DNA of 63,289 nt, counting the filler, from Octopus bimaculoides (taxonomy: Eukaryota), in NCBI RefSeq assembly GCF_001194135.2. It is 4 parts of 4 records of this genome, joined end to end, with 100 filler letters (N's around TTAATTAATTAA, not from the genome) between each part and the next. Parts side by side here need not be neighbours in the genome. Positions count along the whole stretch, not along the records: positions 8,973 to 31,515 come from NC_068990.1; 3 more parts are not named here. The stretch is one strand, 5' to 3'. Both the position numbers and the translations under genes were made by a program. Each line of letters starts with the position of its first letter. Within the stretch, counting starts at the first letter, position 1. Below the pieces are notes generated by a model, which made no database searches, was not told the DNA's origin, and saw only the letters and a program-made list of their open reading frames with translations. This document shows, piece by piece, positions 1 through 63,289 of the stretch.

Positions 1-24
1 GCTTTTTTCATTTTAAATTTGCTT

Positions 25-68
25 TAACCCTAACCCTAACTCTAACCCTAGGGTTAGGGTTAGGGTTA
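25..68. repeat. Interstitial telomeric-repeat palindrome, (TAACCC)x4 then (GGGTTA)x3
   Basis: taaccc taaccc taactc taaccc ta gggtta gggtta gggtta; 31-68 is self-complementary with one mismatch, centred on 49/50. Confidence 0.9.
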
Positions 69-1063
69 ATTGTTTCAGAATCGTTTGTTTATGTAGTCGG
101 CACTTAATGTATATCGGCTGAATGGACGTCAGTGATTGGTTGAACTTACAGAAATACGACAACTTTAACATGGAATAATAATTTATGGATTTCTTTTTTT
201 TTAAAGAAGACTAAGAGAAAAAGATGTTTTATATGACACATTCTACCAGTGTTCCAAGTTTCAAAGTGTTTCGTTAATGAAAAATGTGACCCCCGTTTTA
301 AAAAAGATCCGTAAGGTTTAGTCCTAGAAAAACTGTGACCGAAACAGACGGGGAGAGTGACGTTTGGAACAACTTTAATGACAAGTCGGCTTGAGCAGGG
401 TTTATCGAAGGTTAAATAAACACCACCATATCTAGACACAACACAACAATGAAGTGTAGGAAGACCAACAAAAAATTTTAAGAAATATCATTGTTACGTG
501 AGAGTACTTCATATAATAATTTATACACGCGCGCAGCTTGAAAAGTAACATATATTACTAGTTTCTGATCGGCGCCCTTTACGCTTTTGAATAAACTTTT
601 TTTTTTACTGTCCTCTTGTTTATTATATATATATATATATGTATATATATATGCATATATCCATACATATATGTATATACTTACATCTAGATGTATACAT
701 ACATGCATATATGGGTACAGGACATTAAAAAAAAAAACGTTAAACACAATGAGAAACGAAAACAAAAACGAAAAAAGAAAACGAACTTTTTTCGAACAAC
801 GAAAATAACAAACAGAGAAACGAGATATGCATCATAAAGAGTATAACCCTTCGTCAGTTGTCCTTGTTCCATCTACTACGCGTTTCGAAGGCAAGGGACC
901 AGTGTTACTTAATTTAATGATAACCTTTGCCATCTGGTTGCAGCCACTTAATACAATTATTTCTGACTGGAACAGTGCTGGCACTGACCTAAAAGCCCAC
1001 TTGCAGAGCAATTACAGATTTCTATGAAGTGATGTACTTCTCTATTGTTACTCGTAGTGTGTG

Positions 1064-1066
<3 letters not shown>

Positions 1067-1121
<55 letters not shown>

Positions 1122-1135
1122 CGAGAGAGAGAGAG
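1067..1135. repeat. (AG)n microsatellite
   Basis: Direct dinucleotide run; source of spurious ER/SL-repeat ORFs. Confidence 0.95.
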
Positions 1136-1504
1136 GCTCCTCACTCTTGTTCAACGAGTGTGGGCACCATTAAAAAGTCCAAAATAATTATGAGTGATGT
1201 CCGTGCAGAGCTTAAGTCGAAATCAGCTTGCGGCACACTGCAGCGAGTCTTTTCATCGGAGGTAAAGGAGACAAGGAGTTCCAGAAGCATAGAATCTATC
1301 GCATTGATGGCTAATTGGGGGGGGGGGATTCTCACATCCAGCGCATTTACTGTGCGAGGTCACCAGGCCAGGAACCATCTGCGCGTGCGTGTTGTGGATC
1401 TGGCGCACGCAAGCTAGAACAAGTAGGAGAATTAAAACCCTGTACAGGTGTATATACACTACAGTTGTATGTTTAAGAGATGAGTTATTATTTACATTTG
1501 ACAG

Positions 1505-1735
1505 ATATTTGTCCTCATCTTGTTTGTTGTTAACACAACGTTTCGGCTGATTTAACCTTTAAGCCTTCATCTGGTGTCTTGGGGAAATTTCGAACATGGG
1601 TTCTCATTCCTAAGGTATTTTTCGATGTTACTATTATTATTATTGTTGTTGTTGTTGTTGCTGTTGTTCAGGTCACTGCTTGGAATCGAACTCGGAATCT
1701 TGGGTTAATAGCCCGCACTCTTAACCACTACGCCA
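1505..1735 (-). mobile_element. tRNA-headed SINE-like element with hammerhead tail, left arm of an inverted dimer (ribozyme core mutated)
   Basis: Near reverse complement of 1744-1945; core reads CAGAUGA instead of CUGAUGA (plus-strand tcatctg at 1567-1573). Confidence 0.8.
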
Positions 1736-1743
1736 CGGGCATA

Positions 1744-1945
1744 TGGCATAGTGGTTAAGAATGCGGGCTACTGACCCCAAGATTCCGAGTTCGATTCCAG
1801 ACAGTGACCTGAATAATAATAATAATCGAAAAATACCTTAGGAATGAGAACCCAGGTTCGAAATTTCCCCCAAGACACCTGATGAAGGCTGGAGGGTATA
1901 TCAGCCGAAACGTTGTGTTAACAACAAACAAGATGAAGACAAATG
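1744..1945 (+). mobile_element. tRNA-headed SINE-like element with hammerhead tail, right arm of an inverted dimer
   Basis: A-box-like TGGCATAGTGG 1744-1754, B-box-like AGTTCGATTCC 1788-1798, (AAT)n spacer, hammerhead motif 1874-1919; homologous copies at about 43200-43307, 44684-44915 and 53790-53925. Confidence 0.8.
1874..1919 (+). ncRNA. Minimal type I hammerhead ribozyme motif (Penelope-type)
   Basis: Helix I GACAC(1874-78)/GTGTT(1915-19); core CTGATGA(1879-85); one unpaired A; helix II GGCTG(1887-91)/CAGCC(1902-06); GAAA(1907-10); palindromic ACGT in place of a full helix III; predicted cleavage after GUU at 1914. Activity not tested. Confidence 0.7.
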
Positions 1946-2237
1946 TCCGTCAAGTGTAAATAATGTATATACATTATTTTAAATCGGCAATGTTTTACGA
2001 AAATGACTCGAAGTCAAGTTTCGTGCATGGTCCCATCTACCAAACTCTCAGCCGTTGAGTTACTTTCGTAACATTCTACCATGTTCTCTATGTGGCCTGC
2101 TTGTTTGTTGTACCTTGTTTATCATTTTGTCCATGTTCTTTTGCAACGTCATGTACCCAGATATATATGTATCTATATGTACATGTAGATGAAGGTATGT
2201 ATATACATGTACATATATATGCATATACTCATATACT

Positions 2238-2275
<38 letters not shown>

Positions 2276-2874
2276 TAGAGGATATGTTAACCTCATAGTA
2301 GGATGGTTACATCCATGGAAATACTTATTTGGGATAACAAATTCCTTTAAAACAACAGGTATATATTAAGCATATAGTTTACATCCCGTTAAAAAAAAAA
2401 GAAAATGGAGATAAAGAAGTTAACAATTATTTATTATTAACAAACTGCTCAGCTTCGTTTCTTACACCCGTTTCAACCAATAATCAATGTGTGTGTATAC
2501 AGACATACACATAATTTTACTTGTCTACCATTGGTTGTGACCATGCTGGGGCAACACTATGTATCTATCTATCTATCCATCCATCCAACAAAGTTTATTT
2601 TACTTTTCACCCAGCGCAATGATCAACAAAATAAATAAAAGTTAGCCCGAGGCTGGAGTTAATTCAATTGACTTTTAATTGGTGCAAAATGGTGTCTGAA
2701 ACATTAGAAGGCCGGACATGCATATTACATCCTTTCACGTTAAGAGAAAGTGTGTTAAATCCACGTCGAGTTGACCTTTGCTTAAATGAGGTGGGCCAAA
2801 TCGATTTTTCACCTACCCGCCCAAATATATGAACTAACGACGAGATTAAATAAAATCAAAAATTAGTAACATTG

Positions 2875-2919
<45 letters not shown>

Positions 2920-3614
2920 NNNNNNNNNNATATATATATATGTATATTTTCCACGCGGCCATCGGATGAAAGGGGACATTATGAGGGACTGTTTAGAATT
3001 TGTTCGTGGAAGGTTAGGTACAAAAAAAAAAAGATGAGAGGGAAGTAAGTGTGAGGACGGGAAAAATGCAATAAAAATTATACTGGCTTAGGTTCCGGAT
3101 TCAGTCCCACTGCGTGGCACCTTGGGGTGGTGTTTTCTACTATATCCTGGGACCGGCTAAAGCTTTGTGAGTGCATTTGGTAGGCGGAAACTGAAAGAAG
3201 CCCGTCGTGTGTGTGTGTATGAGATCACCGCTTGACAACCTGACATTGGAAAATTAATGAAGGAACCCCACAAATTCAGGATTACTCTGACTACCAAAGG
3301 AACAAATCCACGATGTAGATAGCAAAACATTTACTTATGTCTATACTTTGAGTTCAATTCCTAGTCAAGGATTCACCTACTTTTGCTTTGTCTTTATTTT
3401 ATTAATAGCTATGGGCAAAATCTCTAGAGGGAAATGACCTCAGTAATTATTGTCATATAACCCCAGGTCAACTCAGCTTGATCAAATACATATAAGCCGA
3501 GATAATACCATTCAGTTCCACAATCGGACCAGCTTATCGTAAACGGAGTGACATAGCTAGACGATGCAGGATTTTGTGGGGTCAGTACTTTAGGGATTTG
3601 TTGCATAAGTTGTG

Positions 3615-3856
3615 CAGGGTGTTCAAAAAGTCTCTCCACAGTAATTTATTGCAAAATGAATATCTATAAGTTGTTATAGGACTACAAAAGAATATATTAG
3701 ACTTTACAAGACTTCAAAGAACTTTATAAGATGTGTTGAAAGTGTCGTCCTTCATTTTCAATACGTAAGTCGACTCTTGTACACATGATGTGAAATGTAT
3801 CTTGGAGAGTCAGAATGAAAACAAAATTATTGCGGAGAGACTTTTTGAACAACCTG
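3615..3856. mobile_element. Tc1/mariner-type MITE, about 240 bp
   Basis: About 33-bp terminal inverted repeats (cagggtgttcaaaaagtctctccacagtaattt versus the reverse complement of the right end caggttgttcaaaaagtctctccgcaataattt); TA follows the right end. Confidence 0.75.
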
Positions 3857-4189
3857 TACAAGGAGAACAGTGGGGTAGCAAACTGAAGGGTTGCCAAGGG
3901 CGGTAAGCACTCTGGCTACAACACTGCGAAACCGGCCATGCAAAAACACCTCAAGAGTAGCGTTGACCTCTAAGCTGTACACTTGATGATAAGGATAACC
4001 AATAAGTATTTAAGTTATTTCTATGAGGTCAAGCTAGCAAACAAATACAGACTACCTCGGTACTTCTTGCCGGAACTGATAAAACGAACTAAGCTATGAT
4101 CAGTCTAGTAATGAGGTCAAATTATTTAATTCTCACGGAGCTCTTCAAATCTGACAGAATCAACGATAAAACCAAATAAATAAGAGTAT

Positions 4190-4560
4190 ATCTTTTTATC
4201 TTTTACTAGTTTTCAGTTGTTAAACTGAGACCATGCTGGGGCACCGCCTTGAGAAATTTTTAGTGGAATGTATCAAACGCATTTTTTTTTTTAAGCCTGG
4301 TACTTACACTATCACTTTGTTTTGCCGAACCGCTACGTTGCAGGGACGTAAACACACCAACAGCGGTTCTCAAGTAGTGGTGAAAGATAAACATACATAC
4401 ACACACATACATAGATTCAGACTTCTTTCAGTTTCCGTCTACCAAATCCACTCACAAGGCTTTAGTCGGCCCGAGGCTATAATAGATGCCATGCAGTGGG
4501 ACAGAACCCGGAGTCGTGTATGGTTGAGGGGGGAAAAACTTCCCTACCACACAGCCACTC
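4190..4560 (-). mobile_element. Abundant SINE-like interspersed repeat (family with ctttcagtttccgtctaccaaatccactcacaaggc)
   Basis: Same sequence blocks recur at about 3080-3245, 8680-8725, 29055-29313, 34815-35010, 41870-42372, 42830-43040, 44260-44560 and 60420-60780. Confidence 0.75.
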
Positions 4561-4962
4561 CTATCAATCATTGTTACTCTTAAAGCCATGTGACATAGCA
4601 CATATAGGAATAAGTAGGGGAACGAATGGAGGGCTGCATTAAATGTTGGAAATGAAGTGTTTTGCTCAATTTTTAGGAGTTGATTTATTAATTACATAAT
4701 TAAAAAGTGGCTGCTAAAATACTTAATGCCGAAAGCCAAGAAATTTTCAATCAAGCAAAATAGCACCCTAGTGTTACGTTAATTACTATTCAGGGTATAT
4801 TTGATTAATTAATTATTGGTTTAATTATATCTAATTAATCTAGCTTCTACTTTGCTTCTTTTGAGTTGTTAAGCAGCAAGTGTTAAGGGTAATTTACAGA
4901 CTTTACCCGCCCCCAAATAGTTCTGAATAAGACAAATAGCCGCATTCCCCGACTGCAAATAA

Positions 4963-5179
4963 TCTTTTCTACTGTAAGCACAACGCCCGAAATTTTGGGA
5001 GAGAGGGGGGGGGCAATCGATTAGATCGACTCCAGTACGCAACTGGTACTTAATTTATCGACTCGGAAAGGATGAAAGGCAAAGTCGACCTCGGCAGAAT
5101 TTGAACTCAGAACATAAAGACAGACGAAATACCGCTAAGCATTTCGTCCGGCGTGCTAATGTTTCTGCCAGCTCACCAC
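4963..5179 (-). mobile_element. tRNA-derived SINE (core gtcgactttgcctttcatcctttcggggtcgataaattaagtaccag; family name not verified)
   Basis: tRNA-like head ggcgagctggcag...gagttcaaatt on the minus strand; further copies at 42374-42557, 42572-42792, 60781-60997 and 61553-61770. Confidence 0.8.
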
Positions 5180-8100
5180 TTTCTCGACAGCAAATATTAA
5201 TGACATTTTGGTGGGGGAACTCTATCTTCCCCTACAGCTTAATTAAAAAGCAAAATAGAATTTGCTTCTACGTGATCCATCTTTTATTGCTATGGTGTTT
5301 GGACAACTTTAAACCCTTCTTAATTTTCATAAACATGACAACTTGTTTGCCACTTTTTTTTATCATGACCCCAACACCTACGAGAGTCTAGTCAACCCCA
5401 CATAAATTAGGATCAGCTGAAAGAAGGTTAGCAAGTCGTAACTTCTAAGACACTATCACCCCTTTCTTTGTAAAAAAAAAATCAGCAATGTCCTTCCTGT
5501 TTTTAAAGATGCTAGGTAGGGTGTGATTTGAATGATTTTAGTGGCCCTTTATAACAGGCCGAGAAACCACACAAAACAGTAGTTTCCCAAATTTCTGTAA
5601 CCTTATTGGCTCCTCTCTCGTACAGACGCATTTTTTTCTGCTTTGCCAGTGTGTCATTTAAATTTAAACTCACGCAGGCCCTTAACCCCTGTCTATGATA
5701 CTCTGGTTGAAAATCCTTAACAGAATATATTGAATCATGTGGGTACACGGACCTGGAGACCTGCGGGGGCCTTAGATTGTAAGAGCCTGAACCGTTGACT
5801 GTGGGACCCTAAACCATGCAAGGTTACGTTTACGGTAGACGGTGAGTTTTTAGTGAAGTTTGTTTCTGATTTAGGCAGAAGGTTAATAATTTCGAGGAAA
5901 ATAAGCTCGGTCGATATTATCATCCCTTATATTTGGGAAGGTAATTTATTTGACCGGGTTTGTTGGAATTTTTACTTAAAATGTAAAGGACCGGAACAAA
6001 TACGGCAAAGGCACTTTTTTCAGACGATATCGATTTTGCCAATCCCGAACCATAATGAGGATTTCAGATTTAGGTATAAGACCACACTTTGGAGAGCAGT
6101 CGATACCACTGACTTCAGAACCCCAAGACAATGAATGTAGAAATTGACCCAGTGGGATTTGAACTCACAATATGAAGTGATGGGAAAAAATAATACAAAA
6201 GCATTTTTTCGCAACTCTCTAACGATTCTGTCTAAAATTTAGAATCGCGAAAACGAAAACACAAATGGTATATAGATTATCTCGATCAAAGAATATTATG
6301 AATGTGACATCCTATTAGAGGTTAATCAAAATATATGCAGTTAACGAAGTCCCAGATCAGCTCTGAAGAAGCAGGAAAACCCGTGATCAAAGGCGATCTG
6401 TTTGTGAATATCTGACTTCTTTACAAGCACAGCGTATTTCGGACTACTACATGCAATGTTACACTTCCTTTATCCAATTTGGCTTAAGGGAGATTAAGCT
6501 GCTATTTCTAGCAGATCGAGCGACTAAGTAACGGCACTCACTCCAAAAGTCTCATAAGTTATGACAATAAAACCTAAAAGTAAAAGCAGAGACACGTGGT
6601 TTGCGTCAGAAGCTTTGTCGTTCATTAAATGAAATAAGGGGAGACTATCAAGGTATGAGTGTATTACTCATGTAGTCATACCCACGGTCAGTCTTCTCTT
6701 ACAATTTCTTTTTGTTCCCTTTGGTGATAGGGGTAGCCAAAACCTTATGACGGACATTCAGAAAACGCCCGCCCCACTTAACATATTTTGTTTTTCGAAA
6801 AACAATTTATGGAACAAAAAAAAAAAAAGCTAAAGAAAGAACGAATTTACAAAATGATAATCTTCAATATTTTAATACAAACATTCGGAAATAGGTATTT
6901 TCTTTCGATTTGACTCGAAATATCATAAAGCACTCGGCAATTTGTGAGAATCAATACATAATGTTATTTTAATGAGGTACATGTGCAGAAACTCCGTCAC
7001 TTGGATCGACCATTATGCAAAATAACCACGTGATCATAGCACCGCGAGACTTTTTTTTTCTCACTTGCTAGTGACTGATTTATTATGGTGTAATTAAATA
7101 AACGAAAGTCTCACAAACGAGATTTCAAATTTGTAAATTTTCCAAGAGTCTCACTTTAAATAATTTGTATGTACAGTTTACATAAAATTAATTAGATTTA
7201 AAAAGAAAAAAAGCAAATTATATTTAATGAAGTTGAGGTGAGAGGTGGAAACCTACGCTGAAACAAAACTGAATAGTAATCTCCGACATCTCAATGAGAA
7301 GGGGACCATCCTCTTAATATTTTAATATTCCAGGGAATATAAGTCTGAAAGAAAAGTTTCCGCCACAGAAAAATAATTTCTGATTTTGATATATTTTTGC
7401 CTTCCTTGCACGTTTATTTTCGTGCCGCGAGAATTCTGGTCTAAGCCCACCATATAACCCCTCACAATATATTTTAGTTATTGGAATTTTCGGGAAATGT
7501 TTGTGAATTTGTGTTCTACACACGAGAATTCATACAGTTATGCAATTTTTTAAACTCGTTAATCCCCCACCCATATCCCATTAATTCTAAAGCATATGTA
7601 CTTATGTGTGTGTACATTGGTGTATGTATGTATAGATCTGTGTGAGTTCAAAAAACAAAGAAAGAAAAAAAATTGCTCGGAACTATATTCATTTCAGTTT
7701 CGTGATACCATCTCCGAAGGATCACCGGAATTTTGGTTAAATCATACGTCTAGACTTGTATTCCTCATGCGTTTTGATGAAGTAAAATACGATTATGATA
7801 AAAATAAAATGACTTAGGAGATAATTCCATCCTTTGCCTTCAGGAATCTGTTTTTGTGGCGTAACTACAGAATTGTGCTCCATCGACTTCGTTTCTTCTG
7901 CAGTTACGTCTCCGTACCTTGTGGTTTAAATTGTGGAGCAGATAAAAATTGTATGGAAGCCCGTCGGATCGGAGAGATTGTCGCAGTAATTCGAAGGTCC
8001 AGCGTTGTCACAGAATGAGAATTGTCATACTAAGTGTCCATGTGTCCGTGGAATATGCAACCACTTGTGCAATAAATTCTATAAATAAGTCGAATATATG

Positions 8101-8727
8101 GAGTGATTACCTTTGAAACTAACGTAAGTCTGTTTCCTTTCGTTAATGCTCAAGAACACAATTTGCGGGCGTTTCGCATCAGGCCGACAATTTATAATAT
8201 TCGTGTTTCGTTTTGTTTTAAACGTACGACACACTAATCTATATTAAACGATGCATATTCATACAATATTATATATAATTCATATATTATCGATGTATAT
8301 TCATACAAAAGAACGTATTTCATTAAAACATTAATGCAGCTACTTCCCCTTTATACAGGATGCGGCGGAAAGCCCTCCCATATTTTATACAGCAATTAGT
8401 GCAATGCTAATTAAGTTGGGCAGATACTAATGATGTGTTCATGTAGATAATGCACTACCGTTTACTTTCAAGATTCATCATGGCTTACACTGATGCACAG
8501 CGTGTGTTTTGTCGATGAAGTGTTTGTCATCCCGTAAAATGTAAAAGGCGGTTATGCCGTACGATGTGATACATCTTATCAACTGAAGTGTTTTGAACAA
8601 GTTTTTGCTTGTTCATAATTCCTCGCATTCAAAAATACAACTATTATTATTATTATTATTCATCGTTACAGACTAAGCAGAATTTCATGAGTGGATTTGG
8701 TAGATGGAAACTGAAGAAAATAAAAAC

Positions 8728-8779
<52 letters not shown>

Positions 8780-8872
8780 CACACACATACACACGTGTAT
8801 ATATATACACACACGCGTATATATATACACACACGCGTATATATATACACACACGCGTATATATATACACAC
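8728..8872. repeat. (GT)n microsatellite followed by a 20-bp minisatellite (acacgcgtatatatatacac)
   Basis: Direct tandem units running into the N gap. Confidence 0.9.
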
Positions 8873-8916
8873 NNNNNNNNNNNNNNNNNNNNNNNNNNNN
8901 NNNNNNNNNNNNNNNN

Positions 8917-8928
8917 TTAATTAATTAA
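8917..8928. other. Assembly spacer TTAATTAATTAA inside an N gap
   Basis: Identical 12-mer centred in N runs here, at 31560-31571 and at 58064-58075; it contains stops in all six frames and is not biological. Confidence 0.9.
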
Positions 8929-10612
8929 NNNNNNNNNNNNNNNNNNNNNNNNNNNNNNNNNNNNNNNNNNNNCGAGTCCAGACAATACCACATTCTTGTT
9001 AAGTAAACTTGTTACCCCCACAGCTCTACCTCAGCTTTCTTCCCCATACTTTTTTTCATCCTCTGATACTCTGTACAGTACAATTCACTGATTTTTTCTT
9101 TACTAGAATTCAGCAATCATCCAAAACTTCTGATACTCTAATGGTCATCCATTTCACCATCCTAAATCATAATGAGACAAATAATAATAGTAGTTTCTGA
9201 TGGAAAAAGAGGCAATACTTTTCTATAGAAAGATGTCAAATTTACTTCAAAAGTCTGAATATTCCTGAGAATATTAGTGATCTTTCCCCTCAACTAATCT
9301 TCTATAGATTACAAGCACGTAATGCCCATTAATTACATTGCCCAAATCAAGTTTGATCTGGTATACTTAGGATTACATTAGGTAATCTGATCTTCCCATT
9401 TTTAAAATTGTGGCATGTGATTGAGAGAGATTTTGTTAATATATCTGACATGTTGGGCATCTGCATAGCAGGCTTCCACAGTGGCTGGCCCACAGTAAAA
9501 GTTGAACTTAATATTGTAAGCTAACAGATTAGACACAGTTGATCCTTTGGTATTATTATATTATGTCTGACTCAATACAATCACCTGGCCCTTCAGATGC
9601 TTACAGTGTTGGTGATGGACAATATTTGGTCTAATTTTGATATATTTATTACATTAATAAACAAGTACATTAATACACAGTTGCTCTTGCTGGACGAGGA
9701 CTGCAGGTTATCATAGAATTCATGACATAGCTGTTTCTTTCATAACTAGCTTATAAGAAAATATAAATATCACCACAGTGTAATCAATTATGTATTCATT
9801 ATTTAAGAATATGACCAAACATAATTAGAAATGCCATGAGTTCATGTGAAATTCATGTCTTTCTGAAGCTCACTAATTCTCTACATAAAGTAAACTGACT
9901 TAAACTGAGAATCAGACCCAGATCATTGACTCACACCATTCAATCCATATTTGTAGTAGGAGAAATTACTCAGGGTCACTTTCTGCATCAAAAACAAATA
10001 GGAAAATGGCTACTTATTGAACCAAGTTGTGATGACTAATTAAAATTACACCCTCAACAGCTAGTAAAATCATTATGCTAACCACTTGTTCTGGTCGTTA
10101 AAGATAATTTTCTTTTTTCATCTCACTAAAAGGGTAATTTTGACAAAATAAAATGTTCTAGCTTGTTACATGGGCTATAGTCTTTCCCCTGACTAGTCAT
10201 ATTTAGCTGCATCCTTTGACATTCTGGGTTCGAACACCATCTAAATGCACTTTTCCTTTCATACTTCTGTGGTTGATAAAACAAGCGTTAGTTAAGTACA
10301 GAGTTTTACTCATTTTAATGTACTTTCATAGCAGAATGTGTTATGAATATTGGTAACATCAACAATAATTATAAATATTTGCATTGGTGATGGATTCAGA
10401 GCATCAGACGAAATGTATTGTATTTGTTCTGGCTCTTTGGCATTTGAGTTCAACTTTGCTTTTCCAGAGCCAATAAAATAAAATACCAGACAAGTGTAGC
10501 AGCTAGTTTAATCAATCTGCTCCTACCTCAGATTTTTGTCCATTTTGCTGTATTAGAAATTATTGATTTTGTTTTTGTTGTTTATATTTTCTCAATCTTA
10601 TTTTAATTCTAG

Positions 10613-10852
10613 TTACTAAGATCAATTTTGTGAAAGTAAAAGGTGCAATTCTGAATGTACCTGGGAAAATTTTGTGGAATAAGAAAAATGTAACAGCAGA
10701 AGACTGTGCAGAAAAATGTTTGTCTGACAAAACTTGTTTATCATTTGAAATAACGAAGAGAAGTGGAAAATGTTATTTATCAAAGGAGACTGCAGCTTCC
10801 ATCATGAGATTGGAAACAACCAAAGACAGAGATTACTACCAACAAATAAAAC
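10613..10852 (+). CDS. Exon A1 of PAN/Sushi mosaic gene: PAN/Apple type A module
   Basis: ttctag|TT ACT AAG...ATA AAA C|gtaatt; 240 nt, phase 1-1; TKINFVKVKGAILNVPGK...DCAEKCLSDKTCLSFEITKRSGKCYLS...DYYQQIK with PAN pattern CxxxC-x5-C-x11-C. Confidence 0.9.
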
Positions 10853-11004
10853 GTAATTATTTTTTGTGTTTCTCTTTTCTTTTGAAATTTGTGATTCCAT
10901 TTGTACTTCATAGTTTATAGAAAACCATTTTTATTTATGTGCCACTGTCAGGTTTGGTCCCTTCTTCAGAGACTGAATCACTACAATGTACATTGGTATC
11001 TATT

Positions 11005-11229
11005 GAGTAAAAGGCAGACTATATGACGCGTGTGTACAAACAGCCATGCTATATGGCAGTGAAACATGGGCCGTGACTGCTGAGGACATGTATAAGCTCG
11101 CAAGGAATAAAGCCAGTATGCTCCGATGGATGTGTAATGTCAGTGTGCATACTCAACAGAGTGTTGGTACCTTGAGAGAAAAGTTGGACCTAAGAACCAT
11201 CAATTGTGGTGTGTAAGAGAGACAATTAC
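11005..11229 (+). mobile_element. RTE-clade LINE fragment (region C-terminal to RT)
   Basis: Reads VKGRLYDACVQTAMLYGSETWAVTAED...; homologous to 35035-35438. Confidence 0.75.
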
Positions 11230-11551
11230 CATGAGATATCCTTCTCAGAATTAATGTAAATTCTAGTACATCATGAGACACACATGGAACCTTGCCTCAC
11301 TGTTTTAGGTTGTAGATAATACATTTGTACACCCCTCTTCTGATGGTGTGCTTTTGTTTAAAATTAAATTACCAAAAGGATACTTCACATGCTGGTTGAC
11401 CATCTTTTGAACTANNNNNNNNNNNNNNNNNNNNNNNNNNNNNNNNNNNNNNNNNNNNNNNNNNNNNNNNNNNNNNNNNNNNNNNNNNNNNNNNNNNNNN
11501 NNNNNNNNNNNNNNACACACCATTGATGTCAATTTTTGTTTTCAATTCCAG

Positions 11552-11722
11552 CTTACAACAAAATAAACTGTGGACCACCAAGAGACATTGCTGGTGCATC
11601 AAAGTCCTACAATACCACCAAATATAGATCTGAAGTGATTTACACATGTCCACGAGAAGAAAAGCTAGTATCAAAATGTGAAAAAGACAAAAAATGGACT
11701 GTAGTAGATTCTGGTTGTGAAG
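11552..11722 (+). CDS. Exon S1: Sushi/CCP-like module
   Basis: ttccag|CT TAC...TGT GAA G|gtaaag; 171 nt, phase 1-1; YNKINCGPPRDIAGASKSYNTTKYRSEVIYTCPREEKLVSKCEKDKKWTVVDSGCE (C-x-x-P...V-x-Y-x-C...C...W...C). Confidence 0.9.
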
Positions 11723-12619
11723 GTAAAGCAAATAGATTTTCTCTTGTTGATTCTGTCTGTGTAATTTTGATTTATCTTTGTGCTAAATGTCTTTTGTCAG
11801 AATAGGAGTGGCTAAGTCTATGGCAATTTCCACTGTGATTGTGGATGGTGGGAGGGAGAAATGAAGCTATACCTCAGATCAGAGAATATCATTCCTTAAC
11901 CTACAGGTTTATGCAGATTTATCCCATTATGTCTTCCAAATTTTGCCATGATGATACAATTTTGCTGATACAGGAATACTTCTATTTTACCTATCAAAAA
12001 AACCTATGACCTGAAATCACTGTTTACACTACTGATTGGATGTCCTCAATAAATGTCATTCTTTAACCAACAGGTTTACACAGATTTATCCCATTTTAAG
12101 TCCTGCAAATTTTGCTGCTTTCACCCCATTTCAATGAATTCACACAAGGACAATATATTTCTCGACACCCTCACTTTCATTTACAAGTGGATAAGACCTG
12201 TCAGCCTTATCCACCTTGAACTTATTTTCCTTTGGCTTCACGGATGTAATATCATCAGGGCTAGTTCTATGATATAATGCGCATATTATACTCTTTAAAG
12301 TGGTTGGTAAATGAATAGTGAGATTATAATATTCAGAAAACCATTTATTTTTGTCTTATCAACAATATGATGACCTGTGTAGTGCTGGTACTATGATGAA
12401 TTACTCATTATACAAACTGGCAGTGGATGGTGTTGGCAATGGCATTCAACCAAGAAACCATGGCAAATAAAACATACGAGTGAGAAGTGAACCTGAAATC
12501 TAATAATAATTTAAAGGACAGTACCTCCAAATACAAACTGAGTCACTTACTAGAAAGTGTCCAGTCCAAGCCAACAGCTTGAAAATTAGACATGATATAA
12601 TAATAATGAAGATATATAT

Positions 12620-12669
<50 letters not shown>

Positions 12670-13365
12670 GTATTATATCATCTCATCATGGTAACACTTC
12701 ATTGCATTTTATTACAGAGAACAAATGTCTGAAGCCAGACACAAGGCAAGGTCACTTATAAGTATTTAACCCTTTTATGTTTAAACCAGCCATATCTGAC
12801 CAAAATAACTTGTTTGAAGTTAAAACTGGTCAGAATGGTCTTTCACAGCTACCTTACAGTGTCATTTCAAAAATAAACATTTGCATCATGGAAATCTGAA
12901 ATCCATGAAATAATGCATGATTAATTTAAAATGGTGTAAATTACATGAGTTTCACGTTTGACAGAATAATCTGAATGCTAAATGGTTAATGAAGCGAATA
13001 GAAAGAAAGCAAACATGTTGTGAAGAGGAAATGTACAAAGGAAGAGGTACAAAGTGGTGGAGAGGAAGAAAAAGAAACAAAAGGGAAAAGACTGAACAAG
13101 GTAGTAATAAAGAAGATAGAAAGTAAAGGTATACTAGTAAATAAATAAACACATAAATCTTTATCTTTTACTTGTTTCAGTCATGAGACAACAGCCATGC
13201 TGGGGCACCTCCTTGAAGAATTTTAGTTGATGGAATAGACCCCAGTAATTGTGTTTTTTTAAACCCTGTTACTCATTCTATTGGTCACTAAAATGTACCC
13301 TATTTTATATTGAGAATATGTTGTCAATTGACTTTTTATACATGCTAGGCCACTTCGCTACCTAT

Positions 13366-13396
<31 letters not shown>

Positions 13397-13914
13397 GTAT
13401 GTATGTATGTACATATTTAGAAAGGTAAGAAGGCAGGTGTGTGAGTAGGTGAGTAAAAAAGAAAGAAGATAGGTAGGTTGTTTGGCAAACTGCTTGGCTT
13501 TTGTTTGGTTGTGATTTGTAGGTGGGGAGCACCACACATAAAGCAGCTCCAGAACTCAGTGAGGTGGACAGGTTGTCTCAAGAACTTCATATACTCAGAC
13601 ACACCCATTCTTTGTCACTCCTTTGTGCGGTTCAACGTCTAGAGATCAACTCTGACATCTTTCTAATTCTTCTTCTTTCATAAGTTCCCTCCACTTTAAG
13701 TGATTGGTACTTCTTTATATAGCTATCTTCATCCAGACATATCACATGACCAAACCATCAGTATTCCTTTTATGCCTAATTTTTCTGTCAACACAATTAC
13801 ACATTCTAGTGCATGCACACTGATATTGCACATTCTTTGGCACACGCATTCATCTCTAGTCCCTGCAGATCCTCTCCATTCCCCGTCTACATCTCACTGC
13901 CTTATATTATAGCT

Positions 13915-14240
13915 TTTCATACACAAGCACATACAATCTGCCTTTCACTCAAAGCGAGAGATCTTTTATTGCTAACAAGGGTAAAGGCTCTCTGGACTTT
14001 CTCCATCTCATTTTTAATCAAGCAATTATACATTCAAAATATCTTCCTCCACTGCTAATTCGGTCATCCATGTAACAGACGCTGCCTACAACTTCATGGG
14101 GGCTTCCTGGAAAATCCAATTCCCATGTGTCCTTAACGTTTATTATTCTTGTACATTTGCTACATACAAAGACTACTTTCTCTGTTAACCTTACAGTAAT
14201 TCCATTGCACCTCTCATATGTCCTTATGTTACACTGAGTA
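13915..14240 (-). mobile_element. Degenerate RTE LINE fragment
   Basis: Reverse-complement similarity to 35035-35438 and direct similarity to 19185-19610. Confidence 0.55.
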
Positions 14241-14340
14241 CATCATATGGAATTCCTACCAACACTTTTCCTACTTATTTAGTAAGGCACACACATAATA
14301 TACATTCACCATTGATATCAGTTTCTGTTTTCAATTTCAG

Positions 14341-14511
14341 TTTATGCAAACATTGACTGTGGAAATCCAAAAGACATTGCTGGTGCAGCAATGTCCTATG
14401 ACACCACTACCTATAAATCTGAAGTGACCTATACTTGCCCAGAGGGAGAAAAACTAAAGTCAACATGTGAAAAGGACAACAAATGGACTCTAATTGTGGA
14501 AACCTGTAATG
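14341..14511 (+). CDS. Exon S2: Sushi/CCP-like module (absent from the ORF track)
   Basis: tttcag|TT TAT GCA...TGT AAT G|gtaaca; 171 nt, phase 1-1; YANIDCGNPKDIAGAAMSYDTTTYKSEVTYTCPEGEKLKSTCEKDNKWTLIVETCN. Confidence 0.9.
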
Positions 14512-14949
14512 GTAACATAAGCAGCTTCTTTCTTGTTCTCATTGTCTATGCAATTTTGTTTTAGTTTTGTGTTAAATGTGTTTGTCATAGGAAGACTGAC
14601 TGAATACATTGCAAGTTCCTCAGTGGTTGTGGTTGTTGGTGGGGGAGAACTAGTTATCCTCAGACCAGAGATCTCACAAATGCTTACAACAATGTGGACA
14701 TAGTCAATTTCACTCAAGGCCAGGTAATGGTATTAAACTGGATGATGGATTAAGTCCACCAACCAAGAGCTGGAACTATGGATAGTTTTTTCTCTCTTAC
14801 TCTCTTCCACATTGTTCACATCCACCAAATTTCTTCTTCAAGTCTTAGCTGTGAAGTGAATTTTTAACCATGCAGAAATAACTCTACCTTATACCTTATG
14901 TTTGACAAGTAAACTTATTACTTCCATAGCTATACTACAGCACATCTTG

Positions 14950-15839
14950 AATGTCCTGCAAACCCTGATGGAACAAAATCCCATCATAACCATTGAGGAA
15001 CTAGCAAAGAAGCTTGGATTTGGTCATTCAACCATTCATCGACACCTGCGTGCCATCAGAAAAGTCAGCAAATTGGGTCAATGGGTTCCTCACAAACTTT
15101 GCGAGTCTAATCGCAAACAGAGAGTGAATGTGTGCTCTTCTTTGCTGTCACATCTCATGAAAGAACGTCTTTTGGGCTGAATAGTGTCTGTTGACAAGAA
15201 ATGTGTTCTCTATAAAAATGTCAGGGGCTGAAGACAGTGGGTAAGGAAAGGAGAAACACCGGCACCCCAAGCTAAAGAAGGTCTTCGCCCACATAAGGTG
15301 TTGTTATCTGTTTGGTGGGATATGAAAGGTATAGTCCACTTTGAGCTTTTAAATCCAAACCAAATGATAACAAAGGACATCTACTACAAGCAGCTTGAGC
15401 AACTTTAATCAGTGCTAGAAGAAAAACAACCCTTTGTTTCAAGATGAAATGCTTTCTTCTATTAGGATAATGCTTGGCCACATACAGGAAAGGTGACATT
15501 CCAAAGGCTGGAGCATTTTGAATGGGAACTGATGCCCCACCCACCCATATTCACCAGACATTGTCCGATTTCATTATCATATATTCCACAGTTTTCAAAA
15601 TGATTTGGATGGAAAAAATATGAATTTTGTAGACAAGGTTAGAGCAGTATTGGAGGAGTATTTTTTGTCAAAGACAAGTGAATTCTGGAAGAGGGGCCTT
15701 GTAAGTCTACCAGATAGATATAAGAGCATTGTAGAAAATGAAGGAGAGTATATTTTAGATTAAAAAAGAACTTTGTTGATCTTAAATTATGAAAATAAAA
15801 GAAGTAACAAAAAACCACATTATTTATGGGATGACCCAA
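14950..15839 (+). mobile_element. 5'-truncated, decayed mariner transposon
   Basis: Transposase motifs GQWVPHKL, KVLLSVWWDMKGIVHFELL, DNAWPH, PPxYSPD with stops and frameshifts; right terminus ...ttatttatgggatgacccaa followed by TA. Confidence 0.9.
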
Positions 15840-16185
15840 TATCTACTGCTCAAGGTGTAGACTTGTGTTTGAGTTGGGAAACATTATCATTAATATTGTT
15901 CCTTATTACTATTCTTGTTGTTAAGAGTGATACATTGATAGAATCATTTGAGCATCAGACAAACTCTGCTGTAGCAATTTTCTGGTTTTTTAGCTTCAGA
16001 ATTCAAATGCTGCTGATGTTAACTTTACTCTTCCAGGGCCAATGAAATATGATACTGATCAAATGTAGAAGGAAATTTCATTCATCAATTCCTACGTCAG
16101 TTTTGTCTTAATTTCTATGATGGAATATCATTTATTTTGTTGTAGGTGTTATTGTTTATTGGTTTCAATTTTGTTTTAATTCTAG

Positions 16186-16425
16186 ATCCTCAGATCCATT
16201 TTGTGAAAGTAAAAGGTGCAGCTCTTGATGTAGCTGGCAAAATATTTTGGAATAAGGAAAATGTAACAGCAAAAGCCTGTGCAGAAAAGTGTTTGTCTGT
16301 CCCAAATTGTTTATCATTTGAATTAAGTAACGAAAATGGGCAATGTTTCTTATTAAGGCAAGCTGCAAGTTCCTCCGAGAAAATAAAAACAGTCTCAAGC
16401 AAAGATTACTACCAACGAGTAAAAC
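16186..16425 (+). CDS. Exon A2: PAN/Apple type A module
   Basis: ttctag|AT CCT CAG...GTA AAA C|gtaatt; 240 nt, phase 1-1; ...ACAEKCLSVPNCLSFELSNENGQCFLL...DYYQRVK. Confidence 0.9.
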
Positions 16426-18687
16426 GTAATTATTCTTAGTATTTTATTATTGAAATTATCCTCTCCTCATCTTCTGAAATTTGTGATTGCATTTGAATTT
16501 CTTGGAATAATTATGGACAACTATTTCTGTAAAGACATTGATAGGTTCATCTACATATAACACTAAACATAGACATGTTCCTGTAAAACAAAAACAATAT
16601 TAAGAACTATGAATACTCCTAAGACATTGTCATACAGCATTTGTTCACCTTGAACATTTTTATGGATGTTTTCAGTTGTATTTTGTGTGTGTGGGTGTCT
16701 GTGTATGTGTAACAAAGGAAATTCTTGTTCTTTTTCTTAAACTCAAATGGTAGTAGAAGTAGTAGTAGTAGCAGCTGCAGATTTTCTTCACCTCTCCATG
16801 TTGACATGGCTTTGACAGTACTATTACAACACAATGTCTCATTTCTACTTGCTGTGCTACTTAATCCAATATACAGAATTACAGAAAAAGTAATACCAAG
16901 CTGTTGTTGTGCATTTCCTATATTTTCATATGGTTAATATAGGAAGATAGCCTTCATGTCACCAACCATTTTACCACTCAAAGAGAGTACATTTTCCCAT
17001 ACATCTAGAATCAGAGTAGTTGTCTGCAGAGACAAATGAATCCTTTCTGCTTAAAGAACAACACAGCAAATAAAATCATTCAGAGCAGCTCAAGAATTTT
17101 GTCCTTTCCTGTTGAAATCCTTCCTTGCTGAAACCCTGGACATCAGAGGAAATTCACAAGCTTTAGTGATCTCCGTATTCAAATATTCATGGATGCCAGG
17201 ATGTCATTGCTTATGGTAAAACTTTCTGGCTCAAAAAGAAAGGGGATCCACTTCTCTAAATATTTATGTGGAACTTTAACTGAGCTGAAGTTGCAGATTT
17301 CATTGCAGTATTTATTCTTGGCACTCTCAAGAAGTTCAAGCACATTCACAGATCAGGTTTATACAGAGACAAAATCCAATCAATTTCAATAATATGAACA
17401 GTTATGACATGAAAAGGTCTAGCATGAAATTGACAGGGATCTTCAAAGAGTTTGATATAACCATAAGAATTACTACCAATCTATGTTCAACAAAGTGGAC
17501 ATTACCTTAGAACTGAAGTCTGGTGTCAGACAAGTAATATTCTTACAAAAAGCCTGACGAGGAGAACAGACATCTTCATAGGAATTTGAGCTCCTTCTTC
17601 CAAGTTATAATAAAACATTACAAAATAGAATCTCCAATTCATCCCCAAATTGAGAGATATCCATGACAGAATCCAATGCTAGCTGTTAGCTTGGATTGGC
17701 TTTTGTGAGAAGTATAAAAAGAGCATCTTCCACCAACACACTCGAAAAATATTTAGAAAGATGATAACTTTATTCAGTTCTTCCTTCAAACTAAATGTCA
17801 CTATGAACATAACAAGAGAATTTTTGTCTTCCATTTGACACAATTTCTCAGGCATGCATAAGCGTCACAAGCTATTTAATGCACATAGTGTTAATGTTTG
17901 TTACTCTTGTCTAGACATTACATCTAGCATTTTATGCTACAACAGGAAAGATACTCTTATACAACCTTTATTGCAGACATCAAATTGTGTCTGTCAAAAT
18001 CACTCCACAGAATTCTGCCTTTTTATGACAGTCATTTGTAGAACAACTTTCATTCCGCCTGATTCAGCACACCATTTTCATGCTAATAGAATATATAATA
18101 TATATTGATATAATACAATGTAATATAATATAAATGTATAAACAAAATCACAAATCAATGACTAGCAAGGCACAAATGAAAATGCTTCCTAACTTTCATC
18201 TATTTCGGCTATACGTACAGATTAATTACTATTTTTATTTTTTTATTTCGGTCGTTTTTCCACAAATATAAATTTTTATTATGTTTGTGGAATTTATTAT
18301 GATTAGGAGTGCTGCAAAACACCAATTACAACTGATAAATTGGTTGATCTACAGAGTAAAGCAGAAATAAACAAAATTGGATCTGTACACAATTAAAGGA
18401 GAGAAATACAAATGTATTATCTGCAGCTTACCTATTGAGACAAGGTTTCAAATAAGTCTGAAGATGTTCTACAAATCATATGCATTTTGATTAGAGTGTC
18501 ATTTTGCAGATCAATTATTTGTTTATAATAAATTGACCATTTACAAAATTATGCACCACATGCTTTACAGTATTTAATATATGCTAGAAATATGTGTGTG
18601 TGTGCATTTGCATGTGTGTCTGTGTGGGTGTGTTTGTATGGGTGGATGTATATAAAATAAAAATTCTTGTTTTCTATTTTCTTTCAG

Positions 18688-18921
18688 ACGATGAAGGGCC
18701 TATTATGCTGCAAAAGGTTGGTATACCAAGCAAGGCTATTTTAGGTCGGCTTAAGGATAAGACCTTAAAGGAGTGTAAAAAGGCTTGTGAACAATATACA
18801 GAATGTAACGCTTATCAGTACAATGATGAATCTAAGTTGTGTGATCTGAGTAATGTGACTCAGTTGAATGATGAACTTAAACCCAACGATGGAAGTTGGG
18901 ATATATTCTTAACTAACCCAG
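18688..18921 (+). CDS. Exon B1: PAN/Apple type B module
   Basis: tttcag|AC GAT GAA...AAC CCA G|gtcagt; 234 nt, phase 1-1; ...LKECKKACEQYTECNAYQYNDESKLCDLSNVTQLNDELKPNDGSWDIFLTNP. Confidence 0.9.
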
Positions 18922-19184
18922 GTCAGTAGAGTGTTTCTATTTCATTTGTGTGCATGCCTGTGTGTATTTATATATATAAGTCTGTATACGTATCTATCAA
19001 TTTATGTGTCTATATTTATACACATATGCATATATATACATATGTATATATATTTATATACACACAAGGTCTTGCGCATAACATCTGATGCCTCTTACAC
19101 CCAGTTTTCCTCTCAAATCATTTACACTGTTGTGCATGCACACTGACATTACCATCCAGCAGAGCATGCAACTTCATTTCTTTC

Positions 19185-19610
19185 AAGCCTTCACAAGTCC
19201 TCTGTAGTCAAAGCCCATGTTTCACTGCTATGTAGCATAGCTGTGCATACAGAGTCATCATACAATCTGCTTTTCACACTGAGGGAAAGCCCCTTAGTTA
19301 CCAACGAAGATAGCTCTCTGAACTTTGCCAGCCAGTTCTTATTCTAGCAACTATATTTTCAGAACTTCCTCCTCCACTGCTAACTTGGTCCCCTGGTTAA
19401 CAAAAGCTACTTACTACTACTAATGATTCTCCCTGAGCATTTGAAGGATTTTATTGTCAGTGCATTTTTAGTGTTTATTGTACTTGCACATTTGCCACTT
19501 ACAAAGCCTATATTTTCTGTTAACCTTCCTGTGAAACTGCTACACCCCTTATGTATCCAAAGCTTGCACTAGGTACTACACATGGAGTTTCTACCAACAA
19601 CCTTCTTACA
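19185..19610 (-). mobile_element. RTE LINE fragment
   Basis: Reverse complement aligns by eye with 35035-35438 (gaagttctgaaaatatagttgctagaataagaactggctggcaaagttcagagagc). Confidence 0.7.
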
Positions 19611-20804
19611 TATCAAGCAGGGGCATCTCCCTGAAGCGACTCGTGATTTGTCTGTTTTCCTGCGTATCACGACTTTGGTGTTTTTGCTAAATTAACTTTA
19701 AGGGCCTTAGATTCCAGGTCCTGAAATTTCTGCTCCTTTATTAATCAATCCATAATCAAACAATTGAAGAGAGTAGAGAACAGACTTAGCTCATTCGTAT
19801 TCTTCAGAGCTAAACTATACTGATTGCAAGGGAGGAAATTTTATGAAAGTAGTAGTGGTAGGTACTAGGTTATTTGTCTTAAGTATGTATTTAGCTGGCT
19901 AGAAAGAACTAGGGTGGGGAAGGGGCTTACACTGAGAACAACGCTAATGCTCTTCATATCTGACAAAGAAAGAATTGAAATACGAATTACTTTTAAATGC
20001 TTAATGATTAGAATACGTTGATATTGTAACTTCCAACTGCACTTTCTTGTTCCTATGCTTTAGTGTATCTTATTGGTAAGTTAGTAATATCAAGCAGCTA
20101 TTTTAATATGTATTTTATTTAATATATTAAAAACCAGAAATTCCTTCTGACTTACCCTTAACTTTCTTTTAAAATTTTTCTATAAACTTAATTTTTCTAC
20201 TCATTATTGTAAAAGCTATAATGTGATTACCCATCTGTTACATTATTATATATTTTCTGCAATCATTCTAATATTAACCTTATCCTGAAGTGGAATAATC
20301 TGACTTACAGGAGAACAGTAGGTTGTTCTCTTTGTTATAAATAGTTCACTCTGTCTTCAGTTTGAGAATATATTCACATCATGACCTAATAACAACTTTT
20401 CCTTTAATAATACTTCAGCATTTAGGAGGAATTTGAATTTGCTCTGTCCTGTGTTTTGCCACAACCCTGAATTAAATAGAAAGAGATAATGAATTTCAAT
20501 GGTCTTTTAGTCAGATGCAAAGAACTTTTATGTTTATTTCAGTATAAGCTACCTACTTCTCTCTAGTTGATCAAGTATTAACCAAAACTGTCTTGTAATA
20601 AGTGTCATAGTTCCTATAACCATTGCTTTGGTCATTACTGGAAGATAGTATGGTTTAGCTCTGAAGAAGATTAACAGAGTCTGTTCTCTACTGTCTTCAA
20701 TTGTTTGATTATGACATTTATTAATAAATGTGATTATTGTATTTGGGAACTATGATACTCCAAACTTATCAGGTAAGCTAACTGGAATAAAATATGTAAA
20801 TATC

Positions 20805-21221
20805 TGTAGTGGTGCATGTGGCCGCCATCTTGGGAAGTGCCATTGCGTATGTGCAAGGGACTAGCCGTCAGCGGAAGTACCCGAGCACGCATGCGCAATG
20901 CAACAGGTGGAGAGAAAGCAATAGCATTCTCTCTCTTTTCTCTCTAGCAGCGGTGGCGACAACACGTATCTCTTTTCTCTCTAGCAGCGGTGGTGACAAC
21001 ACGTATTGTCCCAACTCGACCCCGGCATGTGGTCGAAGCTTCTTTGGTATTCTAGCTGCATGCCTATTCACCCAGGAACGAAACGGCTCTACACCAACCT
21101 AGAATAAACTATTGATCTGTTGTTACCGTTATCCCTCGTGTTGTTGTATTTCTGGATTTAATGATTAATATAAGAACTGGGGAGAGATGGCCGAGCCATC
21201 ATATCTCATCCAGTTCTTATA
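20805..21221 (+). mobile_element. Probable solo LTR (417 bp), GC/CpG-rich
   Basis: Starts TGTAG, ends CTTATA (possibly decayed ...ACA), TATC directly on both sides (20801-04 and 21222-25), AATAAA at 21103-21108, internal tandem repeat of about 39 bp, terminal hairpin arms 21168-21180 and 21210-21222. Confidence 0.55.
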
Positions 21222-21600
21222 TATCCATCATTTTTGTACCTTTCCTATAATATTCTGTAATTACATACCAGCTTTACTTGGTGACTAAACTTTAGGATTT
21301 ACAAATTGGAATGGTGACGTTCTGTTAAAGCATAGATTATCTGGTTTTCTAAATCTATCACAGCCCAATTTTGTTTGTCTGGTTTCCTTTTCTTCACAGA
21401 GAGCTTACAAGATATTTCACCAGGCTCCTTAACCATTTCCTTTCATGTGATATACGTATGTCTGTATGTGTGTGCAGATGTCTTCAGTTTGTTATATAGT
21501 CAATATCTTTTATTCTAGATTTGTCCTTATCTCCTCATTCTCCCCCTCCTCCTCCTGCCATAGATTCACCGTTGATATCAGTTTCTCTTATCACTTCCAG

Positions 21601-21771
21601 TTGTTACAAAAGTTAACTGTGGACCTCCAAAGGATGTTGGTGGTGCAAAGAAGTCCTACACTGACACCACCTATAAATCTGAAGTGACCTACACATGTCC
21701 AGGAGGACAACAGTTGAAGTCAAAGTGTAAAGATGACAATAAATGGACTCCAGTTGCATCCAATTGTAAAG
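21601..21771 (+). CDS. Exon S3: Sushi/CCP-like module (correct frame absent from the ORF track)
   Basis: ttccag|TT GTT ACA...TGT AAA G|gtaatg; 171 nt, phase 1-1; VTKVNCGPPKDVGGAKKSYTDTTYKSEVTYTCPGGQQLKSKCKDDNKWTPVASNCK. Confidence 0.9.
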
Positions 21772-22107
21772 GTAATGTAAATAGGTTCTCTTTTGTTGTC
21801 TCTTTCTAGGTTTTTTTATTAAATATCTTTGTCAGAGAATGAATGACTGTATCCACGACAATTTCCGTGGTATTTGTGGCTGGTTGGAGGGAGAGAGAGT
21901 ATTTTTGTTCTGGATGTATAATATAACTTTTCAGTTCAAATCCTGCTAATGTAAACTCTGCCTTTCCATGCCCATTAAAATTTAAAAACCAGTCAGGTGT
22001 AGGAGTTAATTTTATTAACTTCTGCCTCAAGGTTTTGTCTTTTTACTACATTAAAAATCATTGATGTTTTGGTGTTTACATTTGTCTCAATCTTCCTTAA
22101 ATTCCAG

Positions 22108-22347
22108 TTTCTAAAATCTATTTTGTGAAAGTAAAAGGTGCAATTCTGGATGTACCTGGAAAAACTTTGGAGAGTACTGAAAGTGTAACAGCAGATGTTT
22201 GTGCAGAAAGATGTTTGTCTGACAAAAATTGTTTATCATTTGAAATAAAGGGAGAAAGTGGAAAATGCTATTTATCACAGGAAACTGCAGCTTCCTCCAA
22301 GAAAATAAAAGCAGCCAAAACTAAAGATTACTACCAACGAGTAAATG
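22108..22347 (+). CDS. Exon A3: PAN/Apple type A module
   Basis: ttccag|TT TCT AAA...GTA AAT G|gtaatt; 240 nt, phase 1-1; ...VCAERCLSDKNCLSFEIKGESGKCYLS...DYYQRVN. Confidence 0.9.
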
Positions 22348-22842
22348 GTAATTATTCTTTCTGTTTCTATTTTCTAGTTTTGCTGAAATTTGTGATTCCA
22401 TTTCTATGTCATAATACAGTCTGTTCCAATAGAACACCCACTTTTAAGTGGGGATAGATATTATTTCTTAATATATATATATTTATAGAACTGTTTCGGT
22501 AAAGACATTGACAAGTTTATCTATAACTACAGATATAAAGACATTCCTGAAATAAGCAATTTTAGGAATTGTAAATACTATTAGGGCATTCTCATACAAC
22601 ATTTGTTCATAAGTAACACTTTTCTGTATGTTTTCAGTTGCTTCTTTTTTGTGTGCTTGTGTAAGAAAAGAAATTCTTATCTTCTTTTAATCCTGAACGC
22701 TAGTAGTAGTAGTAGTAGCATTAGCAGCAGTAGCAGTTTCAGAGTTTGTGATGACAGTATTACTTCATACCACAGACCTCATTTTTTTTACTGGTATTAT
22801 ATTGTAACTACACCAGAAGGATGAAAAGCAGTATTTCCCAAC

Positions 22843-22900
22843 AGAGTTTGAACTTGGATTGTAAAGAGTTTGAACTTGGAATGTAAAGAGTTTGAACATG
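22843..22900. repeat. Short 22-bp tandem repeat, about 2.7 copies
   Basis: agagtttgaacttggattgtaa / agagtttgaacttggaatgtaa / agagtttgaacatgg. Confidence 0.8.
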
Positions 22901-23499
22901 GAAAATAAATGGCTTTTGCACAGTATTTCATTATTTGTTGCTCCCCTCTAATATGCAAAATATCAGAATCAATCTATTTACTAATCTGTTTAGTTGTGTA
23001 TCTCCTATATTTTGGCATAGTTATTATGCCTGGATGTGTTTCCTGTAAGCAACTTGTTGTGTACCACTTGTGTGCTGGGATCAATGCAATGAACTTTGCC
23101 TCTCCCCAAAATTTCAGGTCTTGTGTTTGTATTGGAAAGGATTATTATTTCAATACTACTACTATTATGTTCTGTGTTAAAACAGTATATAATTATATAG
23201 AAATAACATGAAATCAGAATTTTTAAGACAATATTAGAAAGCCATCTCATTCATTATTTTTCAGATAGATAATTTTTTATCAAAGGCACACTCAGTCCAC
23301 AAGAATATCTTTTTGCATAGTCACGCTTCTAAGAATTCATGTGCATTCTATTTTATCATAAGATGATTTTGGAAGCTCACCTCATAAGTTACATGTACAT
23401 TCCTCTTCTGCTGGTGTGCTTTCTTCAAGATTAAATGGTTTTAACAACACTTGACACATTGGCTAAACATTTGTTGATCAGCACTTAGACAATACTAAA

Positions 23500-23915
23500 T
23501 TAATCCATGGCACCACCCTTCGAGCGTGATTGTTACCAGCGTCGCCTTCCTGGCACTTGTGCTGCAGCTTCACGTTCTTGGCACTTGTGCTGATGACACG
23601 TGAAAAAACATTCAAGTGAGATCGTTGCCAGTGCAACTGGACTGGCTCCTGTGCAGGTGGCACGTAAAATACACCATTTTGAGCATGGCCGTTGCCAGTA
23701 CCGCCTGACTGGCCTTCGTGCCGGTGGCATGTAAAAGCACCCACTACACTCTCGGAGTGGTTGGCGTTAGGAAGGGCATCCAGCTGTAGAAACTCTGCCA
23801 AATCAGATTGGAGCCTGGTGTAGCCATCTGGTTCACCAGTCCTCAGTCAAATCGTCCAACCCATGCTAGCATGGAAAGCGGACGTTAAACGATGATAATG
23901 ATGATGATGATGATA
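23500..23915 (+). mobile_element. Interspersed repeat with internal ~60-bp tandem units and a (GAT)n tail (RTE 3' end or RTE-mobilised SINE)
   Basis: Ends ggcgttaggaagggcatccagctgtagaaac...gcatggaaagcggacgttaaacgatgat; other copies at about 28620-28900 (-), 35700-36140 (+) and 47770-47960 (-). Confidence 0.7.
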
Positions 23916-24121
23916 CACAACTTAAATTTTGAAGGAAGATTTCAAATGAGTCTGAAGATGTGCTAAAACTCACATGAATTCCAAGTTGTCATTTTGCAGA
24001 TCAATTATTTGTTTATAATAAATTGTCCATTTAAAACAAATTATGCACCAAATGCTGAATAATATTTAATGTGTTTGGGAGTATAAAATGTTTTTCTTGT
24101 TTTCTTTCCTTTCTTTTCAAG

Positions 24122-24355
24122 TTGATGACGATATTTTAAAATTTAAAAGCACTTCCATACCTGGGCAGGATACTTTTGGACAGCTGAAAAACGTGACTTT
24201 AAAGGAATGTGACCATGCTTGTCATCAAACTCCAGGATGTAACTCTTATGAATATAAAGAAAAAGCTAAGTTCTGTGATCGAAGTAATGCAACTCACTTG
24301 ACTCATGATCTTGAACCCAACAAAAAGGGTTGGGATACTTATGTCATTAATCCAG
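24122..24355 (+). CDS. Exon B2: PAN/Apple type B module
   Basis: ttcaag|TT GAT GAC...AAT CCA G|gttagt; 234 nt, phase 1-1; ...LKECDHACHQTPGCNSYEYKEKAKFCDRSNATHLTHDLEPNKKGWDTYVINP. Confidence 0.9.
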
Positions 24356-25029
24356 GTTAGTAGAATGTTTCCATTTTATTTGATTTTATTATGCACATGC
24401 TTGCATATATGTATGTGTTTGTGCAATATATATTGCTACATATATATATATATATACATATGTATGCATGGTTATAAGTATATATATATATATATATACA
24501 TACTACTCAAACAGGAGTACAAAGGAAATCGCATGGATTACACAGTTCACTCTAATTATCTCTTGATTACCAGTCATCAATCTAGTGAGCCAAGTTGTGT
24601 TATCACAGAATGATCAAAAGAGAATTTACCTGCATTTCACTGTCACTATGCCTTTGAGTTGTGTGTGTGTTAGGTATGTATGCATACACACATTGAATAG
24701 GTATGTATGTCCATGCACATATACTTATTTGAAGGTAGATGTACATATACAGGTATATGTACATATCATATACAAGTGTAAATTTCTTCAATTTCTTTCA
24801 CTGAATGCCTCAATGTCTGAAATTCAAAATATTTCAAGTGTGTGTGTATGTGCATGCACACATGTGTATGCATATGTGTATCTTTGTATTTATATCTATG
24901 TGCAAATTACTGCAATTTCATTCCCTAAAACCTTTCATTCTCCTCATTCTCACGCTCTTTGTATCCTCATTTTCACACACTTCATAACATATACTCACAA
25001 CTGATGTCAATTACTCTCTTCAATTTCAG

Positions 25030-25200
25030 CTTTCGCAAATATTAACTGTGGGCCTCCCAAAGATATTGTTGGTACATCAAAGTCCTACAAAACCACAGCC
25101 TATAAATCTGAAGTACTCTATACTTGCTCAAATGGAATACAACTAAAGTCAATATGTCAAAAGCACAACAAATGGACTCCAGTAACATCTTCTTGTAAAG
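25030..25200 (+). CDS. Exon S4: Sushi/CCP-like module (absent from the ORF track)
   Basis: tttcag|CT TTC GCA...TGT AAA G|gtaaca; 171 nt, phase 1-1; FANINCGPPKDIVGTSKSYKTTAYKSEVLYTCSNGIQLKSICQKHNKWTPVTSSCK. Confidence 0.9.
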
Positions 25201-28045
25201 GTAACATAAATAGCTTCCCTTCTGTTGTCTCCGTTTAAGTAATTTTGTTAAATTTTTCTATTAAATACCTCTGTCTATTACTATTTCCACAGCATTTGCA
25301 GCTGGTGGGAGGGAGAGAGGAAGTTATCCTCTGACCAGAGATTTCTTCAGAGGCTTGCAATGTAGTGGATTCCATTAATATTATTCAAGTGCCAGATAAT
25401 GCTATTAAATATGGTGATAGATTAAGTTTCCTGACAAAGAAATTGAAGGCTAGAAACTTGTCACCAGTTAGCTTCCAAGCTAGGATTTGTTGTGAAGCAG
25501 ATTTTTAACCACACACACAAAACTCTACCCAATACTTCACTGTTGTTAAGTAAACTTATTAGCTCATTAGCTATACTTCACCTCATCTTGATACATTTTG
25601 CTCTTAATTTCTAACGTGATCTTTCTCACCCATATTTTATATCATCATCCAAAACTCAGTACAATTTAATGCCTTGAGTCATTCTTCACTAATACTCTGA
25701 AATTCTCTGAAACAAACTTGTACTCCTTTTGCTCGTTTCAATGCTCCACTCTTGATTATAACAATACTTCTAATAATGATAATAATAAAGATTCTTGGTT
25801 TGCACACAAAGCCAACAATTTTTAATGGACAACCTTACAATTTAACTGGTCCTTTATGACATTGACACCCACAAGGATGAGAAACAAAGTTAACTTTGGT
25901 TTCATTTGAAGTGATGTCCAAAAAGAACCATACTGTAAAGCATGTCTTTCAATTCTCTAATTAGTACCCATGTACTAATATCCATGTGCTTGAAAATAAA
26001 GATGAGAATGGTGATACAAGCCCCTTAAATCTAGCAGGATTTCTATTGGGGACCAGTTGAAGAAGCCTGCCTTTGAAGATCATCCTGAACACCAAGGATA
26101 AGTGTTCTCTCCAATTATTGTACTCTGGCCAAATTTTATGCACTCTGGTCCCCATCGCCTCTTGCCATAGCTACTAGACAGAGGAAAACTACCTTCTCTG
26201 ATGGTTAAAGGAGGTCATGGGGATATCTCCATGCTGGACTTAACTAACAGCCACATCCATCCCCATACAACAACAATGGATTTATATTACTCCATAAATC
26301 AGCAATACCTGGACATTGAATGAGTGCATGCAAAATGGTTTTGTTTTACAACATGAATTTCGAAGAGGCCTATCTTATGGTACTTATACGACTGTAGATT
26401 TTGTCATGGACTAATTGATCCCTTTCGTAGCTCTACCAAGCCAAGAACTTCAGAAAGTTGTTCATAGTATTCCCTGACAAAATGCCCTCCGAAACACAAC
26501 TTATCAATTTGTTGTTCATTGATACTCAGAACAGCCCTAAGAATGTCAGCACTCTATCTCTCCACTAAATCTCATTGGATTGTAAGAGTGGAACATCCAC
26601 CAATCCCATTGCCCAGATCAGATTTGATCCTGCATTCTATATCTTCTGAAATCCTGAGAATTGTGTTAGGTAATATAAAATACACTTTTTAAAGATGGTT
26701 GAGAATGACTTAGGGAGATATTGTTTATAGTTCTATCATGTTACATGTCCACATAAGGCCTTCCATAATGACTAGTAAATTTTGGATTCATTATTGTAAG
26801 CTAACAGATTTGACAAAGCTTATCTTCTGGTGTAATTTGTTGCATTATTCAACACCACCACCTGGCCATCTTGGTGATGGTGATGGAGACTATTTGATCC
26901 AATGTTAATATGCTGAGCATGAACCACTTTAATCTCACATGTGTAGAAGGGAAGGTGACCTGAGAATTTCATGGCTAAGTAGTTTCTTCCATGGATAGCA
27001 CATTAAAAAGTATAAATACCATCTCGTTGTAGTCAATTATGTATTCTTTTGTTTAGGTACATAGCTAAAAATAATTAGAGAAAGCATTGAGACTGTGTGA
27101 TATTCATCTTCTTCTCAAAGGCACTAGCTGTCTACGTAACGTGAACTGATTTAGACTGAGAATCAAACACTGATCATTGACTCATACCACTGAATCCAAA
27201 TTCATACTAAATGAACAACTATAGAAAAATACTGAGAGTCATTTCCTGCATGAAGAACAAACAGGAAAATGGCTACTTTTTGAATGAAGATATTATAATC
27301 AACTATAAATTTACTCTAATTCATCATTAAAATAGCCTGATAAAAAATTTGGAAGAGACTGTCTTATAAACATAATTGCTTTTCTCTTCCTGTCACTAAA
27401 AATTGAAGTTTGGTGAATTCAAATTTCTTTGCTTACTATATTAAGTTGTGAGCATCCATCATTTACTACCTATTCATATTTATTTACTAGATGAAGATGA
27501 AAGTCAAATCATTTTAGTTCTTCAAGGCAAAATATTACAAAACCAGTGGAGTGATACCTTGAGTAGCCATATTTAGTTACATCCTTTTACATTCTGGGCT
27601 CAAATCCCACTGGAATGTACTTCACTTCTCATTCTTCTGAGGTTGATTAAATAAGAAATGTTCAAGAACAGGGGTTGATTAATTTTTGTATATCCTCCCT
27701 GCAGGAAGTGTGGCCTTGTGTTTAAGTTAGGAACCATTATCATTAATATTCGTAACTTCAACAATGATTATAATTATTCTTGATAATAAGGGTGTTGGAT
27801 TGACAGAATCATTCAACCGACAGACAAAATATGTTGTGGCATTTGTTCTAGCAATTTTATTTTTGAGTCCAAATCTTGTTGATTCTAACTTTGCCCTTCC
27901 TATGGCAATAAAATAAGCTATCGGTCAAGCATAGAGGCTAATTTAATTGGCCAGTTCTTACCTAAAAATTTGGCTTATTTTTTATGTTAGGAATTGCTGC
28001 TGTTGCTGTTGTATTTCATTGACCTAAATGTTACTTTACCTTTAG

Positions 28046-28285
28046 ATCCTCTGGTCCAGTTTGTGAAAATAAAAGATTCAGCTCTGGATGTACCTGGGAA
28101 AACCTTGTTGGATAAGAAAGATGTAACAGCAGATGAATGTGCAGAAAAATGTTTGTCTGGCAAAAGTTGTTTATCATTTGAAATAAATAAAGAAAATGGA
28201 AAATGTTACTTATCAAAGAAATCTGCAGCTACCGCCAAGAAATTAAAGGCAGACAAAGACAAAGATTACTACCAACGATTAAAGT
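28046..28285 (+). CDS. Exon A4: PAN/Apple type A module
   Basis: ctttag|AT CCT CTG...TTA AAG T|gtaatt; 240 nt, phase 1-1; ...ECAEKCLSGKSCLSFEINKENGKCYLS...DYYQRLK. Confidence 0.9.
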
Positions 28286-29438
28286 GTAATTATTCTTTGT
28301 ATTTTATTATTGGAATTCTCTTTTCCATTATTTCTGAAATTTGTGATTCCATTTGTACTTTCAAACCATATAGACCCCAATTTCTGTAAAGACATTGACA
28401 GGTTTACCTATAAGGCCAGATATACACACATTCTAGAAATAAGCAATATTAGAAAATATAAATACTGTTAAGACATTCTCACACAACTTTTATTTACCTT
28501 GAACAATTTGATGCATATTTTTAATTGTTTTTATATGTAAGAAAGGAAATTCTTGTTTTTCTTCAACCTGAGTAGTAGTAGTGGTGGTGGCATTAGCATT
28601 AACAGTAGCTTTTTCTTCATTTGACCAGGGCTGGCAAGCAAGAAGGCTGTACCAGACTCCAGTCTGTTTTGGCATGGTTTTTACAACTGGTTGTTTGTCC
28701 TTCCTAACGCCAACCACTCTGAGAGTGTAATAGATGCTTTCACATGCCACTGGCATGGGTGCCAATTTCGTGACACCAGTGTCTTCCACAACTACAGTTT
28801 TACTTGGCTTGAGGGTCTTCTTCTCAAGCACTGCATAATGCTAAATGGAGTTGGTTATTGCCTCTATGAGGCCCCATGCTTGAAGCCCACCATAATGCCA
28901 AATGGTCTCAGTCCTTGCCTCCAAGATATTTATGCACATATACACATGCAGACTCCCAGGCACAAATCTAGTCATACATATTGGTACTGATATAGAGATA
29001 TACAGATATGCACATAGAACTATATATACATACATACTGTTACTTATTCTATCAGACTCTTCAGCTGAACCGCTAAGTTACAGGGACATAAATACACCAA
29101 CATCAGTGGTGGGGGACAAACACAGACACCAAGACACACACATAAACATATACATATATATACAAAAGGCTCCTTTCAGTTTCTGTCTACCAAATCCACT
29201 CACAAGGCTTTGGTCAGCCTGAGGCTAAAGTAGATGACATTTGCCCAAGGTGCCATGCAGAGGGACTGAACCCGGAATCATGTGGTTGGAAAGTAAGCTT
29301 CTTACCACACAGCCTATACAATCATGCATCACATGCTTTTCAATATTTAATACATGTGTGTGATGCATGTGATGTGTGTTTGTGATTGGTTGATAAATGA
29401 CTAGGAAATATATCTCTTGTGTTTTTCTTCCTTTCCAG

Positions 29439-29672
29439 TTGATGACAAGCCTCTTGTGATGAAAAAAGTTAGCGTACCAAGAAATGCTACTGTAGAAGAG
29501 CTTGAGGATGTGAACTTAAAGGAGTGTAGTGAAGCTTGCAATCAATATCTAAGATGTAACTCTTATCAGTACAATGAGCATGATAAGATATGTGATCTGA
29601 GTAATGTGACTCAGTTGAGTGATGAACTTAAACCCAACAATGGAAGCTGGGACATATACATAGTTAACCCAG
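29439..29672 (+). CDS. Exon B3: PAN/Apple type B module
   Basis: ttccag|TT GAT GAC...AAC CCA G|gttagt; 234 nt, phase 1-1; ...LKECSEACNQYLRCNSYQYNEHDKICDLSNVTQLSDELKPNNGSWDIYIVNP. Confidence 0.9.
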
Positions 29673-29949
29673 GTTAGTAGAATGTTTCCACCTCATTTAT
29701 TGTGTGCATGTCTGTGTATTCATAAATAAATACATGTGTATATTCAGAAAACAGATGTTTAAAGGAGGAGGAGGAGGATGATGATATATGATAATCATCA
29801 TTATCATCATCATTAATCCAGGTCAGTAGAATTTTCCATATTATTTATTGTGTGCATATCTGTGTGTATTTATATATACATATATGTGTGTGTATACGGA
29901 AAACAGACATTAAAGGATGATGATGATGATGGATTATATGTATACACAC

Positions 29950-30290
29950 ACACATACACAAAGTGCTATAAAAAGATTCCTGGACTGGTTATGATTAATA
30001 ATAAATAACTTATTTTCCTAAAGTTTATCATCTTTGAAATAGTCACCTTGCACAGCAATACACCGGCCACTTTTTGAATCTGACCTGGAAGTTATTTTCT
30101 GTAAGTGAGTCAAGGACCTCCTGTGATTCACTTTGGATCTTGACAATGGTATTAAAACAGCAACCTTTGAGCTACATTTTAATCTTTGGGAAGAGATAAA
30201 AGTCTGCAGGTACTAAATCCGGTGAATAGGATGGAAGTGGAAATGATACCATTTTGTTTTTATTTTGGTGAGAAACTCATGCCTGACGAG
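29950..30290 (-). mobile_element. Mariner transposase 3' fragment
   Basis: Minus strand reads PSYSPDLVPADFYLFPKIKM*LKGCCFNTIVKIQSESQEVLDSLTENNFQ; same family as 46866-47640. Confidence 0.8.
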
Positions 30291-30935
30291 AACTCAGTGA
30301 AGAATCCAAGAAGTCACAGGCATAATATAGGAGTTTGAACTAAATCAAGCTCTGGCCAAAGTAACAAAATTATGTCTCTTTCTGATCATACCTGTCACAT
30401 CTGCCTCCTCTGAGAAACCACTTTCTTCATTAAAGCAAGAAGATAATTATATGATATGTTCTCAAAGTGAAGAGAGATTCAGTAAATTGGTCTTCATTTC
30501 CATGGTTAAAGGAACTTCTGAAGATGAAAGTAGAGTGTGGTGCTGATTTTATACCAAAGTGACCAATAAATTTGCTAATAAGAAATAAAGATCTGAACTG
30601 ATTTACGAATAAATTTTAAATAGCTCGTTATTTTTAGGTTCTCTTATTTTCTCAGATTTCTCTTATAACTAGTAACAGTCATCATGGCAATCCTTTCACC
30701 AAGGTATCGTTAATGGGGGAACATCAAATCTAGTGGAGAGGATATCAAGCTTGAAGTGTAACCTGTTAGTAGGAGAGCATTTTCACACATTAAATTAGTG
30801 TGTGCATGTGCATGCAAATGATTCAGTTTTCTTTAGTCAATAACTTTTACTCCAAATTTGTTACTATCTCCTCATTCTCCTTTTTCCTCCTGTCATAAAC
30901 TCAAAATTGATATGAATTTCTCTCATCACTTCCAG

Positions 30936-31103
30936 TTCACACAAAAATTAAGTGTGGAGCACCAAAAGATGTTGTTGGTGCTACTAAATTCTACAGTACT
31001 ACTACCTATAAATCTGAAGTGATCTATACTTGCCAAGATGGAGAAGAATTAAAGGCAACATGTAAAGAGAATAAGAAATGGGCTCCAGAAGTGTCTTGTA
31101 AAG
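30936..31103 (+). CDS. Exon S5: Sushi/CCP-like module (absent from the ORF track)
   Basis: ttccag|TT CAC ACA...TGT AAA G|gtaatg; 168 nt (one codon shorter), phase 1-1; HTKIKCGAPKDVVGATKFYSTTTYKSEVIYTCQDGEELKATCKENKKWAPEVSCK. Confidence 0.9.
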
Positions 31104-31632
31104 GTAATGTAAATAAGTTCTCTCTTTTTGACTCTGTCTTTGTAATTTTGTTTTAGTTTTGTGTTCAAAGTTTATGTCAGAGGACGTCTGATTGTGTCCA
31201 TGAAATTTCCATTGTTTGTGACTGGTAGAAGGGTCAAAGGTAGTTATCTTCAGACCAAAGACCTTCCTAAATGCTTGCAACACAGTGGGCTTCAATAAAC
31301 ATATCAAAATGCCAGGTAACAATATTAATTTGGTTGATGGATTAAGTTTGCCAAACAAGAGCAGTATATGAGGAAGTGTGTTCTCTCCAGCAGGTTTCTG
31401 CATAGTTCCCTTCCACCAAATTTCATTCAGAAGCTTTACTCATGAAACAGATTTTTAACCATGCATCCACGAGTCCAGACAATACCACATTCTTGTTAAG
31501 TAAACTTGTTACCCCNNNNNNNNNNNNNNNNNNNNNNNNNNNNNNNNNNNNNNNNNNNNTTAATTAATTAANNNNNNNNNNNNNNNNNNNNNNNNNNNNN
31601 NNNNNNNNNNNNNNNACCTCGTTCAGAGATTT

Positions 31633-31672
<40 letters not shown>

Positions 31673-31899
31673 GAGATATATTTAAGAATTTACAAAAAAT
31701 TGTAGAGGAATAACTGACCTGTCTTTCTGGCATTTTGTTTTGTGTGTAGCTAAGAAATGTTTGCTATTTTAAGGGACAGTGTGGGAGGTTGGTTGGGGGT
31801 GAGGGAAGGAAGAGCAATATGAAATCAAGAGGATTTTTTTGTTTCTGGGCTAGTCTATCATGGTTCAGTGGTTTTTGGGACTGGTCTTAGAGGTCAGAA

Positions 31900-33030
31900 T
31901 GGTGTGAGTGTGTGTGTCTCTCTGTGCATGTCTCTATGTGTGTGTGTACATACACATATGCTTGTGTTTTATATTTGGTAGGATGGTGTGTGTATATGTG
32001 TGTACGTTTGTGTGTGATTAGAACTTGTCAGGGTGTTGTGTGTGTGAATGTGTTTGCTTGTATGTGTGCATCTGTGTGTGTGTATGTTTGTGTGTTTTGT
32101 GTTGATGGGGATGTTATGTGTGTACGTGAGTGTGTGTGTATGTGAGTGTCTATGTATGTGAGTGTGTGTGTGTGTCTGTCTGTGTATGTTTGTGTTGTTA
32201 TAATTCTCCTGGTGGTGGTGTGTGTGTGTGTGAGGATGCATGTGTATGTGAGTATGTATGCGTGTGGGTGTGTATGCGTGTGGGTGTGTATGGTGTGGGT
32301 GTGTGTGTTGTATTTATCAGGGGTTCTGTGTGTTGGGTTTATCTGGGTGGTGTGTGCGTGTACGTTCTGTGCATGTTGGTACTGAGCATGTGTTTGTGCG
32401 TGTGTATATATGTGGGTATGGTTTATGTAATTTTCTGGGTGTGTTAGTGCACATGTGTGTGTGTGTGTGTGCTTTATTTGTGTGTGATTTGATTTGTTTT
32501 GTTTGTATTGTTAGTGCAGTGTGTGTGTGTATACATGTAGGTGTGTTTGTGTGAGTATGTCTATGTGTCTTGTATTTGTCGGGCAGGTGTGTGTCATTGT
32601 GTATGTGCATGCTTGTGTGTATGTGTTTTTTTTTTTGAGTGTGTGATTTTTTTGGTGCTTGTGTTTGTGTGTGTACATGTGTGCATGTATATGTGTGTGT
32701 GGGTTGTGCTGTATTTGCATGTTTGTGTGTGTATATCTGTGTATATGTGGGTGTGTGAATGTGATTTGTGATTGTCAGGTAGGTGTGTGCATGTGCGTAT
32801 TTACATATGTGTGTATGTGTGTTTGTGTGTTGGTTATGGTTGCTAGAATCGTATTGCAAGTGTATATATGAGTTTTTTCTTGGAATGTGTGTGGGTTTGT
32901 GCCCTAGTGTGGTGATATTGTGTTTGTGTGTGTGTGTTTGCATGGGAGATTTGCATTGTATTTGTGTGTGTGCGATTTTGTACATCTGTATGTGTTTCTG
33001 TGTTTGTTGTGGGTGTGTACCTAGGGTGAG
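31900..33030. repeat. Long degenerate GT-rich low-complexity tract abutting the 3' end of the Penelope-like ORF
   Basis: About 1.1 kb of scrambled (GT)n; source of the many V/C- and H/T-rich ORFs. Confidence 0.9.
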
Positions 33031-33035
33031 GTATG

Positions 33036-34160
33036 TTAGAGTATGTTGAGTTGTGGTCTGTATTTTTGAATAAGATTATTTTCCCTATTTATTCGTGTTT
33101 GGTCAGTGGTGTTGTCTGGGCATTGGTCTAGTGGGGAAACTAGGAATTTGGGGGACTTGTTTTGTGCACAGAGATCTAAGCGACCACTAAGTGGTATCTG
33201 TCTTGTGGTGGGATCTCTCAATTGTTGGTGGTGGACTATCATCGTTTCTCTGAGGGTAAGGCTCGTTTGCCCTATGTAATCTTTGTGGCACCCTTTACAT
33301 CTTATGGCATAAAGTAAATTCTTTGATGCACAGGTGAAGTATTTTTTTACGACAAAAGTGTGTCCCGACTGGAATTTGTATATTGTTCCTTCAATGAGGT
33401 GGATGCAAGTCCTGCAGTTGGAACGACCACATTTTTTGACAGTGAGTGGTGGACTTGTGTTGGGTAATTTTGCATTGATGAGTAGGTCTTTTAGGCATTT
33501 GCGTTGTCTTTTGCTTTTTATTATTTTATGGGTTTCGCATGCTTTTTTTAGATGTGGGTCTTGATTCAGTAGTGGGATGTTCTTGTATATAATTGTGTAA
33601 GCTTCTGCATTTCTTGGATTGGGTTTTGAGAGATATGGGAGACTATTTAATGTACCGTGAGTACATTTCGGTTTTTGTAAGTCTTGGGTAGCGATTGTCT
33701 TGGCCCGTTCTATTCCATTGTCAACTAATGATGCTGGGTAATGTCTTTCGAGAAGAATTACCTTTAGTTCTTGGAGTCTTATATTTCGTGTTCTATAATT
33801 TGAGACAATTGTACAGATTCTTCTCGCTAGGTTGAAGGGGATGTTTGTCTTTGTGTGCTTTGGGTGATTGGAGGTGAACAGAAGGTATTGTTTGGAATCA
33901 GTTGGTTTATAGTGGATATCAGTTCAATGTTGGTGCCTTTTTTTATAATAAGAATGTCAAGAATAGGAAGTTGGTCTTGACTATATTCCATTGTAAATTG
34001 GATATGGTTGTTGACACTGTTGATTAGGTTTTTGAAATAATTGAAATTGGTCGAGTGTGTGGGACCATAGGATGAGGCAATCATCCAAGTAGCGTTTCCA
34101 ATTCTCTAAGAGGTATTTGTGGAAAGACAGGCCATATTTTGATTTGGGTTCTTCATAAAT
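33036..34160 (-). mobile_element. Penelope-like retroelement, 5'-truncated (RT C-terminus plus GIY-YIG endonuclease)
   Basis: Minus strand: WKRYLDDCLILW (RT YxDD), [frameshift] NLINSVNNHIQFTME..LPILD, [frameshift near 33925] TDIHYKPTDSKQYLLFTSNHPKHTK..., then an open frame through KKCGRSNCRTC...TCASKNLLYAIRCKGCHKDYIGQT...RINRENNLIQKYRPQLNIL* ending at 33036. Confidence 0.92.
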
Positions 34161-34185
34161 TTGTAATTTAAAAAAATTTTATGTT

Positions 34186-34720
34186 TCAGCTACTTAGACT
34201 ATTGCTTCCAACCACACAATAAAAAAAATCCATGCTGGAACACGAAGCGATCCAATGAAGCTATACTAAGAAAACTGTCTCAATACAACATATCAGCTAC
34301 TGGAAAAGACTTAAAGAATTAAAACTCTTCTTCCTAGAACAAAGGGGGGGGGGGAGAGATATGCAGTGATATACATCTTGAAAATCTTAGAAAGCCTTGT
34401 ACCAAACTTTAGCATTGAAAGTTACTTAAACTGCAGAACGGGGCACCACTGCATAGTGCCAAAGATCCCAGCATCACCATCAAAATACAGGTCCAGATAC
34501 TGCAACAGCTTGGGCTTCAAGGGCCCACAGCTCTTTAATATCCTTCCAAAATACCTGAGAGACCTGCATGGTGTGGGTATAAGTGTCTTTAAACAAAACT
34601 GGATCTGTTCCTGATACGGGTTCCAGTCAAGCCTACCTCCCGGCAGGAAACATGGATGAGGGCAGCAGCATCAAATTCCCTCACTGACCAAATGCCACAT
34701 ATCAAAGGAGGTTCCAAATA
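34186..34720 (+). mobile_element. CR1-like LINE 3' fragment
   Basis: MIYILKILESLVPNF...[27 protein letters not shown]; same family as the 3' end of 54888-58019. Confidence 0.8.
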
Positions 34721-35034
34721 ATGGTGTAGCTCAGTCAGCGGTGGTGCTCCAGCATGACTGCAGCATTGCAGCTGAAACGTTTTAAAATAACTTAAAATAG
34801 TTTATACATATATATATGTCCCCCACCAACATCGCTTGACATCCGATACTGGTGTGTTTACATCATGTAATATAGTGGTTCAGCAAAAAGAGACCGATAG
34901 AATAAGTACTACGCTTACAAAGAATAAGTCCTGGGGTCGATTTGCTCGACTAAAAGGTGGTGCTCCAGCATGGCTGCAGTCAAATGACTGAAACAAGTAA
35001 AAGAATAAAATAGCCACATTCCAGTGAGAAAAAC

Positions 35035-35438
35035 TAGAAGTAGTTGATAGCTTCCATTACCTAGGTGACCAAGTCAGTAGCGGGGGAGGGTGCGCTGAAA
35101 GTGTAGCTGCTAGAATAAGAATAGTCTGGGCAAAGTTCAGAGAGCACTTACCTCTACTGGTGTCAAAGGGCCTCTCGCTCAGAGTAAAAGGCAGACTGTA
35201 TGACGCATGTGTATGAACAGCCATGCTACGTGACAGTGAAACATGGGCCATGACTGCTGAGGACATGTGTAAGCTCACAAAAAATGAAGCCAGTATGCTC
35301 CAATAGATGTGTAATGTCAGCTTGCATACTCGACAGAGTGTAAGTACCTTGAGAGAAAAGTTGGACCTAAGAAGCATCAGTTGTGGTGTGCAAGAGAGAC
35401 GATTGCACTGGTATGGTCATGTGGCGAGAATGGATGAG
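35035..35438 (+). mobile_element. RTE-clade LINE fragment
   Basis: EVVDSFHYLGDQVSSGGGCAESVAARIRIVWAKFRE...LYDACV*TAMLRDSETW...RRLHWYGHVARMDE, typical of the RTE post-RT region. Confidence 0.85.
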
Positions 35439-36273
35439 CATCTATATATACATCTACATGTATATATAGATGCTTATCCAGGTACAGGACGTCAGAAAAA
35501 TGAACGGGAACATAAAGCACAAAAACGGACTTTGTTTACAGACAACAGAACGAGCACATAGGAAAACAGACGAGCAACTTATGGAATTTTTCCTTCATCA
35601 GCTGCTTGTATTCTAAACTAGACGTTTCGAAGATGTGGCAGAATGCGCTCTTAGAATAGCTCTTCCTGAGAGTACCCTTTAATCATTGGGCAATAAATTG
35701 TGCTTGTGTAGACCTGTTGTGTCAAATGAAGTCATTGTTGTGGTTGATGCTAATGCGGCCTGACTGGTCCCATGCCAGTGGCACATAAGAAGCACCATTC
35801 GAGCGTGGTCGATGCCAGAGCCAGCTGACTGGTCCTGTGCCAGTGGAATGTAAAAAGCCCCATTTGAGTGTGGTCGTTGCTGGTGCTGCCTGACTGGCAC
35901 TCGTGCTGGTAGCACATAAAAAGCACCATTCAAGCGTGGCCAATGCCAGTACCGCCTGACTGGCCCTTGTGCCAGTGACACATAAAAAGCGCTCACTACA
36001 TTCTCAGAGTGGTTGATGTTAAGAAGGGCATCCAGCTGTAGAAACTTTGCTAGTGCAGCCTTCTGGCTTGCCTGCCCGCAGTCAAACCGTAGCTCATGCC
36101 AGTATGGAAAGCGGATGTTAAACGATGACGCTGATGATGATTATATATATTTAAATATAATATATGCCGCACAGCTGACTGAGAAATAGTGGTATCAACA
36201 GAAGGGTTTTCAATCTAAAGTACTTATAGTGCAACTTTATTCTTTTCAAATGTAACCTAATTTTATAGGCTAA

Positions 36274-39084
36274 CTAGTAGAGGTAGCCAGTGTTGCTTGG
36301 GGTGTGAATGCTTTGTCATTCTAAGAACGCTTATTTTCTAGTCTAACAATCTGCACTGCCAAAGCTTTTTTGAACGATTTATAGAATTCTGTGCCAAAAG
36401 GTACCAAAATTCACAAAAGAGTACAAAATATATTTTTGAAATATGTCACAACCTCAAAATAGAGAAAAAATGCCAGTTTTCCTAAGAAAATTTGTGATAT
36501 ATGGGTGTATAATGACTTGAAATTGATGAAAATACATATAAAAAAGAAATTTAAAATCTCTAAAACATACAATACAGTCAATTTTCTGATAAAAACATAC
36601 AAATCTGTACAAACTTACCAACTTTGGCATCGCAGCTAGTGAGTCCCCCAGGTGAAGTCCTGCCACTGAGTATTTGCCCCTGCAATTTGTTGCTCAACAT
36701 TGCAAAACTTACGCAAACAAGAAATTGCAACCGCCTGAAAGTAAAGTGGATTTCCGCTCCTGATAGAATAAGGGGAATCATCGGTATGAAGATGTCTTCT
36801 CCCTTTCCAGATCCCTGTTGTTTGAACCACAAAGAACTGGGATCACATAACATGCATGTTTGCAATATCACTGCAAACAATGCCCTGAGACTTGGGGGGG
36901 GGGGCTTTGATGCAGTGGCCTCTATGAGCATTGCATGACACTGTGCCCCATCTTCTAGCAACCCATGTTTGAAGCAGGCCACCTGATATGTTCCACATAC
37001 CTTGCCATCAAGGGTTTTCATGTCATGGAAACAAATTGGTCCTCTGATCTCATGCAGTAAAAGACTGAGGTAGAAACACTCCTGTTGACTGTGATGGACT
37101 GTGTAAACTCTCCTAAGACTGGGATTTTAATGCTGTGGCCCCTGCCAGCATTGCATCTCACTGTGCCCTATCTTTAGCAACCCATGCTTGAAGCAGGCCT
37201 TCCGGTATGTTCCATATATCTTGTCATCAAAGGTTTTCAGATCCTGGAATCACTCCTGTTGACTGAGATGAACTGTGTAAACTCTCCCAAGGTAATTGCC
37301 AGGATGTCCAACATCTTGACCAATCTTTCTTCGTACCCACTTCTTTTTGGCATTTACACAAATTGTGAATTTATTGGAGCAAGTAGTATGAAAGACACAT
37401 GGAGGTAGGTACATAGAAAGTCTACAGAACCTCTCTGTAGACAATATTTTTTGTTTTACCTTGTGGGGCAAATGCAAATAGACTGTTTTTAGTCCCCACT
37501 CTGAAGCAGCCAACATACAATTGCCCATGTGAAAAACACGGCTCCTCCAGGTGAAGTCCTGCCACAGAGAGTGTTTACCCCTGCGATTAATTGATTGACA
37601 TTGCAAAACTTGCATGGACAGGAAATTGCAACCGCCTGAAAGCAAAGGGAATTTCTGCTCCTGACGGAATAATGGGGATCCTTGATTGGAAGGCGTCCTC
37701 TCCCCATCCACATCCTCACAGAATGGTCACCTCAATAACACATGGCATCATCTTCTTCACCACCACTCATGTCCCGTTGCACAGTCTCAGAAGATCCAAA
37801 TTCCTCAGCAACATTATTGGAGTGCCAACTTTCAGTCTCAATCTATGGGGAGGGAGACTTGGAGGTTCCAGCGGGAGCTCTGGGCAAAATGTTATAGTGC
37901 ATGACCATTCTTGACACCTGAGTAATGTGTGGCTAAAGTTTGGTAAAATCAATTGCAAACTGTAGAAATGTATACGTATTCCACAAAGACATCCTTTGTT
38001 GGGAGAGCATACGAATACCGTAATGACAAATATAATTACGCACAACAAAATTGAAATACACTGAAATCAATTTTTAGGCATATGTGGCAAAACTGAATTT
38101 AAACACACTGGGGGAATAAAAATGAAAAATAGCTAAATTATTTTTCAGGGAGAATGTACAAAAACTACAACAGAGATTTTTATACATGACTAATTTGAAT
38201 ACAAGGAAGTCAATTTGTAGACAGAACTTACAAACCCTGTTTGAGTGTATAAAGCTCTAGAAGAAAATAGTTTGATTGTAAAAACTTCAGCTGCTTTAGG
38301 GTAGCTTTTTCTAATACATGACCACTCAGTGGCATGGTTGAAATCTCATAGGTTAGTAATAAAGGCTTATCTGCTGTATGTGGCCCATAGCAATCATATG
38401 TATGCATGCATGACGCTTATCAATAGAGAGAGAACTGTAAATAGTGTATTTAAATAGATGGGGTGCAAAAAATTAAAAATAAGTAAAGTAATGTAAGGAG
38501 AATGTACAAATACTGTAAAGACAAAGATATTTACGCACAACAAAATTGAAATGCACTGAAGTCAATTTTTAGGCAGACGTGGCAAAACTGAAATTAAACA
38601 CAGTGGGTGAACAAAAATTAAAAATAACAAAATTATTTTTCAGGGAGAATGTACAAAAACTGTAACAACAGAGATTTTTATGCATGACTAACTGAAATAC
38701 ATGAAAGTCACTTTGTAGGCAGAAATAAGTGTGTGAGTAAGTTAAAGAGAGAGAGAAAGAGTGAAAGAAACAGACAGACTAAAAGAGAGGAACTATTACA
38801 GAGGGCGAGAGAGAAAATGTGTAAGCAAGAGAAACAGAGAATGGGAAAAAGAGAGAGAAGAGAGAAATAGACAGAGAGAGAGAAGGGAGAGAATCGGTTG
38901 AAAACTGCAGAAGTTTTTAGAGAAAAACCTGTGTTAAACACTGTTTTTCTCACTTTATAGTGCATGACCATCCTTGCACATAAGTAATGTATGTAATGTT
39001 TGGTGAAAATCAGTTAGAAACTGTAGAAATGCATATGTACTACACAAACACACACAGACATCTTTTGTTTTATATATATATAGA
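36274..39084 (-). mobile_element. Non-autonomous Helitron (tandem or rearranged) with Rep-adjacent and PIF1-like helicase remnants
   Basis: Minus-strand 5' end A|TCTATATATAT at 39084 and 3' end CTAG|T at 36274; fragments LPPHRLRLKVGTPIMLLRNLD..LCNGT, GEDIFIPMIPLI...RRLQF.V.VSFAM..NK.QGQ and ACFKHGLLED...LRALFAVIL..C...DPSSLW. Confidence 0.85.
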
Positions 39085-40034
39085 TGTAATGCCAATAATA
39101 GGGGTTGAATGCTACTTATATATAAAGAATTTTATAAAATACTCCATACCCTCAATACATAACTATACACACCGCTTAATCTTTTCCCTTATTATACCAG
39201 CTCAATTAATAAGAAATGAGAAAATACTGACACACTGCTATTGATCTTTCATTAAGAATATTCAACTAAAGGTTATTTTATAAACAGACAACTTGAATAT
39301 AAGCATGTTACAAAAATGGATCTGATTTTACTATCATAACTTGTGAAATAGCCTGTCACAAACAGTTCTCATTAACAATATAATGAGGCATTTGTATCAC
39401 TAAAGCAACAGAAATTTCTCTCACCGATCTTTATTGGAGAAAATTAGAACATGTGATATTACATTTCTCAAAGTCATTAATTATAATAAAATGTTGAGAG
39501 TTGGGTTATGTTTTCTGTTTTTACTCATGAATACAGAATTTAACTTCTGCTTCATAGCACTGAACAAATGAGAGAGACATGTCTTATGGTAGAACAAATA
39601 TAGAGTATAGTATTGGTTAAACACTTTCTGGCATGATATGAATGAAGGTGACTACCAGAAATTATAGAGCAAAAAAATCAATGAAATAGCGATTACTTCA
39701 AGAAATAAAAAAAAAGAAAAAAACAATCAAAACATTATTTCTATTTCTAGTGTGTGCATTTCAGGTGTGCATTTATCTCCAGTAAATTACACAGGAAAGC
39801 TTTTATTATCTGTTATAAAGAAAATGTATAATGAATGTGAAATTATAGCCACCCTGACTTCCCCTGGCAAGTCATGGAAGTAATAAATATATATATAACA
39901 CAACAAACTTATAGAACACTAAGTTCAGCTTTGTCTTGATGGCATTGAATGTATTTGTAGCATTCATATTTTCTCTCTTAATTATTTATAATGAACTTGA
40001 AACCTTATGCTGTATATACTATTTATTGTAGTGA

Positions 40035-40365
40035 AGGCACATGTCTCAGAGGTTAGTGTCAAGTTTATGATTGTGAGGTTGTGAGCTCGATTTCTGGACA
40101 GGGCTGTGTGTTATGTTCTTGAGCAAGACACTTTATTTCACATTGCTCCAGTTCACTCATCGGTAGAAATGAGTTGGGATGTCACTGGTGCCATGCTGTA
40201 TCGGCTTTTGCCTTTCCCTTGGATAACATTGGTGGCATGGAGAGGGAAGGCTGGTATGCATGGGCAACTGCTGATCTTCCATGAACAACCTTGCCCAGGT
40301 TTGTGCCTAGGAAGGGAACTTTCTAAGTGCAATCCCATGGTCATTCGTGACTGAAAGGAGTCTTT
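40035..40365 (+). mobile_element. tRNA-derived SINE (core ttcttgagcaagacactttatttcac)
   Basis: tRNA-like head; inverted homologue at about 44985-45215 and fragments near 26040-26260. Confidence 0.65.
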
Positions 40366-41473
40366 ACTATTTATTGTAGATGGTATGGCTTGTTGTACAC
40401 AACTGCATTAAATATCGACTGTAATATTCATGTTTGGGTTAATATTTACAATTCTTTACATTGGTGCAATGCAATTATGAAGTTACTTTTCACACCCTAT
40501 ACTGACTGAACTTTCAAGAGTGCTCTTCAGGGCCCTCAAATATTTCTTCGTTATGTGTGATAAATAAGCAGCTGTCAGTATTAGCCATCTAAAGTAAGCT
40601 CATTTGGAAAGTTTATTTGTCACCAGTCTCAGTGTTACAATATCTCATCCTATCAACAGTGGCCCAGTTATTCCACTAACGGCCAGCAAAAGTAAATTAG
40701 GATAACACATACACTTGCCAGTCCGATTGTTTTCCCATGCTCTGTTTGCGAGAGAAACATTCTGTGTTCATTACTTCAAAACCAAGACAAGTTGATTGTT
40801 GTTTTTTTATGAACAGCTATCTAAGGAAAGACTAATGTTGTTATATTTTTGGTACTTAACTCAAACGTAGATCCTCAAATTGACAGCTCTTGTCAACAAT
40901 TATTAACAATAGACATATCTACATCATCACTATTTAGACCAATCAGCTACTTAAAACAATGCTTAATTAACAAGCATCACTGTTAAGAAGCATTATCATG
41001 AAGGAGATTACTAATTAGATTTTTTATTTCCTCCTCCTCCTCCTCCTCCTCCCACCACCACCATACTATTTCCATTTGTAACTCATATAATACATTAGTG
41101 CCATCCTAAATATAACTAACAAAGCTTGTTTATAGACTTGGTGTCTTCATTGGATATGAACATGGTACAGATATCTATTGTTTACTACTTATATATCTCT
41201 TACAGCAACAACTGCACAGTACTAAACAAGAAAAAGTTGTTTTTTTGTGAAATATTTGTCTTATGAATAACACTGGATGATAAGAAGCTATATTTATGGA
41301 AGTGTGTGTGAGTTGTATGCAATAAGCTGCAGACAGCCACAGAAATATGCTATATGGTGGTGTGAATCTTCGGAAGAGAAAAATAGAAACAAAAGTGTTA
41401 GCAAGAAAAAGAAAACATGCGCACGCAAGCATACACACACACACACACACACAAACATACACACACTCTCTCA

Positions 41474-41507
<34 letters not shown>

Positions 41508-41869
41508 TGCACACACACACACAATATACGTATGTATATGTGGGTGTAAAGAGAAAGGAAGTTCACCTTTCAAGCATGTTATGTTGAAAACATGAGTATA
41601 ACATTTTAAAAAATGTTTTGTTTGAATGTAAACAGATCATATTTGTTACTACACTGCTGCAGAAACTATATAGCAAACTTCTAAAATTTATTTTGCTTGC
41701 CCATCTCAAAATCTAAATGAAATCTACATGAATTTTTTCTTCATTTATCTAAATGCATATAAGCTTTTGGTTCTGCCTGGTGCTGTTTAACATGAAATTC
41801 TGTCAGACCAAAGAGACCCTACATCAAGGCATAAAAAAATTTAATAACACTTTTCATACACTAGGTACA

Positions 41870-43040
41870 GAGGCATGGCTATGTAGTAAGAAGTTTGATT
41901 CTCAACCACATGGTTCCAGGTTCAGTCAACTGTGTAACGTTTGGGCAAGTGTCTTCTACTATAGTGCCAGGCTGACCAAAGCCTTATAAGTGGACTTGGT
42001 TCATAGAAATTAAAAGAAACCTGTCATACATACATGCATTCTTTTATTTGTTTCAGTGATTTAACTGCAACCATGCTGAAGCACTGCCTTCAAGGATTTT
42101 AGTCAAACAAATCAACCCCAGAACTTATTTTTTAAGCCTGTTGCTTATTCTATTGGTCTATTTGCTGAACCACTAGGTTACAGGGATGTAAACACACCAA
42201 CACTGATTGTCAAATGGGGATGAGGTACAGATACAAACACGTGCCAATACACACACTCATACACTTCTTTCAGTTTCCATCTACCAAATCCATTTACAAG
42301 GCTTTGGTTAGCCTGAGGCTCTAGTAGGACTAAACCTAAAACCATGTGGTTGGGAAGCAAGCTTCTTACCACTAGGCACAAGGCCTGAAATTTTGGGGGA
42401 GGGGGCCTGTTGATTAAATCGATCCCAGTATGCAACTGGTACTTAATTTATCGACCCCGAAAGGATGGAAGGCAAAGTCGACCTCAGTGGAATTTGAACT
42501 CAGAACGTAAAGACAGACGAAATACCATTAAACATTTCGTCCAGCATGCTAACATTTCTTATTTTTTTACTGCCCACAAGGGGCTACACACAGAGGGGAC
42601 AAACAAGGACAGACAAACGGATTAAGTTGATTATATCGACCCCAATGTGTAACTGGTACTTATTTAATTGACCCTGAAAGGCTGAAAGACAGAGTCGACC
42701 TCGGTGGAATCTGAACTCAGAACATAGCGGCAAATGAAATACCACTAAGCATTTCACCTGGTGTGCTAACAATTCTGCCAGCTCGCCGCCTTACTCCTAT
42801 ATATATTATATATATATCTGTGTGTGTATTTATGCTTGTGTTTGTCCACTCACTCCCACCAATTGACAAATGGTGTTGGTTTGTTTATATCCCCATAACT
42901 TAGTGGTGCAGCAAAAGAGACTGACAGAATAATTATTAGGCTTCAAAAAATAAGTACTAAGGTCAATTTGCTCAACTAAAACCCCTTTAAAGTGGTGCCC
43001 AGCATGGTCACAGTTGAATGACTGAAACAAGTAAAAGATA
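41870..43040. mobile_element. Cluster of adjacent and nested SINE copies
   Basis: At least five copies of the two main families, including 42374-42557 and 42572-42792 on the minus strand. Confidence 0.75.
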
Positions 43041-43199
43041 AATGATTAAATATTAATGCAAAGGTCCTCTCCACACTTGAAGGTAAAATAATACATACCA
43101 GCACAGTGCACGACATCAGAAGAACAAAGATCATCTTACAGTTCTATATTTAAGAGATGAGGAATTATGTACATTATTTACGTTATTTACATTTGATGG

Positions 43200-43307
43200 A
43201 GATTTGTCCTCATCTTGTTTGTTGTTAACACAATGTTTTGGCTGATATACCCTCCAGCCTTCATCAGGTGTCTTGGGGAAATTTCGAACCTGGGTTCTCA
43301 TTCCTAA
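43200..43307 (-). mobile_element. Tail of the hammerhead-SINE family (ribozyme core mutated), cut by a gap
   Basis: Motif at 43227-43272 has CTGATGA intact but GAAACGTT changed to AAAACATT. Confidence 0.75.
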
Positions 43308-43345
43308 NNNNNNNNNNAATGTTATTATTATTATTATTATTATTA

Positions 43346-44219
43346 TCTTACATATTAAAACTGAAAATGTCTGTGTGTGTGTGTGTGTATCGGTATGTCC
43401 TCGTTTTTTGCCAAAACAGCTCGACTGATTTTTCTTAAACTTCACACACACATTGCTTATGTGTCTGGGGAGGTTTTAAGTATAACTTGATTTGAAAAAA
43501 ATGTTCAGGTAAACGGTGGGAGGAATAACATTTGGGCGTGAGTGAGTGGTGGGAGTAATGATTTTTAAGCTTCTAAGGGAAATCACCCATTCCCTCCTGG
43601 AAATAACCACCAAGGGAAATAACCCATTCATTTTCAGTATGCTTATTTCTTAGTATTTGAACTATTTTAGTTATTTTCTTAATTTATCCAATACAACGCT
43701 TAAACAAGTAAATAGTATTCTCCTAAACAATAGATCCACTTATTTTGGTTAGTGACTTATTCATGCTGCTGAGGGGGTAATATTCTCTAGGAACACACAA
43801 AGTCTTTTCCACAGTTAATTACTTTGAATTGTCATTATCTCATATCTGATTAGCCTGTTATTACGTAACATGTTTCACAATTTTAGTATACAGACCTTAT
43901 TAATATTTCCTCCTAAAATCTATATACTCTGGGAACGTATTAATGCACTTTTCGGGCCTACTTTATTTGAATTCTTACTTTAGGGTAATTAATTTCATGT
44001 TATTACATAACTGACTTCACAATTTGGGTATTCATAATTTTCTGGGAATTCTTAAAAACAAGATCCTTTGTAAGACAGTTTGGTATTCTCAATAAATACA
44101 CAAAAAGTGTTTTAAGGGCTACATACTAAGTATTGTTGTTACTGGATTAGCAAAACAATTATGAGGACAGATCCAAGGGATAAGCCCACTTTCCGAGGAA
44201 TTACCGGGTATGTCAGCTA

Positions 44220-44261
<42 letters not shown>

Positions 44262-44605
44262 GCTTATTATAGCCTCCGGCCAACCAAAACCTTGTGAGTG
44301 GATTTCGTAGTTGGAAACTGAAAGAAGACTGTCGTATATATGTGTATATTTTTGTATGTGTGTGCCTGTGTCTTGTGTTTGTACCGCCACCATTGCTTGA
44401 TAACTGATGTTGCTGTGTTTACATTCCCGTAACTTGGTGGTTTGGTAAAAGACACTGACAGAATGAGTACTAGGCTTACAAAGAATAAATCCTGTGGTTG
44501 ATTTCTTTGACCAACGGCGGTGCTCCAGCATGGCCACAGTCACATGAATGAAACAAGTATAACAATAAAAATTTTTATTCCGAGCAAGGCCGGGTATCTC
44601 TGCTA

Positions 44606-44606
<1 letters not shown>
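43346..44606 (+). mobile_element. Non-autonomous Helitron-like element with a nested SINE
   Basis: 5' A|TCTTACATATTAAAA...atgtctgtgtgtg (resembles the 5' end at 39084), 3' ccgagcaaggccggg hairpin then CTAG|T at 44603-44607. Confidence 0.7.
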
Positions 44607-44647
<41 letters not shown>

Positions 44648-44649
<2 letters not shown>

Positions 44650-44747
44650 CTCTTAACCACTATGCCATATGCCCGTGTGCATATGGCATTGTGGTTAAGA
44701 GCATAGACTACTAACCCCAAGATTCCGAGTTCGATTCCAGGCAGTGA

Positions 44748-44788
<41 letters not shown>

Positions 44789-44915
44789 TCGAAAAATACT
44801 TTAGGAATGAGAACCCCGGTTCGAAATTTCCTCAAGACACCTGATGAAGGCTGGAGGGTATATCAGCCGAAACGTTGTGTTAACAAGAAACAAGATGAGG
44901 ACAAATATCTGTCAA
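44648..44915 (+). mobile_element. Hammerhead-SINE copy with a short remnant of the inverted left arm
   Basis: cactcttaaccactatgccatatgcccg|tgtgcatatggcattgtggttaagag palindrome, then tRNA-like head, (AAT)n and ribozyme tail. Confidence 0.8.
44836..44881 (+). ncRNA. Second intact minimal hammerhead ribozyme motif
   Basis: gacacctgatgaaggctggagggtatatcagccgaaacgttgtgtt, identical to 1874-1919. Confidence 0.7.
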
Positions 44916-45253
44916 ATGTAAATAGTGTAAAAATCATCTTATATAAATACAATCAGGTAATGCCTAGAGCCAATAATATCTATAAAGACCCCTTTCAGTC
45001 ATGAATGACCATGGGATTGCACCTAGAAAGTTACCCTCTGAGTTGCAAAGATGTTTATGGAAGCCCAACAGTCACCCATGCATACCAGCCTCCCTTCTCC
45101 ACACCACTGATGTTATACAATGGAATGGCAAAGGCCAATACAGTTTGGTACCAGTGATGTCACTACTCATTTATACAGATGAGTGAACTCGAGTAATGTG
45201 TTGTGTTCTGAGCCTGATGCTCTTATTTCTCTCTCTCTCTCTCTCTCTGTATG

Positions 45254-45299
<46 letters not shown>

Positions 45300-45634
45300 C
45301 AAATAGTAAATGAGTATATGCATATATACATACAGGTATGTATATATCCACCTGTATGTATAGGTGCATATCTGGGTACAGGACATTGCAAACAAAACAG
45401 AGACGAGAAAACACACAAGCCACATAGAGAACATTCTACTTCATATATATATAGCATTTCCTTCTTTCCCTTTGGACTTTACTGTTACAAACGAAGAGCT
45501 ATGTTCAAAATGTTAACAACTGTTTCCCTTCACCTAGTGTCAAATTAACATATTTCTTGTGCACATCCTCACTTTCATTTTTTTCTGTCCTTTCAATTAT
45601 TTGTTTATTTGAACTGACTATACACACATGCACA

Positions 45635-46857
45635 CACAGACATGGCAGAAGTAAATAGACACCTTGATAATTATTAAATTTTTTAAATCTGAAATTATAC
45701 ATTCAAATTATTTATTAATTGTTATAATGTGAATATTTAATATTCAATAGACATGCCCTTTGCATTTTTCAATGCAAGGATCCTATTAGGCATGTTACTG
45801 ATCAGATGACGAATATTCTCTTGCGGAATTTCTTACCAAATTTCTCAAAAGATCTGGCTTTGAAGATAGTTTCTTATTCTTTTTATGAAGTGACCTGTCC
45901 ATTATGTCCCAAAGCTATTCAATAGGGCTCATATCTGGTGACTGGCTTAGCCATGGAAGCTTTTTAATGCCATTCTCATCTAACAAATTTTGAGTTATTT
46001 TAGCTGTGTGACAAAGAGCCCCATCTTCCATAAATAAATAGTCTTCTTTAATCATTTCACCCCTGGAGAAGACTGGGAGTCCTTTCTGCAATATGGATAC
46101 ATATTTATCTGAGTTTATGTTTCCTTCCCACTCCACCAACTCTTATCAACCATTGCTCTAAATTGCTCCCCAGACTACTACAGAATTGTCGGCTGCAATA
46201 TTTTCGCATCAAATTCTTGATCACAGAGTCTCCAAACCCACACTTGACCACTGTCAGGAAATACAGCAAATCTGGACTCATCAGTGAATATGACAGTGTC
46301 CCAAAATGCTAATAGCTTCTCCACCATCTCACCGGCCCAATCTTTTCTCCACTTGATGTTGGTTGGTTGAAGAAGTGGCTTCCTTCTTGCTGCTCTGCCA
46401 TAGTAACCAAGTTTGTGGAGATACCTGATAGCTCTTCTGGGACTAACATCAACTTGTTCTGCTATGTTAGAGGCCTTGCAACTAGGTTTATCCTCTACAC
46501 TTCTCTTAACAAAGAGAAGGGCCCTGTCAGAGGGCCCTGGTTGATCTGGGCAAGGTGATATGGTCTCCTTCCTCTCTCTGGTGAATTGCACAATCACTCT
46601 ATTAACTGGAGAAAGCAGGATCTCAAGGTTTTCTGCGATTTTACACTGACTATGTCCACCTTCAGAATGACCGACGATACAGCCTCTCAGAAATTCAGAC
46701 AGTTCCAAGGCTTCTTTTGTACAAGGCATGATTAAACAGTCACATATAGAACCTGAATCATAAAAATGTCAATTGATAAAAAATACAAACCTTTACAAGC
46801 TTGAATAAACATAAAACTATTTTATGGGGGTGTCTATTTATTTCTGTCATGCCTGTG
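45635..46857 (-). mobile_element. Full-length but decayed Tc1-family transposon
   Basis: 29-bp TIRs (45635-45663 versus 46829-46857, 3 mismatches), TA after the right end; split transposase with [31 protein letters not shown] and WLSQSPDMSPIE motifs (ORFs 46178-46729 and 45915-46139). Confidence 0.92.
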
Positions 46858-46865
46858 TATATACA

Positions 46866-47640
46866 CACGAGGTGGTATCAAAAAGTTCCCAGTTCTGTAG
46901 TGCACCAGTAGGTAGCAGCACATGGTTGCATGCGCAGTGAGAGCTAGCAGTGACTTTCATGAGGCAGTGTGCCGAGTGACATTGCTGTGTTTACTTCACA
47001 AGTCATTAAATTTGTGTTTTTGTGATCATGTGAAATTTTATGTTAGACTTGGGAAGTCTGCTACAGAGACAATGAGCATGCTCCAGAAAGCTTACAGAAA
47101 TGAGGCAATGGGTTGTACACAATGTTTTGAGTGGCATGGGCACTTCAAAAGCAGAACATCTCTGAAAGATGATGGGCAATCTGGAAGACCTGCCATGAGT
47201 GTCACTCCCGGAAATGTGGTATTGTGTATCGAGAATTTGTCCTCCAGGGCCAGACTATCAACCGAGAGTTCTACTGCAATGCTTAAAAGCATTTGAGGGA
47301 GGACATTCAGTGAAAGGACCTGGATCTGTGGCACACGAAGAATTGGATTCTTCACTGAGCTCTCCTCACTTATTAGTTTCTCACCAAAACAACATGGTAT
47401 CACTTCCACACCTGCAGTATTCACTAGATTTAGCACTTGCAGACTTCCATCTCTTCCCCAAGATGAAAATGCAACTCAAAGGTCATCATTTTAACACTGC
47501 TGTGGAGATGCAGAGTAAATTGCAGAAGGTCCTCGACTTGCTTACAGAAAACAACTTCCAGGCTGGATTCCAAAAGTGGCAAGAATGCTGGGATCAGTGT
47601 GTTGATGCTCAAGGTAACTATTTTGAAGGAGATGATGTTA
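46866..47640 (+). mobile_element. Internally deleted mariner element
   Basis: cacgaggtggtatcaaaaagttcc terminus; VKFYVRLGKSATET...CFEWHGHFK...SGRP N-terminus joined to YSLDLALADFHLFPKMKMQLKG...QGNYFEGD C-terminus. Confidence 0.9.
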
Positions 47641-48366
47641 NNNNNNNNNNNNNNNNNNNNNNNNNNNNNNNNNNNNNNNNNNNNNNNNNNNNNNNNNNNN
47701 NNNNNNNNNNNNNNNNNNNNNNNNNNNNNNNNNNNNNNNNNNNATATATATATATATATATAAATATTTCATCATCATCATTGTTTAACATCCATTTTCT
47801 ATGCTGGCATGGGTTGGACAGTTTAACCAGAGCTGCTACGCCAGGGCTGCACCAAGTTCCATTGTCTGTTCTGGCATGGTTTCTACAGCTGGATGCCCTT
47901 CCCAATAATAACCACTTTACAGAGTGTACTGGCTACTTTTTATATGCCACTACCACCAGTACATTTAATGTGGCACATTATTGTGTGTGTGTGAATATCT
48001 ATCAGTCATCATTTATTTTCTGTATCTCTTATATGCAAAAGAAATTAAAATGGCCAAGTTTGTATCAAATGTAATGCATGTACATCATTGAAAGGCAATT
48101 TACTGTGATATTCATCCAGAGATAACATCTCTTGTGGATATGCTGTGTTTAAAACACACTATATATCAGAGGGAGACAGGAATCATCCCAGCAGCAGGTA
48201 GCTTTTCACAATGGCTCTGTATATTTGTATGTGTGATATTGTGAAATCTGTTGTGTGTCATGTAGTGGGGGGGTTCTCTTGTATAACTATTATTTTGGTA
48301 TAAGAATGTGTTTATGGGTATGTGGAGTGTATGTTGAATAAGCAGCAATTTAATATGGGCAATGTT

Positions 48367-48397
<31 letters not shown>

Positions 48398-49369
48398 GTG
48401 TGTGTGTGTGTAGTAGTAGTAGTAGTAGTAGTTGTGGCAGTGATAGTAATAGTTGTGGTAGTAGTAGTAGCTGTAGTAATAGTTGTTGTAGTAGTAGTAT
48501 CCAAGTTCAATTCCTCACGAGCAGACAAAACTCATCAAACCTGATTAATATACCTGTAGCCCTCCTTTTTTTCATTGTGAGAAATAGATGGTAGATATGT
48601 TGAGATATAAATCTACATTGTGGAGTTCATGTTAACTAAGGATTTCATGCTTTGCCTATCAGCTTCTTCGATCAACATTCATGAGTGTAGTTCTCACTTG
48701 ATATGACAAGAAGATTCATTCTGATTGACTACAGTATTATATTCGTTTGTGCATGATGCTAGTGTGTATGTGTGCTTTTGCATATCTGTATGTATGTGCA
48801 TTTCCATGTATCTTTGTGTTTGTGTGTATGCATATGTTTATGTCATATATGCATGTATGTGTGTATATATGTTTACACGTGTGTGCATATGGATGTGTGT
48901 GTGCACACTTTTTTATGTTTATGCCAGCATGGAAAACTGACCTTAAATGATGACGATTGTGATGTGATGATGATGATGTTCATATGTTTGTGTATGAGAA
49001 ATGTTTCATGTCATTAGTCAGTCTGTGTTTGTTCATGAAAGAATCAACATAGATGTTTTACAGTGCCCATTATTTGGTCACTCATTGATTTGTGTTCAAA
49101 ACCTTTCTATTCTTCATTTTACATTTTTTTTTATTAAAAAAAAATGATAAAATTAATACCAACAACAAATCTCAATTGCCTCTTGTGGCAACAGAGACTT
49201 TTAAGTGTAACATGTTGGGTTTACTAAACTTGCATAACCAGATAATAGATTTTAAATGTTTGAGCTGTAAGACATATACTAACTTCACACACATTTCAAT
49301 TATTTAGACGTTTTACCCACTATGATTATTACAAAATCATATATTTTGACAATTTCTTTTATCTTTTAT

Positions 49370-50950
49370 GTTTTTACTTGTTGAGAGTAGTGTAAGATGA
49401 ATTGCTCATGACCTCTAGGCTCTCTGAGCTTGATGTCATATATGTTCTTTTAAACTGTTGCAGGTCAATATTTTTAGGAAAGATATCAGCTAGGAAAGGA
49501 TTCCTGAAGGCCAGAGGGAAAAGGAAAGAGCATAATGCTAATATAAGGCCGTAAAGTTTGGATACACTAAGCACGATGAGAGGTGGACTGACAAATGAGT
49601 TGAAAGTGCCTGAGTAGTTGCGGTATGAGACGATTCAAAAGTGATGATAAAGAATGTCAGAGGAAAATGCATTTTTGTTGGACAGAGGCTGAAGCATGTT
49701 CATTAGTAATTGGATAGCTCCTCTGGACGTAGTGCAGGATGTCTGGATGTATAGTAGCAGCAGCACCATCCCATATATGGAAACAGTACCCCATTGTGGG
49801 TGTCACTTGAACCTTGTAAAGAGTTAGCAGCTGTTGGAGGCTGAAATATTTTCTGATCCTAAAGACAAGGATCAGTTTTTTTCTTGTTAAGGATGTGCTT
49901 TCATGAGGAGAAATTCTTGGTGATAATGGGGTCTAGCATTCGAGGTATTTTTGTTGGTCCCAGCTGAGTGATGGTAATGTGGAGTGGAGGTGTGTACAGT
50001 GCTGTTTTTTTTTTATGAGTAAGGTATGACTTTTTGCTGTTGAAGGAAACAAAAGTTAGCATAATTCCACAGAATGAGTCTATTAAGGTCTCTGTTTATG
50101 AAATTAATACAGGTTTTATTCATGATTGATGCATAGTTGGGGTAAGTTATGGAGACATGAAGGGTTATGTCATTTGCATAAGAGTGAGTGTTGTTGAATG
50201 TGGTGGCGAGTAGTTCATTGATTTAGTGAAAGTGGAAAACAAAACCAAACCGTGCTAGAGTTGATTGAGAGTGAAGCAGAAAATGCTTGGTCAACAAAAG
50301 TGTCAAAAAAATGTTACAATAGTGCAATCAGATAGAGTTACCGATCCAAGAGTTGAGAGAAGGGTGGAACCCATAGGGAGGAAGTTTAATTAAAGATTCA
50401 CATGCCAAGCATGGCTGAAAGCTTTGCTGATGTTTAGGGCAACAATATTTCTTTTATTGAACCTCACTAAAGGTAAGTGACATAAGAAACTAGGTCACCA
50501 GTGGATCTGACTTTATGCAAGCAGTGCTGGAGGTCACCAGGGAGAGAAAAATTCAAAGTGTTGGAGAGTATCATTGTTAATGGTTGTCTTCATTACATTA
50601 AAGAGTTGAATGATAGAAGCTTGAGTGGGAAAGTTTACTTTACTTTGGAACAGAAAAACACATGAAGGTTTGCTTCCAAATGTCAGGGAAGTGAGTAAGA
50701 GTTAAAGAATTTGGTATGTGTAGGAGGAGTCTCTGAAGTGCAATACTTGAGTGTAATGGAAAGAACGTTGTCAGGGCTGGTCCTTTTTTGTTTGAAGTCA
50801 CTGGTGGAGTGGAATGAAGTAGATTTGGAGGAAATTATTTTTAAAGGTGGATAAAAGAACTCTACAAAGTCGGTGAATATTTTTTTGACAAGAGATCAAA
50901 AGGAATGCCTATTAATGGAAAATATCGAGGGCCGTATGATGCATGAAGGC
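49370..50950 (-). mobile_element. Heavily decayed LINE reverse transcriptase remnant (clade uncertain)
   Basis: Minus strand shows IVALNISKAFSHAWH (compare xxLDxSKAFDxVWH) amid many stops. Confidence 0.5.
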
Positions 50951-52979
50951 ATTCTTTACACACCAGATTTGCTAACTCTTAAGGTATACTTTGAATTGGG
51001 AAATCGAATGATTTAGACATAGACATAGACATTGCCCTAGTGATACAGACACCTTAGCTGGTTGTTAAATATTCCTGCTATTCAACTATAAATGTCTATA
51101 ATTCATTGTTATATGTCAATTACTTTTTGTCAATTGACTCAACCTCTATGTAAGTTAAAAGTATTGAGTTACTAATGAGGCCTCTTAGGTGTTCATTTAC
51201 CCTGCTGGCAATAACAGCCAAATAACTCTACACTCTACTGTCTTAGGAAAGAAAGATACACTGGATGCTATGATCCTGCATGCACTTATACTTGGGAAAG
51301 GGACAGGATGGTCACAGCTGGAATGCAATTGACAGTAGATATGTGAGAGATTAGCTATTTACATTCTATCTCTGACTAATATATTCAGAGTAATAGCAAT
51401 TTTCTCCCATAAAAGATAACTGAGTTGACAACTGTACAATCGTTTCATAGTTTGTCATGTTGATCTTGTAGATATAGGCTCAGAGATGGCGCTGACTCCC
51501 TGGCTTGTAGAGAGGATGGACTTTGCCAAGTTGACCTGCCTTTCATAAACTACTCAAAGACTAGTAATTAGGTAATGGAACTGAAATTATTGTAGAACAA
51601 TAAGCTTGTAAAAGCATAGAGTTCACTGAAAGCATCAGGTTTGTTTTACTGCTCTATTAGTAAATATTTCCTACTTAATGACTTTTACAAATGGTTTTTA
51701 CAAATGGCTTTGTTGACATCATCAACTCAGAGGATTAAATATGTTGATTTAAAAAAAAAAAATTCTTCCTTTCTTTTATTGTTGGTGTTGTTGACATTCC
51801 TGAATCTTTCTCAAGTACTTGGAAATTTGATGACAGGGTGTGGTAAACTTCATCTGTATATGTGTATGAGATGAAGTGTTTATACATACAACACTATTGC
51901 TGTAGTCTTTAATTCTTTGACTGGTTTCATTCATTTGACTACGGACATGCTGGAACACTGTCTTCCCAAGTTTTTACTTGAAACGAATCAACTCCTGTAC
52001 TATTTCAGTCTGATATTTACTTTATCATTCTATAGTTTATCAAATGACTATGTTGCATTTTTTTGACACATGACCTGTTTTACACCAGTAAATATAGGCA
52101 CAGATAGAGAAAGACATTCCTCCACCATACATATGTACATGTGTGTGTGTGTGTTATACATTAGAGTAAGATAACAGGCTAAAGCTGTTAGTAGGAGAAG
52201 TTAGGAAAGATAAACGAGAAAGATGAAAGAAAGTAAAATAAAACCAGATTTCTTTTGCCTTGGGGCATATGAGGCATCTTCTCCTCTCAGATTCTACATA
52301 TCCACAGATGTTAAAGTACAATGTGGCCTTTAACACACTCAATCACCACCTAAGCAGGTGTGATGGGGCTGAAACAGAACTCTCTATGTGTAGATGGGTT
52401 TTGCTAAAATGCTGCATCTAGGAGGATACAGGCTACGTTTCATAGAAAAAAATGTTTGACATTCTAAGCATACAAGTACGAGGGCACTATATGGAGACCA
52501 TCCATGTGGCCAAACAACACAACAAAACTCAACAGTGACAACTGACATCACAATTGATATCACAGACCACTATTAAATCTTGGTATTGTACTGAAACATA
52601 GCAAAGCTGATGCTGGGAACAGCCAAAGAGCAGGTGATGACAACAACCACCATGGCAACGTCAACAACAACAACCACAATGGCCACAACAATGACAACTA
52701 CCACAATAACGACCACATCACAGCGATAGCAACAGCAGAGAAGTCTGACTGATAGCAACAGCAAAGAAGACTGACAGAAGGAAGATGTGCTATACTACAG
52801 AGAGACAATAGAGAGAAGTTAAAAAAGAGAATCAAGAGACCTGGCCTCTTTGTCAGAATCCCGAGATGGGGTCACATGCTCAGACACTACCTGTCACACA
52901 CCAACAACATACCAAATACATGCTGCCTAAACCAAGGTCCAATCCAAACAACCCAACTGACAGACAGTGATCAGCTGCG

Positions 52980-53270
52980 TTTTAAATCCAATACTGTTTA
53001 CCAAATGACTTGCTCCTACATAGGATTGACCCGGAGAACCTTCGCCTTAAAGTGAAGGAACACCTCTTCAAGGCTCCCCCCTCCCAGTGCCATGTTCCAA
53101 CACCACCATTAATGTATTGAGGATTTCTTCACCTGGATACTGGCAAGGGTGATGAAGGCAGTTAACCTCAAGATTACAAAGCATACTTCATTAGGAAGAA
53201 AGCACTTAGCCTGAACTGCTGTAATGAGTTGAATGCACAGAAACACATCTACTACTTTCAGGATCTTTAA
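52980..53270 (+). pseudogene. Old Penelope-like GIY-YIG remnant
   Basis: SNTVYQMTCSYIGLTRRT[frameshift]LKVKEHL and a downstream EAL...LNAQ-like segment. Confidence 0.5.
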
Positions 53271-53789
53271 CAAAATAAGCTATAACAGGGCTAACTCCTG
53301 ATGACACACCATATATCAGGTAAACTATCCGTTTGTCCATCCATCCGTCCGTCGTCCGTCCGTCTGTCCATCCGTCCATCCATCCATCTATTTATCTACC
53401 TGTCAACTTTTATATCTATTTCTATATTCATAAACATATTACAGAAAATTAAACCTTCTTATACCACCTTTTATTCTATTTTGTCTTGTTTTATTTTGTT
53501 TTATCTTCCTTCTTTACCTTTCATAACCTCACCTACTAATGGCATTATCCTCTTATCTTACTATAGTCTAACCATGTGCCTGTGATTCACCAACACATTA
53601 TATATATTATATACGGAAATAATTTGAAAAAGGATAAATATTTCATATATGACAATAATATAATCTTACATTATTTACATTGGATGGATATGTGTCCTCA
53701 TCTTGTTTCTTGTTACGACTTTTTCCCTAATTTAGTCTCCAGCGTTCATTACTTGATCTGGTAGAATTTTGAACCCAACTCTGGGTATT

Positions 53790-53800
53790 TTTTACTGATG

Positions 53801-53838
<38 letters not shown>

Positions 53839-53925
53839 TATTCAAAGCACCGACTGGAATTGAACTTGGAATCTTGGGGTTAAGCACCTGAGCTCTTAAC
53901 CATTATGCTACAAGCCCATGGGCAA
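53790..53925 (-). mobile_element. Degenerate head of the hammerhead-SINE family, including the palindrome centre
   Basis: ggaattgaacttggaatcttggggttaagc...ctcttaaccattatgctacaa followed by gcccatgggc at 53914-53923. Confidence 0.65.
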
Positions 53926-54887
53926 TTATAGAGTGAATATAACCTTACTCTACTAACTTTAGCAGAAAGCCTTAAAATGATTGGAAATAATACTATTCCA
54001 GGTATATACATTAATGTAAAAGCAGGTGTGATTATGCAACATGAAGACAAGTTATGTTATACATATATGTATATGTTTCTATGTATGCATGCATGTATAT
54101 GCATGTGTGTATTTGTGTATATATATATATATATATATATATGTTTTTAAAATTATAATACAGGGTATTTAAGAGATACCACCATGCTGAAAAATAGCAG
54201 TCAAATCCTGACTCTAAAACCACAATAAATGTCCACATAGCACAAGTAGCGAAGACGAAGTCCAAATAAACCAGTAAAAATACGATAATTCCAGATCCAG
54301 GATTTCTGACTTTGCATAAATAATAATGCTTNNNNNNNNNNNNNNNNNNNNNNNNNNNNNNNNNNNNNNNNNNNNNNNNNNNNNNNNNNNNNNNNNNNNN
54401 NNNNNNNNNNNNNNNNNNNNNNNNNNNNNNNAATAGTTACCAGGGGTAGCAAAATTACACTAAAAAACAAGATATCACAGCTGCTTTACAGGTTGATATA
54501 CCAAGTTAGAGTGATACATTTTGAGAAGATATGGATAATAATAAATGGAGCAAAACGCATGTCGATGAAAGTTCCTTTAATCCCTACATATATGTTTCGA
54601 AATAAATGATAGTTCTTTCACAACGAAGAAAGAGCTGTTGGAGTCTATGTATGTATATATGTATTTATATGTATATATATATATGTGTATNNNNNNNNNN
54701 TGTATTTATATGTATATATATATATGTGTATATATATATATATATGTATAGATATATATATATGTGTGTGTGTGTATACATGTATATATATGTGTGTATA
54801 TATATGTATATATATATGTGTGTGTGTGTGTATATATATATATATAGACATGTATATATGTGTGTATATATAAGTACATATATGTAT

Positions 54888-57800
54888 ATATGTATCCAGT
54901 TTTGTTTTAAAGGCACTTACATCCACACCATGCAGGTCTCTCAGGCATTTTGGAATGATATTAAATAGCTGTGGGCCTTTGAAGCCCAAGCTGTTGCTGT
55001 TCTGGTCCTGTATTTTGCTGGTGATGCCAGGATCTTTGGCACTTTGCAGTGCTACCCCCTTCTGCAGTTTGAGTAATTTTCAATGCCAAAGTTTGGTACA
55101 AGGCCTTCTAGGATTTTCCAGATGTATATCTCTGCATATCTCTCCCGCCTTTGTTTCAGGGAGAAGAGTTTTAATTCTTTAAGTCTTTTCCAGTAGCTGA
55201 TATGTTGTATTGAGACAGTTTTCTTAGTGTAGCTTCATTTGATCGCTTCGTGTTTCCCCGTGTATTTTAAATTGGGTTCAGTAGTCCAAGCAGCTGAGAA
55301 CGTATGTCCACCAAAGGTTCATCGGTGTGTCCTTTTCTTTTGTTTTGAAAGTTCTGAAGATCCATCCAGCTAGCCCTCTGCATTCTATTACCAAATTGGT
55401 AATATGCACTTGGAAAGATGCATCATTGCTCATGTCAATGCCCAGGTCGCACACTGATTTTGATTCAGGGATTTCAGTTCCTGCTGGGCCAATGTATCCT
55501 GTCTGCATGTTATTTAAATTTGTGTACTGGTAGCGTAGGGTCTGGAATTTTCCTGCATTAAACTGCATGTTGTTGTCCTCAGCCCACCTGTATATTGCGT
55601 CCAACTTCTGTTGCAGATGTGCAATATTTCCAGGATTTTGTATTGTCTGAGAGACTTTTGTGTCATCTGCATAGCTAGCAAGGGTAGCTATCTGAGTAGC
55701 AAAGGGCATGTCTGAGAGGGCCACTATGAACAGCAGTGGCCCCAAGACAGTGCCCTGTGGAACACCACTTGCTATTTGTGTTTCCTTGGAGGTGGTTCCG
55801 CTTGTCACTACTGTCTGACGTCTATGTTTTAGAAAATCGTGCAGACATTCTCCAAGTTTTAGACATATCACCCCATGGTCAACTTTATCAAAGGCTTTTG
55901 TAAAATCGAGATATATCACATCCATACTTGAGTCATTCAGCAGCTGTTTTAACACCCAGTTGTAGTGTTGTAGGAGCTGTGTTAGACAGCTTCTACCTGG
56001 TCAAAATCCATGCTGGGTGTCAGTTAGTAAGTCATTTTCTTCTAGGAATGCGATTAGTTTCTTGCAGACTATTCATTCCATGAATTTACTGATGTGTGAG
56101 GTCAGAGAGATAGGCCTATAATTTTTAGCATCGGCTCTGCTTTCTCCCTTATGGATAGGGCATATTATCCCTTCCTTCAGTTTATCTGGGAGCTTACTGC
56201 TTGCAAGGAAGCTTTAAAAGAAAAGCTGCAATGGTTTTGTAAGGGCTGGCTTGCATGATTTGAGTATGACCACTGGAAACCCATCCAAGCCAGCAGCTGA
56301 GTTTGTGTCAACTTCATCTATGGCCAGTATTACATCTTTTTCTTCAATGTTTATGTACTCAATTTTTTTTACGTCTTTGGTTTTAGGTAATGTGGCAAAG
56401 AATTCTGCTGGTTTGTTCACTTGCCTGTGTCCCAACAGTGTAGTGAATACACTTTGGAACTATTCGTTCAGTATTTCACTTACCCACATGGGATTTCCTG
56501 TGAGGAAGCCATCTTTTTGGAAGAGGGGGTCCTATCTTGTGGCATATTGAGGCTGTTTCTTTGGCAAGCTTTAGGGTTTGACTTGATATTTTCTATAACC
56601 AAGCTTTTTTATTTGCTCTCTCCTTTTCATGAGACTGATGCAGACGTTTCTCAATCTCCAGTAGCTCTCTCCCCAGGCGAAACTTCTTACCACTTTTGGG
56701 ATGCTTGCTCAGGCAGTTTGCAATCTTTGTCTATCATCTCATAAGAATCTTCCTTTCTCTAGGGATCCTGTTTTTGTGTATGTTGGCCTTGCACAATGGG
56801 ACAGATTTGTCATATATGGCTTGTATTGTGGACATGAAATGTTTGTGTTTCATGTCAATGTCTGGTGTGGAGAGACATTTAGGCCGATGCTGTTTGAGGA
56901 TCTCTTTCTCAATCAACTTCCAATTTGCTTTGTAAAAGTTTAGTTTGGAGAGATTTTCAGTGCTTCGTATAGGCTGTATGTCTGCAGGAGCTTTTGGTTC
57001 ATATGTAGACAGCTCTATTACATTGTGATCCGACATCAGCGTTGGTGTCACTTTAACGTTATGGATAATGTCCATATTGTTTGTGAGGCAGAGATCCAGT
57101 ATATTATTTTCCCTGGTTGGTTACAGCATAATTTGCTCCATGAAAGAGGTATTGCTAAGGTGGAGCAGGGACTCTGCCTGTGCTTGTTGTTGGTATGTCA
57201 TTCCTGGGAGAATCTGGCCCCCAGGCCATCCTATGTTTGGGAATTTAAATTCACCCAAAAGGAATACATTGATGTGTTGCTCCAGTTTGGTGAGAACTTC
57301 TATCTTTGTTAGGCAATCTTCAAATTTGCCTGTATAACTCGGAGCATATGGTGGAGATATGTAGTATGAAGTTGTCTTATGTGTACAATTTGAGTGTCAC
57401 ACACCGAATTTGAATATCACAGCAGGACCTGTGGTGTGAGGTCCTCTCGGATGTACGCAGCAACCCCACCATGGCTCCTCTCCTTTGACAACATATTGTG
57501 GTATATGTATTTCTGCATCCCCTGTATCTGATCGAAGATGCATTTCTACAAGTGCCATGCATAAAGCTTGATTGCATGCCACAAGGTCTCTCAGGAATGA
57601 GATTTTTGTTTTACAGTTGCCATGCAACAGCCCTGCTATGTTCAAAAGAAATATTTTCGTGATGTGTTGGTGTTAGTGGTGGCCATCCTGTATATGTTGT
57701 TGTTGGTGGCTTTGTGTGGTGATGGGTGTAGTTCCAGGCTTGTGTTTGAAGCCAGGTCAGTTGCTGGACAATATTTTGTACCATACACAAAAAAGATTGC

Positions 57801-58019
57801 TGTTCAGCTGCTGCCCTTTTCACACCTGGGTGAAACTGGTCATTTGCTGAGCCACAATCGTCTTTCGGAAGTAGACAGTGCACCATTTTTTTTCTTTGTT
57901 GCCTTTCCTTTTGTCCTCCTTGGAGAAGAGCGTGTTGTCTGTGGCCCATGTGATTTTGTCAGGCCTTCTGATGTGCAAAGCAACAGTTTGCACCATCATC
58001 ACCATGCCAGCAGTGTCCT
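54888..58019 (-). mobile_element. Near full-length decayed CR1-like LINE (APE endonuclease, RT, possible ORF1 remnant)
   Basis: RT ORF 55278-55955: DVIYLDFTKAFDKVDH, SGVPQGTVLGPLLF, SYADDTK; APE-like start MNIAGL...ALVEMHL at 57397-57645; multiple frameshifts. Confidence 0.92.
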
Positions 58020-58849
58020 NNNNNNNNNNNNNNNNNNNNNNNNNNNNNNNNNNNNNNNNNNNNTTAATTAATTAANNNNNNNNNNNNNNNNNNNNNNNNN
58101 NNNNNNNNNNNNNNNNNNNACATACATACATATATATACACACACACACACCTATGATGGTGGCGTAGTGGTTGCGTAGTAACGGGGGAGTTGAATATCA
58201 TCTGTTATGCAGCAGTGTCAGCGTCAGTGTTTCATGCGGCAGCAATGTCGGCGGTGATGGTGTTACTATGGTTAAGAGGATGTTAATAATACGAGGTATT
58301 TGATGGGCGGGTCATTCAAAGGTGAAGGTGGATTAGGTGGTGTGGTGGTGGTGGTGGTGGGGGGGGCGATAAATATTTTGCAGTGAGATAAAAGGGAAGG
58401 AGAGGTGAAAACAACAGATTCCACTACACCGAAGAAAATATATAACAAAAATATATTAATAAAACAAAACACGTCAACGTAATGTATATAGTAATGCACG
58501 AGAAGAATGATTGAGGGTTTGATGGAACGAATGGAAAGAATAGTAAAGAATTAAGAAAAACATACAACAATGATAATACCTAATGGGAGAAAGAAACCGA
58601 AATGCAGGAGTGATCAAGATATATCTAGAAGCAGTCACTAAGGAATTCCATATTGCCTGAAGCTCTGATGATTCCGTGGAGAAAAATATGTTTGGTAAAG
58701 AAAAAAAGAAAAAAAAAACAAATCGAACGCGCGTGGAAGATTAGGAAGTGAAAAAATTCACTCAACACCTGTAAAAAAAACAAACAAATAAAGAATTCCA
58801 TTTCTGTATTATTACCAGTGGGTGCTAGTCTAATCACCGAGCAATGTAG

Positions 58850-58877
58850 CAACAACAGCAACAACAACAACAACAAC

Positions 58878-58945
<68 letters not shown>

Positions 58946-58960
58946 TGATGATGATGATGA
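58850..58960. repeat. Compound (CAA)n(TAA)n(TGA)n microsatellite
   Basis: Direct trinucleotide runs. Confidence 0.95.
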
Positions 58961-59119
58961 GTGTGATCATTCGTTGCTCTAGTTAATTAAAGCAATGCAA
59001 TATGGAAAACCCCCCGCAAAGACAGATATAAGCGTGTAAAGAGCATACCCCAGTGAATATTGACAAATATTAATATGTATGTGCTTATCGACGTGCGTGC
59101 GATCAAGGTTGCGGTGTCG

Positions 59120-59416
59120 GGCGTGTTTGTGCATGTGTGTGTGTTTGTGTGTTTGTGTGTGCGTGTGTGTGTGCATGCGTATGTGTGTGTGTGTGTGTGT
59201 GTGTTTATACATAGATGGAATATATACTTTTGTGTCAGAAACTAATATATACACTATAAAGAGAGTAAACAATTTTTTTTTAGATAAATACTATATATTT
59301 GTGTATATATACTCACATGTTTGTGTTTATTTATATATGCATACATGCGCATATATATACTTTTATATATACTTTTATGCATATATATATATATAGTTAT
59401 ATATATATATAGTTAT

Positions 59417-59489
<73 letters not shown>

Positions 59490-59628
59490 CATATATATAT
59501 ATACACGCACATACATCTCTATTTAAATACATATGTACGTATACACACACACACATATATGTATATATTTATATACACATTTGCACATATCTATTATCTA
59601 TACTTATATATATATATGTATGTGTGTG

Positions 59629-59671
<43 letters not shown>

Positions 59672-59975
59672 TTGTATGCATATATATATATATGCATATG
59701 TGAATATATCCATACACATGCATACATATTGAAGTATACGCAATACACGTATTCATGTCCAAAGATAATCTTGATATCTACAGGATTACTAATAAAAAAA
59801 ATGTACATGATGATCAATTTCTGACCTCGTGTAGAGGTTTTCATGTTTATATTCCTATCGAAGTACACACACACACACACGCACGCATGCACACACACAC
59901 ACACACACACACATGTATATATACAAATATATGTGTGGTTGTGCGTGTGCGTACGTGCACGCGCACGTATGTATA
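59120..59975. repeat. Large compound TA/CA/GT microsatellite field
   Basis: Direct observation; source of YI/VC/HT-repeat ORFs. Confidence 0.95.
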
Positions 59976-60780
59976 CTTGCTGACAAATCAATTTTAATTT
60001 GACATGCTTTGGTATTTATATTATTCGGCAAGATAGGGATATGGTGGCAAAAAACTTTCAGTGATGTCGGACTCTTGATATTTAATTACAGCTTATTATA
60101 TTCTGCGTTCAAATCCTACCCGGAGCAGCACTGTCTTCCAGCTTCCTGTGTTCGAAAGAACGAAATTCAAATGTAGCCCTGGGATCGATTTAGCTGACTA
60201 TACCTTCGCCCAAATATGCATTTTGATGCCAATGTTATAAATCAAAGATAACGGTCAAGAGATCGATAATGATCAATTAGTAAAATATTACTTAAATCAA
60301 CTTCACTTTTTATCATTCCGTGATGATAAAGTAATTAATGATCAGGTAATTAGCAAGATCTATTTGGCTTTTTTCATTATATATATCTTTAAGTTGTAAT
60401 TCAATTCTGACTGAAAAGGCGCAAGTGCGGCTTTGAGGTAAGAAGTTTGCATCCCAACCACATGATTGCAGGTTCAGTCCCACTGTGTGACAGTTTGGGC
60501 AAGTGACTTCTACTATAGCCTCGGATCGACCAAAATCTCGTGAGTGGATTTGGTAGACGGAAACTGAAAGAAGCATGTTGTATGTGTTTATATATATTTG
60601 TATATGCGTGTGTGTGCGTGTATGAGTAGGTGTATCTATGTGTGTGTATCTTTGTGTCTGTGTTTGTCTTCTACCACTACTTAACAGCCAATGCCGATGT
60701 GCTTACATACCCGTGACGTCTCGGTTCAACAAGGAGACCGATATAATATGCAACAGGCTTAAACAATATTCATTTCCTTA

Positions 60781-60997
60781 TTGCCCACAAGGGGCTAAAC
60801 ATAGAGGGGACAAACAAGGGACAAACAATTAAGTCGATTACATCGACCCCAGTGCGTAACTGATACTTATTTAATCGACCCCGAAAGGATGAAAGGCAAA
60901 GTCGACCTCGGCGGAATTTGAACTCAGAACGTAACGGCAGACGAAATACCGCTAAGCATTTCGCCCGGTGTGCTAACGATTCTGCCAGCTCGCCACC
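60781..60997 (-). mobile_element. tRNA-derived SINE, well preserved copy
   Basis: Same family as 4963-5179. Confidence 0.85.
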
Positions 60998-61552
60998 TTA
61001 AAACAATATTGAGTACTGGAAGCGATTCGTCCGACTTGAAGAATTTTAGTCGAGAATATCCAGCAGTTTCTAATGACTGAAACACATAAGAGAAAAAAAA
61101 GATGAAAGGAAGCGATAAATATTACGACCAAAGGCATCGATCTCAGCGGTATTGAAGGACATAATCTCGAGCACATCCTCATCCCTTCAGATGATTTTTC
61201 CCCCAACACACCCACACACTGAAAGAGGGTCCAGTTAAAAAATTTTGCCGTATTCACTTTAATAGTCAAAGCTGTCATTACGTTTGACCATTTCGTGTCC
61301 GATAAAATAATATACCAACTGTTTGTTTTGTCTTGTTTTATTTTATTTTCTTTAACCCCGGCTCAGGACTGAACAAAGACTTTCCTATTAGAAAATCTTT
61401 CTATAAAGGTGTACATTATTCAAAGTTTACTTTCTTTTATGAGATAGTATAAGATGTGCTTTAAGGGTACGGTTTGGCTACTAATCCTAGCAAGTCAAGT
61501 ATTCTTATTAATTGTATTAACTTATATTGTATTATTTTATATTCCTCCTTAA

Positions 61553-61770
61553 GGCGGCGAGCTGGCAGGAGCGTTAGGGCACCAGACGTAATGCTTAGCG
61601 GTATTTCATCTGTCTTTACGTTCTGAGTTCAAATTTTCCCGAGGTCGACTTTGCCCTTCATCTTTCGGGGTCGATAAATTAAGAACCAGTTGAGTACTGG
61701 GATCGATCTAATTGACTGGCCCCCTCCCACCCAAACTCCGGCCTTGTGTCTAGAGTAGAAAAAATTATTT
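61553..61770 (+). mobile_element. tRNA-derived SINE, inverted relative to 60781-60997
   Basis: ggcggcgagctggcagg...gagttcaaatt...gtcgactttgcc. Confidence 0.85.
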
Positions 61771-62121
61771 TATTTTCCTCCTGCATCAGCCGTATGAACT
61801 CGATCCCTAACTTTGAAATCTAAATAATTTATAAGGTATTTCATTCATTCTTCGCACTTTTCTTCCTCCTTTCTTTCAGTTTTCACACTAATCTCATAGT
61901 CCTCACTAAAATATCTGTCATAACCAGACGTTTCGTTGTTTCTGCTCAACTCAATGGTATCCGAATAATTTAGAATATTTACGCACGGAAGTCTTCAACA
62001 AGAACTGTGATTGCTGGTTATAGCGGCAAGTTTGGAACAACCTTCATTGTCAATTCATCAAACCATAACAGACTTTAGACGTAAAGAACGAAAGGAAAAC
62101 ACATACATACACTTACAATGA

Positions 62122-62189
<68 letters not shown>

Positions 62190-62939
62190 NNNNNNNNNNN
62201 NNNNNNNNNNNNNNNNNNNNNNNNNNNNNNNNNNNNNNNNNNNNNNNNNNNNNNNNNNNNNNNNNNNNNNNNNNNNNNNNNNNNNNNNNNNNNNNNNNNN
62301 NNNNNNNNNNNNNNNNNNNNNNNNNNNNNNNNNNNNNNNNNNNNNNNNNNNNNNNNNNNNNNNNNNNNNNNNNNNNNNNNNNNNNNNNNNNNNNNNNNNN
62401 NNNNNNNNNNNNNNNNNNNNNNNNNNNNNNNNNNNNNNNNNNNNNNNNNNNNNNNNNNNNNNNNNNNNNNNNNNNNNNNNNNNNNNNNNNNNNNNNNNNN
62501 NNNNNNNNNNNNNNNNNNNNNNNNNNNNNNNNNNNNNNNNNNNNNNNNNNNNNNNNNNNNNNNNNNNNNNNNNNNNNNNNNNNNNNNNNNNNNNNNNNNN
62601 NNNNNNNNNNNNNNNNNNNNNNNNNNNNNNNNNNNNNNNNNNNNNNNNNNNNNNNNNNNNNNNNNNNNNNNNNNNNNNNNNNNNNNNNNNNNNNNNNNNN
62701 NNNNNNNNNNNNNNNNNNNNNNNNNNNNNNNNNNNNNNNNNNNNNNNNGAAATATTTTGATGTTGGAATTTCTAGGATTCTCTGACTGAAGGATCACTGG
62801 GGTTGCAATTATTGAGACTCGCAGAGTGTTATTAATGGATTAACCGGTCTGAAATAATTGTGAGGTCATCTATAGAGGGGTCAAGGAATTAAGTGTTTCG
62901 TGATATAGTCTAAACAGGAGACTTTAACATTTTAACTGA

Positions 62940-62962
62940 TAAACTCACGCGCACACACAAGC

Positions 62963-63020
<58 letters not shown>

Positions 63021-63228
63021 ACATTATATGAAGAGTATTAAGGTGCGGCTCATGAAATTTGAAAGTCAGCGAGTATGGGAATGAATGACTGGAGAAACAT
63101 ACAACACACACACACAGACACACACACACACGTACAAACACACGTACAAACACACACACACACACAAACACACACATACGCACATACACACACAAACACA
63201 CATCGCGCGCGCGCACATACACTCTCTA

Positions 63229-63289
<61 letters not shown>
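62940..63289. repeat. CA-rich and (TA)n microsatellites at the window end
   Basis: Direct observation. Confidence 0.95.

Follow-up and report, generated by a model that had tools for sequence, protein, structure and literature searches.

PAN and Sushi modules in described proteins

Factor XI (FXI) uses its tandem PAN modules as protein-binding platforms, and structural comparison with Foldseek indicates that FXI, the plasma prekallikrein apple domains, the HGF N domain and plasminogen PAp all have the PAN fold in common with modules encoded in the window, a 63,289-nt stretch (filler included) of Octopus bimaculoides DNA. True apple domains are held by a third disulfide (6 Cys), whereas the octopus modules have the 4-Cys PAN core only. 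Unlike the vertebrate PAN proteins, the octopus protein combines its PAN modules with neither protease nor kringle domains, and sequence identity between them is 14-25%. The apicomplexan microneme lectins MIC4 (Toxoplasma) and SML-2 (Sarcocystis) are tandem-PAN proteins that are secreted and bind galactose-type glycans, and the leech antiplatelet protein (LAPP), a PAN protein of saliva, binds collagen. All three are good functional parallels for a secreted binder of multivalent type, but they lack Sushi and GON modules, come from unrelated lineages and resemble the octopus modules in the Cys core alone.

Sushi (CCP) repeats like those of the window are found in SVEP1/CSMD-type proteins and in SE-cephalotoxin, a large glycosylated cephalopod salivary toxin. 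In contrast to the SVEP1/CSMD-type proteins, Pfam detected PAN and Sushi domains only in the protein described here, and no VWA, EGF, pentraxin, CUB, TSP1 or LDLa domain. SE-cephalotoxin differs from it in having no PAN modules in published domain lists. We consider it probable that the piece of the window at 8973-31515 is an internal part of a nuclear gene of an octopod, belonging to a coleoid-specific PAN(A)-PAN(B)-Sushi family, that encodes a secreted multivalent binder whose likeliest setting is salivary (venom) secretion.

Modules, exons and introns

Seven PAN and five Sushi modules are confirmed by Pfam and fold searches, and all 48 of their 48 cysteines are retained. The PAN-A and PAN-B modules match PAN_1 (PF00024) with E values of 3e-11 to 3.5e-6, all over the gathering score; the Pfam class of A3 follows from its alignment with A1, A2 and A4, and A3 also lies within the unit modeled with AlphaFold2 (pLDDT 72). 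Sushi (PF00084) is matched by the S modules, four of five over the gathering score and S1 at 18.9 bits against a gathering score of 20.7 bits. Searching the PDB by sequence returned the TgMIC4 apple domains, the best match for PAN-B (E 3e-6), together with DAF, CR1 and CR2. Foldseek matched the model to the apple domains of factor XI and prekallikrein, to the lectin SML-2 and to the N domain of HGF, at an rmsd of ~3 A across 80-88 residues; plasminogen PAp superposes at 1.7 A across 75 residues and LAPP at 2.5 A across 81. The PAN/Apple and Sushi assignments of the original prediction, made by reading the DNA alone, are confirmed by each of these approaches. Its observation of four cysteines in every copy also holds (12/12 modules).

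Exon boundaries were set by alignment of the paralogous copies, plus a script (Table 1). All 12 exons lie between an upstream AG and a downstream GT, are divisible by 3 in length and start at codon position 2, so that every intron is in phase 1. Once spliced, they form a stop-free frame of 838 codons (2514 nt). The predicted start, end and codon count match this refined map exactly, and splicing bears out the 12 stop-free GT-AG exons that had been read as joining in frame.

Table 1. Coordinates of the exons and other features, counted along the window
Feature	Position	Strand	Description
46-nt direct terminal repeat, left copy	8973..9018	+	In S-to-A type intron; 100% identical to right copy
Exon A1	10613..10852	+	PAN type A, 240 nt, phase 1-1; AG/GT ends; PAN_1 E 3.1e-11; 4 Cys
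Assembly gap	11415..11514	.	100 N within A1-S1 intron
Exon S1	11552..11722	+	Sushi/CCP, 171 nt, phase 1-1; 4 Cys and Trp retained
Exon S2	14341..14511	+	Sushi/CCP, 171 nt; second in S-S doublet; Pfam, frame
Degraded mariner-type transposon	14860..15760	+	S2-A2 intron; Transposase_1 PF01359 E 2.7e-20 and HTH; broken across several frames; outside gene product
Exon A2	16186..16425	+	PAN type A, 240 nt; Pfam, frame
Exon B1	18688..18921	+	PAN type B, 234 nt; Pfam, paralogue alignment, frame
Exon S3	21601..21771	+	Sushi/CCP, 171 nt; Pfam, paralogue alignment, frame
Exon A3	22108..22347	+	PAN type A, 240 nt; paralogue alignment, frame
Exon B2	24122..24355	+	PAN type B, 234 nt; Pfam, paralogue alignment, frame
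Exon S4	25030..25200	+	Sushi/CCP, 171 nt; Pfam, paralogue alignment, frame
Exon A4	28046..28285	+	PAN type A, 240 nt; paralogue alignment, frame
Exon B3	29439..29672	+	PAN type B, 234 nt; Pfam, paralogue alignment, frame
Exon S5	30936..31103	+	Sushi/CCP, 168 nt, shorter by one codon; Pfam, paralogue alignment, frame
46-nt direct terminal repeat, right copy	31470..31515	+	100% identical to left copy

Tandem amplification with one module per exon, also predicted, is seen both in the window and in an O. bimaculoides relative (exons of 240, ~231-237 and ~171 nt). Because every module has a separate exon in phase 1-1, unequal crossing-over can add or remove cassettes and leave the frame intact. The cassette runs in the register PAN(A)-PAN(B)-Sushi, which corrects the (Sushi-PAN-PAN)n unit proposed earlier, and no further A, B or S copies were found on either strand of the piece. 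Four of the five Sushi exons had been described as invisible in the ORF track, but S1 and part of S2 are visible there and only S3-S5 are not. The private transposon insertions reported for the introns are partly confirmed: the mariner-type element is confined to the S2-A2 intron, and one repeat is present as three copies, each in a different intron. The ORF of this repeat at 11007-11213 was read by eye as the tail of a retroelement reverse transcriptase, and has no Pfam match.

Octopod relatives and the higher-order repeat

A word-based protein search recovered eight relatives, all of them octopod, and an exhaustive profile search gave full A-B-S coverage in octopod proteins only, which bears out the lineage-specific (cephalopod) origin suggested at the outset. 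Identity to the octopod relatives is 61-84% per module (80.5% between B2 and a module of O. bimaculoides LOC128248837, and 84% between S2 and its positional counterpart in O. sinensis), and 12 of 12 cysteines are invariant over 19 cassettes. Abdopus aculeatus GON-Abd-1 (UniProt R4G2C1, 465 aa) and O. bimaculoides LOC106869402 have PAN-A, PAN-B and Sushi in the same order as the window, but both close with GON at the C-terminus (PF08685, E 5e-35 and 6e-33). GON-Abd-1 contains one cassette only and is organized as signal peptide-A-B-S-GON, its N-terminal signal peptide being recognized by eye rather than by a predictor. LOC106869402 runs A-B-S-S-A-B-S-A-B-S-A-B-GON, and as the model begins directly after a run of N, its N-terminus is cut off. 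A Sepia (cuttlefish) protein reads B-S-S-GON. The original prediction had not recognized a named protein of this kind; relatives are, however, already public as 'uncharacterized protein' or mislabelled 'SVEP1-like', which takes away most of the hoped-for novelty. The latter label is an annotation artefact of Sushi matches. We found no mention of a PAN-PAN-Sushi family in the literature searched.

O. sinensis LOC118764742 (XP_036361601.1, 2643 aa, 'uncharacterized protein') has A-B-S cassettes in the same 13-module order as the window, agrees with it in the residues at the exon junctions and carries the one-residue deletion of S5 in its own S5-type Sushi. It belongs to another species or is a paralogue, with the 61-84% identity per module given above, and spans ~2.75 higher-order repeats. 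When rotated, the window protein aligns end to end with its residues 1723-2637 at 68.5% identity, the sole large gap being a 78-residue PAN-B that is absent from the window at the N run. The N run lies within an intron and so no reading frame crosses it. On the left it is bordered by sequence (11240-11390) with homology to A-to-B introns, on the right by the final 37 nt of an S-upstream intron, and O. sinensis has the 78-residue PAN-B at exactly this position. The gap therefore probably hides a 234-nt (78-codon) PAN-B exon plus more than 1 kb of intron.

The contig corresponds to one 13-module higher-order repeat of the form A-B-S, A-B-S, A-B-S-S, A-B-S (four cassettes with an extra Sushi), with one B exon lost in the gap. 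The 46-nt terminal repeat has flanks that are colinear with the S4-A4 intron to its left and right. The occurrence of the same 46 nt at both ends of the contig, together with the S5-then-A1 order in O. sinensis, indicates that in the genome this unit is repeated head to tail within a longer array, and the gene would then extend beyond the piece on both sides. A linear gene of 838 codons was rejected on the same two observations.

The identical ends could nevertheless be an assembler artefact rather than a true tandem of the 22.5-kb unit. The linear 12-exon, 838-codon gene may be in part an assembly construct and the contig an assembly-graph cycle, with near-identical 22.5-kb copies collapsed or ends mis-joined, a possibility to which we give rather less than even weight. 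In its favour are ends that are identical yet non-repetitive, a 100-N scaffolding gap placed exactly where an exon is missing, and the succession of S5-like and then A1-like modules in O. sinensis. Against it, the order inside the contig matches, module by module, an independent gene model from another species, and nucleotide differences of 20-35% among the four cassettes show that these are not collapsed copies of each other. Were it correct, copy number and the order across the ends and gap would change, but the exons would still be real.

Constraint, probable secretion and possible setting

By simulation of neutral drift from the class consensus, the probability that all 12 exons remain stop-free with 48 cysteines by chance is ~4e-20. 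The only indel in the exons is one in-frame codon, in S5; the 150-nt intron flanks show 2-122 gap columns per pair (excluding the S1 upstream flank, of which the gap leaves just 37 nt). A1 and A3 are identical at 50 of 78-79 residues, close to an earlier hand count of 47 of 74. The purifying selection originally proposed is upheld by the frame, the splice sites and the Cys/Trp/Tyr scaffold, but not uniformly by dN/dS between modules, which is 0.3-0.85 for Sushi and ~1.0-1.9 for PAN-A, values that are uncertain because divergence is faster in the intron flanks than at the synonymous sites of the A exons. The high ratios could reflect relaxed constraint and not diversified binding.

The spliced product has nine N-x-S/T sequons, 14.1% Lys and a pI of 8.66, in line with the Lys-rich, sequon-bearing protein that had been envisaged. 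It has no hydrophobic segment across 837 residues, which along with the sequons and the pI fits a secreted protein, and the window piece contains no signal-peptide, GON or terminal (first or last) exon. Secretion and the C-terminal domain are taken over from the relatives, which are 46-84% identical to the window protein. By this analogy the gene would begin with a signal peptide and perhaps end with a GON domain, and its product is most likely a secreted, N-glycosylated, multivalent binder, a Lys-rich protein resembling beads on a string. Each PAN or Sushi module would present a small disulfide-locked binding face, and dozens of them together would bind a protein or glycan multivalently, through avidity; the rapid divergence of cassettes at non-scaffold positions suggests that their specificities may differ.

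The likeliest setting for such a protein may be the secretion of the salivary (venom) apparatus, this step and the ligand being the weakest parts of the model. The Abdopus protein, the only relative with a name of its own, appears in UniRef as 'GON-Abd-1', a venom-gland style name that agrees with one of the settings first suggested; the support for this setting is circumstantial. The protein reportedly derives from venom gland (Ruder et al. 2013). The key to Fig. 3 of Whitelaw et al. 2020 (PMC7656900) includes the PAN/Apple domain, an entry that is not specific to this family; the caption gives the top 5 Pfams by expression for brain, the panels are Brain and PSG, and the tissue to which the entry belongs is inferred from its position in the list.

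Salivary secretion has a rival that we regard as somewhat less probable: a structural or adhesive extracellular protein (of mucus, egg coat or a cuticle-like matrix) or a humoral immune pattern-recognition molecule, with the same multivalent binding. PAN and Sushi modules serve adhesive, matrix and immune roles elsewhere, and among the nearest structures are complement regulators and apple lectins that bind galactose (SML-2, TgMIC4). The giant models of the family, of 2643 and 4470 residues, recall matrix or mucin-type proteins more than they do typical toxins, and an Argonauta relative is labelled 'zonadhesin-like'. The counterweight is that the sole member with a cDNA bears the name of a type of venom-gland protein.

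The idea that the exons encode nothing and are what remains of a decaying, dead array of repeats (a pseudogene) is effectively refuted: PAN-A pairs with dN/dS near or above 1, a B exon absent from one cassette in the assembly and transposon-invaded introns would suit it, but the intact, in-phase exons and their cysteines described above argue strongly against it, as does the greater identity of the O. sinensis positional counterparts (68.5%) than of the paralogues inside the window (42-63%). An apicomplexan parasite of the octopus (e.g. Aggregata), whose microneme adhesins consist of PAN/apple repeats, can be dismissed as the source of the contig even though the best PDB sequence matches of PAN-B are apicomplexan (TgMIC4 and the Sarcocystis microneme antigen L2/SML-2), since identity to MIC4 is just ~15-19% and limited to the Cys core, close relatives sit on octopus chromosomes of 95-118 Mb, and an O. 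bimaculoides locus has intron flanks and interspersed repeats in common with the window at 70-92%.

Single-domain exons in a common frame

The piece at 8973-31515 is AT-rich (GC 0.31-0.40), with microsatellites and interspersed repeats abundant throughout, which matches expectation for a cephalopod nuclear genome. Its + strand carries three classes of stop-free stretches that repeat in a constant order. To define exon borders, the copies were aligned with their flanks for conserved acceptor and donor sites, and coordinates were then set by script. AG/GT ends and polypyrimidine tracts were found at all 12 exons, each of which starts at the second position of a codon, which puts all introns in phase 1. 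Splicing the 12 exons gives 2514 nt free of stops, reproducing exactly the 838 codons of the original prediction. The module order is A-[gap]-S-S-A-B-S-A-B-S-A-B-S, where A and B are the two PAN types and S is Sushi/CCP.

The original prediction had described an amplified PAN/Apple-Sushi mosaic gene. Its exon array stands in exon number, frame and domains, and its interpretation is essentially right; the repeating unit, given there as Sushi-PAN-PAN, is corrected here to a PAN-PAN-Sushi cassette (A-B-S). The cassette spacing is 5922 nt from A2 to A3 and 5938 nt from A3 to A4. No further copies were detected on either strand of the piece by tblastn with each module class, and searches within the piece for additional or decayed modules, and for exons encoding a signal peptide or a GON domain, found none. 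Both ends of the piece fall inside S-to-A type introns, and the gene is truncated at both.

Exons, repeats and intron matches located in the piece
Feature	Position	Strand	Description
Exon A1	10613-10852	+	PAN type A, 240 nt
Exon S1	11552-11722	+	Sushi, 171 nt
Exon S2	14341-14511	+	Sushi, 171 nt
Exon A2	16186-16425	+	PAN type A, 240 nt
Exon B1	18688-18921	+	PAN type B, 234 nt
Exon S3	21601-21771	+	Sushi, 171 nt
Exon A3	22108-22347	+	PAN type A, 240 nt
Exon B2	24122-24355	+	PAN type B, 234 nt
Exon S4	25030-25200	+	Sushi, 171 nt
Exon A4	28046-28285	+	PAN type A, 240 nt
Exon B3	29439-29672	+	PAN type B, 234 nt
Exon S5	30936-31103	+	Sushi, 168 nt
S4-A4 intron match	25493-25561		matches 31443-31511
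S4-A4 intron match	26645-27284		matches 9357-10021
S4-A4 intron match	27557 onward		matches 10187 onward
Degraded mariner/Tc1-type transposon	14860-15760	+	S2-A2 intron; HTH and Transposase_1 (PF01359), E 2.7e-20
Interspersed repeat, first copy	11003-11218	+	A1-S1 intron
Interspersed repeat, second copy	19277-19070	-
Interspersed repeat, third copy	13952-13770	-
Repeat of ~190 nt	23717-23911		inverted copy 28755-28619; in L001, 776-583 and 24572-24390

Domain identity of the modules

Pfam, a PDB sequence search and AlphaFold2/Foldseek modeling all bear out the PAN and Sushi assignments originally proposed. Tested on five of the seven A and B modules, PAN_1 (PF00024) gave 27.2-43.4 bits against a cut-off of 21.4 (E 3e-11 to 3.5e-6), and A3 and A4 align to A1 and A2 without gaps. 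A Sushi module comprises ~60 residues with four cysteines and an invariant tryptophan ahead of the last one, and typically occupies a phase 1-1 exon by itself. All five Sushi exons, at 171 or 168 nt, fit this pattern; S2-S5 score 22.4-25.2 bits against the Sushi gathering threshold of 20.7 (PF00084), with S1 slightly under it at 18.9. Across 19 cassettes every module keeps four invariant cysteines, and the Sushi residues C165, C191, C201, W207 and C214 do not vary. In the PDB sequence search, a profile built from 17 cassettes matched the apple domains of Toxoplasma MIC4 (E 3e-6), while its Sushi part matched DAF, CR1 and CR2.

The PAN fold consists of an antiparallel beta-sheet on one alpha-helix, held by two core disulfides. 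An AlphaFold2 model of A3-B2-S4 (moderate confidence, with pLDDT 72 overall and 80-86 in the domain cores) contains a strand-strand-strand-helix-strands pattern twice; its pTM of 0.47 makes the inter-domain geometry unreliable. Foldseek matched the model in the PDB to the apple domains of factor XI and prekallikrein, the Sarcocystis lectin SML-2 and MIC4. The HGF N domain (~3 A over 80-88 residues), plasminogen PAp (1.7 A over 75), leech antiplatelet protein (LAPP; 2.5 A over 81) and the factor XI apple domain were all matched at a Foldseek prob of 1.00. The A and B modules are thus predicted to adopt the PAN fold. In apple domains sensu stricto, those of factor XI and prekallikrein, a third disulfide links the N- and C-terminal ends to give six cysteines per module, whereas the octopus A and B modules have exactly four core cysteines each and are therefore PAN modules rather than six-cysteine apple domains. 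The protein is a mosaic in which each PAN or Sushi module folds independently, is locked by disulfides and has one symmetrical exon to itself.

The assembly gap and the 13-module repeat

The run of Ns at 11415-11514 falls downstream of the A1 donor (10852/10853) and upstream of the S1 acceptor (11551/11552). This places it within an intron, where it interrupts no reading frame. As A1 and S1 are both phase 1-1, their splice stays in frame regardless of what the gap contains. The distance from A1 to S1 is 699 nt, while other A-B-S intervals require at least 2061 nt (A-B introns 1153-2262 nt, B-S introns 674-2679 nt, B exon 234 nt). The left flank of the gap begins like a normal intron downstream of A and then enters a retroelement-like repeat copy. 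Its segment 11240-11390 is homologous to the A-to-B introns A2-B1 and A3-B2 and to 14186-14319 of L001 (the O. bimaculoides CM046610.1 locus that carries the relative LOC106869402), ~300 nt upstream of a B exon there. The 37 nt of the right flank correspond to the conserved end of an S-upstream intron. In an end-to-end alignment with the O. sinensis relative LOC118764742, the only large gap is a 78-residue PAN-B module at this position. The short interval, the flanks drawn from two intron types and the PAN-B module of LOC118764742 together point to a missing exon. From these sequence comparisons, it seems probable that the true gap exceeds 1.2 kb and conceals a 234-nt PAN-B exon, in which case the unit would total 13 exons and ~916 codons.

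The first and last 46 nt of the contig (8973-9018 and 31470-31515) are 100% identical and not of low complexity, and the sequences flanking both ends follow the S4-A4 intron colinearly. This 46-mer had no match in viral or metagenome collections. In our nomenclature, LOC118764742 ends with the 13 modules (A3 B2 S4)(A4 B3 S5)(A1 B S1 S2)(A2 B1 S3), so that an S5-type module is followed by an A1-type module. This pattern of four A-B-S cassettes plus an extra Sushi recurs in O. sinensis and is visible in O. bimaculoides LOC128248837. The piece is one period of a 13-module higher-order repeat, and amplification has occurred at two levels, that of the cassette and that of the 13-module unit. Positional counterparts between species are 68.5% identical, compared with 42-63% for paralogous modules inside the piece, which places the origin of the higher-order unit before the species split.

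The identical contig ends have two candidate explanations: at least two highly similar tandem copies collapsed by the assembler into a cycle, or an assembly artefact. Automated classifiers would see the 46-nt repeat as a direct terminal repeat or as 'circular', although what underlies it is a tandem array in a eukaryote. The piece illustrates cleanly how single-domain exons of phase 1-1 permit both cassette and higher-order amplification, and also how short-read assembly fails on arrays of this kind, with an exon probably lost in a gap and a contig closing on itself.

Relatives, divergence and possible role

A word-based protein search returned eight relatives, all octopod (O. bimaculoides, O. 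vulgaris, O. sinensis and GON-Abd-1 of Abdopus aculeatus) and all at E = 0; at least four family genes of O. bimaculoides lie on one 94.6-Mb chromosome. An exhaustive profile search of 1.84 billion representatives added LOC118764742 (2643 aa), O. bimaculoides LOC106869390 (1730 aa) and an O. vulgaris model labelled 'SVEP1-like' (4470 aa). Among these representatives, single stretches spanning the whole A-B-S profile occurred only in octopod proteins; the search also gave numerous ORF fragments, each limited to one exon and of PAN-A, PAN-B or Sushi type. Beyond cephalopods the matches were generic multi-Sushi or multi-PAN proteins, such as annelid tandem-PAN proteins.

The piece and its homologues share a grammar of PAN-A, PAN-B and Sushi with occasional Sushi doublets after B. 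The minimal form is GON-Abd-1, with a signal peptide (by eye), A, B, S and a C-terminal GON domain, while LOC106869402 reads A-B-S-S-A-B-S-A-B-S-A-B-GON and a cuttlefish protein B-S-S-GON. An Argonauta protein has a hydrophobic, signal-peptide-like N-terminus followed by four PAN modules (A-B-A-B). The O. bimaculoides locus encodes a single module per exon, as the piece does, and spreads GON over four exons. GON (PF08685) is missing from several family gene models and so may not be universal. Modules of the piece are 60-84% identical to their best counterparts, making the piece distinct from each relative gene compared; this level of identity to Octopus species suggests either a different octopod genus or a paralogue that lacks annotation. 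Colinear orthology with the LOC106869402 locus was rejected at the DNA level: each module of the piece finds numerous L001 counterparts at 66-82%, none of the possible colinear paths being unique, and protein order relative to O. sinensis was used instead.

SVEP1 combines Sushi with VWA, EGF and pentraxin domains, whereas the exons of the piece encode PAN and Sushi only; no other coding exon was detected in the piece, and an SVEP1-like identity was rejected. The public models CAI9728790.1 (O. vulgaris) and XP_036361599.1 (O. sinensis) carry the name 'sushi, von Willebrand factor type A, EGF and pentraxin domain-containing protein 1-like', yet by eye are PAN and Sushi throughout. Several public family models contain translated intron read-through. 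Further B, S and A modules occur in L001 1-10000, upstream of the annotated LOC106869402 start, with a 794-N gap (9189-9982) between; the public model is probably truncated N-terminally or split from a neighbour by that gap.

The family is coleoid-restricted, already in public databases and uncharacterised, large (models up to 4470 residues) and in part mislabelled 'SVEP1-like'. The piece is an additional member; the result is a correct annotation inside a family that already exists, not a system of a new kind. What it adds is the corrected cassette register, the probable hidden gap exon, the higher-order repeat with its self-closing contig, and a conserved scaffold with apparently fast-evolving surfaces.

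In a neutral simulation, which started from each class consensus and applied the observed number of substitutions, the chance of keeping 12/12 exons open and 48/48 cysteines was ~4e-20. The only indel in the exons is one in-frame codon in S5, while the 150-nt flanks show 2-122 gap columns per pair (omitting the S1 upstream flank, where the gap leaves 37 nt). Across 19 cassettes from five species there is no variation in the 12 cysteines, the Sushi tryptophan, a YYQ motif and a small number of hydrophobic residues. The simulation, the near-absence of exon indels and this scaffold together exclude neutral drift. Readings of the piece as a pseudogene or as a parasite contaminant were both rejected.

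Most comparisons show the flanks to be more diverged (d mostly 0.35-1.0) than the exons (0.21-0.46), and codon-level constraint is weak. Pairwise dN/dS is 0.3-0.85 for Sushi, 0.3-0.8 for B2 versus B1 or B3, 1.5-2.4 for B1 versus B3, and ~1.0-1.9 for PAN-A (four estimators). Our reading is that the disulfide scaffold is rigid and the surfaces evolve fast. Taking the PAN-A values of at least 1 as proof of positive selection was rejected on three counts: each pair has only 79 codons, A-exon dS (~0.18) lies below the divergence of the flanking introns (0.35-0.6), and medians among O. bimaculoides paralogues are 0.5-0.7 (A 0.70, B 0.62, S 0.52). The low PAN-A dS (e.g. A1, A3 and A4) also contrasts with 0.4-1.1 in Sushi exons of the same cassettes, and could point to gene conversion between A exons or to synonymous-site constraint such as splicing enhancers.

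The spliced product has nine sequons, 14.1% Lys and a pI of 8.66, and no membrane segment was found in it. By analogy with its relatives, it would be secreted, soluble and N-glycosylated, and may carry a C-terminal GON domain. PAN modules bind proteins or glycans through their sheet-and-helix face, as in factor XI, the HGF N domain with heparin, the galactose lectins MIC4 and SML-2, and LAPP with collagen; Sushi modules act as spacers and binders. If the octopus modules behave as these families do, a chain of dozens could bind with high avidity, and cassette divergence could broaden or tune specificity.

The name GON-Abd-1 follows the naming of posterior-salivary (venom) gland cDNAs. The protein reportedly traces back to the work of Ruder et al. 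(2013, J Mol Evol). The key to Fig. 3 of Whitelaw et al. 2020 (PMC7656900) includes 'PAN/Apple domain' among 14 entries, and from its place in the list after neural families we infer that it denotes salivary-gland bars. Full-text literature yielded nothing on GON-Abd-1, on the LOC identifiers or on salivary PAN domains of octopus, and the Octopus vulgaris saliva proteome supplements held no match to the family. The case for a salivary or venom-gland setting is circumstantial, and the role may instead lie in matrix, mucus, egg coat or immunity. We consider it rather unlikely that the family forms an octopod-specific, rapidly diversifying, multivalent lectin-like repertoire, directed from saliva or venom at prey or from haemolymph at microbes. 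Were such a repertoire real, phase 1-1 cassettes and 13-module repeats would be a built-in source of variation in copy number and specificity, PAN-A dN/dS of at least 1 would reflect positive selection on ligand-contact surfaces, and the near-identical contig ends would be traces of an amplification of the 22.5-kb unit that is very recent and may be polymorphic. Research is active on both cephalopod salivary (venom) proteins and lineage-specific gene expansions, and cassette variability would merit study if the protein is a saliva component or an immune lectin.

The introns also record mobile elements. The Transposase_1 match of the mariner/Tc1-type element is spread over three reading frames, and the element is not present in the corresponding introns of the other cassettes. 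The interspersed repeat of the A1-S1 intron, with three copies in three introns, recurs at L001 25183-25027 (78%). Its ORF at 11007-11213 reads '...LYGSETWAVTAEDMYKL...RWMC...' and has no Pfam match; by eye it resembles the C-terminal end of a reverse transcriptase from a non-LTR retroelement. Searches of the introns for structured RNAs or tRNA-derived elements found none, and the ~190-nt repeat is without a tRNA or Rfam match. Between the piece and L001 this repeat is 91-92% identical, compared with ~70% for the surrounding introns; it is likely to be a SINE/MITE common to octopods that is young or has remained active.
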